Sequence record: OX457022 | Direction: 5' to 3' (one strand) | DNA from: Escherichia phage vB_EcoP-CC1 | Length of the DNA: 44,532 nucleotides | Part shown: one piece after another, positions 1 to 44,532 of the stretch | How positions within the stretch are numbered: position 1 is the first letter of the stretch | Layout of the letters: every line of letters begins with the position of its first letter | Notes under the pieces: generated by a model | Told to the model about the DNA's origin: nothing | What the model saw: only the letters and a program-made list of their open reading frames with translations | The model's database searches: none | Program-made: the position numbers and the translations under genes

Positions 1-127
1 CATGTGCTGAAGGAGTGGCCTACATGCGACCAAACTTCGACTTCGGAGCTACAGTATCGGAAGACAATAATCTCATCCTGTGGCCGACTGAAGGTGAGAG
101 AATCGCTCTCATAGATGCTGACATGTT
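1..127. repeat. terminal overlap of the contig (identical to 44406-44532)
   Basis: Exact 127-nt identity between window start and end; consistent with a circular or concatemeric assembly opened inside the exonuclease gene. Confidence 0.95.
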
Positions 128-1052
128 ACCTTATATCGTAGGGTACACAATCAGTGACATGACTTATGTACGAGCCACAACTCGTGTTAAGTCAGGACAA
201 GTCCAATCAATCAAAGATACACCTGAGTGTAAGCAAGCATGTGACCGTGTGAACTCCTTGCTTAACTCTTGGGTGTATGCAGCAGAGTGTGATGCAGCTA
301 AGCTATTCATGACAAAATCAGAAGCTAACTTCCGTGTTCGCCTAGCATTCACCAAGCCTTATAAGGGTCAACGTAAGACCGAGAAGCCTCCATTCTTCTA
401 TGAATTACGAGAGCATCTCTTAGAGGTGCATGGTGCAATCTTGGCTGATGGTGAGGAAGCAGATGACCTAATGAGCATCGCACAATGGGACAGCCATCGC
501 CGCTTCCAGCAAGATACAGGTAACGAGTTCCCTATCGGTAGTCCAGAGCATAAAGCATTCTCTGATACTTGCATCGTTTCCTTAGATAAGGATTTGATGA
601 TTGTTCCCGGTTGGCATCTACTGCCGGGAGGTGAGAAGAAATGGGTAGAGCCTATGGGTTGGCTTGAGCTACGCCGCAAGGCTAATGGTCAAGTGAAAGA
701 CCTTAAAGGTGCTGGCCTCATGTTCCATTATGCACAGATGATTATCGGTGATGACATAGATAATTATGCTGGCATACCTGGGCGTGGAGCTAAATATGCC
801 TATGATCTTCTCAAAGATTGCAAGACAGAGAAAGAGTTGTACATGGCAGTGCTTGGTGCTTACAAGGCTAAGTTCGGACATGGACAAGTTAAGATTAAGA
901 ATTACCGAGGTGGTTATCGTATCGGCAAGGCTTTTGATCTCATGCTTGAATGTGGTCGCCTAGCTCACATGGCGAGATTCAAAGGTGATATCTGGAGGGC
1001 TGATAAGAATGAAATCTTATGGGGAGAAGGTGATGGATGGCTAGTAAACTAA
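24..1052 (+). CDS. 5'-3' exonuclease (T7 gene 6-like, FEN/H3TH family)
   Basis: ATG at 24 with AGGAG 8 nt upstream (ORF track begins at GTG 15); H3TH-like motif GDDIDNYAGIPGRGAKYA; sits beside endonuclease and ligase. Confidence 0.8.
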   Translation: MRPNFDFGATVSEDNNLILWPTEGERIALIDADMLPYIVGYTISDMTYVRATTRVKSGQVQSIKDTPECKQACDRVNSLLNSWVYAAECDAAKLFMTKSEANFRVRLAFTKPYKGQRKTEKPPFFYELREHLLEVHGAILADGEEADDLMSIAQWDSHRRFQQDTGNEFPIGSPEHKAFSDTCIVSLDKDLMIVPGWHLLPGGEKKWVEPMGWLELRRKANGQVKDLKGAGLMFHYAQMIIGDDIDNYAGIPGRGAKYAYDLLKDCKTEKELYMAVLGAYKAKFGHGQVKIKNYRGGYRIGKAFDLMLECGRLAHMARFKGDIWRADKNEILWGEGDGWLVN

Positions 1053-1447
1053 AATCTTCAGAGGTGGCAGCTTATAAGAAAGAGCTTATGGAGAAGCAAG
1101 GTTGGAAGTGTCCTCTGTGCGGAGGCAGCCTTAAGGCAGTAAGTCCTATCAACCGTGTACTTGACCATGATCATGAGACAGGTTTCTGTCGTGCTGTTGT
1201 GTGTCGTGGCTGCAACGGTGCAGAAGGAAAGATTAAGGGTGTTATATCTGGCTACGGAAAGGCAGGTAATAACCGCTACTTCCAACTACAATGGTTAGAA
1301 CGCCTGTATAACTACTGGAAGTTGCATAGTACACCTCAGACAGATAAGTTATATCATAATCATAAAACGGAGGCAGAGAAACGAGAGGCTAAAAATCGTA
1401 AGGCTCGCCTGGCTTATGCAAGAAAGAAGGAGGTTAAGAGTGGCTAA
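1037..1447 (+). CDS. endonuclease VII-like Holliday-junction resolvase
   Basis: 136 aa; Cys/His motifs CPLCGG and LDHDHETGFCRAVVCRGCNG typical of the endo VII/HNH-like family; overlaps exonuclease stop. Confidence 0.7.
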   Translation: MASKLKSSEVAAYKKELMEKQGWKCPLCGGSLKAVSPINRVLDHDHETGFCRAVVCRGCNGAEGKIKGVISGYGKAGNNRYFQLQWLERLYNYWKLHSTPQTDKLYHNHKTEAEKREAKNRKARLAYARKKEVKSG

Positions 1448-2447
1448 ACTTCGTAGCCTTTATAAAGACTCCGAGGTGCTTGATGCAATCGAGCAAGCTA
1501 CCGACGAGAAAGGTAATGTTAACTATAATGAGATGGCGAAGGTTCTATCTAGCCACCCTGTGGGTAAGAAGATCACCCGTCAACTTGCTCGCTACTGGCA
1601 TGGTCAATTCAAGAAGACCAAGAAGAATGGTGATTATTACCAGACTCTTCTGCAAGAGGATAAGCGTATCAAAGAAGAGCGTAAGCTCAGGACTCCTGAC
1701 CGCTACGAGGATTTGGCTATTGTACCATTGCCTGACTCGCCTCATCGAAGTGTACTGGTAATCCCTGATACTCATGCACCTTATGAGCACCCAGATACCT
1801 TAGAGTTCCTTGCAGCAGTGGCAGCACGTTATCGACCAGACACAGTGGTACATCTTGGAGATGAGGCAGATAAACATGCCCTGTCATTCCATGATTCGGA
1901 TCCAAATTTGGACAGTGCTGGCATGGAGTTAGAGAAGGCTCGTGTCTTCATGCACAAGTTGCACAAGATGTTCCCTGTGATGCGCCTGTGTCACTCTAAC
2001 CACGGATCTATGCATTTCCGTAAAGCGAGCGCCAAGGGTATTCCTGTGCAATACCTGCGTACCTATCGTGAAGTCTTCTTCCCGAATGGAGGTGGCGACC
2101 AGTGGGACTGGCAGCATACTCATGTGCTTGAGTTGCCGAATGGCGAACAGGTGGCATTCAAGCACCAACCTGCTGGTTCTGTCCTAGCAGATGCAGCGCA
2201 TGAGCGCATGAACCTAGTGTGTGGACATTTGCATGGTAAGATGTCGGTAGAGTATGCACGTAATACACATGAACAGTATTGGGCTGTGCAGGGTGGCTGT
2301 CTGATTGATGAGTCCTCTCGTGCATTTGCCTATGGTCGTGAGTCTAAATACAAGCCAGCATTAGGTTGTGTGGTTATTCTGGAAGGTGTGCCTCATATTG
2401 TCCCGATGCAGACCAATAGTGACAATCGCTGGATTGGTAAGATTTAG
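1416..2447 (+). CDS. calcineurin-like metallophosphoesterase
   Basis: Ordered signature motifs IPDTHAPY (DxH), HLGDEADKH (GDxxD), CHSNHGSMH (GNH-like), CGHLHGK; alternative GTG start at 1440 has AAGGAGG 7 nt upstream. Confidence 0.8.
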   Translation: MQERRRLRVAKLRSLYKDSEVLDAIEQATDEKGNVNYNEMAKVLSSHPVGKKITRQLARYWHGQFKKTKKNGDYYQTLLQEDKRIKEERKLRTPDRYEDLAIVPLPDSPHRSVLVIPDTHAPYEHPDTLEFLAAVAARYRPDTVVHLGDEADKHALSFHDSDPNLDSAGMELEKARVFMHKLHKMFPVMRLCHSNHGSMHFRKASAKGIPVQYLRTYREVFFPNGGGDQWDWQHTHVLELPNGEQVAFKHQPAGSVLADAAHERMNLVCGHLHGKMSVEYARNTHEQYWAVQGGCLIDESSRAFAYGRESKYKPALGCVVILEGVPHIVPMQTNSDNRWIGKI

Positions 2448-2463
2448 TTGACACTATAGAACA
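2442..2463 (+). promoter_or_regulatory. phage RNAP promoter, SP6-type variant (ATTTAGTTGACACTATAGAAC), +1 G at 2459
   Basis: Matches core GACACTATAG of the promoter family; -12 to -10 is GTT rather than the class I CTG/CCG. Confidence 0.6.
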
Positions 2464-2515
2464 AAGGGCAGGTAATGTCTTGCCCTTGATTGTATAGTGA
2501 ATGGAGGAATTAATT

Positions 2516-3001
2516 ATGTCAGAGACTGATATTAGAAAGATTGATATTGGAGAGTACGTCGTACGCCGTGCAGCTTACCGAGATGCCAACTGGAATAAAC
2601 TGTGTGAAAGACTAAACAAGAAACCAGATGAGGTATTCAAAGTATCCAGTGCAGAACCTAATTATAACTCTATCATGTTAGAAGGTGTTGAGAAGCGCGA
2701 ATGGTATGCGCCTTACTTCCATGTTGTTGACTCATTGCAAGGTGAAGAACCTAACACGTTGGACAACAATATGGTTACTAAGCCGAAGCACTATGAGTTC
2801 TTCGAAGGTGTAGAAGCGATTACTATCATTGCCCGCAGCATGACCGAGAAGCAATTCGCTGGCTATTGCATGGGTAATGCTTTGAAGTACCGCCTACGTG
2901 CAGGTAAGAAGTTCAACACTGAAGAAGACCTGAAGAAAGCAGACTACTATAAGGAGTTATTCCAGAAGCATCGTCACGAATGTATTGATGAGGATATTTG
3001 A
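2516..3001 (+). CDS. T7 gp1.7-like nucleotide (dNMP) kinase
   Basis: C-terminal half KPKHYEFFEGVEAITIIARSMTEKQFAGYCMGNALKYRLRAGKK...ADYYKELFQKH matches recalled C-terminus of T7 gene 1.7 protein; GGAGGA 8 nt upstream of ATG 2516. Confidence 0.55.
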   Translation: MSETDIRKIDIGEYVVRRAAYRDANWNKLCERLNKKPDEVFKVSSAEPNYNSIMLEGVEKREWYAPYFHVVDSLQGEEPNTLDNNMVTKPKHYEFFEGVEAITIIARSMTEKQFAGYCMGNALKYRLRAGKKFNTEEDLKKADYYKELFQKHRHECIDEDI

Positions 3002-3002
3002 T

Positions 3003-3950
3003 ATGAATATCTTTGAGTTCCTAGGTCTTCCAGAAGATCACCGCAACCACCCATTCATGTTGGTGAAACATCGTGGTGAAGTCCCTGAGAAGAAATTAAC
3101 CTTTCCATGTTATGCACAGGTGAAACGAGATGGAATATTCAGTGCTGTTGTGGTGCGTAATGATGGTGCTGTTGCCATCTTTGGTCGTACTGGTAAGAAG
3201 CTCGCAAATGTTGAAGCCTTGGAAAAGACATTTAGTGTATTTCCTGTCGGGTTGTATCTTGGTGAGTTGCAATCTATGGCTGTTGATGTTTATCTTGAAG
3301 CTCTATCAGGAGTGGTAAACCCTAATCGTACAGAGCCACTTGATTTCATAGGCCAGCAGATTAAAGACAACCTGTATATCGACTTCTTCGATATGTTAAC
3401 CATTAAGGCATTCCATGATGGATTCACTGATGTTTCTTATCTCAAACGTTACGATGCTTTACATCGTCGCATCGGCACTCATCTTAGCGGGTACAACGCT
3501 ATTCTTCCTATTACTCCTTGCCATAATGAGAGAGAGGTTGAAGCGTTTGCTCAAGAGCAAATAGATGCAGGCCGAGAGGGTGCTGTCTTTAAACTTGACT
3601 GTGATTATGAAGCAGGCCATAAAGGATATCGTCAGACTAAAGAAGTCCGTAAGGTAACTTATGACCTTACTTGTATTGGCTTTGAAGAAGGCAAAGGTAA
3701 GTACAAGGGTAAGGTAGCTAACCTCATTTTCAAATGGAAAGGAGGCAAGACAATCAAAGCTATGCTAGGTAAGGGGTGGACTCATGCAGATGCAGAACAG
3801 ATGTTCCATGATATTAAACATGGCGGACGATTGAATGTCATTGGTAAAATCTTTGAAGTCAAAGGTCTTCAGGATTCAAGCAAGGGCAACATTCGTCAGC
3901 CCAAAGCGGGAGAATTAAGACATGACAAAGATGAACCAGATTTCTTTTGA
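3003..3950 (+). CDS. ATP-dependent DNA ligase
   Basis: Adenylation motif KxDG present as VKRDGIFSAVV; ~315 aa; ORF track start 2985, likely start ATG 3003. Confidence 0.8.
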   Translation: MNIFEFLGLPEDHRNHPFMLVKHRGEVPEKKLTFPCYAQVKRDGIFSAVVVRNDGAVAIFGRTGKKLANVEALEKTFSVFPVGLYLGELQSMAVDVYLEALSGVVNPNRTEPLDFIGQQIKDNLYIDFFDMLTIKAFHDGFTDVSYLKRYDALHRRIGTHLSGYNAILPITPCHNEREVEAFAQEQIDAGREGAVFKLDCDYEAGHKGYRQTKEVRKVTYDLTCIGFEEGKGKYKGKVANLIFKWKGGKTIKAMLGKGWTHADAEQMFHDIKHGGRLNVIGKIFEVKGLQDSSKGNIRQPKAGELRHDKDEPDFF

Positions 3951-4137
3951 TAGTATGAAGGCGACTCGTGCTGTTGAGGTAGCAGAAGCTATCTTTGAAA
4001 CTTTATCTTGCGGCATGGAAGTGCCATATACTTTACTGGCTGATGCAGAAGAACTTGGTCTTTCTGTAGAAGCTATCCAAGAGAAAGTTGAGGAACTCTA
4101 TGGTACAGACGAAGAAGAAACCGACGATTTCATTTGA
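3922..4137 (+). CDS. hypothetical small acidic protein
   Basis: 71-codon ORF, GGGAGA 8 nt upstream of ATG; overlaps ligase 3' end; acidic C-terminus. Confidence 0.4.
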   Translation: MTKMNQISFDSMKATRAVEVAEAIFETLSCGMEVPYTLLADAEELGLSVEAIQEKVEELYGTDEEETDDFI

Positions 4138-4141
4138 GGGG

Positions 4142-4270
4142 ATGGAGATGCTTGAGATGATTCTCAAGCCTTCTTCTCCGAAAGTAACTAAGACTCATGA
4201 AGAGTTAATCGTAGATGAAGTGAAGCGTTACATTATGGATTGTGTCAAGGCACAACTGGTAGTCCAATGA
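4142..4270 (+). CDS. hypothetical protein (about 42 aa)
   Basis: Short ORF filling gap between flanking genes; start uncertain (ORF track 4088). Confidence 0.25.
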   Translation: MEMLEMILKPSSPKVTKTHEELIVDEVKRYIMDCVKAQLVVQ

Positions 4271-4728
4271 TACGTCAAGCATCTTTCTTAGATATACCTG
4301 AGATTATTAATCTAGGCGACAAGTATGTAGAAGAGGAAGTTAAGGTAGTAGCACACCACTCTCCTTCATGGAATGCAGAACAAAGCGCAGCAAACCTGTG
4401 TGCATCTCTTGTCCGAGATGATTTATTCTTATGGGTTGCTGTAGATGAGGGAATCATTGTAGGATTCCTATGGGCTGGGTATCATGACTTAGCACCTTGG
4501 ACACCAGTGCGTGTTGCATCTGATATTCTTTTCTACATCGTACCAGAGAAGCGTGGCACTCTCTTAGGAATGAGACTTATCAAAGCCTATAAGCAATGGG
4601 CTTTTGAGAAGGAATGTGCTGAAGTGAGACTGTCTATTGCCTCTGGTATCAATGAAGAGCGTGTTGGGCGTATGTATGAGCGGTTAGGCTTTGAGACGTT
4701 CGGCACTGTGTATAACCTGAAACTTTAA
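4267..4728 (+). CDS. hypothetical protein, possible GNAT-like acetyltransferase
   Basis: 153 aa; VPEKRGTLLGMRLI and C-terminal YERLGFE resemble GNAT motif A and C-terminal signature; weak, unverified. Confidence 0.4.
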   Translation: MIRQASFLDIPEIINLGDKYVEEEVKVVAHHSPSWNAEQSAANLCASLVRDDLFLWVAVDEGIIVGFLWAGYHDLAPWTPVRVASDILFYIVPEKRGTLLGMRLIKAYKQWAFEKECAEVRLSIASGINEERVGRMYERLGFETFGTVYNLKL

Positions 4729-4737
4729 GGAGGCAAT

Positions 4738-4947
4738 ATGGGTGTCGTGAAGAAGGCATTTAAAGCAATTGGTCTTGCACCTGAGACGCCGAAAATTGAG
4801 GCGGCTAAGACTCCGGCACAACAGTTAGCGCGTGAACCGGAGACTACGGCAGAGGATATTACATTAGGCCAAGATGATAGCGCAACTGCTGCGGCACGTG
4901 GCAAGCGTGGCCTGATTCGTCCAGTGGCATCGAGCTTAGGGGTTTAA
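4738..4947 (+). CDS. small Ala/Pro/Thr-rich protein, possibly virion-associated
   Basis: 69 aa; AAGGAGG RBS 7 nt upstream; immediately precedes portal gene (position of small head proteins in T7-like genomes). Confidence 0.45.
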   Translation: MGVVKKAFKAIGLAPETPKIEAAKTPAQQLAREPETTAEDITLGQDDSATAAARGKRGLIRPVASSLGV

Positions 4948-4948
4948 T

Positions 4949-6499
4949 ATGATGCAAGACACCGACCTTGAGTATGGTGGAAAGCGGTCGAAGATACCTA
5001 AGTTGTGGGAGAAGCTATCTACTAAGCGCAGTCCTTTCATGGACAGGGCAAAGCACTATGCGAGGTTGACTTTGCCATACCTCATGAATGAGGAGGGAGA
5101 CAACAATACTTCTCAGAATGGGTGGCAAGGTGTAGGTGCACAGGCCACTAACCACTTAGCTAACAAGTTAGCACAAGTTCTCTTCCCTGCTCAACGCTCT
5201 TTCTTCCGAGTTGACTTGACAGCAAAAGGGGAGAAGATATTAAACAACAGAGGTCTTAAGAAGACCAAATTAGCTACGCTGTTTGCTCAAGTAGAGACTG
5301 CTGCTATGAAGCAACTAGAGCAGCGGCAGTTCCGCCCAGCGGTGGTAGAATGCTTCAAGCATTTGATTGTTGCAGGTAACTGTATGCTGTACAAGCCAAG
5401 CAAGGGTGCAATCAGTGCGATACCTATGCATCACTATGTAGTTAATCGAGATGCTAATGGGGAACTGCTGGATATTATCTTACTACAAGAGAAGGCGCTA
5501 AAGACATTCGACCCTGCAACTCGCATGGCTATTGAAGTAGGCATGAAAGGTAAGAAGTGCAAAGACAGTGATAATGTAAAACTCTACACACACGCCAAGT
5601 ATGAGGGTGAAGGTTTTTGGGAATTAAATCAATCAGCAGATGATATTCCTATTGGTAAATCTAGCAGAATCAAGGCTGATAAACTCCCATTCATCCCTCT
5701 TACTTGGAAGAGGTCTTATGGAGAAGATTGGGGTCGCCCTCTTGCAGAGGATTATTCTGGAGATTTATTCGTAATCCAATTCCTGTCTGAAGCGGTTGCG
5801 CGTGGCGCTGCTTTGATGGCCGACATTAAATACCTGATTCGTCCAGGTGCTCAGACAGATGTAGACCACTTTGTTAACTCAGGAACAGGCGAAGTAATCA
5901 CTGGTGTGGAAGAGGACATCCATATCGTACAACTAGGCAAGTATGCAGACCTAACACCAATAAGTGCTGTACTAGAGGTTTATACCAGACGCATCGGCGT
6001 AGTCTTTATGATGGAGACTATGACACGACGAGATGCAGAACGTGTAACTGCTGTAGAGATACAGCGAGATGCTCTTGAGATTGAGCAGAACATGGGTGGC
6101 GTATACTCACTCTTTGCTACGACTATGCAGACACCCGTGGCTATGTGGGGTTTGCTTGATGCCGGAGACTCTTTCACCAGTGACCTAGTAGATCCTGTTA
6201 TCATCACAGGTATTGAAGCATTAGGTCGCATGGCAGAGTTGGATAAGCTGGCTAACTTCGCTCAGTATATGGCATTACCTATGAGTTGGCCTGAGCCAGT
6301 ACAGGCAGCGGTGAACTGGCCTGATTATATGGATTGGGTTCGTGGTCAGATCTCCGCTGAACTTCCATTCCTAAAATCAGAAGAGCAGATGAAGAAAGAG
6401 CAAGCACAGATGGCACAAGCACAGCAAGAGCAGATGCTTAATGAAGGAGTAGCTAAAGCTGTACCTGGTGTCATTCAACAAGAACTTAAGGAGGCGTAA
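4949..6499 (+). CDS. head-to-tail connector (portal) protein
   Basis: 516 aa; position before scaffold/capsid; segments WQGVGAQATNHLANKL and ERVTAVEIQ resemble recalled T7 gp8 WQAVGARGLNNLASKL / ERVTAEEIR. Confidence 0.9.
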   Translation: MMQDTDLEYGGKRSKIPKLWEKLSTKRSPFMDRAKHYARLTLPYLMNEEGDNNTSQNGWQGVGAQATNHLANKLAQVLFPAQRSFFRVDLTAKGEKILNNRGLKKTKLATLFAQVETAAMKQLEQRQFRPAVVECFKHLIVAGNCMLYKPSKGAISAIPMHHYVVNRDANGELLDIILLQEKALKTFDPATRMAIEVGMKGKKCKDSDNVKLYTHAKYEGEGFWELNQSADDIPIGKSSRIKADKLPFIPLTWKRSYGEDWGRPLAEDYSGDLFVIQFLSEAVARGAALMADIKYLIRPGAQTDVDHFVNSGTGEVITGVEEDIHIVQLGKYADLTPISAVLEVYTRRIGVVFMMETMTRRDAERVTAVEIQRDALEIEQNMGGVYSLFATTMQTPVAMWGLLDAGDSFTSDLVDPVIITGIEALGRMAELDKLANFAQYMALPMSWPEPVQAAVNWPDYMDWVRGQISAELPFLKSEEQMKKEQAQMAQAQQEQMLNEGVAKAVPGVIQQELKEA

Positions 6500-7407
6500 T
6501 GTCTTTTGAAATTATTAATGAACCTGTAAGTCAGTCTGACGTTACTGAACCTAAGGAGGTTGCTGATGTTACTACTACCGACACTGATTCTACTGTTGAT
6601 TCTTCTGGCAGCGATGTACAAGCTGACACAGGCAGTGCAGACGTACAAGACACCGGAGGAGCTGATATTGGAGGAGATGCAGGACAAGGAGAAGCATCTA
6701 GTGGATCGGATGATAAACCTGAGCCAGATGGTTCCTCGGACGAAGATGTACGATTCTTCTTTGGCGAACAAGAAGTAGAGATTGAAATCCCTGAAGATGT
6801 CTCCTCTGCCTTGAAAGAGAAAGGCATTGATGCAATGCAGGTAGCCAAGGAGCTTTACGGTGAAGGTGGCAAGTTTGAACTTACGGAAGAGACAAAGCAG
6901 AAGCTGTATGATGCATTTGGCAAGTTCGCAGTAGACGCTTATCTGAATGGACTGAAAGCATCTAACGAGGCATTCCTGATTAAATCTGAAGCTCAAGCTA
7001 AAGAAGCAGAAGCAGCAGATGCCCAACGCTTTACCGATATTGCATCGGAAGTTGGCGGAGAAGAAGGCTGGTCACGACTAGAAGAGTGGGCGCTAGAGAC
7101 GCTGTCTGATGAAGAATTAGCAGCCTTCAATGCAGTGATGGCCTCAGGTAATCAGTACCTGCAACAGTATGCTGTGCGTGAGCTGGAAGGTCGCCGTAAG
7201 CAAGCACAGGGCGATGACAAGCCATCATTGATTGAGCCGTCAGCACCTGCGAAGGCTAATGATGAGAACAGCCCACTTACGAGAGATCAGTATGTCCGAG
7301 CTATCGCAACTCTTAGCCAGAAATATGGTAATGACCGTAAAGCTATGGCGGAGGCTCAGGCGAAACTTGACGCTCGCCGTCGTGCTGGTATGGCTCGCGG
7401 ACTGTAA
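6499..7407 (+). CDS. capsid scaffolding protein
   Basis: 302 aa, highly acidic low-complexity N-terminal half, between portal and major capsid genes; start overlaps portal stop (TAATG). Confidence 0.75.
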   Translation: MSFEIINEPVSQSDVTEPKEVADVTTTDTDSTVDSSGSDVQADTGSADVQDTGGADIGGDAGQGEASSGSDDKPEPDGSSDEDVRFFFGEQEVEIEIPEDVSSALKEKGIDAMQVAKELYGEGGKFELTEETKQKLYDAFGKFAVDAYLNGLKASNEAFLIKSEAQAKEAEAADAQRFTDIASEVGGEEGWSRLEEWALETLSDEELAAFNAVMASGNQYLQQYAVRELEGRRKQAQGDDKPSLIEPSAPAKANDENSPLTRDQYVRAIATLSQKYGNDRKAMAEAQAKLDARRRAGMARGL

Positions 7408-7413
7408 TTCAGT

Positions 7414-7435
7414 ATTTACTGGACACTATAGAAGG
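7414..7435 (+). promoter_or_regulatory. phage RNAP promoter class I (ATTTACTGGACACTATAGAAGG), +1 G at 7431; capsid promoter
   Basis: Exact family consensus 55 nt upstream of capsid ATG. Confidence 0.85.
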
Positions 7436-7449
7436 GAGAAAACTCTCCC
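7434..7449 (+). promoter_or_regulatory. 5' leader stem-loop of capsid transcript (GGGAGA-AAAC-TCTCCC)
   Basis: 6-bp inverted repeat at transcript +4 to +19, followed by strong RBS TAAGGAGA; analogous to the T7 gene 10 leader hairpin. Confidence 0.5.
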
Positions 7450-7485
7450 TAGTTATCAATTTGATTTATAAGGAGATTATAATAC

Positions 7486-8685
7486 ATGTCTACACCGAAC
7501 ACTCTGACTAACGTTGCTGTGTCCGCATCTGGTGAGGTTGACAGCCTTCTTATTGAGAAGTTTAATGGTAAGGTAAACGAGCAGTACCTGAAAGGTGAGA
7601 ACATTCTGTCCTACTTTGATGTACAGACGGTAACTGGTACTAACACGGTTAGCAATAAATATTTAGGTGAAACTGAGTTGCAGGTGTTAGCACCGGGTCA
7701 GTCACCTAATGCTACTCCAACTCAGGCCGATAAAAACCAGTTGGTAATTGATACCACTGTGATCGCCCGTAACACCGTGGCACACATCCACGACGTACAG
7801 GGTGACATCGACAGCCTTAAGCCTAAGTTGGCTATGAACCAAGCCAAGCAACTGAAGCGTCTGGAAGACCAGATGGCAATCCAGCAGATGCTGTTAGGTG
7901 GCATCGCTAACACCAAAGCAAAGCGTAACAAACCTCGTGTAAAAGGACACGGCTTCTCTATCAACGTTAACGTGACTGAAAGTGAAGCACTGGCTAACCC
8001 GCAGTATGTCATGGCTGCTGTAGAATATGCTCTGGAGCAGCAGCTTGAACAGGAAGTGGATATCTCTGATGTAGCGATCCTGATGCCGTGGAAATTCTTC
8101 AACTCGCTGCGTGACGCAGACCGCATTGTAGATAAGACTTACACTATTAGTCAGTCCGGTGCTACTATCAGTGGCTTTGTTCTGTCTTCCTACAACTGCC
8201 CTGTTATCCCGTCTAACCGATTCCCGACATTTGTACAGAGTGCTCCACATCACTTACTGTCTAACGAAGATAACGGTTATCGTTATGACCCTACCGCAGA
8301 GATGAACGGCGCTGTAGCTGTGCTGTTTACTGCTGATGCATTGCTGGTAGGTCGCACCATTGAAGTAACAGGTGACATCTTCTATGAGAAGAAAGAGAAG
8401 ACTTACTATATTGATACCTTCATGGCTGAAGGTGCAATCCCTGACCGCTGGGAGGCTGTGTCTGTAGTTACTACTAAACGTAATGCAGGTACTGGTGCGG
8501 CTGACGGTGCAGGCGACGATCACGCAACCGTACTGGCTCGTGCACAGCGTAAGGCTGTCTACGTCAAGACCGCAGGTGCTGCCGCATTATCCGCCGCTAG
8601 CCTGCAAGCAGAAGACTTAGTAGCCGCTGTACGTGCTGTAATGGCTAATGACGTCAAGCCGACTGCACTGAAACCTACTGAGTAA
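7486..8685 (+). CDS. major capsid protein
   Basis: 399 aa; own strong promoter and RBS, followed by terminator; canonical position after scaffold gene. Confidence 0.85.
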   Translation: MSTPNTLTNVAVSASGEVDSLLIEKFNGKVNEQYLKGENILSYFDVQTVTGTNTVSNKYLGETELQVLAPGQSPNATPTQADKNQLVIDTTVIARNTVAHIHDVQGDIDSLKPKLAMNQAKQLKRLEDQMAIQQMLLGGIANTKAKRNKPRVKGHGFSINVNVTESEALANPQYVMAAVEYALEQQLEQEVDISDVAILMPWKFFNSLRDADRIVDKTYTISQSGATISGFVLSSYNCPVIPSNRFPTFVQSAPHHLLSNEDNGYRYDPTAEMNGAVAVLFTADALLVGRTIEVTGDIFYEKKEKTYYIDTFMAEGAIPDRWEAVSVVTTKRNAGTGAADGAGDDHATVLARAQRKAVYVKTAGAAALSAASLQAEDLVAAVRAVMANDVKPTALKPTE

Positions 8686-8694
8686 TAACCTATG

Positions 8695-8730
8695 CCCTAT
8701 CTACCTTGCGTAGGTAGGGTTCTTTTGTTT
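8695..8730 (+). terminator. T-phi-like transcription terminator after capsid gene
   Basis: 10-bp stem CCCTATCTAC/GTAGGTAGGG (one G-U pair), loop CTTGC, then TTCTTTTGTTT. Confidence 0.7.
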
Positions 8731-8740
8731 AGGAGGGTTC

Positions 8741-9481
8741 ATGCCTTTAATTCAAAATACAAGTGATGTTGGACGTATCATGGCTGAGGCTTCCTTCAAT
8801 ATCATTGATAGCAAACTGGAAGCAGTTAACCTGTGTATGCGAGCTATCGGTCGTGAGGGTGTGGATTCCCTTGACTCTGGCGACTTAGATGCTGAAGATG
8901 CTAATAAGATTATTGATATTGTCTCACAACGTTTCCAGTACAATAAAGGTGGTGGTTGGTGGTTTAACAGGGAACCTAATTGGCTGCTTAAACCTGATAC
9001 CAACGGCGAAGTGAATATGCCAAACAATTGCCTTGCGGTACTCCAGTGTTACGCCCTAGGTGAACGTAAAGTACCTATGACTATACGAGCAGGCAAGTTG
9101 TATTCTGTTTGGAATCACACTTTCGACATGTCAAAGTATGTGAATCAGGATGGGCGTATTAGGTTGACTCTGGTAACATTACTACCTTTTGAGCATCTAC
9201 CTGCAAGTGTTATGCAAGCTATTGCCTATCAAGCTGCCGTAGAGTTTATTGTGTCTAAGGATGCTGATAAGACTAAGTTACAAGCACACCAGCAGATCGC
9301 AGCACAGCTTATGATTGATGTTCAGTCAGAGCAGTCTTCTCAGAAGAGACTCAATATGCTTGTACATAACCCTACTCAGCGCAACTTCGGAATCATGGCA
9401 GGTGGCTCACAGAATGTACCAGCATTCTCCTATTCCCCTTATGATACTTACCCTGTAAGGCCGTGGGAGGTTGATCGCTGA
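8741..9481 (+). CDS. tail tubular protein A
   Basis: 246 aa directly after capsid and before large tail tube gene; RBS AGGAGGG. Confidence 0.75.
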   Translation: MPLIQNTSDVGRIMAEASFNIIDSKLEAVNLCMRAIGREGVDSLDSGDLDAEDANKIIDIVSQRFQYNKGGGWWFNREPNWLLKPDTNGEVNMPNNCLAVLQCYALGERKVPMTIRAGKLYSVWNHTFDMSKYVNQDGRIRLTLVTLLPFEHLPASVMQAIAYQAAVEFIVSKDADKTKLQAHQQIAAQLMIDVQSEQSSQKRLNMLVHNPTQRNFGIMAGGSQNVPAFSYSPYDTYPVRPWEVDR

Positions 9482-11886
9482 TGGAAGTGCAAGGCTCATT
9501 AGGTCGTCAGATTCAAGGTATTAGCCAACAACCAGCAGCAGTGCGGTTAGATGGGCAATGTACCGATATGGTTAATATGGTTCCAGATGTAGTCAACGGT
9601 ACACAATCTCGCATGGGGAGTGTGCACATTGCAAAGCTACTGGACTCCGGCAGTGACAATATGGCAACACATCACTATCGAAGAGGCGATGGTGATGAGG
9701 AATACTTCTTTGTTTTAAAGAAAGGTAGTTTGCCGGAAATCTTTGACAAGCAAGGCCGTAGGTGTAATGTGACAACAAGGGATGCTCCTTTAGATTATCT
9801 AAAAGAAGTAGTAAATCCACGAGAAGATGTACAGTTTATGACTATTGCAGATGTCACATTTATGCTGAATAGGAGAAAGGTCGTAAAGACAAGGTCTGCA
9901 CGGTCGCCTAAGATCGGTAACACTGCCTTAGTTTTTAGTGCCTATGGTCAGTATGGGACTACATATCGTATAAAGATTAACAACGTTACAGCGGCAGAGT
10001 ACAGAACTGCAAATGGTGGAGAGGCTAGTGACATTAGTACAATCAGAACCGAAAGGATAGCAAGGGAGTTGTATGAGAAACTGCTCGCTTGGGAAGGTGC
10101 TGCCGATTATAAATTCAGTCGTGATGAGAATGTCATAACCATTAGTACTGTGGACGGTTCTACTGATTTTACTGTATCTACTAATGATGGTGCGAAAGGG
10201 CAAGACTTAGTTGCAATTAAATATAAGGTAACGTCTACTGACCTCCTACCTTCTAGAGCACCCGCTGGTTACAAAGTTCAAGTCTGGCCTACAGGAAGTA
10301 AACCAGAGTCCAGATATTGGCTAGAAGCAGAGAAGAAAGAAGGCAGCTTGGTTACTTGGAAAGAAACCATTGCAGCAGATGTCCTTCTAGGTTTTGATAA
10401 AGCCACAATGCCTTACCTTATAGAGCGCACAGATATTATAGATGGGATAGCGCAGTTCACTATAAGGCAGGGAGATTGGGAAGACCGCAAGGTTGGTGAT
10501 GACCTCACTAACCCCATGCCGTCCTTCATTGATAAAGAGAACCCACAAACTATAGGCGGCATGTTTATGGTACAGAATAGGCTCTGTGTAACAGCAGGAG
10601 AGGCTGTCATAGCTACTAGGACTTCTGCGTTCTTTGACTTCTTTCGCTACTCAGCAGTGGCTAGCGTTGCTACTGACCCGTTTGATGTGTTCTCAGATGC
10701 AAGTGAAGTCTATCAGCTAAAACATGCAGTTACTCTGGATGGTGCTACGGTCTTATTTGCTAACAGGTCGCAGTTTACAATCCCTGGAGATAAAGTACTG
10801 GAGAAGTCAAACATCGTATTACAACCAGCGACCACCTTCGAAGTTGACAACAGGGTTCCTCCTGTGGCAACGGGTGAGTCTGTGATGTTTGCTACTAGTG
10901 AGGGTGCTTACTCTGGTATCCGTGAGTTTTACACAGATTCATATAGCGATACGAAGAAGGCACAGGCTATTACTAGTCATGTGAATAAGTTGATACAAGG
11001 TAACATCACTCACATGGTTGCCAGTACCAATATTAACAGGCTACTCGTGATTACAGACAAAGACCCCAATATCGTCTATTGTTATGATTGGTTGTGGCAA
11101 GGGACAGACCGTGTACAATCCGCATGGCATAAGTGGGTGTGGCCTAAAAATACTCTGATACGATCTATGTTCTACTCTTCGGAGGCTTTGTATCTTCTAG
11201 TAGAAAGAGGCAATACGGGTGTCTACTTAGAGGTGATGGATATGGGGGATGCCCTCACATACGGATTGGTTGATAGGATAAGATTAGATAGGCAGGCAGA
11301 GCTTATCTTTACTTATGACTCTTACAACTCCCAGTGGGTATCAAATCCTTTACCTTGGATACCAACAGACACTACATTGCTAGATTGTGTACTGACCACA
11401 GGGTGGCCTGCTTATATTGGTGGGGCTTTTGGTTTCGAATATGATGCAGGTAGCAACACACTACGGACTACATTTGATTTAGCTGATGAGCAATCTAACG
11501 CTATCGTAGTGGTCGGACAGTTGTATCAACAGGAGTTTGAACCTACGCAAGTGGTTATCAGGGATAATCAAGATAGAGTCTCCTATATAGATGTACCTGT
11601 GGTTGGGTTAGTGCACCTTAATCTGGATAAATACCCTGACTTTGAAGTGCACATTAAGAATTTGAAAAGTGGAAAGGTGCGAAAAGCACTAGCCTCTAAT
11701 CGCAAAGGTGGTGCACTGAATAACATCGTGGGATATGTTAAACCTGAAGAGGGTTCTTTTAAGTTCCCCCTTAGGTCGCTAAGTACCGACACGGTTTATA
11801 GGATAGTTGTCAAATCACCTCACACTTTTCAACTAAGAGATATTGAGTGGGAGGGTTCGTATAACCCAACTAAGAGGAGGGTATAA
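9481..11886 (+). CDS. tail tubular protein B
   Basis: 801 aa, size and position match T7 gp12-type; start overlaps preceding stop. Confidence 0.8.
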   Translation: MEVQGSLGRQIQGISQQPAAVRLDGQCTDMVNMVPDVVNGTQSRMGSVHIAKLLDSGSDNMATHHYRRGDGDEEYFFVLKKGSLPEIFDKQGRRCNVTTRDAPLDYLKEVVNPREDVQFMTIADVTFMLNRRKVVKTRSARSPKIGNTALVFSAYGQYGTTYRIKINNVTAAEYRTANGGEASDISTIRTERIARELYEKLLAWEGAADYKFSRDENVITISTVDGSTDFTVSTNDGAKGQDLVAIKYKVTSTDLLPSRAPAGYKVQVWPTGSKPESRYWLEAEKKEGSLVTWKETIAADVLLGFDKATMPYLIERTDIIDGIAQFTIRQGDWEDRKVGDDLTNPMPSFIDKENPQTIGGMFMVQNRLCVTAGEAVIATRTSAFFDFFRYSAVASVATDPFDVFSDASEVYQLKHAVTLDGATVLFANRSQFTIPGDKVLEKSNIVLQPATTFEVDNRVPPVATGESVMFATSEGAYSGIREFYTDSYSDTKKAQAITSHVNKLIQGNITHMVASTNINRLLVITDKDPNIVYCYDWLWQGTDRVQSAWHKWVWPKNTLIRSMFYSSEALYLLVERGNTGVYLEVMDMGDALTYGLVDRIRLDRQAELIFTYDSYNSQWVSNPLPWIPTDTTLLDCVLTTGWPAYIGGAFGFEYDAGSNTLRTTFDLADEQSNAIVVVGQLYQQEFEPTQVVIRDNQDRVSYIDVPVVGLVHLNLDKYPDFEVHIKNLKSGKVRKALASNRKGGALNNIVGYVKPEEGSFKFPLRSLSTDTVYRIVVKSPHTFQLRDIEWEGSYNPTKRRV

Positions 11887-12611
11887 TGGCGATAATGGCG
11901 ACAGTAGGGTCAAGCCTAGCCAGCATGTTCTCCAGTAGTGCAGGTGCTGCGGCTGCTAGTAGTGCTGCTGGTAGTGCCGCCGCTGGAAGTGGTGGTGTAC
12001 TTGGCTCTATCGGAAGTTTCTTAGGTGGAAGCTCTGCTGGCTTTTCTAATGCAGGTTTGTTGTCTGCTGGACTACAAGGCTTAAACTTACTAGGCGGTCT
12101 ATTCGGTGGACGAGATACCGCTAAGGCTATGCAGAAAGCACAAGAAGAAGAATGGAGACAAAGGCTAGAAGCCACACGTGAAGCCTATTCTTCTGTGGCA
12201 GATGCAGAGCGGGCTGCTGCAAAGCAATATCATTCTGACTTCCTTAGTAATCAAATTTCACTGATGCAGCAACGAGCGCAAGTTGCAGTAATGGCAGGCG
12301 CTACTGGAACAGGTGGTAGCTCCATCACATCCATGCTCAATGATTTGACGGCAGAAGGCGGTCGCAATCAGTCAACCATTATAGATAATTATGAGAATCA
12401 GCAAATCAACTTTGCCAACCAGTTGAAGTCTATTCAACGCAGTGGACAGATGCAGATGCGAACGTTTGACAAACCTTCCGCTTTGGGTACTTTGGTGAAA
12501 GGAATACCAAGCATTGCATCTTCCTATGTCACCGGAAGTAAAGCAGGTATGGCACTTGGCAAGGCTATCACTGAGTCTCGTACTTATTCATCAGGAACTA
12601 GAGGAGTTTAA
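11886..12611 (+). CDS. internal virion protein (gp14-like), Gly/Ala/Ser-rich
   Basis: 241 aa, low-complexity Ala/Gly/Ser N-terminal half; first of three consecutive internal-core genes. Confidence 0.65.
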   Translation: MAIMATVGSSLASMFSSSAGAAAASSAAGSAAAGSGGVLGSIGSFLGGSSAGFSNAGLLSAGLQGLNLLGGLFGGRDTAKAMQKAQEEEWRQRLEATREAYSSVADAERAAAKQYHSDFLSNQISLMQQRAQVAVMAGATGTGGSSITSMLNDLTAEGGRNQSTIIDNYENQQINFANQLKSIQRSGQMQMRTFDKPSALGTLVKGIPSIASSYVTGSKAGMALGKAITESRTYSSGTRGV

Positions 12612-15554
12612 ATGGCAATTGAACGTCAAGCTGTACAAGGACTAGAAAGAGTACAGTCAAGGGGCGCGCCAACACCTATGTCTTTCACACCACGACAAGT
12701 GAGTATCTCAGGGGGCGCGGATGCCTCCGGTAGTAGATTTTTGGAAGACTTAGTAAACGCTGCAAGTAGTGTGGCTGATGTCACTACTGCTATCCTTAAT
12801 CAGCAAGTAGAAGACGATAAGGTTCGCCAGATGGATAGGGCTTTATCTGGCATGATGCCTTCTGAGGATGCTACGGTAGGTGGTGCTCGTGCGCATATGC
12901 TGGTTAGTTTACAAAATGATGTAATCGCACAGACAACTGCGCTACAAGTAGAAGCACAGCGATTTCAAGGTAGTGACGAGGATTGGGAAAACTATGTAGT
13001 TCAATCTCGTAATGAGGTACAAAATAGGTTATGGCAAAGTTATCCAGAGCTTCGTGGTGACAAAGATTCTATGAGACTTGTCACTAACGCGTTCATGGAG
13101 CAGCAACCTAGAATTACTGCAACTAGAGCAGAGGCTAAACTTCGTCAAGAAGAAGAAGCACGAATGCAATCTATGCAGTCTCGTATTATCATGGCTACAC
13201 GGGACGTAGCGCCAGATGCCACTGGTGCAGCACTCATCCAGTTACAAAAAGAAGCACTGGCGATGGGTCTTAGTAAACCTGAGTTTGATCAGATGGTTGC
13301 TAAGATTGCATCTGACAGAGCGGCAGTAGGAGATGATAGTCTTATTCAGGGAACCAAAGCACTGGTGGATGATAAGGGTGTCTCTTTGTATGACCGTGTT
13401 GGTGCTTTGCAAACTGGAGAGATTCAAGCTAACAGAGCTTGGGCTGCGCAGAATCAGGTTGCCCTCTTTGAGAAGAAGGATGCAGCTATAAAGGCATTCG
13501 ATGCAGGGCAACTTACTCGTGAAGAGTTACTTCAGGTGATGCAGAATCACAATGAATTGACTGGTGGTACTGCTTGGTCTGATAGCGAGATCAAGGCTAT
13601 CTTCGATAGGCAAGCTAAGGCTAATGCAGAGAAAGCAAAGCTCGAAGATCTTATTGCACGAGGTGAATCTGGGTCGCCTTTAGGTTTACAGGATATTAGT
13701 AAGGATGACAGAAAATCCTATGCTGAAGCCTTAGTTAGTACCTACACTAAGTTGGCAGAAGATGAAATTGCCCGTACTGGTGCAACGGGAGAACAGGCTG
13801 AAGCTATTCGCGGTAGGTATGAGCAGATGCGTTATCTTAAATTAGGGCAACAACTTATTGAAGACCCAATCATTAAGGAAAGATATTCGTCGCTTATGCA
13901 ATTATCCTCTGCCAACCTTAAAGATATGAATGTTGAGCCTGAAGCATTACAGACCATCATGCGAGCGCGGGACTCTATTCCAGAGGATGCACGTCGTGCT
14001 GTCATGGGAGACAAAGAGTATGCCTTTGTAGAGAACTACGACCTAGCAACTCGCATGGGGTATAACGCAGGTCAAGCTATTGAGTTTGCACAGAATGCCT
14101 CTCGTGGAGAGAAGCTACAAGGTTCTGTACTTAAAGAACTGAATGATGATGTAGATGGAGTTGTAAGTGATGTGGCAGGAGGTAGTTGGCTTACTCGTGG
14201 CGATAATATGAGTGAGATGGGTCGTGACATTATGATGGAGGAGGCAAGTACAATTGCGAGAGCAATGAAGGTTGCAGGTCATAATAATGACACGATTAAA
14301 CGTCATCTTAAATCCTATTTGACGAGCCAGTATACACAGTTATCAGAGGGCTTCTTCACCCAAGGTGTTCTGGTGAAAGGTGATGTACGAACATTAGGTG
14401 ACACTATAGGAGTAAACCAGAATGACCTTCCTATGGCGCTACGTCAATATATGGATAACAACAAGCAAGCACTTCTTGATGCATCAGGTGGCTTAGAAGA
14501 GGGTGATTTGTATTTTGATGTAGATGCGCAGCGGGGACTCTTTACCATACGTGCAGGGTCTGGTCGTGTACCTGTTACGCAGGCAATGCCTTTGTCTGAA
14601 ATCAAAGGGCAGTCCTTGCTTAAGCAAAGATATGATGCAGAGGTTAAAGCCCGTGATGAGGGGCGTAAGAATTTTGAAGCACAGCAAATGAGGATGTGGG
14701 GCGCAGGTGGCTACCAAGCACAACCACCTGCAAAGACTACAGCCAAAACTGTAGGCTCCCGTGGGATTGCTGACTTCTTAATGTCACCTGCCTTTGCATC
14801 AGGCGAGAATCTACCAGCAAACTTTGAGTTTGGATATAAGAGGAATAATATGGACTTCTACAATTATGTAGCCAAGATGGAGAATAATGCCAATGTGGGC
14901 TTTGACCGAGTAGCTGGTGTTTATACACCATACAAAGATGCACATGGTCAATCTGTCGGGTACGGTCACTTCCTTACTACTGAAGAGAAGAAGAACGGAT
15001 ACATTATGATTGGTACAGAGAAAGTGCCATTCACTCCGGGACAATCTCAATTAACACCAGAACGAGCCATGCGCCTTCTACAGCAAGACTTGAAGAGTCA
15101 TGTGCCAAACACTTCAGGGTGGGCTGTTCCATTCGAAGAGATGCACCCAGGTGTTCAGCGTGGCCTTATGGACTTGTCCTATAATTTAGGCAAAGGAGGT
15201 ATCCAGAATGCACCTAAAGCCTATGTTGCGTTTAAGGCTGGCAAGTTTACTGATGGATTTATTGAGATGTTATCTACTGCATCTACTGAAGGTAAGCGTA
15301 GTACTGGGTTGTTGGTTCGTAGAGCAGAAGCATACAACCTTGCACAGAGTGGAGGTGCTATTCCTAAGATTAGTGAAGTAGAGACACGAGCCGATGGGTC
15401 TATGTATGTTAAGTTTGCAGGACAGATGTCAGAGGCTTTCGTAAATAAATCAATCTACAATCAGATTGGTAAGGATGGATGGCTGCAAGTGTACCCTCCA
15501 AAACAAGGTGTACTTGCACCTAACACCAAGATTGGTAGAATCAAACTAAGCTAG
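12612..15554 (+). CDS. internal virion protein with lysozyme-like (T4-lysozyme-type) domain
   Basis: 980 aa; residues ~760-900 contain YKDAHGQSVGYGHFLT, closely resembling T4 lysozyme YKDTEGYYTIGIGHLLT. Confidence 0.75.
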   Translation: MAIERQAVQGLERVQSRGAPTPMSFTPRQVSISGGADASGSRFLEDLVNAASSVADVTTAILNQQVEDDKVRQMDRALSGMMPSEDATVGGARAHMLVSLQNDVIAQTTALQVEAQRFQGSDEDWENYVVQSRNEVQNRLWQSYPELRGDKDSMRLVTNAFMEQQPRITATRAEAKLRQEEEARMQSMQSRIIMATRDVAPDATGAALIQLQKEALAMGLSKPEFDQMVAKIASDRAAVGDDSLIQGTKALVDDKGVSLYDRVGALQTGEIQANRAWAAQNQVALFEKKDAAIKAFDAGQLTREELLQVMQNHNELTGGTAWSDSEIKAIFDRQAKANAEKAKLEDLIARGESGSPLGLQDISKDDRKSYAEALVSTYTKLAEDEIARTGATGEQAEAIRGRYEQMRYLKLGQQLIEDPIIKERYSSLMQLSSANLKDMNVEPEALQTIMRARDSIPEDARRAVMGDKEYAFVENYDLATRMGYNAGQAIEFAQNASRGEKLQGSVLKELNDDVDGVVSDVAGGSWLTRGDNMSEMGRDIMMEEASTIARAMKVAGHNNDTIKRHLKSYLTSQYTQLSEGFFTQGVLVKGDVRTLGDTIGVNQNDLPMALRQYMDNNKQALLDASGGLEEGDLYFDVDAQRGLFTIRAGSGRVPVTQAMPLSEIKGQSLLKQRYDAEVKARDEGRKNFEAQQMRMWGAGGYQAQPPAKTTAKTVGSRGIADFLMSPAFASGENLPANFEFGYKRNNMDFYNYVAKMENNANVGFDRVAGVYTPYKDAHGQSVGYGHFLTTEEKKNGYIMIGTEKVPFTPGQSQLTPERAMRLLQQDLKSHVPNTSGWAVPFEEMHPGVQRGLMDLSYNLGKGGIQNAPKAYVAFKAGKFTDGFIEMLSTASTEGKRSTGLLVRRAEAYNLAQSGGAIPKISEVETRADGSMYVKFAGQMSEAFVNKSIYNQIGKDGWLQVYPPKQGVLAPNTKIGRIKLS
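14392..14413 (+). promoter_or_regulatory. promoter-like sequence inside coding region (CATTAGGTGACACTATAGGAG)
   Basis: Matches SP6-type consensus better than this phage's class I promoters; lies inside the 980-aa gene (codons GDTIGV); function unproven. Confidence 0.3.
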
Positions 15555-15570
15555 TGGTATACTCAAGGTT

Positions 15571-15588
15571 TGTCTCACATGTGAGACA
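15571..15588. repeat. 18-bp perfect palindrome TGTCTCACATGTGAGACA
   Basis: 16 nt after stop of 980-aa gene; member of palindrome family; flanked by AAGG...CCTT. Confidence 0.9.
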
Positions 15589-15621
15589 TGCCTTTATGAA
15601 TGACACTGACTAGGAGGTAAC

Positions 15622-18600
15622 ATGGTTGATAGTATTAACCAAAACTGGGTGGCGGTGACTCAACGCAAGTTACCGCCTACCTTCTCTCAAATTGCTGAAG
15701 CTGAGCGTAAGGCTGAAGCCCAGAGAGCTAATGATAAAGTGTTTCAAACAGCATTAGAAAGTGAGTGGGCTTTATATGGCGGACAACGTGCCTATGAACG
15801 CCACACTACAGAGTTTGCTGAACAAGAAGGCTATGAAGTGCCTGAGTCAACTAAGGATGAGTTATCCAAGTTGTATGGGTATGAAATAGCGCAAGACATA
15901 GTTAAGAATGTAAAGTCTCCAGAAGAGTTGCAATTCCGTATGTCTAATGCTGCTGCTGATAAAGACAGAGCAGACATCTTAGCACGTAATGGTTTCACGG
16001 GTTTCAGCGCGCAGATTGCTGCTGGCATCCTTGACCCTGTAGGTTGGGCTGCATCCTTAGTGGCTGCGCCTGTAGCGGGTGCTGTCAAAGTAGGTAGGCT
16101 AGGTAGGATTATCAAGACGGCTGCCTTATCAGGTGCTGAAAATGCTGCATTAGAAGCTATACTTGCACAAGGTGATTACCAGCGAGGGGTTGATGATGTA
16201 CTGGCTGCTGCCGGATTTGGTATGATTATGGGCGGCACTATTGGTGCTGCAACCAGAGAGCGCATAGCCAGTGCTGGTTCTCGTACAGCGGCAGAACGAG
16301 CAGATGCTGTAGTTGATGACTTGGACACTGTAGTAAAAGGTGCTGATGAATTTGACTCGTCTGCGGCTCGTGCTGTACGTGAAGCTATGGAATATGACGC
16401 GTATATGGCAGCGCGTAATTACGAACCACTTCGTGCAAGAGAGGTAGATGCAGACATGGCGATTCTGTCTCACACAGACAATTTGAAAGCCAATGCATCG
16501 GTAAGGATGAGTGCTAGTGAGAAGGGGCAACTGAAGAAGCAGATACGTCAGCTTGAAGCAGAAGCAGCAACACTTAAAGGGAAGAAGATAGACACTGTAG
16601 CGGAAGCTGCGGCTGCTAAGGGTGCACCTAAATCTGCTGCTGACAGATTAGATTTGGATGTTCAGAAGAAAGCATTAGCACGTAGATTTGATGAACCACT
16701 GGCAGACTTACAAGCGCGTCTTGATGAGTTGAATGCTAAATTGTCTCGTGTAAACAATGTAGGCAAAGCCAAGGAAGAGCTTAAGAGATTCTCATCGCTA
16801 TCTCGTGAAGAGCAAATAAAGGAGTTAGGTCTAGACGCACCAGTGCGCAAGGTAGAGATGACCCGTGCCGTGCGAGATGCAATTGACGCAATCCGTGCCG
16901 AGCGTAAGAAGACGCCTACCGAAATACATGCTGAACAAGTCGCAGAAGATGCAATTAAGCAAAGGGCAGACGACTCTGTTGGTGCTAAACGTGTTGAAGG
17001 TTCAGAGATTGCAGGTGAACAGTTTGACCTATCTAAAAACATGGAAGAACTTATGGATGACTTGGCACGAGAAGCATACCAGTCAGAGGTGCGGCCTATT
17101 AATCTTAAGGGTTTAGGTTCAGTGTCTTCTGTGATTCTTAACTCAGAGAATCCTGTGTTCCGAGGCCTAGGTCTTCGTCTGCTTGAAAATGCTCAAGGTG
17201 GTGCATATCAAGGTAAGACAGCTTCTATCTTATCAGATGTGTATGGCAACCTTATTCGTCATGCAGAACGTAACAGATACAATGATGGCTTCTCTCAGTT
17301 CATCAAAGATAATAACCTACGTGCGGTAGACTATCTTAACCCTGCAACGACAAGGGATTTCAATAATCAGATTTATACAGCAATTGTTCGTGGCATACCA
17401 GAAGATACACCTCGTGGTGTTAAACTGGCAGCCGAAGGTATTGCAGATAAGCTCAAGAAAGCACTGGAGATTCGTAAGCAAGCAGGTGAGCGAGGCTTCG
17501 AGGATGTGCAATCTGCTAAAGATTATATTCCCGTTATCTACGATGGTATCAAGATCACAGAGGCAGTTAACAAGTTAGGTAGTAGTGAAGCTGTCATTCA
17601 CTTGCTATCTAAAGGGTATCAGACAGGCAAGTACAAACTTGGCAAGAAAGCTGCTGATGCACTAGCCAAAGTTCAGTATATTCGCGCATCTGACTCCACC
17701 CTCTCTAGTCGTGTTGCATTCGATAGGGTGGTATCCCAGCAGCAGCAGGCTCAATTGATTGAGGATCTGAAGAAAGCAGGAGTACCAGACCATATCATTG
17801 ATAATTTCATTGAAGGTACGGAATTAGCAGAAATGGCTGAATCGGTATCCAATCGAGCTAAAGCTAGTATGGGTATTAATACGCAAGCCGAATATGGCGG
17901 TTTGAAGGTGCAGGATTTGCTTAATACAAACGTAGGCGAGCTAGCTGAGAACTACGGCAAAGAGGCAGCAGGCGGTGCTGCATTAGCTGCCATGGGTTTC
18001 CCCACTCGCCAGTCTGTGCTGAATGCGATAGATGCCGCAGAACGCGCAGGTCGTAATATGGCGGGGTCAAATGCTAAGGCAATCAAACAGCTTAGGGCTG
18101 AGGCAGAAATGCTCAGAGATGCCGTTAAGCTCATTTACGGCAACACTATTGACGCCGACCCTAACTCTGGAATTGTCAGGGGCACTCGACGTGTCCGTGA
18201 GATTACAGGCTTGTTACGATTGGGTCAAATGGGCTTCGCTCAGATACCAGAACTGGCACGTGCAATCTCTAAGATGGGATTAGGTACTGTGCTGAAGTCC
18301 ATACCTGCCACGAAGTTCTTACGTTCAAGGGCGGCTCGTAAGGGAGGAACAGCTCAAGGTGAATTACTTGAACCTGAACTGCGAGAAATGGAGGAACTCT
18401 TAGGCTATATCGGGGAAGATAACTGGCTTACAGGGTGGAACGTCCGTCATGATGAGTTCGGAGAAACTGCTGATAACCTAGGTAAGCTGTCTGCTATTAT
18501 TGATAACGGATTAGCTATGGGTAGTAGAATCAACACAATACTCTCTGGATTTAAAGCAGTACAAGGTGGTTCAGAGAAAATTGTAGCTCGCTCTATCAAT

Positions 18601-19425
18601 AAGAGATTAAAGCAGCACTTGATGGGTGAGAGACAATTACCTAAAGCAGACCTTGAAGAAGTAGGCCTAAGTGAAGATGTCATGAAAAGACTTAAGCGTC
18701 ACTTTGATGACAACCCTCTGTACGCTGAGTACAATGGAGAAAAAGTTCGTATGCTGAACTTTGATGCTATGGAGCCAGACCTGAGAGAGACAGTGGGTGT
18801 TGCTGTGCGAAGAATGTCAGGCCGTCTTATTCAACGTAACTTCATTGGCGATGAAGGTATCTGGATGAATAAATGGTGGGGTAAGGCATTAACGCAGTTT
18901 AAGTCATTCTCTATTGTCTCTATTGAGAAACAGCTAATCCATGATTTACGAGGTGATAAGATTCAGGCTGCACAGATACTTGCATGGTCTACTTTACTAG
19001 GTTATGCATCTTATGCACTACAGATGCAGATGCAAGCGATTGGTAGGGAGGATAGAGACAAGTTCTTGAGGGATAAGTTTGACACACAGAACATCGCTAT
19101 GGGTGTCTTTAATAAACTTCCACAAGTTGCAGGCTTTGGTTTAGCTGGTGATGCTTTGGCAACCTTTGGCCTAATGCCAGACTCCATGATGCAAGCACCG
19201 GGACGCATGGGTTTCCGTCAGCAAGGCTTTGGGGATTTGGTAGCAGGTGCTGGTGTAATAAGTGATACAGTTAATTTGTCACAAGCACTGGTTAAGTATG
19301 CCAGTGGAGACGATGATGTCTCTACGAGGCAGTTGGTAGACAAGGTTCGTCGCCTTGTTCCTTTGGCAAATACTATTGGTGTGGGTCAGATGACTAAAGC
19401 CAGTGTAGATTTATTGGAGGATTGA
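15622..19425 (+). CDS. internal virion protein (gp16-like, large ejection protein)
   Basis: 1267 aa, third internal-core gene, RBS AGGAGG; size close to T7 gp16. Confidence 0.75.
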   Translation: MVDSINQNWVAVTQRKLPPTFSQIAEAERKAEAQRANDKVFQTALESEWALYGGQRAYERHTTEFAEQEGYEVPESTKDELSKLYGYEIAQDIVKNVKSPEELQFRMSNAAADKDRADILARNGFTGFSAQIAAGILDPVGWAASLVAAPVAGAVKVGRLGRIIKTAALSGAENAALEAILAQGDYQRGVDDVLAAAGFGMIMGGTIGAATRERIASAGSRTAAERADAVVDDLDTVVKGADEFDSSAARAVREAMEYDAYMAARNYEPLRAREVDADMAILSHTDNLKANASVRMSASEKGQLKKQIRQLEAEAATLKGKKIDTVAEAAAAKGAPKSAADRLDLDVQKKALARRFDEPLADLQARLDELNAKLSRVNNVGKAKEELKRFSSLSREEQIKELGLDAPVRKVEMTRAVRDAIDAIRAERKKTPTEIHAEQVAEDAIKQRADDSVGAKRVEGSEIAGEQFDLSKNMEELMDDLAREAYQSEVRPINLKGLGSVSSVILNSENPVFRGLGLRLLENAQGGAYQGKTASILSDVYGNLIRHAERNRYNDGFSQFIKDNNLRAVDYLNPATTRDFNNQIYTAIVRGIPEDTPRGVKLAAEGIADKLKKALEIRKQAGERGFEDVQSAKDYIPVIYDGIKITEAVNKLGSSEAVIHLLSKGYQTGKYKLGKKAADALAKVQYIRASDSTLSSRVAFDRVVSQQQQAQLIEDLKKAGVPDHIIDNFIEGTELAEMAESVSNRAKASMGINTQAEYGGLKVQDLLNTNVGELAENYGKEAAGGAALAAMGFPTRQSVLNAIDAAERAGRNMAGSNAKAIKQLRAEAEMLRDAVKLIYGNTIDADPNSGIVRGTRRVREITGLLRLGQMGFAQIPELARAISKMGLGTVLKSIPATKFLRSRAARKGGTAQGELLEPELREMEELLGYIGEDNWLTGWNVRHDEFGETADNLGKLSAIIDNGLAMGSRINTILSGFKAVQGGSEKIVARSINKRLKQHLMGERQLPKADLEEVGLSEDVMKRLKRHFDDNPLYAEYNGEKVRMLNFDAMEPDLRETVGVAVRRMSGRLIQRNFIGDEGIWMNKWWGKALTQFKSFSIVSIEKQLIHDLRGDKIQAAQILAWSTLLGYASYALQMQMQAIGREDRDKFLRDKFDTQNIAMGVFNKLPQVAGFGLAGDALATFGLMPDSMMQAPGRMGFRQQGFGDLVAGAGVISDTVNLSQALVKYASGDDDVSTRQLVDKVRRLVPLANTIGVGQMTKASVDLLED

Positions 19426-22400
19426 TGAGTTATACATATACAGACCATGTAGCTAATGGCTCACAGGTTACATTCCCTTTTCGTTTTGCAGGCAGAGATA
19501 AGGCATACATTAGTGCGACAGATGTCCAAGTGGGTTTTGTAGAAGCAGGCACTTGGCTGCCAGCAACAGGTTGGACGCTAAGTGGCACCAATCAGATCAC
19601 TTTCTTAACCCCACCGACAGAAGGTAAACAAATACGAATCAGACGTATTGTAGATAAAATAAACCCATATGCTTACTTCGAGCGGGGTAATGTTTTAGAT
19701 ATTAACTCTTTAAATAACTCATTCATTAAGAACCTGCAAGTCAGTCAAGAAATCCTTGATGGCTTCTTCCCAGAAGGTTTCTACTTCAAGACAGACTTAG
19801 ACATGGGTGGTCATAAGATCATAAACCTACATGAAGGTTCGGAGTCAGGTGATGCTGTAAATTATGATCAGTTTAAAGAGTTATCAGACCGCGTTAATGA
19901 GATTGAGTCAGATTTAACAGGTTTATCTCACAGAACAGTACCTATGTATTATATTGCAACTGGCGGAGAGTCACGTTGGGAGATCGGTCACTGGACTTTC
20001 GACGCTGCAATATTATTTATTAATGGTATATTCCAGAACCAAAACCTAGGAGCTTTTACCATCAGCAACAACGGTTTTAACTTTGCAGAACCATTGCAGA
20101 AGGGGGATGAAGTATATGCCCTTGTAGGAAGCCGCATTGCAGCACCCGATGAGTATGTAACAATCTCTGACTTGAAAGACCCAGATAAAGCATGGAGGCT
20201 AATTGGACGTAAGTACCCATTTGCGACAGATGGAACTTTTATGTCAAAAGTGGTACATGATGTAGACTACTCCAATATCTTCATTGGAGCATCAGGACTT
20301 AGTCAAGGCTTCTGTATTGTAGACACTCCGCAAGGTGCTCGCATGTTCTTCCATCAACCTATCCCAAGCACTAATAAGGTTCGTTTCGTTGAAACAACCT
20401 TTAACCCTGAAGGGGATAATGAAAATCCTTCTGTTATTTCATTCAGCCAGGAACTGGATGATATTGGACACCAGACTGTGTGTGGTGTATATGAGGCGGG
20501 GGGTGTGCGTTTGTACACCTTGAGTGCAGATGAAAAATCTTATTATATCATAGATTGGTTAGGTAATAATACGTCTAATGCACATATGCGTAAGGTGCAG
20601 ATCCCTACGGAGGGTATCTACTCTAAGGACTTATTTGTCTCAGTGGGCATGTCAGAAGATACTAAAACGCTGGTATTCCATGCAACCACCAATACTCAGG
20701 CTTTTGGTAACAAGGATGATGCGAGAGCTATTTACCTCTTCGATAGAAAAACATTGGATTCAACCTCAACTAGAGGTCTTAAGCGTAGATTCGAAGTAGG
20801 AGCACCTGCTGCACCAGATATGGTCTTCCAAGGGGTTGCTTGTGATGACCGCTTCTTGTATATATATCAGGGATATAATGGTGTCCTGCTGTCTCACAAG
20901 ATCTCCGTCTTCACCCTCTCAGGGGAGCATGTACGGGATATTCCCGTTGATAGTGTGCGTGTAAAATATGGAGAAAGGATGTATGGTGACGAAACTTTAG
21001 GGTATCCTGTATTGCAGGAACCGGAAGGTTTGGCAATGTATAAAGGCAAACTTTATATGTTGTGTATGGATTTCTGGTACAAGAATGCAAGTGTAGTTAC
21101 TTTCGCTGGCAGGACTTTTGCTACAAGGAAATCTTCAGCGTTTTCTGGGTACAGTCCATTACAAGCATCATATTGGACACCTACGAACCTAATACCACCT
21201 ACGGGTGCACCAGAGTATAACAAGACTGCTACTTATTCCTGCTCTAATGCTACTAAGCTCAGTAAAGCTATTGTTAGCTTAGAAATAGATGATGGCACAG
21301 GCTTCCCTGCAAGTGTTGGGTGTTCTTTGCCAGAGAGTAGCGCCAGTGTATACCTAAACAACCGAGCGATGAATATGGCTATTGGCCCGAATGAAAACTT
21401 CCAGTTTGGGGTATTTCACCAGAACCTACAGTCATACAAAAACCTGTTACAGCTCAATAGAGAGAACCCAAATACGGATGGATCAGCGGCTGTGTGGAGG
21501 TTGTTCGGAGGTGCGTTCACAGATGACATTCAGAATGAAAGATTTGTTCAGATTAAGCATAGACTTAATCCCACACAAGATGCCATGGAGCTTCGTGCGG
21601 ATGTTGACCTTACGAGCGGTGGTGGGATTAACTTGTATTCTATGAACGACTCTGCCTCTCCTGGTCGAGTAAGGCTATATTGTACTGACGGGTATTCTTA
21701 TTGGTCAGCTCTACTGAGTCCTGTATCCCCATCTTTTCACCCTGATCAAGATAAGACTCTAAACTTAGGTACAGCAAACAACCGTTGGAACCTAGTCCAT
21801 TGTCAAGGTATCCGTATCATCTCTAACGACGAGTTACAGAAGCAAGTCTTTCTTGAAACTACCCGTAAAAAAGGTGCACTACAGATCTCCACTTCCGGCA
21901 ATCTAGGGGTGTGGGATAGTAGCGCAGGTACTTATGTTGTGGCAACCAGACCTGATGGTACAGGCTTTTCACAGGTAGAGATGAGCTTCAAAGGTGATGT
22001 TTTTCCTGAAATAAATAATACTTACAATTTAGGTCGTGAGAATAAGGCATGGGCTAATGCCTACTTTCAAAACGCACCGACTGTTGTCTGTGATGCCAGA
22101 CTTAAAACAGATGCTAGGGAGTTAACAGACGCAGAGAAATCCGCATTCTTAGAGATCTCTAAACTTCCGGCAGTTTGGCAATGGCTTGCTAAACTGGAAG
22201 TAGAAGGAGAGGATGCCCGCTTACACTCTGGATGTACTGTCCAAGCTGCTATCTCGGTTATGGAGAAACATGGCCTAGATTGGACTAAGTATAGTGCTTT
22301 CTGTTATGACAAATGGGATGCCAAGGAGGCTGTCTATGATATAGTGGATGGTAAGGCTATCCTTGTTGAAGAGGCAGTTGAGGCTGGCGACCGTTATCGT

Positions 22401-22508
22401 CTTCGTAGAGAAGAGCTGATGTGGTGGTGCATGAAGGCACAGAATGCTTGGATTGAATCTATTGAGGGGAGGCTGGCGAAATTAGAAGATAAACTCAAGG
22501 AGGTGTAA
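19422..22508 (+). CDS. tail fibre/tailspike with T7 gp17-like N-terminal attachment domain
   Basis: 1028 aa; position of T7 gene 17 and N-terminal region loosely resembles recalled gp17 attachment domain (no motif checked); C-terminal CDARLKTDARELTDAEKSAF resembles S74 intramolecular-chaperone motif; probable depolymerase body. Confidence 0.8.
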   Translation: MMSYTYTDHVANGSQVTFPFRFAGRDKAYISATDVQVGFVEAGTWLPATGWTLSGTNQITFLTPPTEGKQIRIRRIVDKINPYAYFERGNVLDINSLNNSFIKNLQVSQEILDGFFPEGFYFKTDLDMGGHKIINLHEGSESGDAVNYDQFKELSDRVNEIESDLTGLSHRTVPMYYIATGGESRWEIGHWTFDAAILFINGIFQNQNLGAFTISNNGFNFAEPLQKGDEVYALVGSRIAAPDEYVTISDLKDPDKAWRLIGRKYPFATDGTFMSKVVHDVDYSNIFIGASGLSQGFCIVDTPQGARMFFHQPIPSTNKVRFVETTFNPEGDNENPSVISFSQELDDIGHQTVCGVYEAGGVRLYTLSADEKSYYIIDWLGNNTSNAHMRKVQIPTEGIYSKDLFVSVGMSEDTKTLVFHATTNTQAFGNKDDARAIYLFDRKTLDSTSTRGLKRRFEVGAPAAPDMVFQGVACDDRFLYIYQGYNGVLLSHKISVFTLSGEHVRDIPVDSVRVKYGERMYGDETLGYPVLQEPEGLAMYKGKLYMLCMDFWYKNASVVTFAGRTFATRKSSAFSGYSPLQASYWTPTNLIPPTGAPEYNKTATYSCSNATKLSKAIVSLEIDDGTGFPASVGCSLPESSASVYLNNRAMNMAIGPNENFQFGVFHQNLQSYKNLLQLNRENPNTDGSAAVWRLFGGAFTDDIQNERFVQIKHRLNPTQDAMELRADVDLTSGGGINLYSMNDSASPGRVRLYCTDGYSYWSALLSPVSPSFHPDQDKTLNLGTANNRWNLVHCQGIRIISNDELQKQVFLETTRKKGALQISTSGNLGVWDSSAGTYVVATRPDGTGFSQVEMSFKGDVFPEINNTYNLGRENKAWANAYFQNAPTVVCDARLKTDARELTDAEKSAFLEISKLPAVWQWLAKLEVEGEDARLHSGCTVQAAISVMEKHGLDWTKYSAFCYDKWDAKEAVYDIVDGKAILVEEAVEAGDRYRLRREELMWWCMKAQNAWIESIEGRLAKLEDKLKEV

Positions 22509-22702
22509 TGATAAACTCCGAACTGGTAGATAATGGTGTGAAGCTGGCGCCACCTGCATTAGTCTCAGGTGGGTACTTCCTCGGTATCAGTTGGGACAAT
22601 TTGGTACTGATAGCAACATTCATTTATACAGTGTTGCAGATTGGCGATTGGTTCTATACTAAATATACAATATGGAGGAATAAGCATGAGCGTGCACAAT
22701 AA
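22508..22702 (+). CDS. class II holin (T7 gp17.5-like)
   Basis: 64 aa; segment FIYTVLQIGDWFY resembles T7 holin YTVVQIGAKV; hydrophobic core plus basic C-terminus; RBS AAGGAGG. Confidence 0.7.
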   Translation: MINSELVDNGVKLAPPALVSGGYFLGISWDNLVLIATFIYTVLQIGDWFYTKYTIWRNKHERAQ

Positions 22703-22985
22703 ACATGCAGCCACAGAGGATGAAGTAGGCATCCTTCATGGCGCTATTACGAAGATGTTTAATAAGAAAGCACAGGCTATACTGGACACTATAGAAGAAG
22801 ACCCTGATTCTGCTATGCACTTAGTGTCAGGTAAGGATATTGGAGCCATGTGTAAGTGGGTTTTAGATAATGGCATTACTGCAACCCCTGCTGCACAGCA
22901 GGAAGAATCTAAGTTGTCTAAGCGTCTCAAGGCTATCCGAGAGGCGTCCAGTGGTAAGATCATTCAGTTTACTAAGGAGGATTAA
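22686..22985 (+). CDS. terminase small subunit (gp18-like)
   Basis: 99 aa from ATG 22686 (GGAGGA upstream); immediately precedes terminase large subunit. Confidence 0.55.
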   Translation: MSVHNKHAATEDEVGILHGAITKMFNKKAQAILDTIEEDPDSAMHLVSGKDIGAMCKWVLDNGITATPAAQQEESKLSKRLKAIREASSGKIIQFTKED

Positions 22986-24880
22986 TGGCTAAGGCAAGAG
23001 AATCACAAGCGGAGGCTCTTGCCAGATGGGAGATGCTACACGAGTTACAGCAGACCTTCCCTTATACGGCAGAAGGTTTGCTTCTCTTTGCTGATACAGT
23101 TATTCATAATTTAATTGCAGGTAGTCCTCATCTGATTCGTATGCAGGCAGACATCTTGAAGTTCCTATTCTATGGGCACAAGTATCGCCTCATCGAAGCG
23201 CCCCGTGGTATCGCTAAAACTACGCTGGCAGCAATCTATACGGTGTTCCGTATCATTCATGAGCCTCATAAGCGTATCATGGTTGTATCCCAAAACGCCA
23301 AGCGAGCAGAGGAAATTGCAGGTTGGGTGGTCAAAATCTTCCGAGGATTGGACTTCCTTGAGTTTATGCTACCGGATATATATGCTGGCGACCGTGCATC
23401 CGTCAAGGCATTTGAGATTCACTACACGTTACGCGGCAGCGATAAGTCGCCTTCTGTATCCTGTTACTCTATCGAAGCAGGAATGCAGGGTGCTCGTGCT
23501 GACATCATTCTAGCAGATGACGTTGAATCTATGCAGAATGCGCGTACAGCAGCAGGTCGTGCATTACTTGAGGAACTGACAAAGGAGTTTGAATCTATCA
23601 ACCAGTTTGGTGATATCATCTACCTTGGTACACCTCAGAACGTCAACTCAATCTATAATAACCTTCCGGCTCGTGGTTATTCCGTGCGCATCTGGACTGC
23701 TCGCTATCCTTCGGTAGAACAGGAGCAATGCTATGGTGATTTCCTTGCACCTATGATTGTGCAAGATATGAAGGATAACCCAGCATTGCGAACAGGCTAT
23801 GGTCTGGATGGCAACAGCGGCGCTCCTTGTGCGCCTGAAATGTACGATGATGATGTCCTGATTGAGAAGGAAATCTCACAGGGTGCTGCTAAATTCCAGC
23901 TTCAGTTCATGCTTAACACTCGCATGATGGATGCTGACAGATACCCATTGCGCCTAAACAATCTAATCTTCACCTCATTTGGTACAGAGGAAGTCCCTGT
24001 GATGCCTACGTGGAGTAATGATTCCATTAACATCATTGGGGATGCACCTAAGTATGGCAACAAGCCTACAGATTTCATGTATCGACCTGTGGCACGTCCA
24101 TACGAATGGGGTGCTGTTACACGCAAGATTATGTATATTGACCCCGCTGGTGGCGGTAAGAACGGAGATGAGACTGGTGTAGCCATCGTATTCCTGCACG
24201 GCACATTCATTTATGTGTATCAGTGCTTTGGTGTACCGGGCGGATACCGAGAATCTTCCCTGAATCGCATTGTGCAGGCCGCAAAGCAGGCAGGGGTTAA
24301 AGAGGTATTCATAGAGAAAAACTTTGGTCATGGCGCGTTTGAGGCGGTAATTAAGCCATACTTTGAACGAGAGTGGCCTGTGACACTTGAAGAGGATTAC
24401 GCAACTGGTCAGAAAGAACTCCGCATCATTGAGACGCTAGAGCCATTGATGACCGCGCATAGGCTCATCTTCAATGCGGAAATGGTTAAGTCAGATTTCG
24501 CTTCAGTACAGAACTACCCGCTTGAACTGCGGATGTCTTATAGTCTGTTCCATCAAATGTCGAACATCACTATTGAGAAGAACAGCCTTAGGCATGATGA
24601 CCGCTTAGACGCTCTGTATGGCGCTGTGCGTCAATTAACTTCCCAGATAGACTATGACGAGGTTACTCGAATTAATCGCCTCAGAGCGCAGGAGATGCGC
24701 GATTATATACAGGCGATGAATACACCTAAACTTCGTCGGGCTATGCTGTACGGCGATTATGGTGATGAGCGAAGAACAACCAACACCTCCTTAGCGATGC
24801 AGCAGCGGGTTTACGGTCAGAATTGGAGGAGCCGCTCTGGGTCTAGAAATACACTTTCCTCAAGGATTTCAAGGATTTAG
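22985..24880 (+). CDS. terminase large subunit
   Basis: 631 aa, position and size of T7 gp19; no nucleotide-binding motif could be confirmed by eye. Confidence 0.85.
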   Translation: MAKARESQAEALARWEMLHELQQTFPYTAEGLLLFADTVIHNLIAGSPHLIRMQADILKFLFYGHKYRLIEAPRGIAKTTLAAIYTVFRIIHEPHKRIMVVSQNAKRAEEIAGWVVKIFRGLDFLEFMLPDIYAGDRASVKAFEIHYTLRGSDKSPSVSCYSIEAGMQGARADIILADDVESMQNARTAAGRALLEELTKEFESINQFGDIIYLGTPQNVNSIYNNLPARGYSVRIWTARYPSVEQEQCYGDFLAPMIVQDMKDNPALRTGYGLDGNSGAPCAPEMYDDDVLIEKEISQGAAKFQLQFMLNTRMMDADRYPLRLNNLIFTSFGTEEVPVMPTWSNDSINIIGDAPKYGNKPTDFMYRPVARPYEWGAVTRKIMYIDPAGGGKNGDETGVAIVFLHGTFIYVYQCFGVPGGYRESSLNRIVQAAKQAGVKEVFIEKNFGHGAFEAVIKPYFEREWPVTLEEDYATGQKELRIIETLEPLMTAHRLIFNAEMVKSDFASVQNYPLELRMSYSLFHQMSNITIEKNSLRHDDRLDALYGAVRQLTSQIDYDEVTRINRLRAQEMRDYIQAMNTPKLRRAMLYGDYGDERRTTNTSLAMQQRVYGQNWRSRSGSRNTLSSRISRI

Positions 24881-24881
24881 T

Positions 24882-24903
24882 ATTTACTGGACACTATAGG
24901 AGG
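24882..24903 (+). promoter_or_regulatory. phage RNAP promoter class I (ATTTACTGGACACTATAGGAGG), +1 G at 24899
   Basis: Family consensus immediately after terminase stop. Confidence 0.8.
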
Positions 24904-24920
24904 AAGACCAAGAGAGTAAA

Positions 24921-24963
24921 AGGAATATTATAGGATAATATAGGATTACCTAGGTTATATAGG
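24921..24963. repeat. periodic AGG-containing array (TAGG at 24931, 24941, 24951, 24960)
   Basis: AT-rich; 9-10 bp spacing; followed by hairpin GGTGTAC-TCCT-GTACACC (24978-24995). Confidence 0.8.
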
Positions 24964-25037
24964 TGTACCTTAGTATGGGTGTACTCCTGTACACCTATTC
25001 TTACTTGCTATTTACTTATACGTATAAGGAGTATTAG

Positions 25038-25319
25038 ATGGCTAATGATTATAGTAATCAGCCCTTAACTGGTCGCTATGACCGTAAACAGATTACACCA
25101 ACTAGTGAAGCATTAATGCTCCCTGTTGTTACAGAGGAGTCTATTAAGAAGAAAGCCAATGTTATCAATGATGCAACCAAATCTGGTAAACAGAAAGCAG
25201 CAATGGTGTGTCGTCCTGTAGGTGGCACTCTTGAGATTGCCATTGCTACTGGTAGCAAAGAGGATGCAGATTGGTTGTCTGTTAAAATGGATGGCGTTGG
25301 TTTTATTACACCGGCTTAA
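25038..25319 (+). CDS. hypothetical protein, paralog 1 of 3 (SGKQK...IAIATGS motif)
   Basis: 93 aa; strong RBS AAGGAG; shares LSGKQKxAMV...IAIAxGS...DxW block with next two ORFs. Confidence 0.6.
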   Translation: MANDYSNQPLTGRYDRKQITPTSEALMLPVVTEESIKKKANVINDATKSGKQKAAMVCRPVGGTLEIAIATGSKEDADWLSVKMDGVGFITPA

Positions 25320-25336
25320 TAAAAGGAGAAGATAAT

Positions 25337-25624
25337 ATGTCTAAGTATGGCGATGCAGGTACGACTACTGGTCAGGCTTTTCGTGTAAAAGCAGTACAAA
25401 CTATTGCAACTGCAATCCCTATGCCTATCGTGGCAGAAGCTGACCTTAAAAAGAAAGATCATCCAATTAATATTGAACACCTATCTGGTAAGCAGAAAGG
25501 TGCTATGGTGGTTGTAGATAAAGGAGATAATAGCCTTTATATTGCTATTGCACGTGGTTCTGCACCAACTGACCAGTGGGATGTAACTACTATGGAAGCT
25601 GTACCTGTAACACCAGGAGCTTAA
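25337..25624 (+). CDS. hypothetical protein, paralog 2 of 3
   Basis: 95 aa; RBS AAAGGAGA; same conserved block. Confidence 0.6.
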   Translation: MSKYGDAGTTTGQAFRVKAVQTIATAIPMPIVAEADLKKKDHPINIEHLSGKQKGAMVVVDKGDNSLYIAIARGSAPTDQWDVTTMEAVPVTPGA

Positions 25625-25625
25625 T

Positions 25626-26315
25626 ATGCTGGGAGTAACAGGACAACGCAATAAGAATGTAGCCACCAAAGTAGTGGCTGATTTAGCTACTGCTGCTACT
25701 GTCGAGGAATTACGAGACACACATAACTCTATTAACCGTGCTGACCTTTCTGGTAAACAAGAAGGTTCTGTTGTTCTTGTTAAGAAAGAGGATGGCAACT
25801 ATTCTATCTTTGTAGCAACAGGTAGCAAGCCTACTGATGTTTGGAAAGAGTTGTCTCCAACAATACCAGAGCAAGAGATGCCTGCTGAATATATTGATAT
25901 GGTTGATATTCAAATTCATCAAGACTCTGCAAGTAACTTACGTATGGATTCTTCTCGCACGAGCTTAATACAAACACCAATGTGGGATACTGAAGGTGAA
26001 TTGCTATTCCGTAATACCCTGAGCGCAACATGTTCTTGTACCATTCTTGCTGACGGTGCATCTGGTGTTCGTCAGGATTTTAATTTTAAGATTAATGGAA
26101 TCTTAGAGCAAGAAGAGCAGTATTATGACATTGACACTCTTATGTGCTCTATTCATTCTGCAACAACAACTAATGGTCTTACACTGTGTATGCCAGATGT
26201 TAAGAGCGCAAAGACCAATAAGATGGTAGTAAAGGTCGACACTATGCAGTCATTAACAATGAGTTTTGATCTTAACTTCCTTGTTGAATGGACGTCACCT
26301 ACGAGGTTACTATAA
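25626..26315 (+). CDS. hypothetical protein, paralog 3 of 3 with ~150-aa C-terminal extension
   Basis: 229 aa; N-terminal 80 aa carries the shared block (LSGKQEGSVVLV...IFVATGSKPTDVW). Confidence 0.6.
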   Translation: MLGVTGQRNKNVATKVVADLATAATVEELRDTHNSINRADLSGKQEGSVVLVKKEDGNYSIFVATGSKPTDVWKELSPTIPEQEMPAEYIDMVDIQIHQDSASNLRMDSSRTSLIQTPMWDTEGELLFRNTLSATCSCTILADGASGVRQDFNFKINGILEQEEQYYDIDTLMCSIHSATTTNGLTLCMPDVKSAKTNKMVVKVDTMQSLTMSFDLNFLVEWTSPTRLL

Positions 26316-26659
26316 TGCTAAACGAATACTTCAAGCGTAAAGAATTTGCTTGCCGTTGTGGGTGCGGTACATCCACTGTTGATGCTGAGTTACTACAGGT
26401 AGTAACAGATGTGCGTGAGCACTTTGGTGCTCCTGTGGTTATTACTTCTGGTCATCGTTGCGCCAAGCACAATGCTAATGTAGGTAGAGCTAAGAACTCC
26501 ATGCATCTTACTGGTAAGGCTGCTGACATTAAGGTCACTGGTGTTAGCCCAATGGAGGTACGTGCGTACCTATGCAATAAGTACACTGATAAGTATGGCA
26601 TTGGTGCTTATCCTACTTTTACACATATCGACGTTAGAGGTAACAAAGCACGATGGTAG
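26315..26659 (+). CDS. endolysin, peptidase M15-like (zinc D-Ala-D-Ala carboxypeptidase family)
   Basis: 114 aa from ATG 26315 (TAATG overlap with upstream stop); motif SGHRCAKHNANVGRAKNSMHLTGKAADI resembles M15 His/Asp zinc-binding signature. Confidence 0.6.
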   Translation: MLNEYFKRKEFACRCGCGTSTVDAELLQVVTDVREHFGAPVVITSGHRCAKHNANVGRAKNSMHLTGKAADIKVTGVSPMEVRAYLCNKYTDKYGIGAYPTFTHIDVRGNKARW

Positions 26660-26767
26660 GTTGTGTTGCATGGTGTGAACGCATGGTTGCTAAGGCTTCA
26701 GAGGAAGGCAACTATGCAGATTGGCAGAACTATTCGACTTTATTAGCTCAATGGAAAGGGAGGTGCA

Positions 26768-26917
26768 ATGAAAAAGCTGTTTAAGTCTAAGAAGGTTGTA
26801 GGTGCACTAGTTGCACTAGCAATTGCCCTTGTTTCTGTAGGACTTGGTGTAGACCTTGGTTCTGGCACTGAGGGGTCTGTGACAGATGTAGTTTGCCAAG
26901 TAATTACTTGTGAATAA
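26768..26917 (+). CDS. small membrane protein (49 aa)
   Basis: Below ORF-track cutoff; GGGAGG RBS; basic N-terminus then hydrophobic span VVGALVALAIALVSVGLGV. Confidence 0.4.
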   Translation: MKKLFKSKKVVGALVALAIALVSVGLGVDLGSGTEGSVTDVVCQVITCE

Positions 26918-27131
26918 ATTTCTTGAAGCACTTGCAGGTCTTATTGGCCTGCTTGTTGCAGCTAAGAAGAAACAGGAAGAGAAGGAGGCACAAAGTGAAG
27001 CGAATCATGTTGGTGATGACCCTGCTGATTGGTTCGCTAATCACTTCCGGGTGTCAGCAGGCGTTACCAGAGAAGAAGGGTGTGAAGCCGCTGAAGCCGA
27101 CGCTGACGGCAGTTTACGAAGTGGACGATAA
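26910..27131 (+). CDS. putative i-spanin-like protein (Rz-like), short
   Basis: 73 aa; N-terminal hydrophobic segment FLEALAGLIGLLVAA then charged region; shorter than typical Rz. Confidence 0.35.
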   Translation: MNKFLEALAGLIGLLVAAKKKQEEKEAQSEANHVGDDPADWFANHFRVSAGVTREEGCEAAEADADGSLRSGR

Positions 27132-27204
27132 GGTCTGCTTCAGTAAGACTGACGCTACACAATTAGGTTTGTATATTCTTTCGCTAGAACGCGGGTATAA
27201 TTAA
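26923..27204 (+). CDS. putative o-spanin lipoprotein (Rz1-like)
   Basis: Arg-rich N-terminus, hydrophobic segment and lipobox-like LITSGC (functional start may be M at 27004), comparable to T7 gp18.7 ATISGC; overlaps previous ORF in another frame. Confidence 0.5.
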   Translation: MKHLQVLLACLLQLRRNRKRRRHKVKRIMLVMTLLIGSLITSGCQQALPEKKGVKPLKPTLTAVYEVDDKVCFSKTDATQLGLYILSLERGYN

Positions 27205-27233
27205 TACATATCTTTATGTATCAATGTCCTACG

Positions 27234-27255
27234 ATTTACTGGACACTATAGAAGG
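27234..27255 (+). promoter_or_regulatory. phage RNAP promoter class I (ATTTACTGGACACTATAGAAGG), +1 G at 27251
   Basis: Family consensus 83 nt upstream of second tailspike ATG. Confidence 0.8.
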
Positions 27256-27333
27256 AGAGATAGTGCCGTTCATTTGAGCGGCCTATTACTAGCCAATCTT
27301 CATGGTGAGGGTTGGGAAGTAATAGGAGATAAC

Positions 27334-28857
27334 ATGGCTAAACTAACGAGAGTCACTGACTGGCTTGTTAAGGTAAAGTCCAGACTCACTGGTGCAGTAG
27401 AGCGACTGCTTGAAGATAAGTTAAATGACACGGTTAGTGTTAAGGACTTCGGTGCTAAGGGTGACGGTGTGACAGACGACACACAAGCATTTGCTGCCGC
27501 CTCAGCCGCATCGCCTCAAGGTGTTTATGTGCCTGACGGAACATATTTATTACCAGAAGATATTAATGGCAGGTTCTATGGTTCTGGTAAACGCATCAAG
27601 GCTGTAGGTGATGGTGGTATTCCTTTTACCAATGTAGCTCAGTCACATAGTAACCTAATATTAGGATATGATGCTGCAAAGGATTACACGGACGAAGGGA
27701 AAGGCAACCAATTAGTATTACTTGGCCCAAGCTCCGGTCGTAACCTTACCACTGGTACTAACTCCATTGTGGTAGGTGTTGGTGGCCTATCGGGTGATAC
27801 ATTAGAAGATGCACTAACAGATAAATCACCTTTCACTGGTACAGAGATTATTAGCATTGGTATCAATGCTCTTAAGAAAACTACCACTGGTAACAACATG
27901 ATTGGTATTGGTCGTGATGCCCTGAACGAGTGTAAGGATGGAAGATTCAACGTAGCTATAGGTATGTCTGCTTTGCAGCAGCTACACTCTGGTGAGGCTA
28001 ACGTAGCAATAGGGCGTTCAGCCGGTATGCGTACTGGCATCTTCACTAACGAAGATGGTGTACGATTAGGCTATACAAAATGTAGCGGTAATACCTTAAT
28101 AGGTAACGCGGCTGGTCGTGAATTGAAGTCAGGTAATCATAACACCGCCGTAGGCAATGGTGCTATGCGAGGTGTCAGTTCTGATATTAATCCATATACT
28201 GGCACTCTAGAGGGTAATTTTAATACAGCTATTGGTGTTGATACCTTAAACTCCTTAGCATCTGGTGAGTTGAACACCATGATTGGCGCAAGGGCTGGGC
28301 GTAAATTACCTAGTGGCTCTGGTAACATCTTCATCGGTGCGGATGCAGGTGCAGGTATTAACATTGAAAAGTCTAACACTCTCATTATTAACAACCACAC
28401 TGGCTTACCTTTCGTAGAAGGTATTATGGATGGTGCTCAGAGTGAGAATAACTACTTACGTGTTGATGGAAGTGTAGCACCTCAGATTGATAACACAAGA
28501 ACTTGTGGTCAGTCTAGCCGTAGATGGCAGACTGTCTTTTCTACCAATGGTGTTATCCAGACATCGGATGGACGATGCAAGGATGTCTACGATATTGCCA
28601 AGACGGAGTACATGGCTGGTCTAGAGTTATCTTCTAGTATGATTAAGTTCAAATGGACAGATACTAAAGAAGATAAGTATCACTTCGGTTGTCTGGCACA
28701 AGAGGTCATGCTGATTATGGAGAAACATGGGTTAAACCCTCTGGATTATTCCCTCGTTACCTATGATGCTGAAGCAGATATGTATGGTGTTAACTATGCA
28801 GAATTGTCTTGCTTCTGTATCGCAGCAATGTCCAATCATGTACTAGGCAGTGCGTAA
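27334..28857 (+). CDS. tailspike with pectate-lyase-like beta-helix and C-terminal S74-like chaperone domain
   Basis: 507 aa from ATG 27334 (AGGAGA RBS); motif VKDFGAKGDGVTDDTQAF typical of pectate-lyase-fold depolymerases; C-terminal SDGRCKDVYDI chaperone-like motif. Confidence 0.8.
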   Translation: MAKLTRVTDWLVKVKSRLTGAVERLLEDKLNDTVSVKDFGAKGDGVTDDTQAFAAASAASPQGVYVPDGTYLLPEDINGRFYGSGKRIKAVGDGGIPFTNVAQSHSNLILGYDAAKDYTDEGKGNQLVLLGPSSGRNLTTGTNSIVVGVGGLSGDTLEDALTDKSPFTGTEIISIGINALKKTTTGNNMIGIGRDALNECKDGRFNVAIGMSALQQLHSGEANVAIGRSAGMRTGIFTNEDGVRLGYTKCSGNTLIGNAAGRELKSGNHNTAVGNGAMRGVSSDINPYTGTLEGNFNTAIGVDTLNSLASGELNTMIGARAGRKLPSGSGNIFIGADAGAGINIEKSNTLIINNHTGLPFVEGIMDGAQSENNYLRVDGSVAPQIDNTRTCGQSSRRWQTVFSTNGVIQTSDGRCKDVYDIAKTEYMAGLELSSSMIKFKWTDTKEDKYHFGCLAQEVMLIMEKHGLNPLDYSLVTYDAEADMYGVNYAELSCFCIAAMSNHVLGSA

Positions 28858-28870
28858 GCACTGCTTTTCT
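28847..28870 (+). terminator. hairpin terminator overlapping tailspike stop (GCAGTGC-GUAA-GCACTGC then TTTTCT)
   Basis: 7-bp perfect stem, GNRA-type loop containing the stop codon, U-rich tail. Confidence 0.55.
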
Positions 28871-28937
28871 CGCAACTTCCCTTGAAGCAATCTAGCGATA
28901 CCTTCAAGGGAATAGCTCAAGAAAGCAAGGAGGTTTG

Positions 28938-29087
28938 ATGCCGTTGATCAAATCAGTTAAGCAAAGTGCTGTACACCAGAACACAGAAGAACTTATTCAA
29001 TCAGGACGTGACCCTAAGCAGGCCTATGCCATTGCCAAGGATGTACAGCGTCGTGCCATGAAGAAACCTTCTGCATCTTCTGCGTAA
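28938..29087 (+). CDS. hypothetical small basic protein (49 aa)
   Basis: Below ORF-track cutoff; strong RBS AAGGAGG 6 nt upstream of ATG. Confidence 0.4.
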   Translation: MPLIKSVKQSAVHQNTEELIQSGRDPKQAYAIAKDVQRRAMKKPSASSA

Positions 29088-29221
29088 TCAGGTTAATATC
29101 TTAGTGTACACAAGGGCAAACCTATGATAGCTCACAGCACACCTCTGAGTGCCGCTCTGGATTCTATGAATTGTTCCCTGACTATCTAGGTTTGCTCTTA
29201 GTATATTACAAAGGAGGTCAC

Positions 29222-29377
29222 ATGATTTGGATCCACACGTATGGTGTAGGGTCATTCAAGAAGAATGTACTCAGGAAGATCCATGAGTCCGAGGAATCAG
29301 CCTTAGCCAGCCAGAAGGTACTTGGTGGTACTATCCAGTGCTACATGAAGAAGCCACAAGGTTTTGACTTAGTGTAA
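29222..29377 (+). CDS. hypothetical small protein (51 aa)
   Basis: AAAGGAGG RBS 5 nt upstream of ATG 29222 (ORF track begins 29171). Confidence 0.4.
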   Translation: MIWIHTYGVGSFKKNVLRKIHESEESALASQKVLGGTIQCYMKKPQGFDLV

Positions 29378-29430
29378 CCAAAGGTGGTCACAAAGTAACC
29401 AAAGTCAAAATTTTGATGTAGGCGTGTGTC

Positions 29431-29475
29431 AGCCCTCTCGCCCTCGCCCTCGCCGGGTTGTCCCCATAGGGTGGC
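29431..29475. other. GC-rich block in terminal region ((CCCTCG)n then CCCCATAGGG)
   Basis: Non-coding; CCCCATAGGG resembles the CCCCCATAGGGGG element recalled near the T7 left end; candidate terminal-repeat/packaging region. Confidence 0.4.
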
Positions 29476-30092
29476 CTGAGGGAATCCGTCTTCGACGGGC
29501 AGGGCTGATGTACTCCTTGTACTAGCTTAGTAGTACACAAGGGCTGGCCTTTTGTTTTGCCATGTACTAGCAAGGTGGAACGCTGGAGAGCGCCTAGGAC
29601 GGCCTAGGGATGGGCTTAGTGGTGGACAAGGTGATTGCCTTAGTGAAGCCTCTTAGTGCATTCCTGAGGCCATTCAGGGCGTTTATGAGATATTGACAGG
29701 GTGTGCGTGGGTGGGCTATCTGTTCGTTTCGTTCACTCCGCTTGCGCTACGTTCACTCGCTCACGTGTACCTTAGGTTGTTCCTTGATGGATAGCTTAGG
29801 TTAGCCTTAGTGGACTACCTTAGTTATAACCTTAGTGCTTATCTTAGTAATAGCTTAGTAATGTACCTTAGTAAGTCTTAGTGTCTTCTCTTAGTGATTG
29901 CACATGCAAGCATGTAAGATGCCATTAGGTCGCGGTCGGTAGACCGCTAAAGAAAGAGAATAGTAATAAGATGCAGTAGGAGGAACACCAGAAACCTAGC
30001 CAACCTAACCTATCCTAGCTCTGTATCTATTGCTTTTCCTTAGTCTAACATGTGAGACAACCTAGATTTATCTTAGTGATGATAGCTTAGTG

Positions 30093-30121
30093 TTGACAAG
30101 GCCATCTCAATGTAATACTAT
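30093..30121 (+). promoter_or_regulatory. candidate host sigma70 early promoter (TTGACA-17-TACTAT)
   Basis: Perfect -35, 5/6 -10, 17-nt spacer; upstream of early small ORFs. Confidence 0.45.
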
Positions 30122-30193
30122 TCATCACGTAGGCAGCACTGAGGTGCTTAGTAGCCAGCTAGTAAGGCATACGAAGAGACTAGTGCCTGCATT

Positions 30194-30209
30194 GCTCTTT
30201 AACAATTTG
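30194..30209 (+). promoter_or_regulatory. RNase-III-site-like element GCTCTTTAACAATTTG (copy 1)
   Basis: 16-mer repeated exactly at 30805; resembles recalled T7 R0.3 site GCTCTTTAACAATCTGG. Confidence 0.4.
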
Positions 30210-30263
30210 CTTAGTGTAACCTATGTATGCCGTGGTTAATTACTTATTGAATGAGGGTTAACT

Positions 30264-30359
30264 ATGAATTACGAAGAAATGTATGAAGACTACTTCAATT
30301 CACTTGATGAAGGAGAAGAAGCATTGTCCTTTGCTGAGTTTATGGAGGCTTTATCATGA
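30264..30359 (+). CDS. hypothetical early protein (31 aa, acidic)
   Basis: Short ORF with GAGGG upstream; first ORF after terminal region. Confidence 0.3.
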   Translation: MNYEEMYEDYFNSLDEGEEALSFAEFMEALS

Positions 30360-30532
30360 TTCTGAATAACCGTGAACTATCCATTCTCTTCACCTTGTTG
30401 TGCTATATGATTCGTAACAACGAATTACTTACAGACGATGAACTGGCACTATATCACCGTTTCCTTAACGAAGGTTGGGTCGATACAGTTAACCAGAAAC
30501 GTGACTTGATGAAGGAGTTAAGCAATGTTTAA
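30356..30532 (+). CDS. hypothetical early protein (58 aa)
   Basis: ATGA overlap with previous ORF; stop overlaps next ORF start. Confidence 0.35.
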   Translation: MILNNRELSILFTLLCYMIRNNELLTDDELALYHRFLNEGWVDTVNQKRDLMKELSNV

Positions 30533-30734
30533 ACATGAGATTTACACTGATTGCAGTAAATCGGCTAAAGCTATCTGCGATTTGTACAAGGCAGAATGCC
30601 AGACGTACAACCTCAACGATGGTACTGAGATGTTTTATCTTCAGTTTGAAAGCAAGTTATCTCACAAACGAGTGATTAACAGCCTGAATCAACACTCCTT
30701 GGAGTGGGAAGAAGTAAATAGCAATAAAGTTTAA
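30525..30734 (+). CDS. hypothetical early protein (69 aa)
   Basis: GAAGGAG RBS 8 nt upstream. Confidence 0.45.
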   Translation: MFKHEIYTDCSKSAKAICDLYKAECQTYNLNDGTEMFYLQFESKLSHKRVINSLNQHSLEWEEVNSNKV

Positions 30735-30743
30735 ATTAACTAT

Positions 30744-30772
30744 TGACAGCCACGGCATACAAGGTTACATTA
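30744..30772 (+). promoter_or_regulatory. candidate host sigma70 promoter (TTGACA-17-TACATT) upstream of ocr
   Basis: Perfect -35, 4/6 -10. Confidence 0.4.
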
Positions 30773-30804
30773 AGCATCAAGACGGCGACGTCTTTAAACA
30801 TCCC

Positions 30805-30820
30805 GCTCTTTAACAATTTG
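30805..30820 (+). promoter_or_regulatory. RNase-III-site-like element GCTCTTTAACAATTTG (copy 2)
   Basis: Exact repeat of 30194-30209, 94 nt upstream of ocr ATG, same relative position as R0.3 in T7. Confidence 0.45.
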
Positions 30821-30913
30821 GATGGTAGCTTCTTAGTCTGGATAGGTTAAACCTAGGGGATTCTCTTGAGTCTCCTATAATGTAACCTAACTAACTAAAT
30901 GAGGATTAATAAC

Positions 30914-31273
30914 ATGACTATGTCTAATATGACTTACTCTCAGGTTTACAACACCGCTCATGCTGCATTAGTTGAACGTATCTGGAATGATGCTATTGAT
31001 TGTATCGATAACGCACATGATGCAATCCATGAGGTAGCGGACAGTGCTGTACCAATCTATTATGCTGACATCTTCTCAGTGATGGCGAGTGAAGGTATTG
31101 ATCACTTCTTCGAAGACTCCGGCCTGATGCCAGATACTAAGGATGTAACGGTCGTACTACAAGCCCGTATTTATGAACAACTCACCATTGATTTATGGGA
31201 ACGTGTTCAAGATATGATTGTTGCGTACACCAATTACGCTGAGGATTCAGAAGAAGAAGAAGAGGAAGAATAA
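30914..31273 (+). CDS. ocr: Ocr (T7 gene 0.3-like DNA-mimic anti-restriction protein)
   Basis: MTMSNMTY...[42 protein letters not shown]...[14 protein letters not shown] plus poly-Glu tail matches recalled T7 Ocr nearly residue for residue; GAGGA RBS. Confidence 0.85.
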
Positions 31274-31275
31274 GG

Positions 31276-31389
31276 ATGGAAAAGCAATATAACTTTATCT
31301 TTTCAGACGGTGTGACCCTGAAGTGTTCCCTGCGTTTCGCACAGATTCGCGAGGAAGTGCTAGGAACTACATACAAACTATTTAGCTGA
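31276..31389 (+). CDS. hypothetical small protein (37 aa)
   Basis: Short ORF right after ocr; its 3' end contains promoter-like sequence at 31380. Confidence 0.25.
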   Translation: MEKQYNFIFSDGVTLKCSLRFAQIREEVLGTTYKLFS

Positions 31390-31401
31390 CACTATAAGAG
31401 A
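31380..31401 (+). promoter_or_regulatory. variant phage promoter-like sequence (ATTTAGCTGACACTATAAGAG)
   Basis: 16/17 match to SP6-type -17 to -1 but A at +1; upstream of RNAP gene. Confidence 0.4.
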
Positions 31402-31462
31402 GGGTTTAACAGGGCGCTCTTGCGAGAGTGCCCGATTAAATCAACTTAACGAGATATTAAAT

Positions 31463-31639
31463 ATGAAATACATACTGATTGCTATGTTTTCTGGCTTCAT
31501 TGGCTATGCTGGTGCTTCTTATGACAACTACAGAAGTAAGCAATTGGCTGCTGAAAAGTGGGATAAAACCTATTTTGCTTGTATGAAACAAGGTAATTTG
31601 ATGCAAGATTGCATACTTAAAGCGCACAGCGAAGAGTGA
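31463..31639 (+). CDS. hypothetical small membrane protein (58 aa)
   Basis: Below ORF-track cutoff; N-terminal hydrophobic segment ILIAMFSGFIGYAGA; weak RBS. Confidence 0.35.
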   Translation: MKYILIAMFSGFIGYAGASYDNYRSKQLAAEKWDKTYFACMKQGNLMQDCILKAHSEE

Positions 31640-31703
31640 TGAGCCTATAGCCTACTTAAGTGGGCTATGTGAACACCATTCATTAACTCAAAAGGTGACT
31701 ATT

Positions 31704-32627
31704 ATGACTACTGAAAACACCCTCCTGTCTGTTCGTGAAGCTGCAACCGCTGAGATCAAGCAACACTTAGACAATATCGGCACTTCTTACATCAAAGTTG
31801 GCGCTTGTCTTAATGAGTTACGCGGTGACTTTGAAGGTCAAAAAGACTTTTTGGCTTATGTAGAATCAGAATTTGGAATCAAGAAAGCACAATGTTACAA
31901 GCTGATGAGTGTAGCCCGTGTCTTTGAAGGCGATGATCGCTTTAAAGGCGTGGCGATGCGTGTAATGCTGGCACTTGTTCCTTTCGCTGATGAAAATATC
32001 ATCATGGAGAAAGCCGCAGAACTTGCCGCAGCGGGCAAGCTGGACACTAATGCCGTAAATGCCCTGATTGATCCTAAGAAAGAGACAAAGGCCGAGACGG
32101 TACAATCTAAGGCTGAGGCGGTAAAACCGCAGGAGAATGCGACTGAGGCCGCAGAAACTATGCAAGGACATGCGACCTTTGAGGATTTCATCTTAGAGAA
32201 GGCGAAAGAGGAATTACAAAGTGTGCCGCCAGTAAGTGAGTCGGGTAACGACGAATCCGCACCGTGGGAAGATGAAAGCAAGCCGGAAGCGCCAAAGGCC
32301 GCGCCACTGGATAACACGGCTAACACGGAGAACGCCGCTATGTCTGGCCTACTGGCACAAATTAAGGCACTGACTGAGCAATTACAGGCAGCTAACGACC
32401 GCATCGCCGCCCTAACCAGTGCACGGGAAGGTAAGAAAGCGGCTGCGCCTATGCTTCCGCAGTTTAAATCCTCTTGCTTCTACGCTCGCTTAGGCTTGAG
32501 CGCCGAGGAAGCAACGAAGAAAACAGCAGTGAATAAGGCACGCCGTGAACTGGTTAAACTAGGGTATGGTGAAGGTCATGAGGCATGGCCTTTGATCTCT
32601 GAGGCAGTAGAAGAATTAACTAAGTAA
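31704..32627 (+). CDS. hypothetical early protein (307 aa), Ala/Glu/Lys-rich C-terminal half
   Basis: ATG 31704 with AAAGG upstream (ORF track start is GTG 31695); occupies slot between ocr and RNAP; no kinase motifs recognised. Confidence 0.6.
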   Translation: MTTENTLLSVREAATAEIKQHLDNIGTSYIKVGACLNELRGDFEGQKDFLAYVESEFGIKKAQCYKLMSVARVFEGDDRFKGVAMRVMLALVPFADENIIMEKAAELAAAGKLDTNAVNALIDPKKETKAETVQSKAEAVKPQENATEAAETMQGHATFEDFILEKAKEELQSVPPVSESGNDESAPWEDESKPEAPKAAPLDNTANTENAAMSGLLAQIKALTEQLQAANDRIAALTSAREGKKAAAPMLPQFKSSCFYARLGLSAEEATKKTAVNKARRELVKLGYGEGHEAWPLISEAVEELTK

Positions 32628-32690
32628 CCTTATCGGTGGCATCTTCTTAGGTGTCACCTATTAAGGTTTCTTTCACTAGGAGTAAACAAG

Positions 32691-35318
32691 ATGCAAGATC
32701 TACACGCTATTCAGCTTCAGCTTGAGGAAGAAATGTTTAACGGCGGTATTCGTCGCTTTGAAGCAGACCAACAACGCCAGATTGCATCAGGTAATGAATC
32801 CGATACGGCATGGAATCGTCGCCTGTTGTCGGAGCTTATCGCACCTATGGCGGAAGGTATTCAGGCTTATAAGGAAGCCTACGAAGGAAAGAAAGGACGC
32901 GCACCGCGTGCACTGGCCTTCATTAACTGCGTAGAGAACGAAGTGGCAGCATATATCACGATGAAGATCGTAATGGATATGCTTAACACAGATGTAACCT
33001 TGCAAGCCATAGCAATGAATGTAGCTGATCGCATCGAAGATCAAGTACGCTTCAGCAAGCTGGAAGGCCACGCCGCCAAATACTTTGAAAAAGTTAAGAA
33101 GTCACTCAAGGCAAGTAAGACTAAATCATATCGCCATGCGCACAACGTAGCGGTAGTGGCTGAGAAGTCAGTAGCTGACCGTGACACTGATTTCTCCCGC
33201 TGGGAGGCGTGGCCTAAAGATACCTTACTGCAAATCGGTATGACCTTGCTAGAAATACTGGAGAATAGCGTATTCTTCAATGGTCAACCTGTCTTCCTCC
33301 GCACCTTGCGCACTAATGGTGGCAAGCATGGTGTTTACTACTTACAGACCAGTGAGCACGTAGGGGAGTGGGTTACAGCATTTAAAGAACATGTAGCGCA
33401 ACTTAGTCCGGCCTATGCACCTTGCGTCATTCCTCCGCGCCCTTGGGTGTCCCCTTTTAATGGTGGGTTTCATACTGAGAAGGTGGCAAGTCGCATCCGT
33501 TTGGTAAAAGGCAACCGTGAGCACGTCCGTAAGCTGACCAAAAAGCAAATGCCAGCAGTTTATAAGGCTGTTAATGCTTTACAGGCCACTAAGTGGCAAG
33601 TTAACAAAGAAGTTTTGCAGGTAGTAGAAGACGTTATCCGTCTCGACCTTGGTTATGGTGTACCTTCCTTTAAACCACTCATCGACCGCGAGAACAAGCC
33701 GGCTAACCCAGTGCCGTTAGAATTTCAACACTTGCGAGGCCGCGAACTGAAGGAAATGTTAACGCCGGAACAATGGCAAGCCTTCATCAACTGGAAAGGT
33801 GAATGCACCAAGCTGTATACCGCTGAGACTAAGCGCGGAAGTAAGTCGGCGGCAACCGTTCGCATGGTAGGACAAGCGCGCAAATACAGCCAGTTTGATG
33901 CGATTTATTTCGTGTATGCACTGGATAGCCGCTCACGCGTTTATGCGCAATCTAGCACACTCTCACCGCAATCAAACGACCTAGGCAAGGCGTTACTGCG
34001 TTTTACCGAAGGGCAGCCGCTAAATAGCTCTGAGGCGCTTAAATGGTTTTTGGTGAACGGGGCGAATAACTGGGGTTGGGATAAGAAGACTTTCGACGTG
34101 CGCACCGCTAACGTACTGGACGGCGAGTTTCAAGATATGTGCCGCGACATTGCAGCGGATCCTCTGACCTTTACTCAATGGGTAAATGCCGATTCACCTT
34201 ATGGATTCCTTGCATGGTGCTTTGAGTATGCTCGTTATTTGGATGCACTGGATGAAGGAACACAAGATCAGTTTGTGACGCATTTACCTGTTCATCAAGA
34301 TGGTAGCTGTTCTGGCATCCAGCACTACAGTGCTATGCTACGCGACGAAGTGGGTGCGAAGGCGGTAAACCTTAAACCATCCGACTCGCCTCAAGATATT
34401 TATGGAGCGGTTGCGCAGGTTGTTATCCAGAAGAACTACGCCTACATGAATGCAGATGATACAGAAACTTTCACATCTGGAAGCGTAACACTTACAGGTG
34501 CAGAACTGCGCAGCATGGCTAACGCGTGGGATATGATTGGGATCACTCGCGGCTTAACCAAAAAGCCAGTAATGACCTTGCCATACGGCTCCACCCGCTT
34601 AACCTGCCGTGAATCGGTGATTGATTATATCGTTGATTTGGAAGAAAAAGAGGCGCAGAGAGCTGTTGCCGAAGGGCGGACGGCTAATCCTGTGCACCCT
34701 TTTGATAATGACCGTAAAGACTATCTGACACCTGGTGCAGCTTACAACTATATGACCGCTTTAATTTGGCCTTCTATCTCTGAGGTTGTTAAAGCGCCTA
34801 TAGTGGCGATGAAAATGATTCGCCAGCTTGCACGATTCGCAGCTAAAAGAAACGAAGGGTTAGAGTACACCTTACCCACTGGTTTCATCTTGCAGCAAAA
34901 GATAATGGCTACCGACATGCTACGCGTATCCACTTGCTTGATGGGTGAAATCAAGATGAGTCTACAGATTGAGACTGATGTAGTGGATGAAACGGCAATG
35001 ATGGGCGCTGCCGCTCCTAACTTTGTTCACGGTCATGATGCGAGTCACCTTATTCTGACTGTATGTGACCTAGTTGACAAAGGTATTACATCAATTGCAG
35101 TTATTCATGACTCTTTCGGAACTCATGCAGGCCGTACATCAGATCTTCGTGATAGCTTAAGGGCAGAAATGGTTAAGATGTATCAAGGGCGTAACGCCTT
35201 GCAGCAATTGCTGGATGAGCATGAAGAACGTTGGTTGGTGGACACTGGCATTCAAGTGCCGGAACAAGGGGAGTTTAACCTTGAAGAGATATTAGTTTCT
35301 GACTATTGTTTTGCATAA
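32691..35318 (+). CDS. single-subunit DNA-directed RNA polymerase (SP6-type)
   Basis: 875 aa; N-terminus [32 protein letters not shown] and C-terminus ending DYCFA agree with recalled SP6 RNAP; AGGAG RBS. Confidence 0.95.
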
Positions 35319-35325
35319 TATTGAT

Positions 35326-35357
35326 AGGCCATTCCTTAGGGAGTGGCCTTTTCTTTT
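35326..35357 (+). terminator. intrinsic (rho-independent-type) terminator after RNAP gene
   Basis: Stem AGGCCATTCC/GGAGTGGCCT (one G-U), loop TTAG, then TTTTCTTTT; candidate early terminator. Confidence 0.7.
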
Positions 35358-35391
35358 ACCTATTACCTGTAACATTTAATTAACATAACCG

Positions 35392-35409
35392 TGTCTCACG
35401 CGTGAGACT
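35392..35409. repeat. palindrome family member TGTCTCAC-GC-GTGAGACT
   Basis: Perfect 16-bp palindrome GTCTCACGCGTGAGAC; 2 nt upstream of promoter at 35411. Confidence 0.85.
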
Positions 35410-35410
35410 T

Positions 35411-35432
35411 ATTTACCGGACACTATAGGATA
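35411..35432 (+). promoter_or_regulatory. phage RNAP promoter class I (ATTTACCGGACACTATAGGAT), +1 G at 35428
   Basis: Family consensus with C at -11. Confidence 0.8.
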
Positions 35433-35463
35433 ACCGTCGGAGACGGAAAGAGAAGGGAAGATA

Positions 35464-35513
35464 AGGATATAAAGGAAGTAATAGGTATTAAAGGTTGTAT
35501 AGGTTTACCTAGG
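35464..35513. repeat. periodic AGG array (AGG at 35464, 35473, 35483, 35492, 35501, 35511)
   Basis: Six AT-rich (T)A(A)AGG units at 9-10 bp period between two promoters downstream of RNAP gene; candidate replication origin. Confidence 0.8.
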
Positions 35514-35572
35514 AATACTTATTACCTTCTTCCTTCCTCTTCTTACTACCTAGAGGAAGGGCAGACCTAGGT

Positions 35573-35590
35573 TGTCTCACATGTGAGACT
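35573..35590. repeat. palindrome family member TGTCTCAC-AT-GTGAGACT
   Basis: 4 nt upstream of promoter-like sequence at 35595. Confidence 0.85.
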
Positions 35591-35594
35591 TCGT

Positions 35595-35616
35595 ATTTAC
35601 CGGACAGTATAGATAA
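35595..35616 (+). promoter_or_regulatory. variant phage promoter (ATTTACCGGACAGTATAGATAAG), +1 G at 35612
   Basis: C to G change at -5 relative to family consensus; directly upstream of gp1.1-like gene. Confidence 0.45.
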
Positions 35617-35642
35617 GACTAACTTACTTTGGAGATTTAACC

Positions 35643-35771
35643 ATGCGTAACTTTGAGAAGATGACCCGTAAAGCTAACCGTTTTGACATGGAAGAAGGGC
35701 AGACGAGAGGCAAGAAGCTGAATAAACCTGTCCGTGACCGTGCATCTAAACGAGCAGCGTGGGAGTCCTAA
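35643..35771 (+). CDS. T7 gp1.1-like small basic protein
   Basis: 42 aa MRNFEKMTRKANRF...GKKLNKPVRDRASKRAAWES matches recalled T7 gene 1.1 MRNFEKMTKRSNRN...GRKLNKTKRDRSHKRSWEGQ; GGAGA RBS. Confidence 0.6.
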   Translation: MRNFEKMTRKANRFDMEEGQTRGKKLNKPVRDRASKRAAWES

Positions 35772-35774
35772 GTT

Positions 35775-37763
35775 ATGGCTATTATTCAGAACGTACCGTG
35801 CCCTGCCTGCCAAAAGAATGGACACGATAAATCCGGCAACCATCTTATGATATTTGAGGATGGCGCTGGTTACTGTAACCGTGGTCATTTCCATGATAAT
35901 GGCAAACCTTATTACCATAAGCCAGAGGGCGGCATCGAGATAACCGAATTGCCCATTACTGGCAATATCAAATACACACCTTCTCAATTCAAAGAAATGG
36001 AGAAGGAAGGGAAGATAAGCGACCCTAAGCTACGCGCCATCGCACTTGGTGGTATGCGTATGAAAGACCGTTGGGAGGTCATGAATGAGCAAGAAAGGGC
36101 AGACCAAGAAGCAGAGTGGAAACTTGATGTTGAATGGTTCCTCACGCTTAAGCGTAAGAACCTTGTTTCCCGACACATTCGCGGCGACATTTGCGCATTG
36201 TATGATGTACGTGTCGGACACGATGAAGAGGGTAGAGTCTCGCGGCATTACTATCCACGCTTCGAGAAAGGTGAGCTAGTAGGAGCTAAGTGTCGCACAT
36301 TACCTAAAGACTTTAAGTTTGGTCATTTAGGTAAACTCTTTGGTATGCAAGATCTTTTCGGGATGAATACTTTGTCTCACGTGTTAGACAAGGGAAGACG
36401 AAAGGATTGCTTGCTTATTGTTGGTGGGGAACTGGATGCGCTAGCAGCGCAGCAGATGCTCCTTGATTCTGCCAAGGGTACTAAGTGGGAAGGTCAACCT
36501 TACCATGTATGGTCTGTTAACAAAGGGGAGTCTTGCCTTGAAGAGATTGTGCAGAACCGTGAACACATCGCCCAATTCAAGAAGATTATTTGGGGCTTCG
36601 ATGGGGATGAGGTAGGGCAGAAGCAGAACCAGCAAGCGGCTCGCCTGTTCCCTGGCAAATCTTATATCCTTGAATACCCCTCTGGTTGCAAAGATGCCAA
36701 CAAGGCATTGATGGCTGGTAAAGCCAAAGAATTTGTGGATGCTTGGTTTAATGCAAAGTCATCTGATGAAGTCTTTGGTAGCCAGATTAAATCTATCGCA
36801 TCTCAAAGGGATAAGCTCAAGGCTGCACGTCCAGAACAAGGGCTGTCATGGCCTTGGCCTAAGCTAAACAAGGTAACACTGGGTATCCGTAAGAACCAGC
36901 TTATCATTATAGGTGCAGGCTCTGGTGTTGGTAAGACAGAGTTCCTCCGTGAAGTGGTAAAGCATCTCATCGAAGAACACGGTGAATCTGTAGGTATCAT
37001 TTCTACAGAAGACCCGATGGTCAAAGTGTCCCGTGCTTTTATCGGTAAGTGGATTGATAAGCGTATTGAACTACCGCCAACCAATGACCCGAAAGAAGAT
37101 GGCTACCGTGAGGTGTTCGACTATACAGAGGAAGAGGCTAATGCTGCCATTGATTATGTAGCTGATACAGGGAAGCTGTTTGTAGCTGACCTAGAGGGTG
37201 ACTATTCGATGGAGAAGGTAGAGCAAACTTGCCTAGAGTTTGAGGCTATGGGTATTTCTAATATCATCATTGATAACTTAACGGGGATTAAATTAGATGA
37301 GCGTGCTTTTGGTGGGAAGGTTGGTGCACTTGATGAATGCGTCAAACGAATTGGTACTATCAAAGACCGACATGCGGTTACGATTTTCCTTGTCTCTCAC
37401 CTTACACGCCCTCCGGCAAACCGTACCCAACACGAAGAAGGTGGCGAAGTTATCCTTTCTGACTTCCGAGGCTCAGGCGCTATCGGATTCTGGGCATCTT
37501 ACGCCTTGGGGATTGAGCGTAATACAAGAGCTGAAACGCTTGATGAACGGACTACCACGTACATCTCATGTGTCAAAGACCGCGACCAAGGTATCTACAC
37601 TGGAACCAAGGTCATGCTTAAGGGTGACATTCAAACCGGACGTTTAATGGAACCACAAGCCCGTACTAAGTCATTTGATACAGGTGAAGCAAGGCAACAA
37701 GAAGTACCTGATTTACCGGACACTATAGAAGAGACAACCTTTGACGATGAACAGGAGTTTTGA
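35775..37763 (+). CDS. DNA primase/helicase (T7 gp4-like)
   Basis: N-terminal zinc-binding CPACQKNG...GYCNRGHFHD, central primase-type region, helicase Walker A GAGSGVGKT; acidic C-terminus DDEQEF. Confidence 0.9.
   Translation: MAIIQNVPCPACQKNGHDKSGNHLMIFEDGAGYCNRGHFHDNGKPYYHKPEGGIEITELPITGNIKYTPSQFKEMEKEGKISDPKLRAIALGGMRMKDRWEVMNEQERADQEAEWKLDVEWFLTLKRKNLVSRHIRGDICALYDVRVGHDEEGRVSRHYYPRFEKGELVGAKCRTLPKDFKFGHLGKLFGMQDLFGMNTLSHVLDKGRRKDCLLIVGGELDALAAQQMLLDSAKGTKWEGQPYHVWSVNKGESCLEEIVQNREHIAQFKKIIWGFDGDEVGQKQNQQAARLFPGKSYILEYPSGCKDANKALMAGKAKEFVDAWFNAKSSDEVFGSQIKSIASQRDKLKAARPEQGLSWPWPKLNKVTLGIRKNQLIIIGAGSGVGKTEFLREVVKHLIEEHGESVGIISTEDPMVKVSRAFIGKWIDKRIELPPTNDPKEDGYREVFDYTEEEANAAIDYVADTGKLFVADLEGDYSMEKVEQTCLEFEAMGISNIIIDNLTGIKLDERAFGGKVGALDECVKRIGTIKDRHAVTIFLVSHLTRPPANRTQHEEGGEVILSDFRGSGAIGFWASYALGIERNTRAETLDERTTTYISCVKDRDQGIYTGTKVMLKGDIQTGRLMEPQARTKSFDTGEARQQEVPDLPDTIEETTFDDEQEF
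37711..37732 (+). promoter_or_regulatory. phage RNAP promoter class I embedded in primase/helicase 3' end (ATTTACCGGACACTATAGAAGAG), +1 G at 37728
   Basis: Exact consensus inside coding sequence (encodes DLPDTIEET). Confidence 0.7.
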
Positions 37764-37924
37764 TGGAAATTATTAAACCATTATTAAATATCGGCGTTGA
37801 CATCCTATTCATGCTTATGCTAGCAAACTATGCTGCACGATATGGATTCAAGCCAGCTGTGAAACTTATCGTTGCATCTGGTTTTCTTATGTCAATGTTC
37901 TTTATTGTAACACACCTTATCTAG
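37763..37924 (+). CDS. hypothetical small hydrophobic protein (53 aa)
   Basis: Below ORF-track cutoff; TGATG overlap with primase stop; two predicted hydrophobic segments. Confidence 0.35.
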   Translation: MEIIKPLLNIGVDILFMLMLANYAARYGFKPAVKLIVASGFLMSMFFIVTHLI

Positions 37925-37940
37925 TGTATTTATCAGGGCT

Positions 37941-37958
37941 TGTCTCACATGTGAGACA
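37941..37958. repeat. 18-bp perfect palindrome TGTCTCACATGTGAGACA
   Basis: 17 nt after stop of small ORF; identical to copy at 15571. Confidence 0.9.
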
Positions 37959-37996
37959 GGCTCTTATTAAGTACATTAAATAACTGGAGATTGATT

Positions 37997-38719
37997 ATGT
38001 ATAAATTAGTATTGAATGCAGGTGATTATGTTCGTAACATCAATGAAGCCTCACGTCGTTATCGTTGCCGTGGTGTGGTTAGCTATGTAAGTGAGAACAT
38101 GTACCATGTGGAGTACAGCAACGGCATTAAACAATCTTATCATAAGAAGTTAGCACATAACTACCTTGAGAAGATTGGCGAGACAAGCAATCAATGCAAG
38201 TGTGTACATGATGAGGTTTGCGATAAGTGCAAACGTCAGGCAATTAAAGCCTTTACCTTTGCGCAACGTTATGGTTCTATGTATGGTGCTGGTCACAAGA
38301 CCGTTGCAGAAGCAGCTTGGAAGACATTACAGTTTGAGCATTCAAATGGACGACGCACCACAATTAAGAAAGAGCGCCGCAATGTCATCACTGGTAAGAC
38401 TCAAAGTGAGATGATTAAGCAATGTGGCACTGCATTAGGTGTTACACAGTTCAATACACGTGCTCTAGGTAAATCTACAGGACAAGCTATGTTTAAGATT
38501 GGTGAAGCCATGATGCACCCAAATGTACCTGTGCGAATCATGGATGTTGACCATGCAATCACAGAACATGGTACAACACGGCGTGTAGTTAATAATCATT
38601 TTGCCGACACTATAGAAGATATTATCCGTAAGCAAGGATTGAAAGGTCTTCACATCTTAAATGGTGAAGAGTTGCTGTACCTTCCTATTGTTACCGAAGA
38701 AACCTACGTGAATATCTAA
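37997..38719 (+). CDS. hypothetical protein (240 aa) with Cys cluster
   Basis: GGAGA RBS 6 nt upstream of ATG 37997; CKCVHDEVCDKC cluster; between primase and DNA polymerase. Confidence 0.55.
   Translation: MYKLVLNAGDYVRNINEASRRYRCRGVVSYVSENMYHVEYSNGIKQSYHKKLAHNYLEKIGETSNQCKCVHDEVCDKCKRQAIKAFTFAQRYGSMYGAGHKTVAEAAWKTLQFEHSNGRRTTIKKERRNVITGKTQSEMIKQCGTALGVTQFNTRALGKSTGQAMFKIGEAMMHPNVPVRIMDVDHAITEHGTTRRVVNNHFADTIEDIIRKQGLKGLHILNGEELLYLPIVTEETYVNI
38588..38609 (+). promoter_or_regulatory. weak promoter-like sequence inside coding region (ATTTTGCCGACACTATAGAAG)
   Basis: Core CACTATAGAAG intact but 3 mismatches at -13, -12, -10; probably non-functional. Confidence 0.2.
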
Positions 38720-38729
38720 GGAGTTAATC

Positions 38730-38918
38730 ATGACTAAAGTATTGATTTATATGAGAGGTGCTAATAAATGCTATGCAGTTGTAGCACCTGATGGGGTCAA
38801 GCCTTACGGTACTTCAAAAGGATTAGCATTAATAGGTGCTAGTCGCAGTGCAAGTTTCCAAATGGAACTTTTTGGTCATTGGACTGAAAAAAAGAATTCC
38901 GTGAAGAGTTTAATGTAA
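38730..38918 (+). CDS. hypothetical protein (62 aa)
   Basis: AAGGAG RBS 7 nt upstream. Confidence 0.5.
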   Translation: MTKVLIYMRGANKCYAVVAPDGVKPYGTSKGLALIGASRSASFQMELFGHWTEKKNSVKSLM

Positions 38919-38939
38919 TTGGCAGCTTTATGGTGAAAC

Positions 38940-39137
38940 ATGCAAAATAAACATAGCCTTAAGATGTTTGATGGTCACGAAGACCTGCAAGCACAAATTA
39001 CCAACCAAGCCTTCCTGTTTGCACAGTTAACTATGGCTGAAGCAAAGAAGAACAGCCTTACTCGTGAGCAGATTATCAAGGAAGGTAGCCGTGGTGCTAC
39101 TCGTCGTACCAAGAACCACAGAAGTGGTGCTCGCTAG
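38940..39137 (+). CDS. hypothetical protein (65 aa)
   Basis: ORF only; weak RBS. Confidence 0.35.
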   Translation: MQNKHSLKMFDGHEDLQAQITNQAFLFAQLTMAEAKKNSLTREQIIKEGSRGATRRTKNHRSGAR

Positions 39138-39153
39138 TCGATAAGTCAAGGGT

Positions 39154-39171
39154 TGTCTCACGTGTGAGACA
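39154..39171. repeat. palindrome family member TGTCTCAC-GT-GTGAGACA
   Basis: 17 nt after preceding stop; flanked by AAGGG...CCTTT. Confidence 0.9.
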
Positions 39172-39201
39172 GCCTTTCATCATATTGATTGGAGGTGCAT
39201 T

Positions 39202-39309
39202 ATGCCACGTGATTATGATTCTGATTGGGACTACTATGACTCAATGAATCCAAAACCCGAACGTTCAGATGATTACTACGAAACAGAGGCAATGTATGAA
39301 AACTATTGA
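39202..39309 (+). CDS. hypothetical small acidic protein (35 aa)
   Basis: Below ORF-track cutoff; GGAGGTG RBS; Asp/Tyr-rich; overlaps DNA polymerase start. Confidence 0.4.
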   Translation: MPRDYDSDWDYYDSMNPKPERSDDYYETEAMYENY

Positions 39310-41842
39310 TTGGAAGAAGGAAGCAGAAGGCCGCATCCTCGTCATGGACGCAGAAGCTAAAGGTCTGCTTGATGCTATCCGCTACGGTCATCGTGAAGAT
39401 GTACACATCATTTGCTGCATGGACTTGCTCACCACTGAGGAGTTCCTCTTCTTCGACCCATATGAGATGCGTGACCCTGAAGCAAGAGAACGCCTGAAGG
39501 AGTGGGAAGGCCATCAAGATGGTGACTTGGTTGACGGTGTTAACTTCCTGAAACACTGTGAAGCTATCGTGTCACAGAACTTCCTAGGGTATGACGGCCT
39601 CCTTTTTGAGAAAGCCTTCCCTGATATCTGGAAAGGTTTTAACTATACCGAAAGGCGCGGCAAGGGCAGACTCCGTGCCGACCTGTGTCCTGTGCGAGTC
39701 ATGGACACGCTGGTGATGAGCCGCCTGTTAAACCCCGATAGACGCCTTCCTCCGCAAGCATATGCCAAAGGTATGGGTAACGTCGCCCCTCATTCAATTG
39801 AGGCGCACGGCATCCGTATAGGACGCTATAAGCCGGAGAATGAGGACTGGTCTAAACTAACTGACCACATGGTTCACCGTGTCCGCGAGGACGTGGCAAT
39901 CGGTCGTGACCTTTTCCTGTGGCTGTACAATGGAGAGTGGACGGAGCATAAACGCCGTGGCGTGAATAAACGCACTGGCCTAGGCATTGAGACAGCCTTC
40001 CACATGGAGTCTATTGTGGCGCTGGAGATGAGCCGTCAGGCAGAGCGTGGATTCCGTCTGGATATTGACAAAGCACTAGCGCGATGCGAAGAACTGGACG
40101 CTAAGATTGATGAGACAGTCGCAGCGTTCCGCCCTCACATGCCTATGCGTATCAAGTCTAAACCTTTTAAACCGGAAGAAAAGAATGAAGTATGCCAACG
40201 CGCAAATGAGTATGGAGCTAGCAACAATATACCTACTGTCCTTGACCCCTCACACTTTCTTCATGCCGAGAGACGAGGAGATCGCAAGACAGTATGGAGT
40301 GTCACTACTAAGTCTGGTGATTGGTCGGCTAGCGTCAAGAAAGACTTTCCTCACCTTAGAGGAAACCGTAATGACACGCCAAGCATCAAGTGGATTGGCG
40401 CTTACTCGCCTGTTACTTTCGAAGAGATTCCCTTGGGTAACAGGGATACAGTTAAGCAAGTGCTCTATGATTATGGATGGAAAGGTGTTGAATTTAACGA
40501 TACCGAGCAAGCGCATCTCGATGAGCATGGCGTATTACCCAAACCTTGGAGTGGAAAGATAAATGAGAAATCCCTTACTTTATGGCAAGAAAGAGCCGCA
40601 CGTGAAGGTAAAACAGTACCAGATTGGTGCTTGGGTATCGCTGCATGGTACATACTCGTATCCCGTCGTGGTCAGATCCTCAACCGTGGTGACGTTGAAG
40701 CCTTCGATCAGAAGGGGGCGTGGCCTTCGCAAGCTGGTGTACGAAAGTGTCGCGGCCTTATACCTGTAGCCTTTAACAAGGAATTAGGAATCAATGCGCA
40801 ACAATACTACGAGAGGTATGGGTATTGGCCTACGTCTGACAAGGATGACGGAGAGTGGCGTGTGCCAGCTATTGCTATTAGTATTGGCACTTCTACGTTC
40901 CGTATGCGTCATCGCAATGTGGTTAATATTCCTGCCCGTGGCTTGTATCCTTTACGTGATTTATTCATAGCAGGTAAAGGTAAGCTAATCCTTGGTTGTG
41001 ATGGTGCAGGTCTTGAACTACGTGTACTTTCTCACTTCATGAATGACCCTGAGTACCAAGATATTGTACTGCATGGCGATATACATACTCATAACCAGAT
41101 GAAGGCGGGTCTTCCTAAGCGTGATATGGCGAAGACATTTATATATGCCTTCCTTTACGGCTCTGGTATAGCTAACCTTGCAGCAGTGTGCGGTGTTACT
41201 GAGGAAGAAATGAAGGAAGTTGTGGCAAGATTCGAGATTGAATTACCATCCCTTGCACGTCTTCGTGAGAATGTTATCGCACAAGGCAACAAGTTTGGAT
41301 ACTTACAAGCACCTGACGGGCATTGGGGTCGCATCCGTATGTCTGGTGGAGAACTTAAAGAGCACACTATGCTTAATGTATTACTCCAAATGACTGGCTC
41401 TTTGTGTATGAAATACGCATTGGTCAAAGCGTTTGCAGTGATGCGCAAGGAAGGTGTGGCCTTAGATAGTATGGGACACCCTTGTGGTGTAGCTAACGTG
41501 CACGATGAAATCCAGATGGAAGTACCTGAAGAAGAGGTATTGTATCTTAACTACGACCTACCTTTCACCTTAGAGGGGTTTGAAACAGAGAAGGCTGCTG
41601 TGAAAGCAGTATTCGATGCAGAGGAGAAACGTGTTCATGTGGATTCTGAAGGACGTATGTGGTCTGCTGCAAATCTCATTAGTGTTGATGCTGCTGCTGG
41701 TGTACTTCATTGCCAGCGTCGTTATCACCGCGCAGGGCATATCATTGCCGACGCCATGACTTGGGCTGGTCAGTATCTGAAGATGCGTTGCCCGATGGCA
41801 GGCGAGTATAAGATTGGCGCAAGCTGGAAGGAAACGCACTAG
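39296..41842 (+). CDS. DNA polymerase (family A, T7 gp5-like)
   Basis: 848 aa from ATG 39296 (ORF track 39269); polymerase-type motifs incl. HDEIQMEV; position after primase-helicase. Confidence 0.9.
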   Translation: MKTIDWKKEAEGRILVMDAEAKGLLDAIRYGHREDVHIICCMDLLTTEEFLFFDPYEMRDPEARERLKEWEGHQDGDLVDGVNFLKHCEAIVSQNFLGYDGLLFEKAFPDIWKGFNYTERRGKGRLRADLCPVRVMDTLVMSRLLNPDRRLPPQAYAKGMGNVAPHSIEAHGIRIGRYKPENEDWSKLTDHMVHRVREDVAIGRDLFLWLYNGEWTEHKRRGVNKRTGLGIETAFHMESIVALEMSRQAERGFRLDIDKALARCEELDAKIDETVAAFRPHMPMRIKSKPFKPEEKNEVCQRANEYGASNNIPTVLDPSHFLHAERRGDRKTVWSVTTKSGDWSASVKKDFPHLRGNRNDTPSIKWIGAYSPVTFEEIPLGNRDTVKQVLYDYGWKGVEFNDTEQAHLDEHGVLPKPWSGKINEKSLTLWQERAAREGKTVPDWCLGIAAWYILVSRRGQILNRGDVEAFDQKGAWPSQAGVRKCRGLIPVAFNKELGINAQQYYERYGYWPTSDKDDGEWRVPAIAISIGTSTFRMRHRNVVNIPARGLYPLRDLFIAGKGKLILGCDGAGLELRVLSHFMNDPEYQDIVLHGDIHTHNQMKAGLPKRDMAKTFIYAFLYGSGIANLAAVCGVTEEEMKEVVARFEIELPSLARLRENVIAQGNKFGYLQAPDGHWGRIRMSGGELKEHTMLNVLLQMTGSLCMKYALVKAFAVMRKEGVALDSMGHPCGVANVHDEIQMEVPEEEVLYLNYDLPFTLEGFETEKAAVKAVFDAEEKRVHVDSEGRMWSAANLISVDAAAGVLHCQRRYHRAGHIIADAMTWAGQYLKMRCPMAGEYKIGASWKETH

Positions 41843-42026
41843 TGGATAGATTAGATATTGTTTGCTTGTTCTTTACCTTCTTTCTTGTCTTTCTTATGCT
41901 TGCTTGTTATGGAAGTATTCAGGTAAATATACCTGATGAAGAGGAAGGATACGACTGAGTTATACTCAAGGTCACTTACGAGTGGCCTTTATGAATAACT
42001 TACTCCTACTTATTTTGTCTAACATG

Positions 42027-42048
42027 ATTTACTGGACACTATAGAAGG
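42027..42048 (+). promoter_or_regulatory. phage RNAP promoter class I (ATTTACTGGACACTATAGAAGG), +1 G at 42044
   Basis: Exact consensus downstream of DNA polymerase gene. Confidence 0.85.
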
Positions 42049-42103
42049 AAAGCCTAGGTAATCTAGGTTTATAAGGTAGTATAGGTAATTAAGTAAATAT
42101 AGG
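42046..42103. repeat. periodic AGG array (AGG at 42046, 42056, 42065, 42074, 42083, 42101)
   Basis: AT-rich TAGG/TAAGG units at 9-10 bp period in leader of 125-aa gene. Confidence 0.8.
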
Positions 42104-42113
42104 AGATATAAAT

Positions 42114-42491
42114 ATGTCTATGGTAACTACTCTGGTATTCGTAGCTCAATACTTTCGTGGCCTGGCTAATAAGTTTAAACAGAAAGCAATCTTTGCAATT
42201 CAAGAACGTATTAATAAAATTGAAGAAGAACAAGTAGATGTAGAGGAACATCGTAGTTCTCAGATGATTGACCTGCATAATCGTCTGTACAAAGATCGTG
42301 ATGAGATGCGTCACCGTCATGCGAAGGAAGTTGAAGACATGCTTAACCGCCATGCGGAAGAACAAGCTAAGTTGGAAACCACTTTCCATGAGGATAAACG
42401 TAGCATCGCTCTAGCACATCAAGCTGCATCGGATAGCCTGAAGAAAGAGATTGTTATGCTGGAGATTGAGTTAGACAATCTTACCAAATAA
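42114..42491 (+). CDS. hypothetical coiled-coil protein (125 aa)
   Basis: RBS TAGGAGA; charged heptad-like sequence through most of the length. Confidence 0.55.
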   Translation: MSMVTTLVFVAQYFRGLANKFKQKAIFAIQERINKIEEEQVDVEEHRSSQMIDLHNRLYKDRDEMRHRHAKEVEDMLNRHAEEQAKLETTFHEDKRSIALAHQAASDSLKKEIVMLEIELDNLTK

Positions 42492-42511
42492 TTACTGGAC
42501 ACTATAGAACA
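42490..42511 (+). promoter_or_regulatory. phage RNAP promoter (AATTACTGGACACTATAGAAC), +1 G at 42507
   Basis: One mismatch from class I consensus (A for T at -16); overlaps stop codon of preceding gene. Confidence 0.7.
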
Positions 42512-42653
42512 ATAGGTCGGCTTAGTTCGGCCTATGATTGTAAAGTGTTGAACCTTATTGTGCATCTTGCACAACCCGATACCGTATCGGGCTTTCTAGT
42601 GAGTACATGCTTGTGCTCAGTACAAAGCTAACTGACAATAGGAGACTAAATAA

Positions 42654-43460
42654 ATGGCACGTGGTGATTTTGATTTTGGTGCTCAAGTTACTAAAGCTGA
42701 AGGTAAAGTATTTAAGAACCCAGAAGTAGGTGATCATGAAGCAGTTATCTCTGGCATCATTCATGTTGGTTCCTTCCAAGACATCTTTAAGAAAGGTAAT
42801 ACCACTGAAGTTAAGAAGCCAGCAAACTTTGTTCTGGTTAAGATTATCCTGATGGGTGACGATGACAAGAACGAAGATGATTCTCGCATGGAACAATGGA
42901 TGGCTGTGCCTCTGAAGTCTGGTGATAAGGCAACACTGACTAAGTTCCTGAATGCAGTTGACCCTAAAGAATTGCTTGGTGGCTTCGATGACTTCATTGG
43001 TGAATGCCTGACTGCAACCATGGTTGGCTCTGGTGATAAGAATGACGATGGCTCATTCAAGTATGTTAACTGGAAGGGCTTTGGTGGTATGCCGGAAAAG
43101 CTGAAGAAACTTGTAATTGCTCAGGTTGAAGAAGAAGGTCTGTCTATGACAGGTCACATTACCTTTGACAAGCTGACCAAAGAAATCCTTGATGATATTC
43201 CTGCTAACTTGGTACGCCAATACTTCCTGAATGAAACACCTCGTGGTAAGAACCTGTCTGTTGCTGGTTCTCACGTAGAAGAAATCATTAAAGCTGCTCG
43301 TGAAGAAGACCCAGAATGGAAGAAGGCTAAGAAGAAAGATGATGAGGATGCTACTCCAGCTAATCGTAAGTCTCTGGATACTGGCGAGTCTGTTCCGCAG
43401 GAAGTGCCTGAAGCAGAAGACGCACCTGCACCGGAAATGGATGAAGACGCGGAATACTAA
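42654..43460 (+). CDS. hypothetical protein, possible ssDNA-binding protein (gp2.5-like by features)
   Basis: 268 aa in replication module; acidic C-terminal tail ending in aromatic residue (EMDEDAEY) like the T7 gp2.5 tail; RBS TAGGAGA. Confidence 0.5.
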   Translation: MARGDFDFGAQVTKAEGKVFKNPEVGDHEAVISGIIHVGSFQDIFKKGNTTEVKKPANFVLVKIILMGDDDKNEDDSRMEQWMAVPLKSGDKATLTKFLNAVDPKELLGGFDDFIGECLTATMVGSGDKNDDGSFKYVNWKGFGGMPEKLKKLVIAQVEEEGLSMTGHITFDKLTKEILDDIPANLVRQYFLNETPRGKNLSVAGSHVEEIIKAAREEDPEWKKAKKKDDEDATPANRKSLDTGESVPQEVPEAEDAPAPEMDEDAEY

Positions 43461-43469
43461 GGAGGGATG

Positions 43470-43688
43470 ATGAAGGTACAAATCGTAACCCTGCACTGCA
43501 AGAAGGGCATTACAACCCTTGGCGGAAACACTTTTCACTCCTTCTCTGAAGGGGAGACATATTCTGACCTGCACTACATCTGGCGCGATGGGCAGCACGT
43601 GGTGAACTACAGCGACCCCGCTACAGGGAAACGCCACGGCGTATCTCTTCCGGCGCACGACATTGCTCAGGTGAACACAGTTTTATAA
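43470..43688 (+). CDS. hypothetical protein (73 aa)
   Basis: Strong RBS TAAGGAGGG. Confidence 0.5.
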   Translation: MKVQIVTLHCKKGITTLGGNTFHSFSEGETYSDLHYIWRDGQHVVNYSDPATGKRHGVSLPAHDIAQVNTVL

Positions 43689-43689
43689 A

Positions 43690-43705
43690 GTCTCACATGT
43701 GAGAC
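43690..43705. repeat. palindrome family member GTCTCAC-AT-GTGAGAC
   Basis: Starts 2 nt after preceding stop; 15 nt upstream of promoter 43721. Confidence 0.85.
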
Positions 43706-43720
43706 AAATCGGTGTCCAGT

Positions 43721-43742
43721 ATTTACTGGACACTATAGAAGA
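43721..43742 (+). promoter_or_regulatory. phage RNAP promoter class I (ATTTACTGGACACTATAGAAGAG), +1 G at 43738
   Basis: Exact consensus 55 nt upstream of 122-aa gene. Confidence 0.85.
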
Positions 43743-43792
43743 GAAGAATTTTAATCGGCGATAATGCCATAACTAACAAAGGAGAATTTAAT

Positions 43793-44161
43793 ATGTTCAA
43801 GATTGAAACTATCGTAAACCGTGTTGTTAAAGGTGCTGCTCTGGTGTCCGTTGAATCTTTCATTATCGTCGATGAAGCTGATCAACTGGTAGCTGGCACT
43901 AAGGCTTACGATACCCGTGAAGAAGCTCAGGCTAAGATTGACAGCATGGGTAACTTTGCTGCTGGTCTGGAGTTCGCTCGTGCTTGCTTCCCTGAGCAGG
44001 CTGACAAAGCACAGATTGGTAAGGCTAATATCGTAGCTGAATATCTGGATTGGGTTGCTGCTGGTAAACCAGTGAAAGAAGCTAAGGCTGAAGAAGCTGA
44101 AGCTCCTGCAGTAGAAGAAACCAAAGCAGAAGAAGCTCTGTCTGCTGAAGAAGAATTTTAA
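43793..44161 (+). CDS. hypothetical acidic protein (122 aa), own promoter and terminator
   Basis: RBS AAAGGAGA; net charge about -12; C-terminus AEEEF; monocistronic unit. Confidence 0.65.
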   Translation: MFKIETIVNRVVKGAALVSVESFIIVDEADQLVAGTKAYDTREEAQAKIDSMGNFAAGLEFARACFPEQADKAQIGKANIVAEYLDWVAAGKPVKEAKAEEAEAPAVEETKAEEALSAEEEF

Positions 44162-44167
44162 TTGATG

Positions 44168-44203
44168 CCCTGTCTGCCTTAGTGTAGGCAGGGTCTTTTG
44201 TGT
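44168..44203 (+). terminator. T-phi-like terminator (paralog of 8695-8730)
   Basis: Stem CCCTGTCTGC/GTAGGCAGGG (two G-U pairs), loop CTTAGT, then TCTTTTGTGT; compensatory changes relative to the 8695 copy. Confidence 0.7.
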
Positions 44204-44225
44204 AATAGTTATTGGAGAATGAATT

Positions 44226-44519
44226 ATGCCGACTATTGAAGAACGTTTCCTGATTCACGTAGACTTCTCACCCATACATCTTGGTTATCTTATCACTATT
44301 CTCTTAGGAGAGGAGGTTTATCTACATAATTACCTTATACCTGAATATGTATGTTTTAGGGATAAGATACACCCGCTTACTTGGGCACAAGAGTGGCTGC
44401 GTGAACATGTGCTGAAGGAGTGGCCTACATGCGACCAAACTTCGACTTCGGAGCTACAGTATCGGAAGACAATAATCTCATCCTGTGGCCGACTGAAGGT
44501 GAGAGAATCGCTCTCATAG
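44226..44519 (+). CDS. hypothetical protein spanning the contig junction
   Basis: 97-codon ORF with GGAGA RBS; runs into the duplicated 127 nt and would overlap exonuclease start by about 90 nt in another frame. Confidence 0.3.
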   Translation: MPTIEERFLIHVDFSPIHLGYLITILLGEEVYLHNYLIPEYVCFRDKIHPLTWAQEWLREHVLKEWPTCDQTSTSELQYRKTIISSCGRLKVRESLS

Positions 44520-44532
44520 ATGCTGACATGTT
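44406..44532. repeat. terminal overlap of the contig (identical to 1-127)
   Basis: Exact 127-nt identity with window start. Confidence 0.95.

Follow-up and report, generated by a model that had tools for sequence, protein, structure and literature searches.

The window, by which we mean the whole stretch of 44,532 nt analysed here, is almost certainly a complete phage genome, that of a lytic K1-5-type podophage in the T7 supergroup (Autographiviridae, Molineuxvirinae, Vectrevirus), present as a rotated, circularised short-read assembly with an arbitrary opening and representing either Escherichia phage vB_EcoP-CC2 itself or a variant two nucleotides away from it. The genome is already known, having been deposited as vB_EcoP-CC2 (OX638290.1), and the observation is correct and ordinary. 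The two sequences share gene content and match over their full length at 99.99-100% identity, with one SNP and one homopolymer indel in 44,405 nt, which places them in the same species at a threshold of at least 95% genome identity; the records are rotated differently, record base 12008 corresponding to window base 1. Position 21366, in the long tailspike, is G in the window (Ala) and T in OX638290.1 (Ser), and the homopolymer of the gp10.5 homologue is A7 in the window and A6 in OX638290.1. Because of these two differences, and since no other copy of the window's exact long-tailspike protein is on record, the window is either a variant of OX638290.1 or a separate assembly. vB_EcoP-CC2 came from pig faeces and was isolated on E. 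coli ST131 (Microbiology 2023, PMC10433417).

The first-pass annotation had read a T7-supergroup gene set from one strand, and this reading holds. All supported genes lie on the + strand in profile searches, K1-5 genes gp1 to gp48 are colinear with the window, and + strand coding covers about 93% of the unique sequence. The genes recovered in this way comprise RNA polymerase (RNAP), primase/helicase, DNA polymerase, exonuclease, endonuclease VII and ligase; portal, scaffold, capsid, tail tubular proteins A and B, three internal virion proteins and two tailspikes; and holin, small and large terminase, endolysin and spanin. The deposited record places a single CDS on the minus strand, at window 31895-32404. 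Profile searches give it no family match, and we rejected it as a gene since the overlapping + strand ORF at 31695-32627 matches phrog_4571 (E 2.8e-130) and K1-5 gp6 (87%); its presence in OX638290.1 is a miscall. The DNA-metabolism and replication genes are as follows.

1037-4728, + strand: DNA-metabolism genes, homologues of K1-5 gp21-gp27 (PHROG matches, E 9e-48 to 5e-105)
1037-1447, + strand: endonuclease VII
1440-2447, + strand: metallophosphoesterase
2501-3001, + strand: nucleotide kinase
3003-3950, + strand: ATP-dependent DNA ligase, followed by two small ORFs
4267-4728, + strand: acetyltransferase
35775-41842, + strand: replication genes, including small ORFs (Pfam DnaB_C, Toprim_2, DNA_pol_A)
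35775-37763, + strand: primase/helicase, 98% to K1-5 gp9
38730-38918, + strand: gp10.5 homologue, frameshifted at the poly-A tract 38886-38892
39296-41842, + strand: DNA polymerase (ATG 39269 also possible), 97.5% to K1-5 gp13

Unlike the frameshifted gp10.5 homologue of the window, that of Raoultella phage vB_Ro_P3a (P3a) is intact, a 72-aa ORF with A5 at the poly-A tract.

Bases 1-127 of the window equal 44406-44532 exactly, leaving a unique sequence of 44,405 bp (1-44405), and OX638290.1 shows the same exact 127-nt terminal identity. The assembler used for vB_EcoP-CC2 was metaviralSPAdes (PMC10433417). The overlap and the rotated start probably arise because reads from the two copies of a terminal repeat collapse and the assembler closes the circle. 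The opening point lies among these features.

1-127, no strand: assembly overlap of the length expected when a SPAdes path is circularised at k=127
24-1052, + strand: intact 5'-3' exonuclease, K1-5 gp20 homologue (96% over 342 aa; weak Pfam 5_3_exonuc match), with RBS AAGGAG at 10-15
44226-44519, + strand: gp19-like gene overlapping the exonuclease start (phrog_10319, E 1e-24; 42% identical to K1-5 gp19)

The contig had been thought to open inside the exonuclease gene, which must be corrected: the exonuclease ATG (24) starts 23 nt downstream of base 1, and the opening falls within the overlapping gp19-like gene, which is left without annotation in both OX638290.1 and PQ197423.1. A gp19/gp20 overlap of 88-91 nt is likewise annotated in K1-5 and SP6. 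Since bases 1-127 recur at the end, the first part of the exonuclease gene is present again in the last 104 bases of the window, an overlap that the first-pass annotation did not mention.

The physical ends, placed solely from relatives, are predicted to lie at 29436-29438 (left) and 29718 (right), giving a direct terminal repeat (DTR) of about 281-283 bp and a predicted virion DNA of about 44.69 kb.

29438-29718, no strand: predicted DTR, to which the exact DTRs of K1-5, P3a and Escherichia phage vB_EcoP_R4596 (R4596) map; single in the window because the assembly collapsed both copies

The records of K1-5, P3a, R4596, EEc2 and EEc4 begin at window 29436-29438, the left end shifting by 1-2 bases from one relative to another (29436, 29437 or 29438), and those of P3a, VEc3, mutPK1A2 and R4596 finish at window 29718. 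Exact DTR lengths are 234 bp in K1-5, 283 bp in P3a and 285 bp in R4596. This homology supports the earlier guess that the ends fall in a non-coding block at 29.4-30.3 kb, a block that we confirm at 29378-30263. It also bears on whether the virion DNA could be truly circularly permuted and terminally redundant, packaged by the headful without fixed ends. An assembly that closes into a circle through a 127-nt overlap looks, from sequence alone, just as a permuted genome would. Nevertheless, we consider headful packaging very improbable: the large terminase is of the T7 type (Pfam Terminase-T7_RNaseH-like), with 96.7% identity to K1-5 gp40, the DTR boundaries of K1-5, P3a and R4596 agree within 2 bases on the window, and DTRs have been shown experimentally in SP6-like phages, as for UAB_Phi78; CrRp3 was found by read mapping to have a terminally repetitive genome. 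The label "circularly permuted" given to the window fits the assembly and probably not the virion DNA, which, as elsewhere in the group, would have fixed ends with direct terminal repeats.

Both the RNA polymerase and the promoter consensus ATTTACTGGACACTATAG are of the K1-5 type, not the SP6 type. The early region is listed here together with representative promoter and terminator elements.

7414-7431, + strand: representative phage promoter, ATTTACTGGACACTATAG (promoter-core search)
8694-8720, + strand: T-phi-like terminator after the capsid gene, hairpin and U-run (terminator scans; orthologous site annotated as a terminator in R4596); near-copy at 44167-44194
29719-30263, + strand: left-end non-coding control region, with a CTTAGT short-repeat array and the best sigma-70-like promoter of the promoter scan (30093-30121)
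30264-32627, + strand: early genes (phrog_2568, E 5e-48; phrog_4571, E 3e-130; record annotation)
30914-31273, + strand: Ocr-like anti-restriction protein
31695-32627, + strand: gp6 homologue
32691-35318, + strand: single-subunit RNA polymerase (Pfam RNA_pol, E 2e-89; RPOL_N, E 3e-31)
35326-35349, + strand: early terminator directly 3' of the RNAP gene, 10-bp GC-rich stem and U-run (orthologous site annotated as a terminator in R4596)

The promoter core reported earlier, GACACTATAG, occurs 12 times (0.17 expected by chance), always on the + strand, in copies ending at 2459, 7431, 14409, 22794, 24899, 27251, 35428, 37728, 38615, 42044, 42507 and 43738, with weaker variants ending at 31397 and 35612. 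The consensus is identical to that of K1-5's own promoters. In the control region, 20 of 35 CTTAGT copies fall within 29090-30260, all in + orientation (0.3 expected), and TRF detects a period-24 array at 29768-29874.

The earlier placement in the SP6/K1-5 lineage rather than T7 proper therefore stands, the best matches of RNAP and large terminase both lying within Autographiviridae and the promoters being of the SP6/K1-5 family. As expected of Autographiviridae, the phage has its own single-subunit RNA polymerase, genes on one strand, a genome within about 40-45 kb, and T7-type head, tail and packaging genes. With T7 (Studiervirinae) it shares that polymerase type, the one-strand layout, and terminase, portal and tail tubular proteins of the T7 type, and it would also share the direct-terminal-repeat strategy predicted from its relatives. 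It differs from T7 (Teseptimavirus) in a distant RNAP (380 bits, a full-length match to T7 RNAP structures), in the order of its DNA-metabolism genes and in extra right-end genes, including tailspikes, and the window holds no match within 3 mismatches to the T7-type promoter TAATACGACTCACTATAG.

Within this lineage, the label "SP6-like" is refined here to K1-5-like (Vectrevirus). K1-5 (Vectrevirus K15, AY370674) has the same gene order, hairpin element and CTTAGT array, and a DTR at the position predicted for the window; protein identities are 97% for RNAP, 98% for primase/helicase, 97.5% for DNA polymerase and 97% for terminase. The ICTV genus criterion is at least about 70% genome-wide nucleotide similarity. 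Intergenomic similarity to K1-5 is about 72% (87% coverage x 83% identity), a one-way BLAST estimate near that threshold, and about 95% to P3a; the OX638290.1 record is itself assigned to Vectrevirus. SP6 proper (Zindervirus SP6, AY370673) has the same overall organisation. Membership of that group could be argued from the shared GACACTATAG core, from a gp36 88% identical to SP6 gp36, and from the promoter ending at 14409, with SP6-type AGGT at -13 to -10. The classical SP6 promoter is ATTTAGGTGACACTATAG, against ATTTACTGGACACTATAG in the window; within one mismatch, eight promoters fit the K1-5 18-mer and only one of the 12 fits the SP6 18-mer. In addition, RNAP is only 85% identical to that of SP6, SP6 DNA aligns at about 76% identity across about 85% of the first 25 kb (about 65% similarity overall), and the hairpin element takes the K1-5 form rather than that of SP6 (GTCTAAC..GTTGGAC). 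We therefore give assignment to SP6 proper almost no weight and retain the K1-5 group.

The virion, packaging and lysis genes are as follows.

4949-6499, + strand: portal (Pfam Head-tail_con, E 7e-92), first of the head genes (4949-8685; phrog_1018 and phrog_267 among the matches)
6499-7407, + strand: scaffold
7486-8685, + strand: major capsid protein
8741-9481 and 9481-11886, + strand: tail tubular proteins A and B (PHROG matches)
11886-12611, 12612-15554 and 15622-19425, + strand: internal virion/ejectosome proteins (PHROG matches)
19425-22508, + strand: long tailspike, 1027 aa (Pfam Phage_T7_tail, Peptidase_S74; phrog_19921, E 5e-279)
22508-22702, + strand: holin (phrog_920 and phrog_891 among the matches for the holin-terminase block)
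22686-22985, + strand: small terminase (96-97% range to K1-5 gp39/gp40)
22985-24880, + strand: large terminase (Pfam E 1e-35)
25038-25319, 25337-25624 and 25626-26315, + strand: three tandem paralogues (phrog_2725/32357, phrog_894 and phrog_8971 match the block from here to the spanin)
26315-26659, + strand: M15-type endolysin, followed by small ORFs
26995-27204, + strand: Rz-like spanin
27334-28857, + strand: second tailspike, 507 aa from ATG 27334 (Pfam Pect-lyase_RHGA_epim, Peptidase_S74)

K1-5 carries a short 320-aa adaptor, gp37, and two separate tailspikes (K5 lyase gp46 and endosialidase gp47), whereas the window has an adaptor fused to a tailspike and one separate spike. The long tailspike begins with a gp37-type adaptor (residues 1-300 44% identical to K1-5 gp37; PDB 7y22 tail adaptor, E 1e-57), which is fused to a tailspike body matching phrog_19921, and it ends in an intramolecular-chaperone domain (match to that of T5 pb1). 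The second combines a gp47-like N-terminal peptide (55 aa, 54% identical to K1-5 gp47; RBS GGAGA ahead of 27334) with a pectate-lyase-fold body and an S74 chaperone domain. Identity to the K1-5 counterparts is only 43% for gp35 and 39% for gp36, the latter being an internal virion protein of the SP6 type. Such a mosaic relative to K1-5 (SP6-type gp35/gp36 module, novel tailspike module, divergent gene at 25.6-26.3 kb) might suggest that two related phages had been misassembled or joined as a chimera, a reading that we regard as having practically no chance of being correct, since the same mosaic is colinear in the independently isolated and sequenced P3a and R4596 and in Escherichia phages vB_EcoP-G3A1, 101117UKE2 and 101118B1 (DNA 96-98.7% identical along most of the genome), and long internal repeats are absent apart from the terminal overlap. 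In these five relatives of what we take to be one real genome, the adaptor is likewise fused to the tailspike and the ejectosome module is likewise SP6-type; they differ from the window in a divergent 25.6-26.3 kb gene and a second-tailspike region about 92% identical.

Separately, orthologous intergenic sites in several genera carry copies of a conserved sense-strand hairpin (TTGTC-YM-AC-loop-GT-KR-GACA), with compensatory changes; we found no published description of it.

37930-37969, + strand: representative conserved hairpin, core GTCTCAC-RY-GTGAGAC (folds, covariation)
35381-35612, + strand: two modules that each pair a hairpin (35393-35408; 35574-35589) with a promoter (ending 35428; 35612)

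The core has eight matches in the window (0.02 expected): exact copies starting at 15572, 35393, 35574, 37942, 39155 and 43690, and one-mismatch copies at 30043 and 36374. The modules at 35381-35612 flank a purine-rich/pyrimidine-rich inverted repeat, and the gene that follows is annotated in R4596 as a homologue of T7 gp1.1. By analogy, we infer that this region may correspond in position to the phi1.1A/B origin region of T7.

The life cycle may be outlined by analogy with T7, SP6 and K1-5, the + strand placement of all 12-14 K1-5-type promoters being the one step directly shown. The virion DNA would be linear, about 44.69 kb long, with its repeat of some 281-283 bp (left end 29436-29438, repeat end 29718). 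Host RNA polymerase would read early genes, including those for Ocr and the phage RNA polymerase, rightward from the left-end control region to the terminator at 35326. The phage RNA polymerase could then use its own promoters to drive the genes for replication, virion structure, lysis and packaging. Concatemers would form through the terminal repeats, and the T7-type terminase would cut at fixed sites and regenerate the repeat. Finally, adsorption may proceed via two tailspikes, one fused to the gp37 adaptor and the other presumably docking by its gp47-like N-terminal peptide.

The genome in the window belongs to a phage that is already known, deposited and published, and as a genome it offers nothing new. 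When the two halves of the window were compared with the phage collection by megablast, the top match was OX638290.1 (Escherichia phage vB_EcoP-CC2; 44,531 bp; 100% over the first 25 kb), a record classified in Autographiviridae, Molineuxvirinae, Vectrevirus. Next came Raoultella phage vB_Ro_P3a (P3a), G3A1, 101117UKE2 and 101118B1 at 98.5-98.7% and Escherichia phage vB_EcoP_R4596 (R4596) at 96.4%, followed at a greater distance by LL11 and CrRp3 (~90%) and Salmonella phage SP6 (~76%). By a one-way BLAST estimate, intergenomic similarity is 95% to P3a and 72% to Escherichia phage K1-5. Direct comparison shows the window to be a rotation of OX638290.1, window base 1 being record base 12008, with only a single substitution and a single-base indel between them. 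The substitution, at 21366 (G in the window, T in OX638290.1), falls in the central domain of a 1027-amino-acid long tailspike, where Ala becomes Ser; the window is therefore either a variant of CC2 or a separate assembly of it. The CC2 phage came from pig faeces, has E. coli ST131 as host, was assembled with metaviralSPAdes and was published as a candidate to decolonise E. coli ST131 (PMC10433417).

The first-pass annotation had described a complete SP6-like genome with a T7-supergroup gene set on one strand; the observation is confirmed and its interpretation supported with minor corrections. All supported genes lie on the + strand, of which they cover ~93%, and Pfam and PHROG searches identified the expected T7-supergroup proteins:

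Early genes, + strand: Ocr-like anti-restriction protein and gp6-like protein
Replication and DNA-metabolism genes, + strand: RNA polymerase, primase/helicase, family-A DNA polymerase, exonuclease, endonuclease VII, metallophosphoesterase, nucleotide kinase, ligase and acetyltransferase
Virion genes, + strand: portal, scaffold, capsid, tail tubular proteins A and B, three internal virion proteins and two tailspikes
Lysis and packaging genes, + strand: holin, small and large terminase, M15-type endolysin and Rz-like spanin

When all 52 K1-5 proteins were mapped, gp1 to gp48 proved colinear on the window; the series lacks nothing but the tailspike bodies specific to K1-5 and a few small ORFs. 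A tRNA scan of the window returned no tRNA genes, and no Rfam family was found in it at gathering thresholds. At 25038-26315 three tandem genes have an N-terminal domain of ~95 amino acids in common (phrog_2725); for the third (229 amino acids, phrog_32357), neither P3a nor K1-5 has a match at the DNA level.

Assignment to the SP6/K1-5 lineage, and not to T7 proper, is borne out by both the polymerase and its promoters. The RNA polymerase shares 97% identity with the K1-5 enzyme and 85% with that of SP6, whereas the T7 enzyme is only a distant match (380 bits over the full length). The promoter core GACACTATAG occurs in 12 copies, all on the + strand, where 0.17 would be expected, and its extended consensus, ATTTACTGGACACTATAGAAG, is the same as that of the promoters of K1-5 itself. 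Eight copies lie within one mismatch of this K1-5-type 18-mer, whereas only one comes as close to the SP6 18-mer ATTTAGGTGACACTATAG; no T7-type promoter was found in the window at up to three mismatches. Weaker variants of the promoter occur twice, with ends at 31397 and 35612. The ejectosome module (12612-19425) is mosaic: its gp35 and gp36 homologues are only 43% and 39% identical to those of K1-5, while the gp36 homologue is 88% identical to SP6 gp36, and the neighbours of the module are 76-97% identical to K1-5.

The sequence ends are a matter of assembly. Positions 1-127 are repeated exactly at 44406-44532, no other long repeat is present in the window, and OX638290.1 likewise ends in a 127-nt copy of its own start. 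A de Bruijn assembler such as SPAdes, run at k=127, leaves a 127-nt overlap where a path closes on itself; because the end thus duplicates the start, the unique sequence is 44,405 bp. The description of the genome as circularly permuted therefore applies to the assembly, whose overlap closes the circle. The idea that the contig opens inside the exonuclease gene comes close but needs amending. That gene (K1-5 gp20 homologue, 96% identity) is complete, with its ATG at 24 and AAGGAG at 10-15; base 1 precedes the ATG by 23 nt and falls within a gp19-like ORF, and it is the 3' end of the window that stops 104 nt into a duplicate exonuclease start. The 97-codon gp19-like ORF (44226-44519, + strand; phrog_10319, E 1e-24) is the homologue of K1-5 gp19 and shares 91 nt with the start of the exonuclease gene, an overlap annotated likewise in K1-5 and SP6, and the gene is without annotation in OX638290.1 and PQ197423.1. 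The sole minus-strand CDS annotated in OX638290.1 (window 31895-32404) matches no family and is overlain by a conserved + strand ORF (31695-32627; phrog_4571, E 3e-130; K1-5 gp6 at 87%), so the minus-strand call is most likely a gene-finder error. In the gp10.5 homologue (ORF 38730-38918) a poly-A tract at 38886-38892 is A7 in the window, A6 in OX638290.1 and A5 in P3a; since P3a has an intact 72-codon gene, gp10.5 is frameshifted in both CC2 versions, the length difference being either real heterogeneity or homopolymer error. For annotation, the value of these results lies in recognising a duplicated end and an arbitrary start in both assemblies, whose termini can be placed by homology, together with one deposited CDS on the wrong strand, one missing conserved gene and one frameshift.

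Scholl et al. are said to have given, in 2004, terminal repeats of 174 bp for SP6 and 234 bp for K1-5, and the K1-5 figure was verified in its sequence. K1-5, P3a and R4596 each have an exact direct terminal repeat (234, 283 and 285 bp, respectively), whose left end aligns to window 29438, 29437 and 29436 in the same order and whose right edge aligns to 29718 in all three. The EEc2 and EEc4 records start at window 29436; the last base of VEc3 and of mutPK1A2 corresponds to 29718, that of Sem2 to 29717. Among SP6-like phages, terminal repeats have been demonstrated experimentally (Bal31) in UAB_Phi78 and are indicated by read mapping in CrRp3. From the repeats and ends of these relatives, we infer by homology a collapsed terminal repeat at 29436/8-29718 (281-283 bp), which would give a virion DNA of 44,686-44,688 bp. 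The predicted repeat has a G+C content of 56%, against 45% genome-wide, and would lie inside the non-coding block at 29.4-30.3 kb, where the first-pass annotation had expected the physical ends.

To the right of the predicted repeat is a 545-bp non-coding region that carries an array of the hexamer CTTAGT. Twenty of the 35 genome copies of this hexamer fall within 29090-30260, all on the + strand (0.3 expected); they cluster on both sides of the predicted repeat and are conserved in K1-5 and P3a. A tandem array with a 24-nt period lies at 29768-29874. The position of the cluster is comparable to that of the short-repeat arrays adjoining the T7 terminal repeat. Other regulatory features are as follows:

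30093-30121: best sigma-70-like promoter (promoter scan), in the 545-bp region
35326-35349: strong hairpin and U-run terminator, 3' of the RNA polymerase gene
8694-8720: similar terminator, 3' of the capsid gene
44167-44194: similar terminator, 3' of the gp18 homologue

The sites orthologous to these terminators are marked as terminators in the R4596 annotation. By analogy with T7, SP6 and K1-5, transcription would follow an early, middle and late programme and the DNA would be packaged from concatemers. Downstream of the RNA polymerase terminator (35350-35640), two hairpin-plus-promoter modules flank a purine-rich/pyrimidine-rich inverted repeat, and a T7 gp1.1-like gene follows. In position this segment matches the phi1.1A/B origin and R1.1 region of T7, but with a fold z-score of only -1.7; an RNase III site at the inverted repeat (35450-35543) is accordingly a weak idea.

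The receptor-binding genes show module shuffling of a type already known. Where K1-5 and SP6 have a 320-amino-acid adaptor, gp37, the window encodes the 1027-amino-acid protein (19425-22508). The adaptor makes up its first ~300 residues (44% identity with K1-5 gp37; PDB 7y22, 'tail adaptor protein', E 1e-57), its middle matches phrog_19921 ('tail spike protein', E 5e-279), a membership that led us to drop the central domain as a new fold, and its end is an S74 intramolecular-chaperone domain. Full-length homologues occur in six phage records only, and an exact-protein look-up found the protein in no other assembly. The separate tailspike (27334-28857) joins a pectate-lyase-type body to an N-terminus of ~55 amino acids that is 54% identical to the peptide of the K1-5 endosialidase gp47, which docks gp47 on the adaptor. 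K1-5 has two separate spikes, whereas this phage has one separate spike and one fused to the adaptor.

The only item of possible research value is a family of conserved hairpins with the consensus TTGTC-YM-AC-loop-GT-KR-GACA, present as six exact and two degenerate copies. The 16-mer core GTCTCAC-RY-GTGAGAC, of which 0.02 copies would be expected, lies at these positions:

15572, 35393, 35574, 37942, 39155 and 43690: exact cores, all intergenic (after the RNA polymerase gene, where two copies abut promoters; after primase/helicase; before the DNA polymerase gene; following gp17; and separating the two large ejectosome genes)
30043: core with one mismatch, in the left non-coding block
36374: core with one mismatch, inside primase/helicase

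It is the commonest hairpin with a 6-bp stem in the window, K1-5 and R4596, and K1-5 and P3a carry it at the orthologous intergenic positions. Recurrence at orthologous sites was also seen in R4596, Era103, SP6, a Klebsiella phage, a Proteus phage and Vibrio phage phi-A318. Era103 and phi-A318 have the same core as the window, whereas SP6 has GTCTAAC..GTTGGAC and the Klebsiella and Proteus phages GTCCAAC..GTTGGAC. Between genera, therefore, the two middle pairs undergo compensatory changes (U-A/C-G, U.G/A-U and C-G/A-U); the outer and inner pairs do not vary. At pair 17-24, 14 of 26 copies have C-G and 8 have A-U; the covariation score is 0.258, compared with 0.164 for shuffles (none of 500 reached 0.258) and at most 0.142 for slid registers. 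Eleven 'long' copies pair at 12 of 12 positions counted, with two G.U pairs and no A.C mismatch, three long window copies fold stably (z-scores -2.9 to -7.0), and on the sense strand all copies together have 52 G.U against 19 A.C. Pairing is complete on the sense strand only. From the full pairing of the long copies and the excess of G.U it follows that the sense strand is the one that folds, in the simplest case as RNA.

Within each genome every copy carries the same lineage-specific variant, which hints at recognition by a sequence-specific partner, perhaps encoded by the phage, or at concerted evolution among the copies. Our best guess for the role of the hairpin is a signal for transcript processing, stabilising or pausing; the candidates include stabilisation of 3' ends, pausing or termination of the phage RNA polymerase, and a replication or priming signal. 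An orientation flip of the hairpin at a replication origin is not established, resting as it does on three left-end copies (SP6_493, Kleb_40409 and Kleb_41108); the symmetry of the SP6 copy at 6093 leaves it without information on orientation. A double-stranded DNA operator, also considered for the palindrome, is disfavoured by the sense-strand wobbles, the variable spacing to promoters and the 5-nt loops of the Proteus and Vibrio copies.

We found no description of the hairpin in Rfam or in the searchable literature, outside which the original SP6 and K1-5 genome papers fall. In IMG/VR the exact 16-mer is rare (37 stretches, mostly on contigs of ~44 kb). One viral contig of 129 kb, far larger than an SP6-like genome (IMGVR_UViG_2784746770_000001), has three exact 16-mers, at 964, 1004 and 3004. 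That the hairpin is an undescribed cis-acting element, acting as RNA or single-stranded DNA and common to Molineuxvirinae and at least one Colwellvirinae phage, is a tentative proposal that we consider rather doubtful. If it is indeed undescribed, the family would provide a regulatory element that SP6-like phages share and that can be tested.

Follow-up and report, generated by a model that had tools for sequence, protein, structure and literature searches.

The metallophosphoesterase (MPE) encoded between an endonuclease VII gene and a gp1.7-like kinase gene in Escherichia phage vB_EcoP-CC1 (sequence record OX457022; the whole stretch analysed, 44,532 nt, is referred to here as the window) may well act on DNA. 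By analogy with its relatives and neighbours, we lean, with slightly better than even confidence, towards a Mn-dependent DNA phosphodiesterase with a part in replication and in the breakdown of host DNA, the released dNMPs being salvaged by the kinase. The phage is an SP6/K1E-like podophage, and the locus makes up the last part of its DNA-metabolism (class II) module.

Gene order and relationship to SP6-like phages

Over the window the sequence is the same as that of Escherichia phage vB_EcoP-CC2 (Vectrevirus, SP6/K1E group; 100% identity), and the DNA identity to K1E/SP6-group phages is 82-99%. The order of the locus is exonuclease, T4-type endonuclease VII (endo VII), MPE, a promoter inside a hairpin, DUF3310 kinase and ATP-dependent ligase. 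The outer genes are:

24..1052, plus strand: T7 gp6-like 5'-3' exonuclease (SP6 gene 20; PHROG 107, E 6.7e-72; Pfam 5_3_exonuc)
3003..3950, plus strand: ATP-dependent DNA ligase (SP6 gene 24; Pfam DNA_ligase_A_M and DNA_ligase_OB_2; PHROG 114, E 6e-71; LL11 annotation)

Read from ATG 24, the exonuclease gene is 1029 nt long, the same as in LL11, and it shares its last 16 nt with the start of endo VII; the ligase, which is a DNA ligase of the T7 gp1.3 type, starts 2 nt past the kinase stop. The three plus-strand ORFs in between correspond to SP6 genes 21-23 and are real, each with a significant family match, and the identities given to them in an earlier sequence-only reading (endo VII, metallophosphoesterase and gp1.7-like kinase) agree with Pfam and PHROG for all three. 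That reading had also described the arrangement as absent from T7, which holds: tblastn against the whole T7 genome recovered the gp1.7 C-terminus only, with no MPE and no endo VII, and the kinase gene also differs in position from T7 gene 1.7, which has genes 1.6 and 1.8 as its neighbours and is distant from the resolvase. As a noteworthy feature the arrangement carries little weight, because the order is standard in the SP6 group; the orthologues in SP6 (genes 21-23), K1E/K1-5 and LL11 (gp27-29) share order, overlaps and the intergenic promoter and hairpin. The products of LL11 gp27-29 are already labelled endonuclease VII, metallo-phosphoesterase and nucleotide kinase, and in vB_EcoP-CC2 the same genes carry the label 'hypothetical protein'. 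The module is ordinary and its genes are already annotated in close relatives (SP6 genes 20-24, LL11 and others).

Endonuclease VII

1037..1447, plus strand: T4 endonuclease VII-type junction endonuclease, 136 aa (SP6 gene 21; PF02945, PHROG 423)

The product matched Pfam PF02945 with 48.1 bits (E 1.1e-12; cut-off 23.6) and PHROG 423 with E 9e-48, and a phmmer comparison with the T4 structure 1e7d (E 4.4e-8) showed that the CxxC, LDHDHE and CxxCNxAEG motifs are kept. The Zn ligands (C25/C28/C56/C59) and the catalytic residues (D43-H44-D45-H46-E47 and N60...E63) are shared with T4 endonuclease VII (gp49), whose zinc and active-site residues we take to have these roles. The protein is shorter than T4 gp49 (136 versus 157 aa) and its C-terminal dimerisation region is divergent. 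A junction-cutting role is thus predicted from the family match and the conserved site.

Structure of the metallophosphoesterase

1428..1434, plus strand: Shine-Dalgarno sequence AAGGAGG of the MPE, inside the endo VII coding sequence
1440..1739, plus strand: MPE N-terminal helical domain, about 100 aa (AF2 model)
1740..2447, plus strand: MPE catalytic core (SP6 gene 22, PHROG 221; profile matches, AF2, Foldseek, hhalign)
1767-1769, plus strand: D110
1773-1775, plus strand: H112
1857-1871, plus strand: G140-D141-E-A-D144
1995-2003, plus strand: S186-N187-H188
2163-2165, plus strand: H242
2223-2234, plus strand: G262-H263-L-H265

Translation from GTG 1440, the start annotated in LL11 and SP6, yields 335 aa, and homologues of equal length cover 100% of this protein. 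ATG 1416 was considered as an alternative start and rejected, given that GTG 1440 has a ribosome-binding site and the length that matches the homologues. The last 8 nt of the endo VII gene, stop codon included, are at the same time the first 8 nt of the MPE gene, and the MPE is predicted from this layout to be translationally coupled to endo VII.

While the match to Pfam PF00149 barely exceeds the cut-off (21.7 versus 21.5 bits), that to PHROG 221 is strong (E 2.8e-105). The motifs D110-x-H112, GDEAD, SNH, H242 and GHxH are invariant in 30 homologues (48-84% identical to the window protein), and the binuclear metal-ligand set (D110, H112, D141, N187, H188, H242, H263, H265) is for this reason considered complete. 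The full motif set claimed earlier therefore stands as regards the ligands but not in its wording, since motif III is SNHG and not GNH. The AF2 model (mean pLDDT 84.8) is an alpha/beta sandwich of the MPE fold, and the 39 PDB matches listed by Foldseek at E up to 1e-3 were all of this fold; no nuclease-specific fold match was found by Foldseek, LpxH scoring level with Mre11 at TM-scores of 0.3-0.5.

The N-terminal domain consists of five helices (AF2 pLDDT about 80-94) and is an addition to the core; many relatives, about 235 aa long, do without it. Remote family members carry a Pfam helix-turn-helix (HTH) domain at the same N-terminal position (P0183; HTH_24, E 2.4e-6), and a direct Pfam HTH match was not found in this domain of the SP6-type MPE clade; we infer that it is probably a helix-turn-helix (...NYNEMAKVLS-x-KKITRQLARYW...). 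In some family members, intein-like insertions fall exactly within motifs I and II. Inteins are typical of replication and nucleotide-metabolism proteins.

Relatives of the metallophosphoesterase

Profile comparison places the MPE in a phage clade (PHROG 221) that contains Bxb1 gp47 and D29 gp54, and these mycobacteriophage phosphoesterases are, by the same measure, its sole specific relatives. Bxb1 gp47 matched PHROG 221 with E 4.5e-116 and is assigned to the same family as the window MPE; the MPE family profile aligned by hhalign to Bxb1 gp47 with 90% probability (E 1.6e-6, 190 columns) and to D29 gp54 with 75.5% probability, and the match to the cluster-A gp47/gp54 proteins spans motifs I-V. 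The resemblance of Bxb1 gp47 and L5/D29 gp54 to the MPE is remote (about 23% identity). The cluster-A MPE genes, too, belong to a block of replication genes and have an endo VII gene close by; their products differ in being core-only (255 aa, without the N-terminal domain) and in having GNHD as motif III where SNHG is found here. Bxb1 gp47, a recombination directionality factor, moonlights with a serine integrase, whereas the lytic phage studied here is without such an integrase.

Reports on these relatives concern DNA. Bxb1 gp47 is needed for Bxb1 DNA replication and showed weak Mn/Mg exonuclease activity, for which contamination was not excluded by the authors (PMC11795197); according to another study it 'does not exhibit phosphoesterase activity', while A10ZJ24 gp48 combines phosphodiesterase and DNase activity and breaks down the DNA of the host (PMC12287305).

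Promoter, hairpin and kinase

2442..2461, plus strand: phage RNA-polymerase promoter ATTTAGTTGACACTATAGAA (10 matches in the window with up to 3 mismatches, versus 0 expected)
2452..2499, plus strand: conserved, imperfect hairpin (CACUAUA...UAUAGUG), its 5' arm formed by the promoter core
2516..2773, plus strand: kinase N-terminal small beta-rich (SH3/KOW-like) domain (AF2, Foldseek)
2774..3001, plus strand: kinase DUF3310 domain (SP6 gene 23; PF11753; T7 gp1.7 similarity)

The MPE and the kinase are separated by a promoter and hairpin element (2442-2499), the promoter of which overlaps the MPE stop codon (TAG, 2445-2447); with what we take to be the SP6 promoter consensus, the predicted +1 is G2459. 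The hairpin has an MFE of -25.3 kcal/mol (z -6.0) and is kept in SP6-like loci whichever gene comes next, with 99.1% of cells paired and 7 of 18 pairs changed on both sides, a result reached by 0 of 500 shuffles; the SP6 hairpin loop, unlike the one here, has an insertion of about 32 nt. Only read-through transcripts contain the complete hairpin, which may therefore serve as an RNase III-type processing site or stabilise the 5' end. Read-through transcripts would probably be processed at the MPE/kinase boundary, and the kinase and ligase would also be served by their own promoter. With a promoter standing between them, the MPE and the kinase are less firmly linked than the MPE and endo VII.

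For the kinase, the start codon is ATG 2516, preceded by GGAGGA (2503-2508), and the product has 161 aa. It matched Pfam PF11753 (DUF3310) with 88.7 bits (E 2.5e-25; cut-off 24) and the 'nucleotide kinase' family PHROG 1689 with E 3.8e-45; it shares both the C-terminal domain and the PHROG family with T7 gp1.7. Residues invariant in the homologue alignment of DUF3310 are P90...H92-Y93...IARSMT...GN-LKYRLRAGKK. Full-length similarity to T7 gp1.7 was not found by BLASTP: only the C-terminal 73 residues align (64% identical to gp1.7 residues 122-194), and the Cys-rich N-terminal half of the T7 protein is unmatched, the kinase here having instead an unrelated SH3-like barrel. Residues 10-70 of this N-terminal domain were modelled by AF2 with pLDDT above 90, the SH3/KOW/FeoA-like matches returned by Foldseek were all non-significant, and kinase N-termini vary across the homologue alignment. 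T7 gp1.7 phosphorylates dTMP and dGMP, as cited in PMC11897194. A nucleotide kinase activity is predicted for the protein studied here by analogy, with an N-terminal half that differs from that of T7 gp1.7.

Conservation of the MPE neighbourhood

The MPE family was found in 651 phage records, and its gene is conserved at a fixed position across several Autographiviridae subfamilies and many host genera, always within the DNA-replication module. The usual order is exonuclease, endo VII, MPE, one nucleotide-pool enzyme and ligase: endo VII lies within 600 nt of the MPE gene at 54 of 88 loci, and a nucleotide-pool enzyme lies just downstream in at least 22 of the 44 lineages examined; at KP34-like loci the MPE gene instead follows DNA polymerase. 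This is the pattern of a conserved core gene for replication, unlike that of a variable accessory gene. The slot after it holds, interchangeably, a gp1.7-like kinase, a T4 gp1-like dNMP kinase (PHROG 139) or a PF18909 domain, even among phages with MPEs that are 77-88% identical, and may be a swap site for non-homologous nucleotide-pool enzymes. Host sensors could be driving such swapping; Avs5, for one, recognises T7 gp1.7.

Proposed function and alternatives

In the DNA phosphodiesterase model, the MPE would be produced in step with endo VII and would act as a Mn2+-dependent endo- or exonuclease on single-stranded, flapped or branched DNA, contributing with the gp6-like exonuclease and endo VII to phage DNA replication, recombination and host-chromosome breakdown. 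Released dNMPs would be re-phosphorylated by the gp1.7-like kinase, and presumably also by host NDP kinase, for phage DNA synthesis, and nicks would be sealed by the ligase. The earlier suggestion of a role in host DNA or nucleotide salvage is the best supported one because the MPE is always in the replication module and its relatives are tied to DNA replication or degradation, and the nucleotide-enzyme neighbours are consistent with it; the choice of substrate is the conjectural step.

Some observations sit less comfortably with a DNA substrate. The kinship with gp47/gp54 is as remote as described above and motif III differs from theirs; no nuclease-specific fold was matched, the HTH is a prediction and the reports on gp47 activity conflict; and a nucleotide enzyme next door would be just as fitting if the substrate were free nucleotides.

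It is possible, if rather doubtful, that the MPE acts on free nucleotides and reshapes the dNTP pool together with the downstream kinase, candidate substrates being 3'-nucleotides, 2',3'-cyclic nucleotides, dNTP/NDP pyrophosphate bonds and Ap4A. The frequency of nucleotide-pool enzymes in the downstream slot is in keeping with this, as is the presence of the pyrophosphatase LpxH and the Ap4A hydrolase SapH among the best structural matches, but the MPE profile aligned by hhalign to LpxH with 1.2% and to ApaH with 0.9% only. Furthermore, the HTH-like N-terminus and the remote HTH fusions suggest a DNA-bound enzyme, the MPE is linked most tightly to endo VII and DNA polymerase while the kinase has its own promoter, and the characterised relatives act on DNA (PMC12287305, PMC11795197).

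An unlikely alternative makes MPE, kinase and ligase an end-healing and sealing pathway, like T4 Pnkp plus ligase or bacterial Pnkp, in which the MPE would be a 3'-phosphatase or 2',3'-cyclic phosphodiesterase, the kinase would act on 5'-OH ends and the ligase would seal; cuts made by host nucleases in the nucleic acid of phage or host would be mended in this way. In this phage, as in many lineages, the MPE, kinase and ligase genes stand side by side, and neighbour genes have been called 'polynucleotide 5' kinase' by some authors (PMC9145550); however, the P-loop kinases of the slot match the T4 gp1-type dNMP kinase family PHROG 139 and not Pnk, the slot in some lineages holds a PF18909 domain that is not a kinase, the KP34-like MPE adjoins neither ligase nor kinase, the ligase is of the T7 gp1.3 DNA ligase type, and T7 gp1.7 is a mononucleotide kinase (PMC11897194). 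The pathway also draws on the P. putida MPE (PdeM), a Mn-dependent ssDNA endonuclease of an Lhr-MPE-Exo-ligase repair operon, which is small, monomeric and cap-less, is encoded next to exonuclease and ATP-dependent ligase genes, and yields 3'-PO4 and 3'-OH ends (PMC7826289). Its structure (6nvp) is among the Foldseek matches of the window MPE (E 1.4e-3), but the match to the NCBIfam PdeM model TIGR04123 (ligase-associated DNA damage response endonuclease) reaches 21.9 bits against a cut-off of 150 (E 9e-5) and covers profile positions 46-78 only (motifs I-II), and the Lhr helicase has no counterpart at this locus. The likeness to PdeM is best taken as an analogy of operon logic and not as demonstrated membership.

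The proposal, offered as speculative in the sequence-only reading, that the MPE is a counter-defence phosphodiesterase against cyclic (oligo)nucleotide signals (CBASS, Pycsar, Thoeris, type III CRISPR) seems very improbable. Some MPEs hydrolyse cAMP, E. coli CpdA being annotated as a cAMP phosphodiesterase, and the active site is intact; against this, hhalign gave 5.6% for CpdA, an identity rejected on that score, and 0.8% for D29 gp66, and no PADLOC-related signal was found. Counter-defence genes are usually variable accessory genes, whereas this gene is strongly conserved at a fixed place in the replication module, and the intein-like insertions and HTH fusions of its family point to DNA metabolism. 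We give equally little credence to a protein Ser/Thr phosphatase like lambda NinI. GenBank records of relatives do say 'phosphatase 2a-like' (see also PMC9145550) and lambda phosphatase is among the fold matches (E 8e-4), yet hhalign gave 9.6% over 81 columns for NinI, on which this identity was rejected, and the genomic context is DNA metabolism. The signature motifs of PPP phosphatases are GDxVDRG and GNHE; those of the MPE, GDEADKH and SNHG, do not fit them. Least credible of all is a Mre11/SbcD-type double-strand-break nuclease, the assignment that the sequence-only reading had named as telling against its own view: hhalign gave 2.8% over 30 columns for E. coli SbcD, and the identity was rejected on that score, the TM-score to MjMre11 in Foldseek was about 0.32 among generic fold matches, the catalytic core, at about 235 aa, is too small to include a capping domain, and tblastn with E. 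coli SbcC over the whole window (E up to 1) found no SbcC-like gene, a search that a highly divergent partner could escape.

Implications

Beyond the DNA phosphodiesterase model, a broader and distinctly tentative proposal is that MPEs of the SP6/KP34 type may form an undescribed class of HTH-tethered DNA nucleases made together with endo VII, the slot downstream being a swap site. If true, replication or host-DNA degradation in hundreds of Autographiviridae would depend on the MPE.

Genome identity and gene order

A megablast search with region 1000-3100 matched the Escherichia phage vB_EcoP-CC2 (OX638290, 44,531 bp) at 100% identity, together with 95 further records of the K1E/K1-5/SP6 group (Vectrevirus and Zindervirus, Molineuxvirinae); query coverage was at least 80% in 74 records in all. 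The window is the vB_EcoP-CC2 genome in rotated form. The features considered here are:

1037-1447, + strand, T4 endonuclease VII-type gene (endo VII)
1440-2447, + strand, metallophosphoesterase gene (MPE), TAG stop at 2445-2447
2442-2461, phage-RNA-polymerase promoter match
2452-2499, imperfect hairpin of 48 nt
2516-3001, + strand, gp1.7-like DUF3310 gene (kinase)

The three genes proposed by the sequence-only reading are real, as all ORFs are present with family matches, although gene starts had to be corrected. Their counterparts are SP6 genes 21, 22, and 23, with gene 20 (exonuclease) upstream and gene 24 (ligase) downstream, and LL11 carries the annotations endonuclease VII, metallo-phosphoesterase, nucleotide kinase, and DNA ligase for its counterparts. 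The arrangement had also been described as absent from T7, and tblastn and annotation bear this out, T7 having no homologue of either endo VII or the MPE; in the SP6 group, however, the arrangement is simply the standard order. The cluster is an ordinary SP6-like phage module that has been sequenced and annotated before, and it adds little, given that deposited, annotated records of SP6, K1E, LL11, and dozens of relatives already show the same genes in the same order.

Endo VII matched Pfam PF02945 (E 1.1e-12) and PHROG 423 (E 9e-48). The T4 endonuclease VII structure 1e7d aligns to it (E 4.4e-8), with both CxxC pairs and the catalytic residues LDHDHE...N..E retained. Further downstream, a conserved acidic 71-aa protein (3922-4137, PHROG 5860) and a GNAT acetyltransferase (4240-4728; Pfam Acetyltransf_1 E 4.9e-9, PHROG 1249) sit between the ligase and portal genes.

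Start, active site, and integrity of the MPE gene

The true start of the MPE gene is GTG 1440, which is preceded by AAGGAGG at 1428-1434, and the MPE gene thereby shares 8 nt with the end of the endo VII gene. The resulting protein is 335 aa long, and homologues are likewise 335 aa and cover 100% of it. While it matched PHROG 221 strongly (E 2.8e-105), it barely passed Pfam Metallophos (21.7 bits vs a cut-off of 21.5). Across 30 aligned homologues, whose identity to the window protein is 48-84%, D110, H112, G140-D141-E142, D144, S186-N187-H188, H242, and G262-H263-x-H265 are invariant. The metal-ligand set is therefore complete, as the sequence-only reading had held, but its third motif is SNH rather than the GNH given there.

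The MPE is split into two ORFs, comprising the N-terminal domain and the catalytic core, in at least two deposited GenBank genomes: K1E KY435490, with BFVD entries of 104 aa and 237 aa, and Klebsiella phage IME184, with proteins of 106 aa (P0402) and 229 aa (P0046). Either a sequencing frameshift has broken the gene or it genuinely comes in two pieces, and the latter, if true, would be consistent with an N-terminal domain that is a separable module.

Kinship of the MPE

The family profile was compared with individual proteins by hhalign, in the manner of the HHpred search by which the sequence-only reading had proposed to distinguish an Mre11-like nuclease from a phosphodiesterase.

Table. hhalign probabilities of individual proteins against the MPE family profile
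Bxb1 gp47: 90% (E 1.6e-6, 190 columns)
D29 gp54: 75.5%
Lambda NinI phosphatase: 9.6%
E. coli CpdA: 5.6%
E. coli SbcD: 2.8%
E. coli LpxH: 1.2%
E. coli ApaH: 0.9%
D29 gp66: 0.8%

Bxb1 gp47 was also assigned to PHROG 221 (E 4.5e-116), and no SbcC-like gene was found in the genome. On the strength of these probabilities, the common PHROG, and the lack of an SbcC-like gene, the MPE belongs to a phage-specific clade exemplified by mycobacteriophage gp47/gp54, and an Mre11-like assignment is not borne out. Nor, on the same evidence, is it a PPP, CpdA, ApaH, or LpxH enzyme, or one of the Mre11/SbcD type.

A literature search found no experimental paper on an SP6-group MPE, and functional information comes from the mycobacteriophage members. 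Bxb1 gp47 serves the Bxb1 serine integrase as recombination directionality factor, and phage DNA replication requires it as well; a weak, Mn/Mg-dependent exonuclease activity was reported in 2025 by a study whose authors proposed a replication-associated nuclease role (PMC11795197). A gp47 homologue, A10ZJ24 gp48, is both a phosphodiesterase and a DNase; it breaks down the host chromosome, and phage DNA replication in M. tuberculosis depends on it (PMC12287305). The same paper states that Bxb1 gp47 "does not exhibit phosphoesterase activity", so that published accounts of the clade's biochemistry diverge.

Structure, N-terminal domain, and intein-like insertions

The AlphaFold2 model of the MPE, built from a 30-sequence alignment, was confident (mean pLDDT 84.8, pTM 0.77) and has an N-terminal domain of five helices, spanning ~100 residues, ahead of an alpha/beta MPE core. 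Searches of PDB sequences with the single sequence and the family profile gave no meaningful match, and Foldseek against the PDB returned generic superfamily matches only, with TM-scores of ~0.3-0.5.

Table. Foldseek PDB matches to the MPE model
LpxH: E 1.7e-6
M. jannaschii Mre11: E 2.7e-6
Vps29: E from 4.4e-5
SapH: E 7.6e-4
Lambda phosphatase: E 8.1e-4
P. putida MPE: E 1.4e-3

The structural neighbours reported for Bxb1 gp47, namely Mre11, the PolD DP1 subunit, and LpxH (PMC11795197), cover the same spectrum. Against BFVD, Foldseek found merely the protein's own orthologues or generic MPE-fold matches, and thus no subfamily can be assigned from structure alone.

A family-wide profile search yielded 3,157 representatives at 50% identity, and because many of these are core-only (~235 aa), the N-terminal domain is an add-on. 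In the remote members P0183 (HTH_24 E 2.4e-6) and P0145, a Pfam-detectable HTH occupies the same N-terminal position; a Pfam scan of the 30 family members detected no HTH in the window's own clade, and a search for the N-terminal domain in other proteins returned two MPE fragments only and no other protein context. The remote HTH members support, but do not prove, a DNA-binding role for this domain.

Four family members (P0121, P0156, P0275, and P0160) carry in-frame insertions of ~300 aa, located exactly after GDE of motif II in three and after D-L-H of motif I in P0160. All have Cys at both junctions and an N-terminal pattern of C-[YFV]-P...E-[VL]-[LM]-T-x-x-G-W. A LAGLIDADG_3 domain in P0160 was the sole Pfam match among the inserts; neither Pfam nor PDB sequence searches detected a Hint domain, the PDB search being empty. 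From their sequences, these insertions resemble inteins, present at two independent sites. Replication and nucleotide-metabolism proteins are the usual carriers of inteins, and the placement of these insertions exactly within the motifs marks the latter as functionally critical.

The idea of a substitute proofreading exonuclease was also considered. The DNA polymerase (39269-41842) is a family A enzyme of 857 aa in which Pfam detects the polymerase domain only (residues 542-761), and its N-terminal 540 residues show only a weak alignment to a portion of the N-terminal (exonuclease) region of T7 gp5 (E 0.003). Near residue 27 there is a possible D-x-E Exo I motif.

Distribution of the MPE and the variable gene behind it

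By tblastn, the MPE was found in 651 phage records, from phages of Klebsiella, Escherichia, Pectobacterium, Pseudomonas, Aeromonas, Vibrio, Proteus, Salmonella, and Yersinia. Synteny was sampled in 88 loci (44 clusters at 90% MPE identity), where the usual order was exonuclease, endo VII, MPE, one gene, and ligase, and in 54 of the 88, endo VII lay no more than 600 nt from the MPE; KP34-like loci differ in having DNA polymerase and a 73-aa ORF before the MPE. The position between MPE and ligase, here termed slot X, is variable.

Table. Genes occupying slot X
gp1.7-like DUF3310 protein: SP6/K1E group
T4 gp1-like P-loop dNMP kinase: PHROG 139, E down to 1.8e-36
PF18909 "dATP/dGTP diphosphohydrolase N-terminal" protein: E 4e-27
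Other DUF3310-like variants

These genes are non-homologous (hhalign found no relationship between the DUF3310 and PF18909 sets), and they are swapped even between phages whose MPEs are 77-88% identical, always behind the same promoter-hairpin element. Replacements of the equivalent of 2500-3001 were seen in related loci L027, L023, L031, L033, L006, L004, L007, and others. Given this variation across lineages, the slot holds interchangeable nucleotide-pool enzymes, which by functional analogy supports the kinase assignment and sets the MPE beside nucleotide salvage. A recent report has T7 gp1.7 activating the defence protein Avs5 (PMC11897194), and we speculate that Avs5 recognition could drive turnover of the slot.

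The predicted kinase itself (161 aa) starts at ATG 2516 behind GGAGGA and matched DUF3310 (E 2.5e-25) and "nucleotide kinase" PHROGs. T7 gp1.7 is 64% identical to it, but only over the C-terminal 73 residues, the DUF3310 half, which was modelled at low confidence (AlphaFold2 pLDDT 36-65) and had no significant Foldseek match; a MazG-like fold is a candidate for it. The N-terminal half (2516-2773) is modelled as a small beta-barrel (pLDDT >90), for which the SH3/KOW/FeoA-like Foldseek matches were all non-significant. N-terminal domains are heavily shuffled across the family, with Cys-rich, T7-like N-termini at the position of the barrel in some homologues; one locus, L033, has the barrel together with the T7-like element CQACLEKDDRFGHTC and a C-terminus that is a DUF3310-like variant.

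Promoter-hairpin element

The window contains ten matches to a phage-RNA-polymerase promoter, with 0 expected by chance. One of them, ATTTAGTTGACACTATAGAA at 2442-2461, runs over the stop codon of the MPE. Its core, CACTATAG, forms the 5' arm of the hairpin, which has the layout CACUAUA-GAACAA-[variable stem-loop]-UUGAUUG-UAUAGUG and folds at -25.3 kcal/mol (z -6.0; none of 200 shuffles as stable). In a set of 12 distinct sequences, pairing holds in 99.1% of cells, and both partners have changed in 7 of 18 pairs, a result reached by none of 500 shuffles; the compensatory changes are in the inner stem. The element is kept in SP6-like genomes whatever gene comes next, SP6 itself differing by a ~32-nt insertion in the loop, and a second copy lies at about 42490-42543 of the window, its hairpin occupying about 42496-42543. 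An Rfam scan of 900-3200 gave nothing relevant, leaving the hairpin without a match.

Transcription should start inside the hairpin, at G2459, and the whole stem would therefore be present only in read-through transcripts. By analogy with T7, the hairpin may be an RNase III-type processing site for such transcripts or a 5' stabiliser; an intrinsic terminator was ruled out, there being no T-run behind it. In practical terms, the kinase and ligase have their own promoter, while the MPE is instead translationally coupled to endo VII.

Proposed function and alternatives

We infer, at slightly better than even confidence, that the MPE is a Mn-dependent DNA phosphodiesterase. It would join the gp6-like exonuclease and endo VII in replication, recombination, and host-DNA breakdown, and the released dNMPs would be re-phosphorylated by the gp1.7-like kinase; T7 gp1.7 is described as converting dTMP and dGMP to diphosphates (PMC11897194).

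Hydrolysis of free nucleotides would suit the gene adjoining the MPE, but such an enzyme is unlikely in view of the HTH fusions and the linkage to endo VII and polymerase. That the MPE, kinase, and ligase are contiguous could instead point to end-healing, for which a weak PdeM match and the analogy of the P. putida MPE (PMC7826289) also speak; slot X kinases are, however, of the mononucleotide type, and in some cases the slot is filled by something other than a kinase, making this role quite improbable. Of the roles suggested by the sequence-only reading, salvage or DNA metabolism is plausible, whereas hydrolysis of cyclic nucleotides in counter-defence is very improbable for a protein that lacks similarity to CpdA or gp66 and behaves like a core gene; PADLOC gave no match for the MPE or kinase. 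A protein phosphatase is very doubtful too, the profile match being weak and the motifs divergent, and an Mre11/SbcD-type nuclease, with neither profile similarity nor an SbcC partner, is extremely unlikely.

The remaining value of the cluster lies in the MPE, a conserved gene in 651 sequenced phages, including Klebsiella, E. coli, and Salmonella phages. Its tie to the Bxb1 gp47/A10ZJ24 gp48 clade argues against listing it as a counter-defence candidate, and offers a concrete hypothesis, namely that it may be a DNA phosphodiesterase on which replication or host-DNA degradation depends.

Follow-up and report, generated by a model that had tools for sequence, protein, structure and literature searches.

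Repeated 23-bp sites in Escherichia phage vB_EcoP-CC1 are promoters of the known K1-5/K1E type

The window analysed here (the whole stretch of 44,532 nucleotides of Escherichia phage vB_EcoP-CC1, OX457022) holds 14 promoter-like sites, all 14 on the plus strand, against a chance expectation of approximately zero. With a probability of about 0.9 these are promoters for the phage's own single-subunit RNA polymerase, and within the SP6-like family they form part of the Vectrevirus (K1-5/K1E) subtype. Both this type of 23-bp promoter, which has been published and exploited, and its difference from SP6 are already known, and the identification is correct but ordinary. Escherichia phage vB_EcoP-CC2 (OX638290, genus Vectrevirus) has the same genome sequence in another rotation, at 100% identity to the window, and we refer to CC2 below. 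As the public phage record is nearly free of gene names and carries no promoters, the 14 sites supply a transcription map; beyond annotation this has little weight.

A sequence-only reading of the window had described eight near-identical sites of the form ATTTAC[T/C]GGACACTATAG[A/G]A. A pattern search with ATTTACYGGACACTATAGRA returns seven of them as exact matches (7414, 24882, 27234, 35411, 37711, 42027 and 43721), whereas the eighth, at 42490, is off by one base (AATTA for ATTTA). When up to three mismatches are allowed, ATTTACYGGACACTATAGRA gives 13 matches, on the plus strand only, where 0 are expected from 100 dinucleotide-preserving shuffles. Scanning both strands with the core GACACTATAG and with a position weight matrix, the latter proposed as a check in that reading, yields 14 sites at 22.8 to 35.9 bits, all on the plus strand; the six outside the near-identical set lie at 2442, 14392, 22777, 31380, 35595 and 38598. 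The matrix was trained on the same 14 sites, which makes the bit scores circular, but the gap to the background is nonetheless large: the next best site reaches 11.4 bits and the maximum across 20 shuffled genomes is 18.5.

Four matches to the core with one mismatch (16316, 16583, and on the minus strand 39581 and 34815) were rejected, being under the 8-bit floor of the matrix scan, in which the weakest accepted site scored 22.8. Bases 1-127 of the window recur at 44406-44532, and as this repeat contains no promoter site, none is counted twice. Rfam at gathering thresholds gave no match over the whole window. The window also contains a 16-bp palindrome family, which differs between Vectrevirus-type and SP6-type clades too. 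No paper turned up when the palindrome sequences were searched in full texts, and among seven early/middle proteins screened with Pfam for a possible binder the single hit was DUF3310, in the nucleotide-kinase-like protein.

The exact core GACACTATAG (-9 to +1) is present in 12 of the 14 sites and occurs with one mismatch in the other two, and every site has ATTTA or something close to it upstream of the core. Ten sites are intergenic, with the start site 31-215 nt ahead of the next gene, and three fall within the 3' end of the preceding gene (Table 1). The repeats might instead be phage signals of another kind, for instance for packaging, replication or RNA processing, given that promoter activity in the window is putative and that the placing of the tandem pair after the polymerase gene is reminiscent of the primary replication origin in T7. 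This is extremely improbable: the sites match the experimentally defined SP6 promoter at 17-20 of 21 bases, they run without exception in the direction of the genes, mostly 30-215 nt upstream of gene starts, and the same sequence is transcribed in vitro by a 98%-identical polymerase (PMC13029058). By analogy with that enzyme, polymerase-dependent initiation at the +1 G of the promoters is putative here as well.

Table 1. Promoter sites and polymerase features in the window, with scores from the matrix scan.
Feature	Position	Strand	Sequence or variant	Bits	Context and counterparts
Promoter	2442..2464	+	ATTTAGTTGACACTATAGAACAA variant; GTT at -12..-10	31.4	Start site 57 nt ahead of nucleotide-kinase-like gene; K1-5 17755, GTT there too
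Promoter	7414..7436	+	ATTTACTGGACACTATAGAAGGG	35.0	Start site 55 nt ahead of major capsid gene; K1-5 22852, SP6 22413
Promoter-like site	14392..14414	+	CATTAGGTGACACTATAGGAGTA; SP6-flavoured, GGT, CATTA upstream	22.8	Deep in internal virion protein gene
Promoter	22777..22799	+	CTATACTGGACACTATAGAAGAA variant; CTATA upstream	31.2	Within small terminase gene, 191 nt ahead of large terminase gene; K1-5 35488
Promoter	24882..24904	+	ATTTACTGGACACTATAGGAGGA	34.4	Directly 3' of large terminase gene
Promoter	27234..27256	+	ATTTACTGGACACTATAGAAGGA	35.4	Start site 83 nt ahead of tailspike-like gene
Promoter-like site	31380..31402	+	ATTTAGCTGACACTATAAGAGAG; GCT, A at +1	28.0	Upstream of genes preceding polymerase gene; by order K1-5 2014 and K1E 2779 (both GCT, A at +1)
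Polymerase gene (single-subunit RNA polymerase)	32691..35318	+			875 aa
Specificity loop coding region	34902..34988	+			Residues 738-766, aligned to T7 739-770
Ser747 codon	34929..34931	+			Aligned to T7 Asn748; Arg in SP6-type enzymes
Promoter	35411..35433	+	ATTTACCGGACACTATAGGATAA	32.2	First of tandem pair just 3' of polymerase gene; K1-5 6020, SP6 6118
Promoter	35595..35617	+	ATTTACCGGACAGTATAGATAAG variant; CCG, GACAGTATA	26.1	Start site 31 nt ahead of next gene; K1-5 6204, G at -5 in both
Promoter	37711..37733	+	ATTTACCGGACACTATAGAAGAG	35.6	In 3' end of primase/helicase gene
Promoter	38598..38620	+	ATTTTGCCGACACTATAGAAGAT variant; GCC, ATTTT	26.6	In 3' end of gp10-like gene; K1-5 9010, GCC there too
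Promoter	42027..42049	+	ATTTACTGGACACTATAGAAGGA	35.4	Intergenic
Promoter	42490..42512	+	AATTACTGGACACTATAGAACAA	32.1	Intergenic
Promoter	43721..43743	+	ATTTACTGGACACTATAGAAGAG	35.9	Intergenic

The CC1 polymerase matches the RNA polymerase annotated in OX638290 at 100% identity, and its amino acid identity is 97% to K1-5 and K1E, 85.6% to SP6 and 34% to T7. Nearly identical to SP6 RNAP, as the sequence-only reading had it, is thus too strong: with this identity and 27 differences fixed between the clades the two enzymes are similar only. Among solved structures T7 RNAP is the best match (E = 2e-112); the matches comprise T7 and mitochondrial enzymes only and no SP6-type polymerase, so that the contact of Ser747 with DNA considered below is taken from T7 at 34% identity. 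The alignment of the specificity loop to T7 is free of gaps between the conserved R (T7 R746) and the S at the T7 Q758 position. PMC11880802 names R746, N748, R756 and Q758 as the base contacts in T7 RNAP.

Our clade survey covered 12 Vectrevirus-type genomes or contigs and seven SP6-type genomes. The residue at position 747 is Ser in 12 of 12 Vectrevirus-type polymerases and Arg in all seven SP6-type polymerases examined. A 13-residue stretch of the loop likewise has one sequence in every Vectrevirus-type enzyme and another in every SP6-type enzyme, with CC2 sharing its version with K1-5, K1E and nine relatives from IMG/VR. Only three of the 27 clade-fixed differences fall in the loop (the equivalent of T7 739-770), namely D742/E, S747/R and E753/D, which agrees with the few loop changes that had been predicted; S747/R, on T7 N748, is the sole non-conservative one. 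The AT-rich loop, GKKGRAP, is identical in CC2 and SP6 polymerases, which fits the ATTTA common to both promoter types.

Scanning the SP6 genome gives that phage's own promoter consensus, ATTTAGGTGACACTATAG (scan output AtTTAGGTGACACTATAGAAG), and the SP6 consensus given in the sequence-only reading proved right. The genome scans also bear out its proposal of phage promoters with a consensus unlike SP6 at -12 to -10 (CTG or CCG against GGT). This consensus is its own in being distinct from SP6, but it is genus-wide for K1-5/K1E and not specific to CC1/CC2. Furthermore, whereas the region -12 to -10 does differ, the clean separator of the clades is -11 alone, as -12 and -10 vary within both CC2 and SP6 genomes. 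In CC2 a T or C stands at -11 in 13 of 14 sites, the sole exception being 14392 (GGT). The triplets counted at -12 to -10 were CTG 37, CCG 18, GCT 10, GCC 7 and GTT 4 in the 12 Vectrevirus-type genomes or contigs, and GGT 21, GGG 12, TGT 7, CGT 6 and GGA 5 in the seven SP6-type genomes. Among SP6-like clades farther removed, Arg at the 747 position does not always go with G at -11 (L027 has GAG, L030 and L032 have GTG or CTG).

The difference at -12 to -10 might reflect tolerated drift rather than co-evolved specificity, with CTG/CCG a historical accident at positions that the polymerase barely reads. These positions are indeed the least informative within -17 to +1 of the CC2 promoters (1.37, 0.81 and 0.91 bits), GTT, GCT, GCC and GGT variants occur inside one genome, and perfect SP6-type promoters precede real genes in some Vectrevirus-type genomes (position 2709 of contig L010 and the nucleotide-kinase promoter of the genome of RNAP No. 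2049). RNAP No. 2049 itself is about equally active on an SP6-type promoter, with a signal of 3.5% compared to about 2% on its own CTG consensus (PMC13029058); the two templates also differ at +6, and in the same study changes at +2 and +5 alone moved activity several-fold. Unselected change at independent sites, however, would yield mixtures and not a clean switch: at all 12 promoter positions common to CC2 and SP6, -11 is T or C in the former and G in the latter, and not one of 56 sites from SP6-type genomes has T or C at -11. Moreover, the residue at the position that reads -11/-10 in T7 and T3 changes charge together with the switch. Overall, drift appears rather unlikely.

For the reading as polymerase promoters, T7 suggests how recognition could proceed. 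The polymerase would bind -17 to -5 as duplex DNA, with the AT-rich loop in the minor groove at ATTTA (-17 to -13) and the major groove, at about -12 to -7, occupied by the specificity hairpin. TATA (-4 to -1) would then melt, synthesis would begin at the +1 G and transcription would run rightward into the gene block behind each site. The subtype departs from SP6 mainly at -11 (T/C against G), paired with Ser747 against Arg in the specificity hairpin. In T7, Asn748 reads -11/-10, and its exchange for Asp turns T7 to T3 specificity. We infer that Ser747 against Arg is the causal determinant of the -11 difference, and that Ser747 probably makes base reading looser instead of switching it strictly to other bases. 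The association of residue and base rests on a single split of two clades and thus counts as one evolutionary event, in which S747/R is confounded with 26 other clade-fixed differences.

The clade preference might be set outside the specificity hairpin, for example in the N-terminal domain or in the region aligned to T7 232-240, and not by Ser747. Of the 27 clade-fixed differences 24 lie off the loop, some of them clustered at CC2 205-214, which aligns with T7 232-240. PMC11880802 further states that three K1E-like or SP6-like loop residues grafted into T7 gave no active pairs, and that these alone fail to carry K1E or SP6 specificity into T7. Nonetheless this explanation is unlikely, since the AT-rich loop does not differ between CC2 and SP6 and, of the fixed changes in the hairpin that reads the DNA, S747/R alone is non-conservative. 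The T7 hairpin around residues 232-240, in addition, works not at -12 to -10 but at the melting junction (-5/-4).

The comparison narrows the natural difference between SP6 and K1-5 to a single base, -11, and a single candidate residue (Ser747 against Arg), a pair that could seed the design of non-cross-reacting SP6-family polymerase/promoter pairs. As a tentative idea, to which we give clearly less than even odds, the change from Arg to Ser may have left the Vectrevirus polymerase tolerant at -12 to -10; it would then read CTG/CCG as well as GGT, whereas the SP6 enzyme would require G at -11. Such one-way compatibility, if true, would let Vectrevirus genomes acquire SP6-lineage modules along with their promoters. 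Candidate imports would be the tailspike promoter of contig L010 and the internal virion gene that holds the 14392 site. The 14392 site is the weakest member of the set and its function is doubtful. In the gene alignment it aligns with SP6 29393, K1-5 and K1E having no site there, and it is also among the sites given for the genome of RNAP No. 2049.

Compared to known systems, the closest correspondence is with K1-5 and K1E (Vectrevirus), which have the consensus ATTTAC[T/C]GGACACTATAGAAG and the same specificity loop. By order and flanking genes (flanks were aligned for three sites), 13 of the 14 CC2 sites correspond to K1-5/K1E promoters, and the variants keep the CC2 order: GCT, CCG, CCG, CCG, GCC, CTG, CTG, CTG, GTT, CTG, CTG, CTG, CTG. 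With T/C at -11, this site correspondence and a loop with Ser at the T7 N748 position, the CC2 promoters fall within the Vectrevirus subtype. Differences consist of the extra SP6-flavoured 14392 site, in an internal virion gene nearer to the SP6 version than to that of K1-5, and of small base changes (for example CTA at K1-5 13352 against CTG at CC2 42490). "K1E" and "SP6" polymerase-promoter clusters are kept apart by loop residues and bases in a 2025 NAR paper, where K1E-like and SP6-like enzymes depart from T7-derived recognition rules (PMC11880802). K1E RNAP paired with the K1E promoter appears as an expression tool in PMC6412113, and K1E and K1.5 polymerases are employed likewise (PMC12400119).

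RNAP No. 2049 (PMC13029058, 2026) is identical to the CC2 enzyme at 856 of 874 residues (98%), and its loop matches between the R746 and R756 positions. It transcribes in vitro from TATTTACTGGACACTATAGGAGGA, the promoter '2049-6', which wholly contains the 23 bases of the 24882 site, and the sites listed for its genome are of the same family, one of them a GGT site in gp36. As regards the refuting outcome named in the sequence-only reading, a loop identical to SP6 together with promoters inactive with any SP6-type polymerase, the loop differs and this polymerase is active on the promoter type. It differs from CC2 in having Gly rather than Ser at the T7 Q758 position (MG against MS) and GGT rather than GTT in the nucleotide-kinase promoter. 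Its use of an SP6-type promoter about as well suggests that discrimination at -12 to -10 may be weak.

SP6 (Zindervirus) promoters share with those of CC2 their length, ATTTA at -17 to -13, the core at -9 to +1, the initiating GAAG and 12 matching places. They differ in having GGT, GGG or NGT at -12 to -10, with G at -11, and in being read by a polymerase that carries Arg where T7 has N748. In CC2, G at -11 occurs in one of 14 sites and the polymerase has Ser747, which places its promoters outside the strict SP6 definition. They do belong to the SP6-like (Molineuxvirinae) promoters, with the core following an AT-rich -17 to -13, many co-oriented copies before gene blocks and a cognate T7-family polymerase encoded.

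The pair T7/T3 offers a similar case: close polymerases, promoters that differ at -12 to -10 and hairpins that differ at the same residue (T7 N748, T3 D749), a specificity switch reportedly described by Raskin et al. in 1992-93 and Cheetham et al. in 1999. In the SP6-like pair, by contrast, the residues are Ser/Arg and not Asn/Asp, their causal role is putative and one published assay suggests weak discrimination.

Searching the window with ATTTACYGGACACTATAGRA yields seven exact matches (7414, 24882, 27234, 35411, 37711, 42027 and 43721) and one site, 42490, with a single mismatch, which confirms the repeated near-identical sites picked out by the sequence-only reading. With up to three mismatches there are 13 matches, all 13 on the plus strand and none expected in shuffled sequence, and a scan with the core GACACTATAG adds the site at 14392. 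A weight matrix built from these 14 sites was run over both strands, with shuffled genomes as control. Genome-wide, the sites stand far above background: they score 22.8 to 35.9 bits, on the plus strand only, against 11.4 bits for the next best position on either strand and a maximum of 18.5 bits in the shuffled genomes. These scores are circular because the matrix derives from the very sites it scores; nonetheless the gap is very wide. Ten of the 14 sites are intergenic, with a predicted start 31 to 215 nt ahead of the next gene, three (37711, 38598 and 22777) sit within the final portion of the gene before them, and 14392 falls within an internal virion protein gene, 1.2 kb away from where the next gene starts. 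Positions -12 to -10 are the least informative of the -17 to +1 element in this genome (1.37, 0.81 and 0.91 bits).

The SP6, K1-5 and K1E reference genomes were put through the same scan. For SP6 this gives AtTTAGGTGACACTATAGAAG, so the SP6 consensus cited in the sequence-only reading is right. The consensus of K1-5 and K1E, ATTTACTGGACACTATAGAAG, equals that of the window, and the site-by-site variants recur there in identical genome order. The claim of a phage promoter family distinct from SP6 holds as far as the difference goes, but not as a consensus of the phage's own, since K1-5 and K1E share it. Correspondence between sites was assigned by order and neighbouring genes, with flanks aligned for only some of them. 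SP6 shares 12 of these promoter positions: its sites have G at -11 in all 12, and those of the window have T or C in 12 of 12. Since -12 and -10 are variable in each of the two genomes, -11 is the clean discriminator between the two sets of promoters.

Promoter sites with their -12 to -10 triplets in three genomes, terminator-like hairpins and palindromes
Feature	Window position	Strand	Window triplet	K1-5 site	SP6 site	Location
Promoter-like site	31380	+	GCT	2014 GCT	2104 TGT	
Promoter	35411	+	CCG	6020 CCG	6118 AGG	
Promoter	35595	+	CCG	6204 CCG	6287 CGT	
Promoter	37711	+	CCG	8320 CCG	8411 GGT	
Promoter	38598	+	GCC	9010 GCC	9112 CGT	
Promoter	42027	+	CTG	12580 CTG	12542 GGT	
Promoter	42490	+	CTG	13352 CTA	13005 GGT	
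Promoter	43721	+	CTG	14590 CTG	14286 GGG	
Promoter	2442	+	GTT	17755 GTT	17428 AGT	
Promoter	7414	+	CTG	22852 CTG	22413 GGT	
Promoter	22777	+	CTG	35488 CTG	none	
Promoter	24882	+	CTG	37593 CTG	37773 GGG	
Promoter	27234	+	CTG	39265 CTG	39910 GGT	
Terminator-like hairpin	35326-35349	+				directly after polymerase gene
Terminator-like hairpin	8694-8720	+				directly after major capsid gene
Terminator-like hairpin	44167-44194	+				directly after gp18-like gene
Palindrome GTCTCAC-NN-GTGAGAC	15572-15587					
Palindrome GTCTCAC-NN-GTGAGAC	30043-30058					
Palindrome GTCTCAC-NN-GTGAGAC	35393-35408					
Palindrome GTCTCAC-NN-GTGAGAC	35574-35589					
Palindrome GTCTCAC-NN-GTGAGAC	36374-36389					
Palindrome GTCTCAC-NN-GTGAGAC	37942-37957					
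Palindrome GTCTCAC-NN-GTGAGAC	39155-39170					
Palindrome GTCTCAC-NN-GTGAGAC	43690-43705					

The site at 31380-31402 (TATAAGAG) carries A rather than G at +1 and lies upstream of the genes preceding the polymerase gene; it is kept, including this A, in K1-5, K1E and the genome encoding RNAP No. 2049 (the polymerase of a close relative). Were it used, the gene of the phage polymerase would be transcribed by its own product. At 43712-43733, promoter 43721 is preceded by nine bases (GTGTCCAGT) that repeat its -13 to -5 segment (ACTGGACAC) in inverted orientation, an arrangement nearly matched in K1-5 and K1E (GTGTCCGGT). The sole site of the 14 with G at -11 is 14392-14414. The gene around it (12612-15554) shows 64-84% nucleotide identity to SP6 gp36 against mostly 44-62% to the K1-5 and K1E versions, and the gene alignment places the site opposite SP6 29393. 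This gene is a mosaic module, which either came with an internal site of SP6 type or retained one.

The polymerase gene of the window (32691-35318; its product is called the CC2 enzyme here) is 100% identical to its counterpart in vB_EcoP-CC2 (OX638290.1; Autographiviridae, Molineuxvirinae, Vectrevirus). Polymerases of K1-5 and K1E share 97% identity with this enzyme, that of SP6 85.6% and that of T7 34%; calling it nearly identical to the SP6 polymerase was therefore an overstatement. In T7 the base-contacting residues are R746, N748, R756 and Q758 (summarized in PMC11880802). T7 numbering was transferred through an alignment that is gap-free over R746-Q758 (R-L-N-L-M-F-L-G-Q-F-R-L-Q in T7, also 13 residues in CC2 and SP6) and anchored by a conserved Arg and Gly. 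The four equivalents read R/S/K/S in CC2 and R/R/K/S in SP6, N748 corresponding to CC2 Ser747 and, in the alignment, to Arg at SP6 residue 746. The AT-rich loop GKKGRAP of SP6 is identical to that of CC2, which fits the ATTTA common to both promoters. Alignment with the SP6 and K1-5 polymerases shows that the specificity loop does differ from that of SP6, and the small number of changes predicted there turns out to be three (D742/E, S747/R and E753/D).

Viral contigs were scanned twice, with the CC2 and SP6 polymerases as queries, giving 27 distinct loci. One common 13-residue loop string is found in all 12 Vectrevirus-type enzymes, and the triplets on their contigs are CTG (37), CCG (18), GCT (10), GCC (7), GTT (4) and a few others. 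The SP6-type string is present in 7 of 7 enzymes of SP6 type that share the core promoter, among them four with about 85% identity to each of the two references; the contigs of the 7 have GGT (21), GGG (12), TGT (7), CGT (6) and GGA (5), and none of the 56 promoter sites in SP6-type genomes has T or C at -11. Fixed differences between the two clades of polymerase amount to 27 positions, including the three in the loop, where S747/R is the only non-conservative one. Each of the more distant SP6-like clades has a promoter and a loop of its own: ATTTGTGTTGCACTATAG (loop ...DVFMS), AATTAGAGACCACTATAG (...DIRMS), AATTAGGGGCTACTATAG, AATTAGGGCGGACTATAG (VVKT...EMS) and TAATAGTGGCGAGTATAG (...MINMY). 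Joint change of loop and promoter is thus general in the subfamily. Arg at the Ser747 position is not invariably paired with G at -11: contig locus L027 has A, and L030 and L032 have T.

Twelve separate promoter positions changed in parallel, which speaks for selection by a trans-acting reader and against drift. The sole radical loop change, S747/R, falls on the T7-versus-T3 specificity residue, with the caution that this link between residue and base reflects one clade split and so one evolutionary event. According to Raskin et al. and Cheetham et al., this residue reportedly acts at -12 to -10. A review likewise states that the T7 N748 position decides T7-versus-T3 specificity there. K1E-like enzymes and SP6-like ones, however, do not obey T7-derived rules, and putting their three residues into T7 gave no activity (PMC11880802); a structure match search found no SP6-type polymerase among solved structures. 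RNAP No. 2049, which is identical to the CC2 enzyme at 856 of 874 positions and has the same Ser, gave normalised signals of 3.5% on an SP6-type promoter and about 2% on its own CTG consensus, two templates with a further difference at +6; a GAGAC-type promoter gave 0.18%, and in this assay changes at +2 and +5 alone shift activity several-fold (PMC13029058). Its genome has a perfect SP6-type promoter (ATTTAGGTGACACTATAG) before a nucleotide-kinase gene (PMC13029058), and the same sequence occurs at 2709-2731 of L010, a Vectrevirus-type contig with a Ser-type polymerase, ahead of an unidentified ORF that lies close to the tail-gene end. SP6-type promoters before real genes in Ser-type genomes suggest that GGT is tolerated in vivo. 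As a whole, the signals of No. 2049, these promoters and the zero of 56 in SP6-type genomes fit a Ser enzyme that prefers its own triplet without demanding it.

The perfect 16-bp palindrome GTCTCAC-NN-GTGAGAC has eight copies in the window (0.15 expected) and seven in K1-5, while SP6 and five other SP6-like clades have GTC[C/T]AAC-NN-GTTGGAC at corresponding places, so in the Vectrevirus lineage the two half-sites changed jointly. Promoters 35411, 35595 and 43721 each have a copy 2-15 nt upstream. The palindrome looks like an operator bound by a dimeric protein, or else like a hairpin signal; none of the papers searched contains these sequences, and seven early or middle proteins show no obvious DNA-binding domain. 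The three terminator-like hairpins, consensus matches only, are strong and GC-rich with T runs, and those at 8694-8720 and 44167-44194 are alike in sequence (GCCCT.TCT.CCTT...AGG.AGGGT). At 19422-22508 the window encodes 1028 aa where K1-5 and SP6 have a 320-aa tail fibre adaptor, and its right end has one tailspike-like gene only (27274-28857, 527 aa) where K1-5 has two, so the receptor-binding module is unlike those of K1-5, K1E and SP6.

The window is the OX638290.1 record in rotated form, with one base more than simple rotation would give. Its positions 1-127 are identical to 44406-44532 and hold no promoter site. The record has the same kind of identical 127-bp ends, collapsed once at window 32398-32524; the repeated ends are therefore probably a circular-assembly overlap rather than a true terminal repeat. 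The unique genome measures about 44.4 kb, and from comparison with K1-5 its physical ends should lie near window position 29,400. The majority of genes in OX638290 are unnamed. It annotates a minus-strand hypothetical ORF at 31895-32404, probably wrongly, since a plus-strand ORF at 31695-32627 is 87% identical to K1-5 gp6.

Summarizing, the observation is confirmed, and its interpretation, promoters distinct from SP6 at -12 to -10 with a changed loop, is supported. The sites are not new: they are the known promoter type of K1-5 and K1E, whose consensus and sites are those of the window, in a known phage genus. The K1E polymerase has been used with a "K1E promoter", and is 99% identical to that of K1.5, either being 85% identical to SP6 (PMC6412113); both are also in use in PMC12400119. 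The same family, with 13 sites, is found in the close relative whose enzyme was characterised in vitro (PMC13029058). K1E and SP6 also form separate clusters in a polymerase-promoter network defined by T7 residues 748, 756 and 758 and promoter positions 6-10, equivalent to -12 to -8 (PMC11880802).

Follow-up and report, generated by a model that had tools for sequence, protein, structure and literature searches.

The closest described counterpart of the elements analysed here is t5 of phage SP6, a class I terminator located after SP6 gene 32 (gene 31 in Scholl numbering). SP6 RNA polymerase (RNAP) terminates at t5 in vitro with an efficiency of 85.3 +/- 2.2% and at nearly a single site (Song et al. 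2024, PMC11347151), and the purified polymerase alone suffices for this (PMC11347151); for T7 RNAP, termination at SP6 t5 amounts to 16.2% (PMC11347151 supplement). The promoter that was paired with t5 in that study, P8, is the one upstream of the SP6 capsid gene. With reference to Scholl 2004 and Dobbins 2004, the same paper cites seven SP6 RNAP terminators (PMC11347151). The second system for comparison is Tphi of T7; efficiency is partial in both cases, 54% for T7 RNAP at Tphi and 85% for SP6 RNAP at t5 (PMC11347151). The stretch of DNA analysed here (44,532 nucleotides; the window) is the permuted genome of an SP6-like coliphage (Vectrevirus), whose RNAP shares 85% identity with SP6 RNAP. 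It contains two similar hairpins followed by U-tracts, one after the major capsid protein gene (site 1) and the other after a gene for a 122-aa protein (site 2). These are already known terminators, as site 1 is SP6 t5 and both sites are annotated as putative terminators, predicted by ARNold, in the near-identical phage R4596. In our view both are very probably partial, hairpin-dependent (class I) terminators of the phage RNAP, which boost two monocistronic units and permit some read-through. What has been shown directly is the sequence and fold of the elements, their covariation and synteny as well as the identity of one of them with a terminator measured in vitro.

Terminator 1 (8694..8720, + strand) begins 9 nt past the stop codon of the capsid ORF (7486..8685, + strand, 399 aa; taken from the ORF list and the annotation in related records). 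The site reads ATG-GCCCTATCTAC-CTTGC-GTAGGTAGGGT-TCTTTTGT; its arms (8694-8704 and 8710-8720) form 11 pairs, including a G·U at the base of the stem and U8700·G8714, around the loop CUUGC (8705-8709), and the stem is followed by the U-tract UCUUUUGU (8721..8728, + strand), the tail of which is kept in orthologs. Window positions 8684-8736, which cover the hairpin, the U-tract and the ribosome binding site (RBS) of the next gene, are identical to SP6 DNA at 53 of 53 nt and equally to the published SP6-B oligo, which contains the 't5 class I terminator' (53/53 nt). Site 1 and t5 also agree in position, as both lie in the gap between the capsid and tail tubular protein A genes, downstream of equivalent promoters; while the element itself shows no difference, its setting is an E. 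coli Vectrevirus with a polymerase 85% identical to that of SP6. With this identity, the published termination at t5 and the similarity of the polymerases, the initial annotation of site 1 as a terminator is effectively proven. Because site 1 is base for base SP6 t5, which has already been measured in vitro, the finding is correct but ordinary. In R4596, the site-1 region gives the same covariance-model match as in the window, and the terminator annotation of MK373771 includes site 1 as well as site 2 (at 14871-14896).

Terminator 2 (44167..44194, + strand) starts 6 nt past the stop codon of the 122-aa ORF (43793..44161, + strand), a homolog of SP6 gp20 (gene 18 in the Scholl record AY370673 and in K1E). 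Its letters are ATG-GCCCTGTCTGC-CTTAGT-GTAGGCAGGGT-CTTTTGT, and the arms 44167-44177 and 44184-44194 form 11 pairs, three of them G·U, around the loop CUUAGU (44178-44183); the U-tract CUUUUGU (44195..44201, + strand) and a conserved leader follow. The extents given initially for the two hairpins with their tails (8695-8730 and 44168-44203) were right to within 1-2 nt. Hairpin and U-tract of site 2 are identical to those of its ortholog after SP6 gp20, and over an aligned region of 101 nt the two phages differ in the flanking coding parts and, outside of these, at a single base located immediately downstream of the U-tract. The seven terminators cited for SP6 RNAP probably include this ortholog. 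The site-2 region of R4596 shows 100% identity to the window, and in the PM93 record the equivalent of site 2 is annotated as a putative terminator. From sequence comparison, the interpretation of site 2 as a terminator is supported by the hairpin, the U-tract, compensatory changes in relatives and the layout of the unit, and we infer that termination occurs here as well. In the literature we found no termination measurement for site 2, nor for either site in this phage, and no in vivo 3'-end or transcriptome data for SP6-like phages; neither of the two GenBank versions of the SP6 record nor the K1E record contains terminator features.

RNA folding, by which the proposed terminators were to be checked, predicted a stable fold on the + strand at both sites: in a 61-nt context the energies were -19.9 kcal/mol (site 1) and -19.2 kcal/mol (site 2), with z-scores of -2.0 and -3.4, respectively, compared to -12.2 and -9.8 kcal/mol for the - strand. 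The hairpins alone fold with -15.9 (site 1) and -17.8 kcal/mol (site 2). The helix is specific to the sense RNA because the wobble pairs have their U in the 5' arm and their G in the 3' arm. The U-runs 3' of the stems (UUCUUUUGU and UCUUUUGU) contain four consecutive U's and are interrupted by a C, and orthologs keep the tail pattern (C/A)UUUUG. In a consensus scan each site ranked first among the terminator-like matches of its own region. Both sites thus combine a stable, GC-rich hairpin on the sense strand, an adjoining U-run and compensatory substitutions, the characteristics of class I terminators. Class II signals (ATCTGTT plus a U-run, as in PTH, rrnB T1 and the concatemer junction) likewise act on single-subunit phage polymerases and depend on a downstream U-run, but in contrast to them the elements described here are structured and their pairing covaries. 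The motif ATCTGTT, which in class II signals is conserved on the non-template strand 6-8 nt ahead of the stop point, is absent from both sites, their 5' arms containing TATCTAC and TGTCTGC; it occurs seven times elsewhere in the window, a number not exceeding chance expectation.

When the two sites are compared with each other, 32 of 38 aligned columns are equal, with four substitutions and two one-base indels. As noted in the initial annotation, two of the differences lie in the stem and keep the pairing, namely a double change of the A-U pair 8699-8715 to G-C (44172-44189) and a half change of the A-U pair 8703-8711 to G·U (44176-44185); the flanks are common to both sites, with ATGCCCT being exact on the 5' side and the shared tail TCTTTTGT being shifted by one T. 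Taken alone, one compensatory change in a comparison of two sequences gives weak support to an RNA structure, and it is the set of orthologs that makes the argument from covariation solid. Among 37 distinct orthologous sequences 96.7% of cells are paired in an alignment built to fit the structure of the model, a procedure that favours pairing, compared to 35-62% when the 3' partners were slid out of register as a control. Double changes occur in six of the 11 stem pairs (43 cells), and none of 500 shuffles reached the observed covariation score. The mid-stem U·G wobble is kept in 30 of the 37 distinct sequences. Hairpins were found at the two syntenic positions in 33 and 22 IMG/VR loci, and at both positions also in SP6, PM93, PP1 and an Edwardsiella phage. 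The site-2 terminator is not universal, since in Klebsiella phage F5M1D this position is taken by a different hairpin, which lacks a U-tract. Curated Rfam families had no match at or above the gathering threshold anywhere in the window.

The claim that each hairpin closes a promoter-to-terminator unit was borne out, as each is preceded by a single gene and one copy of the SP6-type promoter ATTTACTGGACACTATAGAAG. The 21-mers at 7414..7434 (+ strand, upstream of the capsid gene) and 43721..43741 (+ strand, upstream of the 122-aa gene) are identical and both located 72 nt from the respective ATG. The former is syntenic with SP6 P8 (SP6 22413-22433), and judging from the SP6 consensus its transcription start would be G7431; the latter has a syntenic promoter in SP6 at 14286-14306. 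Downstream of site 1, the tail tubular protein A gene (8741-9481) has its RBS (AGGAGG, 8731-8736) directly past the U-tract. The next promoter-like matches are located at 14392 (off-consensus and within an ORF) and then at 22777, so that the genes in between need read-through. At site 2, a conserved leader and an RBS separate the U-tract from the next ORF (44226-44519), which belongs to PHROG 10319 'DNA repair protein'. At both sites, conservation within the neighbourhood is highest in the block formed by terminator and leader.

The preferred mechanism would thus work as follows. The strong SP6-type promoter 72 nt upstream would start transcription of a single gene, capsid or gp20-like; past the stop codon the nascent RNA would fold into the 11-bp hairpin, the 5' arm of which is rich in C and U and the 3' arm in G, and at the subsequent (U)CUUUUG most polymerases would be released. 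With termination being partial, read-through RNAs would carry the downstream genes, whose RBSs are located 3-20 nt past the U-tract, i.e. those for tail tubular proteins A and B at site 1 and a small ORF together with exonuclease/endonuclease genes at site 2. The net outcome would be a short, hairpin-capped monocistronic mRNA in large excess over the downstream message, an arrangement that follows the logic of T7 phi10, gene 10, Tphi and genes 11-12 and would be employed twice in this genome. Both the partial read-through in vivo and the stoichiometric purpose of the arrangement are inferred from these features.

In this respect both sites resemble Tphi, and their description as T-phi-like holds for the architecture of both and for the position of site 1, whereas a sequence relationship to T7 Tphi was not found: a covariance model (R2) run with filters off against T7 22800-24500, which contains Tphi, gave no match with E up to 10. 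The elements have in common with Tphi of T7 and T3 the succession of hairpin, U-run and G, the position after the capsid gene with no promoter before tail tubular A and, within the stem, a base made up of a C-run and a G-run, G·U pairs and a C+U-rich 5' arm. The order promoter, capsid, terminator, tail tubular A applies to site 1; site 2, in contrast, is located in the DNA-metabolism region. The stems are shorter and less stable (11 bp and -16 to -18 kcal/mol, compared to about 15 bp and -22 to -24 kcal/mol in Tphi), and the U-run is short, broken by C or A and weaker, while T7 Tphi has six U's. In addition, T7 has a single RNAP terminator, whereas the SP6 clade has a second copy after a small gene of the DNA-metabolism region.

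Several other functions are conceivable for these hairpins. They might primarily address the host E. coli RNA polymerase as Rho-independent terminators, with any effect on the phage polymerase being secondary; a GC-rich stem followed by a U-tract fits this, and ARNold, which called both sites in R4596, predicts bacterial Rho-independent terminators. However, both sites are located downstream of phage-polymerase promoters and far from the early sigma-70 region, a separate strong hairpin terminator follows the RNAP gene (35326-35349), and it is SP6 RNAP that stops at the identical site-1 sequence with 85% efficiency, which makes a main role for the host enzyme very unlikely. In phages of the T7 group many hairpins serve as RNase III sites, and whatever its main function, a hairpin at the 3' end would make the capsid and 122-aa mRNAs more stable. 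Yet it is highly improbable that the elements act as processing or stability signals, be it as RNase III-type sites or as barriers to 3' exonucleases, as perfect 11-bp stems with a conserved U-tract represent terminator anatomy and purified polymerase alone stops at the site-1 sequence in vitro. RNase III hairpins of the T7 group have irregular stems that span about 20 bp or more and contain an internal loop, and they do not require a U-tract; the hairpins studied here do not belong to this class. A role of the inverted repeats at the level of DNA, as a cruciform, protein site, replication or packaging signal or recombination boundary, might be suggested by the conservation of the site-2 terminator-leader block (0.87-0.98) next to a hypervariable downstream ORF (0.02-0.48) at a mosaic boundary. 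This we consider the least probable explanation, with hardly any likelihood: on the opposite strand, C·A mismatches take the place of the conserved U·G wobbles, covariation retains RNA-type pairs including G·U, and as DNA the same stretches fold weakly on either strand (about -6 kcal/mol), on the basis of which a DNA-level hairpin or cruciform was rejected as the main role. Termination by the phage RNAP is the most probable function of both elements. The terminator-leader block is also better conserved than the genes flanking it.

A different question is why the two terminators are so similar. Their designation as paralogous is plausible, in that a covariance model built from site-1 orthologs alone, without any site-2 sequence, has site 2 as its only other match in the window (E about 6e-5), but duplication is inseparable from convergence or gene conversion on this basis. 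It is quite possible, though not probable, that the likeness results from convergence, or from gene conversion occurring repeatedly, under the sequence requirements of the SP6-clade polymerase; both sites would still be terminators, but the term paralogous would be wrong. In PP1 and the Edwardsiella phage, the most distant relatives, the two sites share the stem base GCCC/GGG(C/U) and the tail and not the upper stem or loop, and tails tend to agree within a genome (CTTATTTTTG at both Edwardsiella sites, (T)ATTTT at both PP1 sites and likewise (T)CTTTTG at both sites of the window). Proteus phages have a TTAAT loop and G-C at pair 6 at both sites. The distance between sites is 10.4 within genomes and 11.4 across genomes (permutation p 7e-4, uncorrected for relatedness), a weak signal of concerted evolution. 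On the other hand, in the SP6/K1E/K1-5 group the likeness reaches into the start of the loop (CUU) and the upper stem, which vary freely in distant orthologs, and the signatures at pair 6 (A-U versus G-C) are stable over most of the clade; these stable, site-specific signatures argue against frequent conversion. Nothing points to duplication of the cassette in its entirety: although promoters and spacing agree, the 5' UTRs show no relationship outside the RBS.

Beyond partial termination at the two sites, the elements could belong to a signal family specific to the polymerases of the SP6 clade, with exactly two copies per genome, although we think this unlikely. Features marking such a family may be a GCCC(U/C) stem base, a U·G wobble at pair 7 with hardly any variation, a 5' arm rich in C and U and the tail (C/A)UUUUG, and coevolution may link its two copies to one another as well as to the RNAP. 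Abortive transcripts rich in purines (GAAGGG, GAAGAG), produced at the SP6-type promoters, might adjust its termination efficiency in trans. An effect of abortive transcripts on termination has been reported for T7 phi10 and Tphi (PMC2952870); by eye, the pairing of GAAGGG with CCCU or CCUU is limited to about 4 nt, and abortive-transcript antitermination at both sites is speculation. If such a family existed, its second copy would mark the acidic 122-aa protein as being made at capsid-like levels and, thus, as a leading candidate for a host-takeover or replication factor produced in abundance.

The coliphage keeps the transcription plan of SP6, and what is gained is mainly good annotation: the terminator of the capsid gene is the exact sequence already serving as the model SP6 class I terminator, and the clade sets a small gene apart as a one-gene promoter-terminator cassette with a second copy of the terminator type. 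The two naturally occurring versions of the hairpin, which differ in the stem by one double and one half compensatory change, represent ready-made substrates for studying the terminator requirements of SP6-type polymerases. The product of the small gene has no Pfam match, belongs to PHROG 4429 ('unknown function') and gave no match in a sequence search of the PDB; among its 204 homologs all names shown are 'hypothetical' or 'uncharacterized'. AlphaFold models reached a pLDDT of 43 from the single sequence and of 64 with an alignment of 32 sequences, and Foldseek searches of PDB and BFVD with the model returned no informative match, the only one being an uncharacterised Pseudomonas phage protein. 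The 122-aa protein is predicted to consist of three consecutive beta strands and helices, followed by an acidic, disordered tail that ends in EEEF.

The hairpin and U-tract that follow the major capsid gene (site 1, 8694-8728) correspond to a terminator that has already been characterized. Bases 8684-8736 of the window, spanning the hairpin, the U-tract and the ribosome binding site, match at every base the SP6-B oligo of Song et al. (Nucleic Acids Res 2024, PMC11347151), who studied in SP6 'the t5 terminator of class I', located after the capsid gene; the promoter they fused to t5, P8, precedes the capsid gene in SP6. Termination at t5 was 85.3 +/- 2.2% with SP6 RNAP and 16.2% with T7 RNAP, at nearly a single site, and seven SP6 RNAP terminators were cited from the SP6 genome papers (PMC11347151). 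Site 1 is thus a terminator because it is identical to a measured one, and we infer the same for site 2 (44167-44201, after the gene for a 122-aa protein) from the anatomy of the element, its conservation and the family it belongs to. A single base, immediately 3' of the U-tract, separates site 2 from its SP6 ortholog, and our literature search found no measurement of termination efficiency at site 2. Both sites are annotated as ARNold terminators in the GenBank record of the near-identical phage R4596, a terminator is annotated at the site-2 position of Proteus phage PM93, and in UAB_Phi78 terminators have been placed at the SP6 positions, behind the capsid gene and behind genes of unknown function (PMC4837284). 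The two elements, one of them a published model terminator, are therefore already known, and the initial annotation, which had read them as terminators, was correct in its observation and essentially right in its interpretation.

The site 1 RNA, AUG-GCCCUAUCUAC-CUUGC-GUAGGUAGGGU-UCUUUUGU (stem 8694-8720, + strand), begins 9 nt past the capsid stop codon, and the site 2 RNA, AUG-GCCCUGUCUGC-CUUAGU-GUAGGCAGGGU-CUUUUGU (stem 44167-44194, + strand), 6 nt past the stop codon of the 122-aa ORF. They match in 32 of 38 aligned columns, and their stems differ by three bases: the pair A8699-U8715 of site 1 is G-C in site 2, with both sides changed, and A8703-U8711 is G·U, with one side changed, exactly as had been described. 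The predicted fold is stable at both sites in the sense RNA (-19.9 and -19.2 kcal/mol in context for sites 1 and 2, respectively); the antisense RNA reaches -12.2 and -9.8 kcal/mol. The bare hairpins fold at -15.9 and -17.8 kcal/mol, compared with -22.3 for Tphi, the T7 late class I terminator after gene 10, and in a simple terminator scan each ranks first in its own region.

Each hairpin closes a promoter-to-terminator unit, as had been proposed. Among the thirteen copies of the SP6-type promoter core in the window, two identical 21-mers (ATTTACTGGACACTATAGAAG, starting at 7414 and 43721) each lie 72 nt upstream of the ATG of a single gene, which is followed by the hairpin; the 5' UTRs downstream of them are otherwise unrelated. 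Beyond site 1 there is no promoter-like match until 14392 (off-consensus and within an ORF), followed by one at 22777, so the tail and internal-virion genes depend on read-through. The ribosome binding site of tail tubular protein A starts 3 nt 3' of the site 1 U-tract. Both elements most likely act on the phage polymerase as hairpin-dependent terminators of class I: a strong promoter would drive a single gene, the stable 3' hairpin would end most transcripts and a minority would continue into downstream genes, such that partial terminators would set expression ratios.

An inverted repeat, GTGTCCAGTA-TT-TACTGGACAC (43712-43733), overlaps the promoter of the 122-aa gene, so that the upstream half of this promoter forms part of a palindrome of 9 bp, which is present only partially at the capsid promoter. 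A further palindrome, GTCT(C/A)AC-NN-GT(G/T)AGAC, occurs in eight copies on the + strand (starting at 15572, 30043, 35393, 35574, 36374, 37942, 39155 and 43690), six of them perfect, and flanking bases often lengthen the hairpin to about 12-14 bp. None of the eight has a good U-run; at least three (35393, 35574, 43690) are followed by a phage promoter within about 20 nt, and at least one apparently corresponds to an ARNold 'terminator' in R4596. They may be processing sites, weak terminators or operators.

Conservation was assessed in IMG/VR loci retrieved with capsid homologs (33) and with homologs of the 122-aa protein (22), and in the whole genomes of R4596, SP6, PM93, Pectobacterium phage PP1, Klebsiella phage F5M1D and an Edwardsiella phage. 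Almost all carry a hairpin with U-tract at both syntenic positions, the signature being nearly always CCCUA.../...UAGGG at site 1 and CCCUG.../...CAGGG at site 2; these site-specific signatures are old. Distant members show compensated stem changes (CCCC/GGGG, CCCUCUCC/GGGGAGGG, CCCUGUCUCG/CGGGGCAGGG). We built a covariance model from 20 representative sequences; it found exactly two matches each in the window and in the genomes of R4596, SP6, PM93 and PP1. In the Edwardsiella phage both syntenic positions were matched weakly, and there was one additional match. Among 55 matches (37 distinct sequences), standard pairs occupy 96.7% of cells, a somewhat flattering value because the alignment was fitted to the model, compared with 35-62% when the 3' partners were slid by 1-3 columns; the raw sequences plainly show the same compensations. 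Six of 11 pairs changed on both sides (43 cells), 30 of the 37 sequences have U·G at stem pair 7, and none of 500 shuffles reached the covariation score. The covariation thus supports a functional RNA structure, as the initial annotation had argued from the two copies.

The terminator-leader blocks are more conserved than the flanking coding sequence. Conservation across the window and the orthologous positions in loci L035-L056 is 0.87-0.98 over terminator 2, its leader and the first codons (ATGCCGACTATT), and the ORF just 3' of the terminator (44226-44519) is hypervariable in these loci (column identity 0.02-0.48); the terminator block marks a boundary of mosaicism or recombination. At the site-2 position of F5M1D (vB_KvaP_F5M1D, L060 16470-16545), the gp20-like gene is followed by a different 11-12 bp hairpin, GGGTCATTGAGG...CCTCAGTGACC, with no U-tract, so not all members of the subfamily carry the second terminator. 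Locus L054 (IMGVR_UViG_3300045988_000861) contains an extra ORF of about 145 codons (1880-2320) between the gp20-like gene and the terminator, which is kept downstream; by eye this ORF looks like a putative HNH homing endonuclease. Many K1E-type relatives have a 58-nt spacer at this place.

Other readings of the hairpins fit less well. A class II signal is rejected by the absence of the ATCTGTT motif at both sites, and RNase III sites are unlikely because these stems lack the necessary length and irregularity. Structure at the DNA level would have to rest on a fold of only about -6 kcal/mol on either strand, and the wobble pairs are strand-specific. Nothing in the whole window matched an Rfam family. 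Within the class I terminator reading, the C+U-rich 5' arm shared with T7 Tphi raises the matter of antitermination, since G-rich abortive transcripts were reported to act in T7 by pairing with this arm (PMC2952870). The promoters of the window start with GAAGGG or GAAGAG, with only about 4 nt of complementarity to the 5' arm by eye, and such a mechanism therefore stays speculative here.

The two hairpins had also been called paralogous and T-phi-like. A second covariance model (R2), built from site 1 orthologs alone and run with filters off against both strands of the window and the T7 Tphi region, had site 2 as its single match apart from site 1 itself (27.9 bits, E about 6e-5) and matched neither Tphi nor the other terminator-like hairpins of the window. 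The two sites thus share a sequence-and-structure family distinct from Tphi; they may have arisen by duplication. The likeness to T7 holds for the hairpin architecture and, at site 1, for the layout of the unit, which the annotated T7 record shares (phi10, gene 10, Tphi, gene 11). Sites 1 and 2 are alike only in the stem base and tail in PP1 and the Edwardsiella phage. Tails and loops tend to agree within one genome. The distance between site 1 and site 2 is slightly smaller within than across genomes (10.4 versus 11.4; permutation p 7e-4, ignoring relatedness), which weakly suggests concerted evolution or co-adaptation to the polymerase.

The window is a circularly permuted SP6-like genome (Autographiviridae, Molineuxvirinae), as judged from its identities to Vectrevirus phages, R4596 and SP6. 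Over the capsid region it shares 100% identity with Escherichia phage vB_EcoP-CC2, 96-99% with other Vectrevirus phages and 83.5% with K1-5, and over the site-2 region 100% with vB_EcoP_R4596 and 83% with SP6. Its 875-aa RNA polymerase and SP6 RNAP are 85% identical, and all long ORFs are on the + strand. Bases 1-127 are identical to bases 44406-44532; the window is an assembly that is circularly permuted and overlaps at its ends, rather than the natural linear genome with its terminal repeat.

The 122-aa protein (43793-44161), whose gene is isolated by site 2, is a homolog of SP6 gp20; like the capsid gene (399 aa, 7486-8685), this gene has its own consensus promoter and terminator. The protein had no match in Pfam, PDB or fold searches and no function could be assigned; it is predicted to consist of a three-stranded sheet and helices with a disordered acidic tail ending in EEEF, and an imperfect tandem duplication of 39 nt lies in the part of the gene that encodes the tail (44070-44108 and 44109-44147, 72% identical). 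Another protein, of 268 aa (42654-43460; PHROG 862, unknown function), has an acidic C-terminal tail (...DEDAEY), which may resemble the acidic, aromatic-ended C-terminus of the T7 gp2.5 single-stranded DNA-binding protein.

Follow-up and report, generated by a model that had tools for sequence, protein, structure and literature searches.

The analysed window is the whole 44,532-nucleotide sequence of Escherichia phage vB_EcoP-CC1 (OX457022), a circularly permuted Vectrevirus genome that is 100% identical to Escherichia phage vB_EcoP-CC2 over positions 12000–16000 (4 kb compared) and close to other Vectrevirus genomes. The locus of interest, 12612..15554 on the + strand, holds the gene for a 980-aa internal virion protein of the gp35 type (gene 35 in the K1-5/SP6 numbering), an SP6-type allele with 73–74% nucleotide identity to SP6. 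Within this gene, a promoter-like site with an SP6-type core, CATTAGGTGACACTATA/GG, spans positions 14392..14410 of the + strand; its sequence is CATTAGGTGACACTATAGG and its implied +1 lies at 14409. A terminator-like hairpin with a T-run directly follows the major capsid gene upstream (8694..8720, +), and a class I promoter is embedded in the small-terminase gene downstream (22777..22794, +). Across the ~14 kb between these two elements, site 14392 is the only exact promoter core.

The exact core GACACTATA occurs 13 times in the window, every time on the + strand, and ATTTAGNTGACACTATA with up to two mismatches yields 11 matches against 0.02 expected in shuffled sequence. A sequence-only reading had singled out three + strand sites that deviate from the class I consensus, and their sequences are found exactly where it placed them: ATTTAGTTGACACTATAG at 2442 (implied +1 at 2459), ATTTAGCTGACACTATAA at 31380 (implied +1 at 31397) and the gene 35 site at 14392. 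Each carries the exact core at -9..-1, and as sequence elements the three off-consensus sites are real and far above chance. The AT-rich upstream element at -17..-13, ATTTA (or AATTA), reads ATTTA in sites 2442 and 31380, CATTA in site 14392 (three of five positions matching ATTTA) and CTATA in the embedded site 22777, a pattern that identifies the element as relaxed in embedded sites. The GenBank records of SP6, K1-5, K1E and LL11 contain no annotated phage promoters, and the searchable literature yielded nothing relevant on 5'-end mapping for the SP6/K1-5 phage group. In experiments, expression has been driven from the K1E major-capsid promoter by K1E RNAP (PMC6412113).

The three sites had been grouped by G at -12 and T at -10 as in SP6, and the SP6 phage consensus ATTTAGGTGACACTATAG indeed has both bases. 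As a grouping criterion the pair fails, since both positions vary freely among regular promoters of SP6-type and K1-5-type phages alike. The informative position for grouping these predicted promoters is instead -11, which is G in 29 of 29 distinct SP6-type promoter sequences from the compared relatives and T or C in 26 of 27 distinct K1-5-type sequences. The single exception is LL11 13788 (AATTACGGG), a bona fide K1-5-type promoter with -11 G. That the three sites form a distinct class, timed separately or recognised in a second way, is barely credible: all three do share G at -12 and T at -10, and two of them share a hairpin architecture, but they differ from one another at -11, at +1 (G, A and G), in the initial transcribed sequence and in context, and at least one of the two bases in each site belongs to a different coding signal (TAG, TGA and a Gly codon). 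Moreover, only one RNAP gene is present in the window.

This RNAP gene (32691..35318) encodes a single-subunit polymerase of the SP6/K1-5 group (Molineuxvirinae) with 97–98% identity to the K1-5/K1E RNAP and 85% identity to the SP6 RNAP. Its Ser747 codon (34929..34931, +) aligns with T7 N748 in the specificity loop. All K1-5-type RNAPs have Ser at the aligned position; Arg stands there in the SP6-, TGCACTATA-, GCTACTATA-, ACCACTATA- and Kp7-type enzymes, and Lys in that of the CGGACTATA type. Apart from the Arg/Ser exchange, no radical change is fixed in the loop. The -11 preference co-varies with this residue, and the correlation points to a possible contact between the two. The T7/T3 specificity switch, reportedly assigned by Raskin et al. 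to N748/D749 reading -11/-10, offers a parallel in that there, too, the base at -11 goes with a single residue at the aligned position of the specificity loop; the exchange there is Asn versus Asp, whereas it is Arg versus Ser in the SP6/K1-5 group. According to a 2025 covariation study, SP6 and K1E depart from T7-derived recognition rules (PMC11880802).

Compared with the promoters of Salmonella phage SP6 and other Zindervirus-like phages, those of the window share the -9..-1 core, the ATTTA element and the rightward orientation, and sites 2442, 31380 and 14392 have SP6 counterparts at 17428, 2104 and 29393, respectively. The two sets differ in that SP6 promoters have -11 G and the SP6 RNAP has Arg, whereas the promoters of the window have T or C and its RNAP has Ser. 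Specifically, the SP6 counterparts of 2442 and 31380 read AGT and TGT, with -11 G, where T and C stand here; because they follow the T/C rule at -11, sites 2442 and 31380 are not SP6-type. Site 14392 is the only one of the three to retain the SP6-type -11 G and thus lacks the pyrimidine; it has the SP6-type sequence (-11 G plus GACACTATA) in a genome whose RNAP carries Ser747 in place of the loop Arg. The suggestion that the sites are relics of an ancestral specificity accordingly fits 14392, on its -11 G and the comparative data, but neither 2442, with T at -11, nor 31380, with C. The number of SP6 promoters is given as 12 in one paper, a figure that agrees with our own tally of plausible sites in SP6 only when those in gene 35 and in the early region are both counted, which is no more than suggestive.

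Site 2442, ATTTAGTTGACACTATA/G (2442..2459, +), runs across the end of the phosphoesterase ORF, which is gene 22 in K1-5, and precedes the nucleotide-kinase gene. The TAG stop of ORF 1416..2447 (2445..2447, +) coincides with promoter positions -14..-12, and the -12 G at position 2447 is the third base of this stop; in the SP6 counterpart a TAA stop stands there, giving -12 A. The 17-mer is identical at the same gene junction in LL11, K1-5, K1E and P433.1, where SP6 has ATTTAAGTG (17428) and K1-ULIP33 has CTTTAAGTG. Kp7 carries a promoter with a different core at this junction, yet with the same GAACA start and hairpin. In the window, the predicted transcript begins GAACA from the +1 at 2459 and would form a stem-loop at +6..+29 (2464..2487, +; -14.6 kcal/mol, z = -3.2), an architecture that also follows 7414, 27234, 42027 and 42490. 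Within the DNA-metabolism block, site 2442 is proposed to be the final promoter.

Site 31380, ATTTAGCTGACACTATA/A (31380..31397, +), belongs to the early region, where it precedes the RNAP gene by ~1.3 kb, and is the sole promoter in the genome with A at +1 (31397), giving the predicted initial transcript AGAG. The TGA stop (31387..31389, +) of the 37-aa ORF 31276..31389, the gene called 4 in K1-5, coincides with promoter positions -10..-8, and the -10 T at position 31387 is the first base of this stop. The same overlap of stop and promoter exists in LL11 (CDS 1770..1883, site 1874) and SP6 (CDS 1997..2113, site 2104). Counterparts with +1 A upstream of the RNAP gene are present in K1-5, K1E, LL11, SP6, K1-ULIP33 and Kp7/PmP19, and also in the TGCACTATA, GCTACTATA and CGGACTATA specificity lineages. 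The +1 A is conserved in at least five promoter-core lineages. A strong stem-loop follows (31404..31441, +, GC core 31412–31433; -19.6 kcal/mol, z = -4.7), and SP6 and K1-ULIP33 have a comparable hairpin. Transcription from this site would let the phage RNAP transcribe the genes called 5 and 6 in K1-5 together with its own gene. T7 phi2.5 precedes the ssDNA-binding protein gene, whereas site 31380 lies upstream of the RNAP gene and is not its positional counterpart. The two nevertheless share A at +1, phi2.5 being a low-activity, adenosine-initiating promoter (PMC6412113).

Together, sites 2442 and 31380 are best described as conserved non-consensus promoters of the K1-5 type, predicted at fixed genome positions and already switched at -11. 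The comparison with related genomes proposed in the sequence-only reading bears this out, as both have positional counterparts in every relative examined, each with that phage's own core. Both recur, identical in sequence and position, in K1-5 and K1E, Vectreviruses whose promoters are of the form ATTTACTGGACACTATAGAAG and which also share the embedded small-terminase promoter. Their odd bases arise from the overlapping stop codons of the upstream genes (TAG and TGA), and the two sites may represent a compromise between promoter and coding signals, probably at lower strength; the earlier description of them as weaker or differently timed is plausible. With respect to a rule of G at +1 and a purine-rich start, 2442 begins GAACA, 14392 begins GGAG, like 24882 and 35411, and 31380 begins AGAG; the best start for SP6 RNAP is GAA (PMC7429497). 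The hairpins after 2442 and 31380, of a kind that other intergenic promoters of the window have as well, were also considered as terminators and rejected, as they have no T-runs; processing or stabilising structures are more likely.

The class II promoters of T7, and T7 promoters within coding sequence such as phi4c in gene 4, both reportedly on Dunn and Studier's map, provide an analogy: the former are likewise non-consensus, presumably weaker and situated among the DNA-metabolism genes, and the latter likewise lie in or across coding sequence. They belong to another branch of the polymerase family and have another promoter sequence. Strength and timing have been measured in T7, whereas the sites of the SP6/K1-5 group described here are known from sequence, from which we infer actual initiation, relative strengths and timing at 2442, 31380 and 14392.

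Site 14392 is of another kind than sites 2442 and 31380. As claimed earlier, it lies inside the 980-aa internal virion protein gene, where it is in frame as ACA TTA GGT GAC ACT ATA GGA, encoding T L G D T I G. The Gly codon GGT (14397..14399, +) supplies promoter positions -12..-10, and this Gly is invariant in all homologues examined, Kp7 and PmP19 included; a change of the -11 G to the K1-5-type pyrimidine would therefore cost the invariant residue. The site agrees with the SP6 consensus ATTTAGGTGACACTATAGAAG from -15 to +1, and the same codons are found in gene 35 of SP6 at 29393 (CGCTAGGTGACACTATAGG) and in SE29 (CTTTAGGTGACACTATAGG). In the SP6-type clade, third-codon-position identity over TTA GGT GAC xCT ATA reaches 1.0, where the mean for the gene is 0.63, and this five-codon window ranks 1 of 962 in the gene for synonymous conservation; in the K1-5-type clade the corresponding value is 0.867 against a mean of 0.727 (rank 205 of 958), the compared sequences being phylogenetically related and the ranks hence not formal probabilities. 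The rare ATA codon is present at the site in all 17 sequences of this comparison, and the probability of GGT GAC ACT ATA given the peptide GDTI is 0.011 under the codon usage of this genome.

These values bear directly on the idea that 14392 is mere coding sequence, a conserved LGDTIG spelled like a promoter by accident and never a promoter in any phage. The idea draws on the conservation of the peptide, on the fact that an identical 16-nt run is not rare at 74% identity, on the distance of 1.2 kb to the next start codon, and on the lack of both a hairpin and a conserved internal start codon. It is nonetheless very unlikely, being at odds with the top-ranked synonymous window in the SP6-type phages and with both the rare ATA codon in all 17 sequences and the low codon-usage probability. 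Two further comparisons point the same way. Kp7-type phages, which use another core, have no more than Leu-Gly in common with the peptide and share none of the five codons; in Kp7 and PmP19, whose promoter core is unrelated, the gp35 codons are not conserved and no promoter is present there. In contig 3300045988_000861, where promoters now have the core TGCACTATA or AGCACTATA after a change, the sequence at the gp35 site is GGT AGC ACT ATA, an Asp-to-Ser exchange that fits the new core at -8. An internal translation start downstream of 14409, which would yield a hidden protein isoform, was considered as a separate matter and rejected: the ATG at 14422 is out of frame, opens an ORF of 24 codons and is absent in SP6.

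The distribution of the site among relatives is more complex than that of 2442 and 31380, and the proposed conservation check gives a divided result: the site is conserved in carriers of an SP6-type gene 35 and tracks the core in contig 3300045988_000861, but stays unchanged in contig 2706795706, which has ACCACTATA-type promoters and yet keeps GGA GAC ACT ATA in gp35. A simple model in which each phage maintains a promoter for its own polymerase does not account for this contig. The K1-ULIP33 clade, with SP6-type promoters, has a gp35 site with G at -6 (GACGCTATAGG), a base absent from its other promoters. Among Vectreviruses, the site is restricted to those with the SP6-type gene 35 allele. 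In K1-5 and K1E, gene 35 shows ~30% amino-acid identity around the site and contains no promoter-like sequence. LL11 gene 35 is 97–98% identical to the window except for a 78–81% patch around the site; loss of the site there by gradual decay was rejected in favour of a recombinant patch, as opposed to two point losses.

Persistence of the core in lineages with other promoters, namely the K1-5 type and the ACCACTATA type of contig 2706795706, together with mosaic patches around the site in LL11 and L007, could also be taken to mean that the gene 35 GACACTATAG serves another role at the DNA level, as a polymerase binding or pause site during genome entry or as a recombination hot spot, with no transcription start. 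This is considered extremely unlikely, as the search produced no positive evidence for such a role, the sequence is that of an SP6-type promoter with constraint strongest in exactly those phages, and it changes with the core in contig 3300045988_000861.

The reading that best accommodates these observations, and that we regard as probable though by no means secure, is that 2442 and 31380 are genuine promoters bent by stop codons, and that 14392 is the attenuated or silent leftover of an embedded late promoter of the SP6 type. The K1-5-type RNAP, with Ser for Arg at the T7-N748 position, would combine an invariant GACACTATA core with a preference for a pyrimidine over G at -11. Site 14392 would be this phage's copy of the gene-embedded late promoter of SP6-type phages, laid over the codons Leu-Gly-Asp-Thr-Ile, and it would have been fixed because the invariant Gly codon supplies positions -12 and -11 with its first two bases. 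When the RNAP preference at -11 shifted, the site could not have followed and is, for this reason, most likely attenuated or silent here.

Less probable, although it deserves consideration, is that 14392 still works in this phage, probably as a weak internal late promoter that re-initiates transcription, beyond the capsid terminator, of the distal late genes: what remains of gene 35, then gene 36 and the tail genes. Its position as the only exact core between the capsid terminator and 22777 would suit this function, as would the GGA start that it shares with 24882 and 35411. Of the six compared K1-5-type lineages that carry this gp35 allele, the site is intact in five, namely the window, CrRp3, P433.1 and two metagenomic contigs, of which three are confirmed as K1-5-type and two assumed, and one of them is only 77–80% identical around the site. 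Moreover, because the regular LL11 promoter at 13788 has -11 G, the Ser-type polymerase may tolerate this base, and because only 44 of 958 windows are as conserved as that of 14392 once LL11 is left out of the K1-5-type clade, continued use there is possible. Several features weigh against it: -11 G occurs in just that one of the 27 K1-5-type promoter sequences, positions -17 and -16 are CA and not AT, no 5' hairpin follows, K1-5 and K1E have no gene 35 promoter and the LL11 patch lacks the site, and synonymous conservation across the K1-5-type clade as a whole is unexceptional.

If 14392 is indeed attenuated or silent, the embedded site 22777, which has the correct specificity, may provide some of the transcription of the distal late region. 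It codes for A I L D T I E E D, written GCT ATA CTG GAC ACT ATA GAA GAA GAC, and is present in five of five K1-5-type genomes compared. SP6-type phages have nearly the same small-terminase peptide in other codons, without a promoter. More tentatively, the embedded gene 35 promoter might be a selected late promoter of SP6-type phages that synonymous constraint maintains across genera, with sites frozen by their codons at a switch in polymerase specificity recording the ancestral specificity (Arg loop, -11 G) and the order of co-evolution, while new embedded promoters arise elsewhere, as in the small terminase.

SP6-family polymerases and promoters are standard tools whose orthogonality is being engineered, and the natural RNAP series described here, with Arg or Ser at one loop residue and Lys or Phe at another, brings with it full sets of cognate promoters. 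Such a series offers directly testable specificity rules for a branch reported to lie outside the T7 rules. For annotation, a promoter that departs from the consensus may owe this to stop codons or other codons that overlap it, and should not be assigned to a separate class on that account. The comparison further suggests that late expression past the capsid terminator depends on promoters hidden in genes, which differ between sister genera. The general picture of how such phages work is unchanged; this is ordinary phage biology with an evolutionary twist.

On this tentative scenario, 14392 in the window and a GACACTATA site in the gene-10 equivalent of contig 3300045988_000861 would be examples of sites 'frozen' by codons. 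Two details had been missed by the sequence-only reading. Site 14392 is one of several gene-embedded promoter-like sites in the window, the others being 22777, 37711, which is close to where the primase/helicase ORF ends, and 38598, inside ORF 37991..38719 (gene 10 of K1-5). In addition, G stands at -12 in site 38598 (ATTTTGCCG...) too.

The window is the circularly permuted 44.5 kb genome of an SP6/K1-5-like podovirus, with the usual gene order of early genes, RNA polymerase, DNA metabolism, head, tail, internal virion proteins, terminase and tailspike. Escherichia phage vB_EcoP-CC2 is 100% identical to it over the 4 kb compared (12000-16000), while across the internal-virion-protein region LL11 (Vectrevirus) is 94% identical, Citrobacter phage CrRp3 91% and SP6 74%. 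The RNA polymerase gene (32691..35318) encodes a T7-family enzyme (E = 1e-112 to T7 RNAP structures) in which S747, encoded at 34929-34931, aligns with T7 N748. In the RNAP alignment, this position is the single radical fixed difference of the specificity loop: Ser occupies it in all K1-5-type RNAPs compared, Arg in the SP6-, TGCACTATA-, GCTACTATA-, ACCACTATA- and Kp7-type enzymes, and Lys in the CGGACTATA-type. Because the other types carry Arg or Lys, Ser is taken as the derived state.

All 13 exact GACACTATA promoter cores of the window lie on the + strand, and the majority (class I) form is ATTTACTGGACACTATAGAAG. The sequence-only reading had singled out three deviating sites with G at -12 and T at -10 as in SP6: site A (2442, +1 at 2459), site B (31380, +1 at 31397) and site C (14392, +1 at 14409). 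The three sequences are present exactly as claimed, and a pattern spanning them matches the window 11 times against 0.02 expected. The likeness to SP6 at -12 and -10 also holds, SP6's own promoter form being ATTTAGGTGACACTATAGAAG, and site C does lie in frame within the 980-aa internal virion protein ORF 12612..15554 (gene 35). Comparison of -12..-10 at every distinct GACACTATA site of nine K1-5-type and six SP6-type genomes or contigs reveals free variation at -12 and -10 in either group. Among the SP6-type triplets are GGT, GGG, GGA, GGC, AGT, AGG, CGT, CGA and TGT, and among the K1-5-type ones CTG, CCG, CCA, CTA, GCC, GCA, GTC, GTT, GCT and TCT. All 29 SP6-type sequences have G at -11; 26 of the 27 K1-5-type ones have T or C there, the sole exception being one LL11 promoter. 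T7 and T3 provide a precedent for a loop residue at N748 reading -11; together with the Ser/-11 correlation, this suggests that the T7-N748-aligned residue reads -11 in these phages. A 2025 study reports that the recognition rules derived from T7 do not hold for SP6 and K1E (PMC11880802). The two readings proposed for the three sites each suit different ones: relics of an ancestral specificity are supported for site C, which carries -11 G, and weaker or differently timed promoters are plausible for sites A and B, which carry a co-evolved pyrimidine. The sites are new instances of a well-known kind of element, and their evolutionary angle is of modest interest.

With GTT (site A) and GCT (site B) at -12..-10, both sites are K1-5-type by the -11 criterion; their SP6 counterparts read AGT and TGT, with G at -11 in each, and both sites have therefore co-evolved with the polymerase. 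Site A lies where the phosphoesterase gene ends, ahead of the nucleotide-kinase gene; site B follows a small ORF (gene 4 in K1-5), with the RNAP gene about 1.3 kb further downstream. Both places are fixed in every relative examined and are filled by an own-core promoter even where the core is very different (TGCACTATA, GCTACTATA, CGGACTATA, GGCGAGTATA). The TAG stop of ORF 1416..2447 covers -14..-12 of site A, making the consensus C impossible at -12; in SP6 the stop is TAA and -12 is A. Similarly, the TGA stop of ORF 31276..31389 covers -10..-8 of site B, making T obligatory at -10, a layout shared by LL11 and SP6. Since the flagged bases fall in stop codons, sites A and B read as ordinary conserved promoters that the resident polymerase would use, off consensus because coding signals overlap and compromise them. 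The promoter at 42490 (SP6: 13005) has AATTA instead of ATTTA as its upstream element, coinciding with the TAA stop (42489-42491) of ORF 42114..42491, a further deviation that an overlapping stop codon explains.

Among the relatives examined, transcripts from site A would always start GAACA, usually followed by a stem-loop, and those from site B always start with A, as AGA or AGAG. The strength of both sites is likely lowered, because the bases at +1..+3 strongly affect how much SP6 RNAP transcribes, GAA being the best start (PMC7429497). Stable hairpins lie 3' of both sites in the window (z = -3.2 and -4.7), as at most of its intergenic promoters. Ahead of the RNAP gene, all lineages, with five different promoter cores among them, have a TATA/AGA or AGAG start (counterparts of window 31397 at L022 2127, L045 8736, L046 2132 and L049 2693 in the relatives' loci), and the A start is absent from all other promoters of these genomes. 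Its conservation suggests that a special promoter, possibly a self-limiting one, supplies the polymerase gene.

Site C alone among the three carries the SP6-type -11 G. Its frame reads ACA TTA GGT GAC ACT ATA GGA (T L G D T I G), so that -12..-10 is a Gly codon whose Gly is invariant across all homologues. The gene 35 allele of the window is SP6-type; K1-5 and K1E have only ~30% identity in this segment and lack such a site. At the same codons, SP6 (29393) has CGCTAGGTGACACTATAGG and SE29 has CTTTAGGTGACACTATAGG, which departs from the SP6 consensus at a single position. Synonymous constraint was scored as third-position identity in 5-codon windows of the gene 35 codon alignment, and TTA GGT GAC xCT ATA ranks 1/957 over all sequences and 1/962 in the SP6-type clade alone (1.0 vs mean 0.63). 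The same codons do not stand out in the K1-5-type clade (0.867 vs 0.727, 205/958; 44/958 when LL11 is left out). From the codon usage of the window genome, the spelling GGT GAC ACT ATA has a probability of 0.011.

The complete site is retained by the window, CrRp3, P433.1 and a pair of metagenomic contigs, all confirmed or assumed to be K1-5-type. One of these sequences is only 77-80% identical around the site, a persistence that favours continued weak use by the Ser-type polymerase in this phage, which we nevertheless consider rather doubtful. In LL11 (gene 28273..31215) the core is absent, with GGA GAT instead; its gene 35 is 97-98% identical to that of the window save for a ~300-codon patch at 78-81% around the site, which is a recombinant segment.

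Lineages with other promoter cores extend the comparison. Kp7 and PmP19, with a GGCGAGTATA core, share 0/5 of the site C codons. The IMG/VR contig 3300045988_000861 (loci L045/L056/L008) encodes an RNAP 93% identical to SP6 in which Phe replaces Lys at the T7-R756 position of the loop. Its promoters are ATTTGTGTTGCACTATAG, with -9/-8 switched from GA to TG, and its site B position reads AATTATGTAGCACTATAA. Its gene 35 site, GGT AGC ACT ATA, fits the new core at -8 at the cost of an Asp to Ser change. The site embedded in its gene-10 equivalent keeps the old GACACTATA core, which suggests that embedded sites recurrently lag behind. Taken together, the codon constraint, the relatives' states and the comparison with Kp7, PmP19 and contig 3300045988_000861 argue that, in SP6-type phages, site C is a promoter embedded in the gene and under selection. 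Two lineages fit this less readily: the K1-ULIP33 clade has SP6-type promoters, yet G at -6 of the gene 35 site, and IMG/VR contig 2706795706_000001 (L068 10580) has ACCACTATA-type promoters, but GGA GAC ACT ATA GAT at this site, an SP6-type core persisting although the protein is only 67% identical. Judged by its sequence, site C in this phage is an SP6-specificity embedded promoter held by the Gly codon and probably attenuated.

A class I promoter at 22777-22794 lies within the small-terminase ORF 22641..22985, where the peptide AILDTIEED is spelled GCx ATA CTG GAC ACT ATA GAA GAA GAC in 5/5 K1-5-type genomes compared, a perfect class I match from -13 to +6. In SP6-type phages a near-identical peptide is encoded by another choice of codons, and the promoter is missing. 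Gene-embedded promoters thus appear normal for this phage group and lineage-specific in location. Coding sequence holds two further cores, one at 37711, where GACACTATA encodes DTI as the primase/helicase ORF 35775..37763 nears its 3' end, and one at 38598 within ORF 37991..38719, a ATTTTGCCG variant also with G at -12. Directly 3' of the major capsid gene, a terminator-like hairpin (8694-8720; 11-bp GC-containing stem and T-run) is likely the equivalent of the T7 late terminator, and the only exact cores in the following 14 kb of the window are site C and then 22777. The sole intergenic gap of the tail/internal-protein block, 67 nt between ORFs 12612..15554 and 15622..19425, holds a perfect 16-nt palindrome, GTCTCACATGTGAGAC, at about 15572-15587, possibly an RNA processing or stabilising hairpin.

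Follow-up and report, generated by a model that had tools for sequence, protein, structure and literature searches.

A GH24 lysozyme domain at the C-terminus of a gp15-like internal virion protein of Escherichia phage vB_EcoP-CC1

Introduction

Does the 980-aa product of a gene labeled 'hypothetical protein' carry the enzyme with which Escherichia phage vB_EcoP-CC1 opens the host cell wall on entry, and if so, which enzyme is it and on which of the ejection proteins does it sit? The window analyzed here is the whole stretch of 44,532 nucleotides in record OX457022. A preliminary description, made from the letters of this DNA, had placed a domain resembling T4 lysozyme near the C-terminus of the middle protein of the internal core, contrasting it with the lytic transglycosylase at the N-terminus of T7 gp16. 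The reading favored here, with a probability of roughly 0.9, is that a GH24 muramidase domain is fused to the C-terminus of a gp15-like ejection protein and cuts the host wall while the DNA is being injected. The same idea can already be found in the literature on SP6, K1-5/K1E, and phiKMV-like phages.

Identity of the phage and the gene

The window is 100% identical to Escherichia phage vB_EcoP-CC2 and represents an SP6-like phage (Autographiviridae/Molineuxvirinae). The gene in question, a 980-aa open reading frame (12612..15554, + strand), is 100% identical to that in OX638290.1; the identical GenBank record labels it 'hypothetical protein', probably because Pfam is silent on the full-length protein, for which a scan returned no family at E ≤ 0.01. 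Its product shares 81% amino acid identity with SP6 gp36 over 979 aa (75% at the nucleotide level) and matches phrog_4290, 'lysozyme domain-containing protein', with E = 0 from residue 1 to 979 (profile positions 1–969), so that homology to the SP6 gp36/K1-5 gp35 group is full-length and collinear. The 980-aa protein is the orthologue of SP6 gp36 and K1-5 gene 35. Full-length homologues number 45 (34–100% identity); recovering them required a full-length query, since the domain by itself retrieved no more than five fragments in a word-indexed search.

SP6 gp36, K1-5 gene 35, and K1E gp35 have the same size (978–982 aa) and the same gene order, and the three orthologues differ from the protein studied here in sequence divergence only, with no substantive difference. 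SP6 gp36 (NP_853596.1) carries the identical YKDAHGQSVGYGHFLT motif described below, and K1-5 gene 35 is about 60% identical over the C-terminal 246 aa. A difference is found in the neighboring tail-fiber gene, which encodes 1028 aa here, whereas SP6 and LL11 have an adaptor of 319 aa.

The lysozyme domain

The GH24 (T4/P22-type) lysozyme domain occupies residues ~742–915 (14835..15356, + strand). When the C-terminal 280 aa were scanned alone, PF00959 (Phage_lysozyme) matched residues 771–906 with E = 8.1e-8 and 33.1 bits, above the gathering cut-off of 22.3 bits, and precomputed PF00959 matches are present on most homologues of the protein. PHROG endolysin families match the same region at E values of 1e-8 to 1e-10. 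Searches of the PDB gave fainter signals: a family profile of 28 sequences retrieved T4 lysozyme chains only, at weak E values of at least 0.005, and a single-sequence phmmer search yielded one marginal GH24 match (E = 0.77), while NCBIfam had no match for the full protein, the lysozyme domain, or the C-terminal tail. Identity to T4 lysozyme (T4L) is low, at 15–20%. The domain has the two-lobed fold of T4 lysozyme, its top structural matches are muramidases, and its closest structural relatives are true endolysins such as R21, DLP12 RrrD, and P22 gp19. The match to T4 lysozyme is thus confirmed as well beyond chance, and the lysozyme fold on which the preliminary description depended was found. 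That description had also set the domain at 14850–15300 (residues 747–897), which is right as to place and slightly short in extent: the domain reaches about residue 915 (nt 15356), leaving the last helix, GLLVRRAEAYNLA, outside that interval.

The motif YKDAHGQSVGYGHFLT (residues 774–789; 14931..14978, + strand), read directly from the sequence, aligns with T4 lysozyme residues 18–34 (YKDTEGYYTIGIGHLLT), sharing nine identical positions with one 1-residue gap, and so does mirror it as had been proposed. The predicted catalytic general acid is Glu757 (codon GAG, 14880..14882, + strand), which is invariant in all 28 homologues compared (34–100% identity) and belongs to an invariant 'EN' with which the first domain helix ends, where the catalytic Glu of GH24 enzymes is expected. 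From its position relative to the motif we infer that Glu757 corresponds to T4L Glu11, and a MAFFT alignment puts the two one column apart. Both residues associated with the hydrolase subtype have counterparts in the T4L alignments, namely, Asp776 (codon 14937–14939, + strand) at the position of Asp20 and Ser781 (codon 14952–14954, + strand) at that of Thr26. The Asp776 column holds Asp in 20 of the 28 homologues, and the other eight all bear a 4-residue insertion at this point, which in five cases itself contains Asp residues (DSD). Ser, Thr, or Asn occupies position 781 across the family, and G783, G785, and H786, the G-x-G-H core, are invariant.

The lysozyme domain is followed by a conserved β-rich tail (residues ~918–980; 15363..15551, + strand), delineated from the AF2 model and conservation. 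Its strands are modeled at residues 920–925, 931–935, 957–961, and 975–978 with pLDDT >90, its invariant residues are D928, G929, F935, G956, W957, and G975, and it is found in 50 of the 69 relatives that have both body and lysozyme. Neither Pfam nor NCBIfam contains a family that matches the tail.

The protein body and its neighborhood

Residues ~1–700 (12612..14711, + strand) form an α-helical body according to the AF2 model (pLDDT 80.5, mostly helical) and Foldseek; residues 1–90 are predicted to be disordered. With the predicted monomer model as query, the top three PDB matches in Foldseek are all T7 gp15 chains (9jyy_G, E = 4.1e-7; 7k5c_A, 2.6e-6; 6yt5_A, 3.2e-5), each at a probability of 1.00, with 665–726 aligned columns; the matching part is roughly the first 670 residues. 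The global TM-scores are low (0.25–0.27), which is unsurprising when a long, flexible, helical chain is modeled as a monomer. No sequence similarity to T7 gp15 was detected by BLASTP of the 980-aa protein (best E = 1.5), and no T7 gp15 chain was matched when the family sequence profile was searched against the PDB; very low mutual identity among gp15-like proteins is documented in published comparisons (PMC8954989). Judged from the predicted structure, the body is homologous in fold to T7 gp15, the protein of the periplasmic tunnel. Body and lysozyme behave as modules among relatives: 69 combine the two, 70 have a body without a lysozyme, and 57 a lysozyme without the body; those with the body and no lysozyme are mostly 640–790 aa long.

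The genes run in the order nozzle, T7_gp14, 980-aa gene, and gp16-like gene. The tail nozzle gene (PF25675) lies at 9481..11886, and a gp14-like internal virion protein gene stands directly upstream of the 980-aa gene (11886..12611, + strand; PF24072 T7_gp14, E = 6e-30; phrog_805). Downstream is the gene for a gp16-like internal virion protein of 1267 aa (15622..19425, + strand; phrog_342, E = 3e-250); a hairpin between it and the 980-aa gene is an unremarkable fold (z = −1.5). The flanking genes, together with the Foldseek matches to T7 gp15, bear out the view that the host of the lysozyme domain is the middle, gp15-position protein of the internal core. Alignments of the gp16-like protein to T7 gp16 and to phrog_342 set in about 200 positions from the start: the phrog_342 alignment begins at profile position 206, and BLASTP pairs residue 77 with T7 gp16 residue 274. 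No PF01464 SLT domain was found by Pfam in the whole 1267 aa or in the first 300 aa, whereas T7 gp16, the positive control, gave PF01464 at residues 15–127 with E = 1.7e-31. The two further elements of the preliminary description therefore stand, that is, a lytic transglycosylase at the N-terminus of T7 gp16 and, in this phage, a different muralytic fold carried by the gp15-position protein and not by the gp16-like one. Elsewhere in the window, a separate candidate endolysin gene encodes a Peptidase_M15_3 protein (26288..26659, + strand; PF08291, E = 3.1e-32), the LL11 orthologue of which is annotated as endolysin and adjoins holin and spanin genes. With this separate M15 enzyme, the GH24 domain would not be needed for lysis from within.

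A possible internal start

A free lysozyme of about 234 aa (Met747–Ser980) might be produced from the gene as an additional isoform, although we regard this as very doubtful. Within the gene, at 14392..14412, is a 21-mer resembling an SP6-type promoter; its core, TAGGTGACACTATAGG, is common to SP6 and disrupted in LL11 by synonymous changes. At 14850, exactly where the GH24 domain begins, is an in-frame ATG with AAGAGGA in front of it at 6-nt spacing; this Shine-Dalgarno-like match is within chance expectation, and Met747 is conserved in the closest relatives only. If such a product were made, the isoform with its conserved β-rich tail could be an accessory lysin or a separately packaged enzyme.

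Comparison with known systems

Virion-associated lysozymes of this kind have precedents. SP6 Gp36 and K1-5 Gp38 are described as such, after Moak & Molineux 2004, in PMC5380687, and K1E/K1-5 gp35 are presented as gp15-like homologues with lysozyme activity in PMC8954989. In phiKMV, gp36 has a C-terminal lysozyme, and activity has been measured for gp36C (PMC5380687); in the phiKMV-like phage Ar-KM, cryo-EM reveals that the gp15-like protein of the core stack carries a T4L-like domain (bioRxiv 10.64898/2026.05.18.726046). Recent work has placed the C-terminal lysozyme of gp15-like proteins in a framework of cryo-EM and comparison that covers 205 Autographivirales genomes, and a 2026 survey found that, of 127 Autographivirales genomes possessing such a domain, 31 have a lysozyme at the C-terminus of the gp15-like protein. 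phiKMV belongs to a different subfamily (Krylovirinae). phiKMV gp36 (NP_877475.1) and Ar-KM gp42 share the architecture found here, an internal virion protein of ~900 aa at the gp15 position in which the T4L-like domain (residues ~740–880) starts with YKDADGYSVGLGH. Similarity between phiKMV gp36 and the 980-aa protein in BLASTP is confined to the lysozyme domain (24% identity, E = 0.001), and phiKMV gp36 lacks both a ~25-residue hairpin insertion (residues 789–812 of the 980-aa protein) and the ~60-aa C-terminal tail.

The gp16 SLT domain and gp15 of T7 presumably do the same work, in that an ejected core protein cleaves murein locally where the periplasmic tunnel forms. The two systems differ in enzyme family (GH24 here versus GH23/SLT in T7 gp16) and in carrier (the C-terminus of the gp15-like protein here versus the N-terminus of gp16 in T7). 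P22 gp19, R21, DLP12 RrrD, and T4 gpe are, in contrast, small free enzymes (146–165 aa) released at lysis, and the domain described here differs from GH24 endolysins and T4 lysozyme by ~10 residues inserted after the catalytic Glu and ahead of the YKD strand, and by the extra tail. T4 gp5 is likewise a virion-borne protein with a GH24 lysozyme domain acting at entry (PMC5380687), but it forms the baseplate spike of a contractile tail, with an OB-fold and a β-helix, and its homology to the 980-aa protein is limited to the lysozyme domain.

Alternative roles and chemistries

It is very unlikely that the domain serves as the endolysin of the phage, or as a second one, and acts from inside the cell when infection ends and not at entry. 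The labels given in LL11 ('putative soluble endolysin' in MH729818.1 and the note 'putative endolysin' in NC_048064.1) would suit that role, as would the kinship of the domain with phage endolysins; however, it is fused to a gp15-like body of ~740 aa within the structural gene block, the M15 peptidase is encoded elsewhere, with the LL11 orthologue beside holin and spanin genes, and SP6 Gp36 is located in the virion according to the literature (PMC5380687). Canonical endolysins are small, free, and encoded alongside holin and spanin, unlike the GH24 domain, and the endolysin role was rejected on the grounds of the ejection-protein fusion and the separate M15 enzyme. Several GenBank records annotate the protein as a baseplate hub or as a T4 gp5-like tail lysin, a role that deserves even less credence: a T7/SP6-type podovirus has no baseplate, its tail genes being gatekeeper and nozzle (PF25675), and the body matches T7 gp15 and not the OB or β-helix domains of gp5. 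These two points led to its rejection, and the baseplate-type labels most likely arose by automatic transfer through the shared GH24 domain.

As to chemistry, GH24 includes both hydrolases and lytic transglycosylases, such as phage lambda R. The domain could accordingly attack the same bond as a lytic transglycosylase and release 1,6-anhydroMurNAc products like lambda R; sequence and fold cannot separate the two chemistries, and the functional counterpart in T7 is itself a lytic transglycosylase. Yet Asp776 and Ser781 at the positions of T4L Asp20 and Thr26 support hydrolysis, the best structural matches are muramidases, and SP6 Gp36 and phiKMV gp36 are classed as lysozymes in PMC5380687, so that we consider transglycosylation unlikely. 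The chance is slimmer still that the domain lacks catalytic activity and acts only as an anchor that binds murein or as a structural spacer that positions the periplasmic tunnel. Replacement of the aligned Asp776 in 8 of 28 homologues and the low identity to T4L are consistent with a loss of activity, and the T7 transglycosylase domain can be dispensed with in many laboratory settings (Moak & Molineux 2000, cited in PMC8954989), but Glu757 and the G-x-G-H core do not vary across 34–100% identity, five of the eight homologues that lack the aligned Asp have one in the adjacent insertion, and muralytic activity is reported for SP6 Gp36, K1-5, and phiKMV gp36C in PMC8954989 and PMC5380687.

Proposed mechanism and significance

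For the favored reading, a GH24 muramidase on a gp15-like ejection protein, virion presence, enzymatic activity, ejection timing, and hydrolase chemistry are what we infer, in part from the literature on the orthologues and on phiKMV as an analogue, and packaging in the internal core, ejection, and assembly of the periplasmic tunnel would follow the picture that cryo-EM has provided for T7 and Ar-KM. Inside the capsid, the 980-aa protein would sit in the internal core, flanked by the gp14-like and gp16-like proteins, and upon adsorption the three core proteins would be expelled via the tail, the gp14-like protein forming the outer-membrane pore and the helical body of the 980-aa protein the periplasmic tunnel. 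The C-terminal lysozyme domain may then hydrolyze the MurNAc-β-1,4-GlcNAc bonds of the murein locally, with Glu757 as the general acid and with Asp776 and Ser781 positioning the water. Through the opened mesh, the tunnel and the gp16-like inner-membrane component could reach the cytoplasmic membrane. The GH24 domain would in this way fill the role of the N-terminal SLT of T7 gp16, absent in this lineage.

Labels in related records vary among 'baseplate hub', 'tail lysin', and 'soluble endolysin', and the annotation that the evidence supports is 'internal virion (gp15-like) protein with C-terminal GH24 lysozyme domain'. Since 2004 the literature has described this C-terminal placement of a lysozyme on gp15-like proteins for podoviruses of the SP6/K1-5 and phiKMV types, and the practical value of the result lies in annotation, with little weight as discovery. 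The locus is a textbook case of domain shuffling among ejection proteins, in which the same function is found on another subunit and with another enzyme family.

Sequence and fold of the lysozyme domain

The 980-aa protein encoded at 12612..15554 (+) ends in a GH24 lysozyme domain followed by a short conserved tail. The preliminary description had noted a motif resembling T4 lysozyme (T4L), and the likeness extends to sequence, family and fold. The motif, YKDAHGQSVGYGHFLT (residues 774-789, nt 14931-14978), pairs with T4L residues 18-34 in a BLASTP comparison of the C-terminal 280 aa with T4L, the alignment running 97 residues (23% identity, E 1e-4, single comparison). Scanning the C-terminal fragment alone gives a PF00959 (Phage_lysozyme, GH24) match over residues 771-906 (E 8.1e-8), whose 33.1 bits exceed the gathering score of 22.3. 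A Pfam scan of the full-length protein reports no family, and such filtering out of the domain probably explains the label 'hypothetical protein' in the identical GenBank record. In PHROGs, the whole protein is assigned to phrog_4290, 'lysozyme domain-containing protein' (E=0), with endolysin families secondary, and a 28-homologue profile searched against the PDB retrieves only T4L chains, weakly (best E 0.005), over T4L 17-133. A 19-sequence alignment yields a confident AlphaFold2 model of residues 735-980 (pLDDT 93.3, pTM 0.88), and all 50 listed Foldseek matches are GH24 lysozymes or T4L fusion constructs (probability 0.96-1.00), identifying the fold as GH24; it is somewhat nearer the P22/lambdoid endolysin type than T4L itself.

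Across 28 full-length homologues (34-100% identity), Glu757, which occupies the T4L Glu11 position within an invariant 'EN' that closes the domain's first helix, is invariant, as are Gly783, Gly785 and His786. Asp776 (T4L Asp20 position) is found in 20 homologues; the other eight have a 4-residue insertion there, with Asp residues inside it in five. Residue 781, at the T4L Thr26 position, varies among Ser, Thr and Asn. Such conservation is what selection on an active enzyme would leave, and not what a decayed domain would show. An in-frame ATG (Met747, nt 14850) coincides exactly with the domain's first helix, with AAGAGGA upstream at a spacing of 6 nt (region 14835..14852, +); Met747 is common to SP6 and one other close homologue (P0007, 81% identity) and missing in more distant ones, and a rough estimate puts the match inside what chance would give.

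The carrier protein and its genomic neighbourhood

By megablast, the gene is 100% identical to its counterpart in Escherichia phage vB_EcoP-CC2 (OX638290.1, 44,531 bp) and 75-99.9% identical to those of a set of SP6-like Autographiviridae (Molineuxvirinae: Vectrevirus and Zindervirus relatives). The ORF map is that of a structural block of the T7/SP6 type, comprising genes for portal, scaffold, capsid, tail tube A, nozzle (PF25675), a 241-aa T7_gp14-family protein (PF24072; 11886..12611, +), the 980-aa protein, a 1267-aa gp16-like protein (phrog_342; 15622..19425, +) and a 1028-aa tail fibre (19422..22508, +). The domain had been placed in the middle internal-core protein, and both gene position and fold agree. 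In the full-length AF2 model (pLDDT 80.5), residues 1-90 are disordered and a long helical body then reaches about residue 700, ahead of the lysozyme domain (residues ~742-915) and a beta-rich tail. The three top Foldseek matches of this model in the PDB are all T7 gp15 chains (E 4e-7 to 3e-5, probability 1.00), namely 9jyy_G, 7k5c_A and 6yt5_A, from entries described respectively as 'core proteins of mature T7', 'T7 DNA ejectosome periplasmic tunnel' and 'gp15-gp16 core complex'. Global TM-scores against T7 gp15 are low, at 0.25-0.27, which is unsurprising for a flexible protein built of helices. BLASTP detects no sequence similarity between T7 gp15 and the 980-aa protein, so the assignment rests on gene position and fold.

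The tail of about 60 aa (residues ~918-980, nt 15363..15551, +) is modelled at pLDDT >90, has invariant D928, G929, F935, G956, W957 and G975, and finds no match in Pfam or NCBIfam. Docking to the gp16-like protein and murein binding are candidate roles.

Several other elements were observed in this region. The coding sequence itself contains an SP6-type promoter-like 21-mer, CATTAGGTGACACTATAGGAG, at 14392..14412 (+), some 420 nt ahead of the lysozyme domain. With <=3 mismatches allowed, the window has nine matches of this kind, versus a chance expectation of 0.01; of the remaining eight, seven have identical 21-mers in the SP6-like phage LL11, as does the eighth (27234..27254), there without one-to-one pairing. 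The core TAGGTGACACTATAGG is present at the equivalent SP6 position and disrupted by synonymous changes in LL11. The element could serve the gp16-like and tail genes further downstream as an internal late promoter; alternatively, it could be a side effect of LGDTIG coding. The spacer between the gp15-like and gp16-like genes holds a hairpin of ~12 bp, trailed by UUUAU, that includes the perfect 18-nt palindrome TGTCTCACATGTGAGACA (15565..15595, +). This element may be a weak terminator or processing site; the fold of the whole spacer is unexceptional (z -1.5; 16 of 200 shuffles fold equally well). The tail fibre combines a T7 tail-fibre N-terminal domain, a Peptidase_S74 chaperone and a weak, sub-threshold 5-bladed beta-propeller match, where SP6 and LL11 have a 319-aa adaptor; a second spike (27274..28857, +) bears pectate-lyase-like and S74 chaperone domains. 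The receptor-binding module is thus unlike that of otherwise >90% identical relatives.

Modularity, distribution and known counterparts

Searching 1.84 billion representatives exhaustively with HMMER produced 200 matches, and the 196 proteins retrieved were re-partitioned by phmmer with body, lysozyme domain and tail as separate queries. All three parts occur together in 50 proteins, body and lysozyme in 19, the body only in 70 (most of them T7 gp15-sized, at 640-790 aa) and the lysozyme in other contexts in 57, indicating an add-on module on a gp15-like scaffold. The tail is present in 50 of the 69 body-plus-lysozyme relatives, and also in a few short lysozyme-only proteins. A tblastn search places the lysozyme domain in 169 phage records, whose hosts include Escherichia, Klebsiella, Salmonella, Proteus, Erwinia and Vibrio; SP6 gene 36 and K1-5 gene 35 are among the matches.

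The preliminary observation is confirmed and its interpretation supported, but the arrangement is not new. SP6 gp36 is 81% identical over its full length and has an identical motif, and its C-terminal lysozyme similarity was reported earlier (Dobbins 2004; Scholl 2004, as cited in PMC4837284). For phiKMV Gp36, a thermostable C-terminal lysozyme domain with measured activity is described (Lavigne 2004; Briers 2006, as cited in PMC5380687); compared directly, this protein is similar in the lysozyme domain only (24% identity, E 0.001), which has the same location and starts YKDADGYSVGLGH, and it lacks the conserved tail. In the phiKMV-like phage Ar-KM, cryo-EM shows residues 740-881 of the gp15-like core-stack protein as a T4-lysozyme-like domain, and in the accompanying survey of 205 Autographivirales genomes, 127 encode an ejection protein bearing a lysozyme or transglycosylase domain, at the gp16-like N-terminus in 86, at the gp15-like C-terminus in 31 and centrally in the gp15-like protein in 10 (10.64898/2026.05.18.726046, 2026 preprint). 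Such an arrangement has been described before and is widespread, and the 980-aa protein is an orthologue of one studied experimentally.

Probable division of muralytic functions

In T7, the muralytic enzyme had been assigned to the N-terminus of gp16, and the positive control T7 gp16 indeed carries the lytic transglycosylase domain SLT (PF01464, E 1.7e-31, residues 15-127), whereas the gp16-like protein of the window, scanned whole and as its first 300 residues, has no Pfam match and hence no SLT. Its alignment to phrog_342 does not start until profile position 206, and its residue 77 pairs with T7 gp16 residue 274 (BLASTP), consistent with a protein that lacks an N-terminal module of ~200 residues. 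That the GH24 domain is instead the phage's endolysin is rejected, as a Peptidase_M15_3 protein is encoded separately at 26288..26659 (E 3e-32), and its LL11 orthologue is annotated as the endolysin and adjoins holin and spanin genes.

The present analysis shows the identity and fold of the domain, its conserved catalytic residues, its fusion to a gp15-like body, the gene neighbourhood, the lack of SLT in the gp16-like protein and the separate endolysin. Beyond this, by analogy with structural work on T7 and phiKMV-like phages and with zymograms of orthologues, the 980-aa protein would be packed in the core stack, be ejected after the gp14-like protein and build a periplasmic tunnel, where its C-terminal GH24 domain would cut glycan strands locally by hydrolysis, allowing the tunnel and the gp16-like protein to reach the inner membrane. 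The presence of Asp776 and Ser781 makes hydrolase rather than lytic transglycosylase chemistry likely, though unproven. In GenBank, the orthologous genes are labelled inconsistently as 'hypothetical protein', 'baseplate hub subunit / lysozyme', 'tail lysin', 'putative soluble endolysin', 'internal virion protein B' or 'lysozyme domain-containing protein', and the main use of the finding is to correct the annotation of this lysozyme-bearing gp15-like gene.
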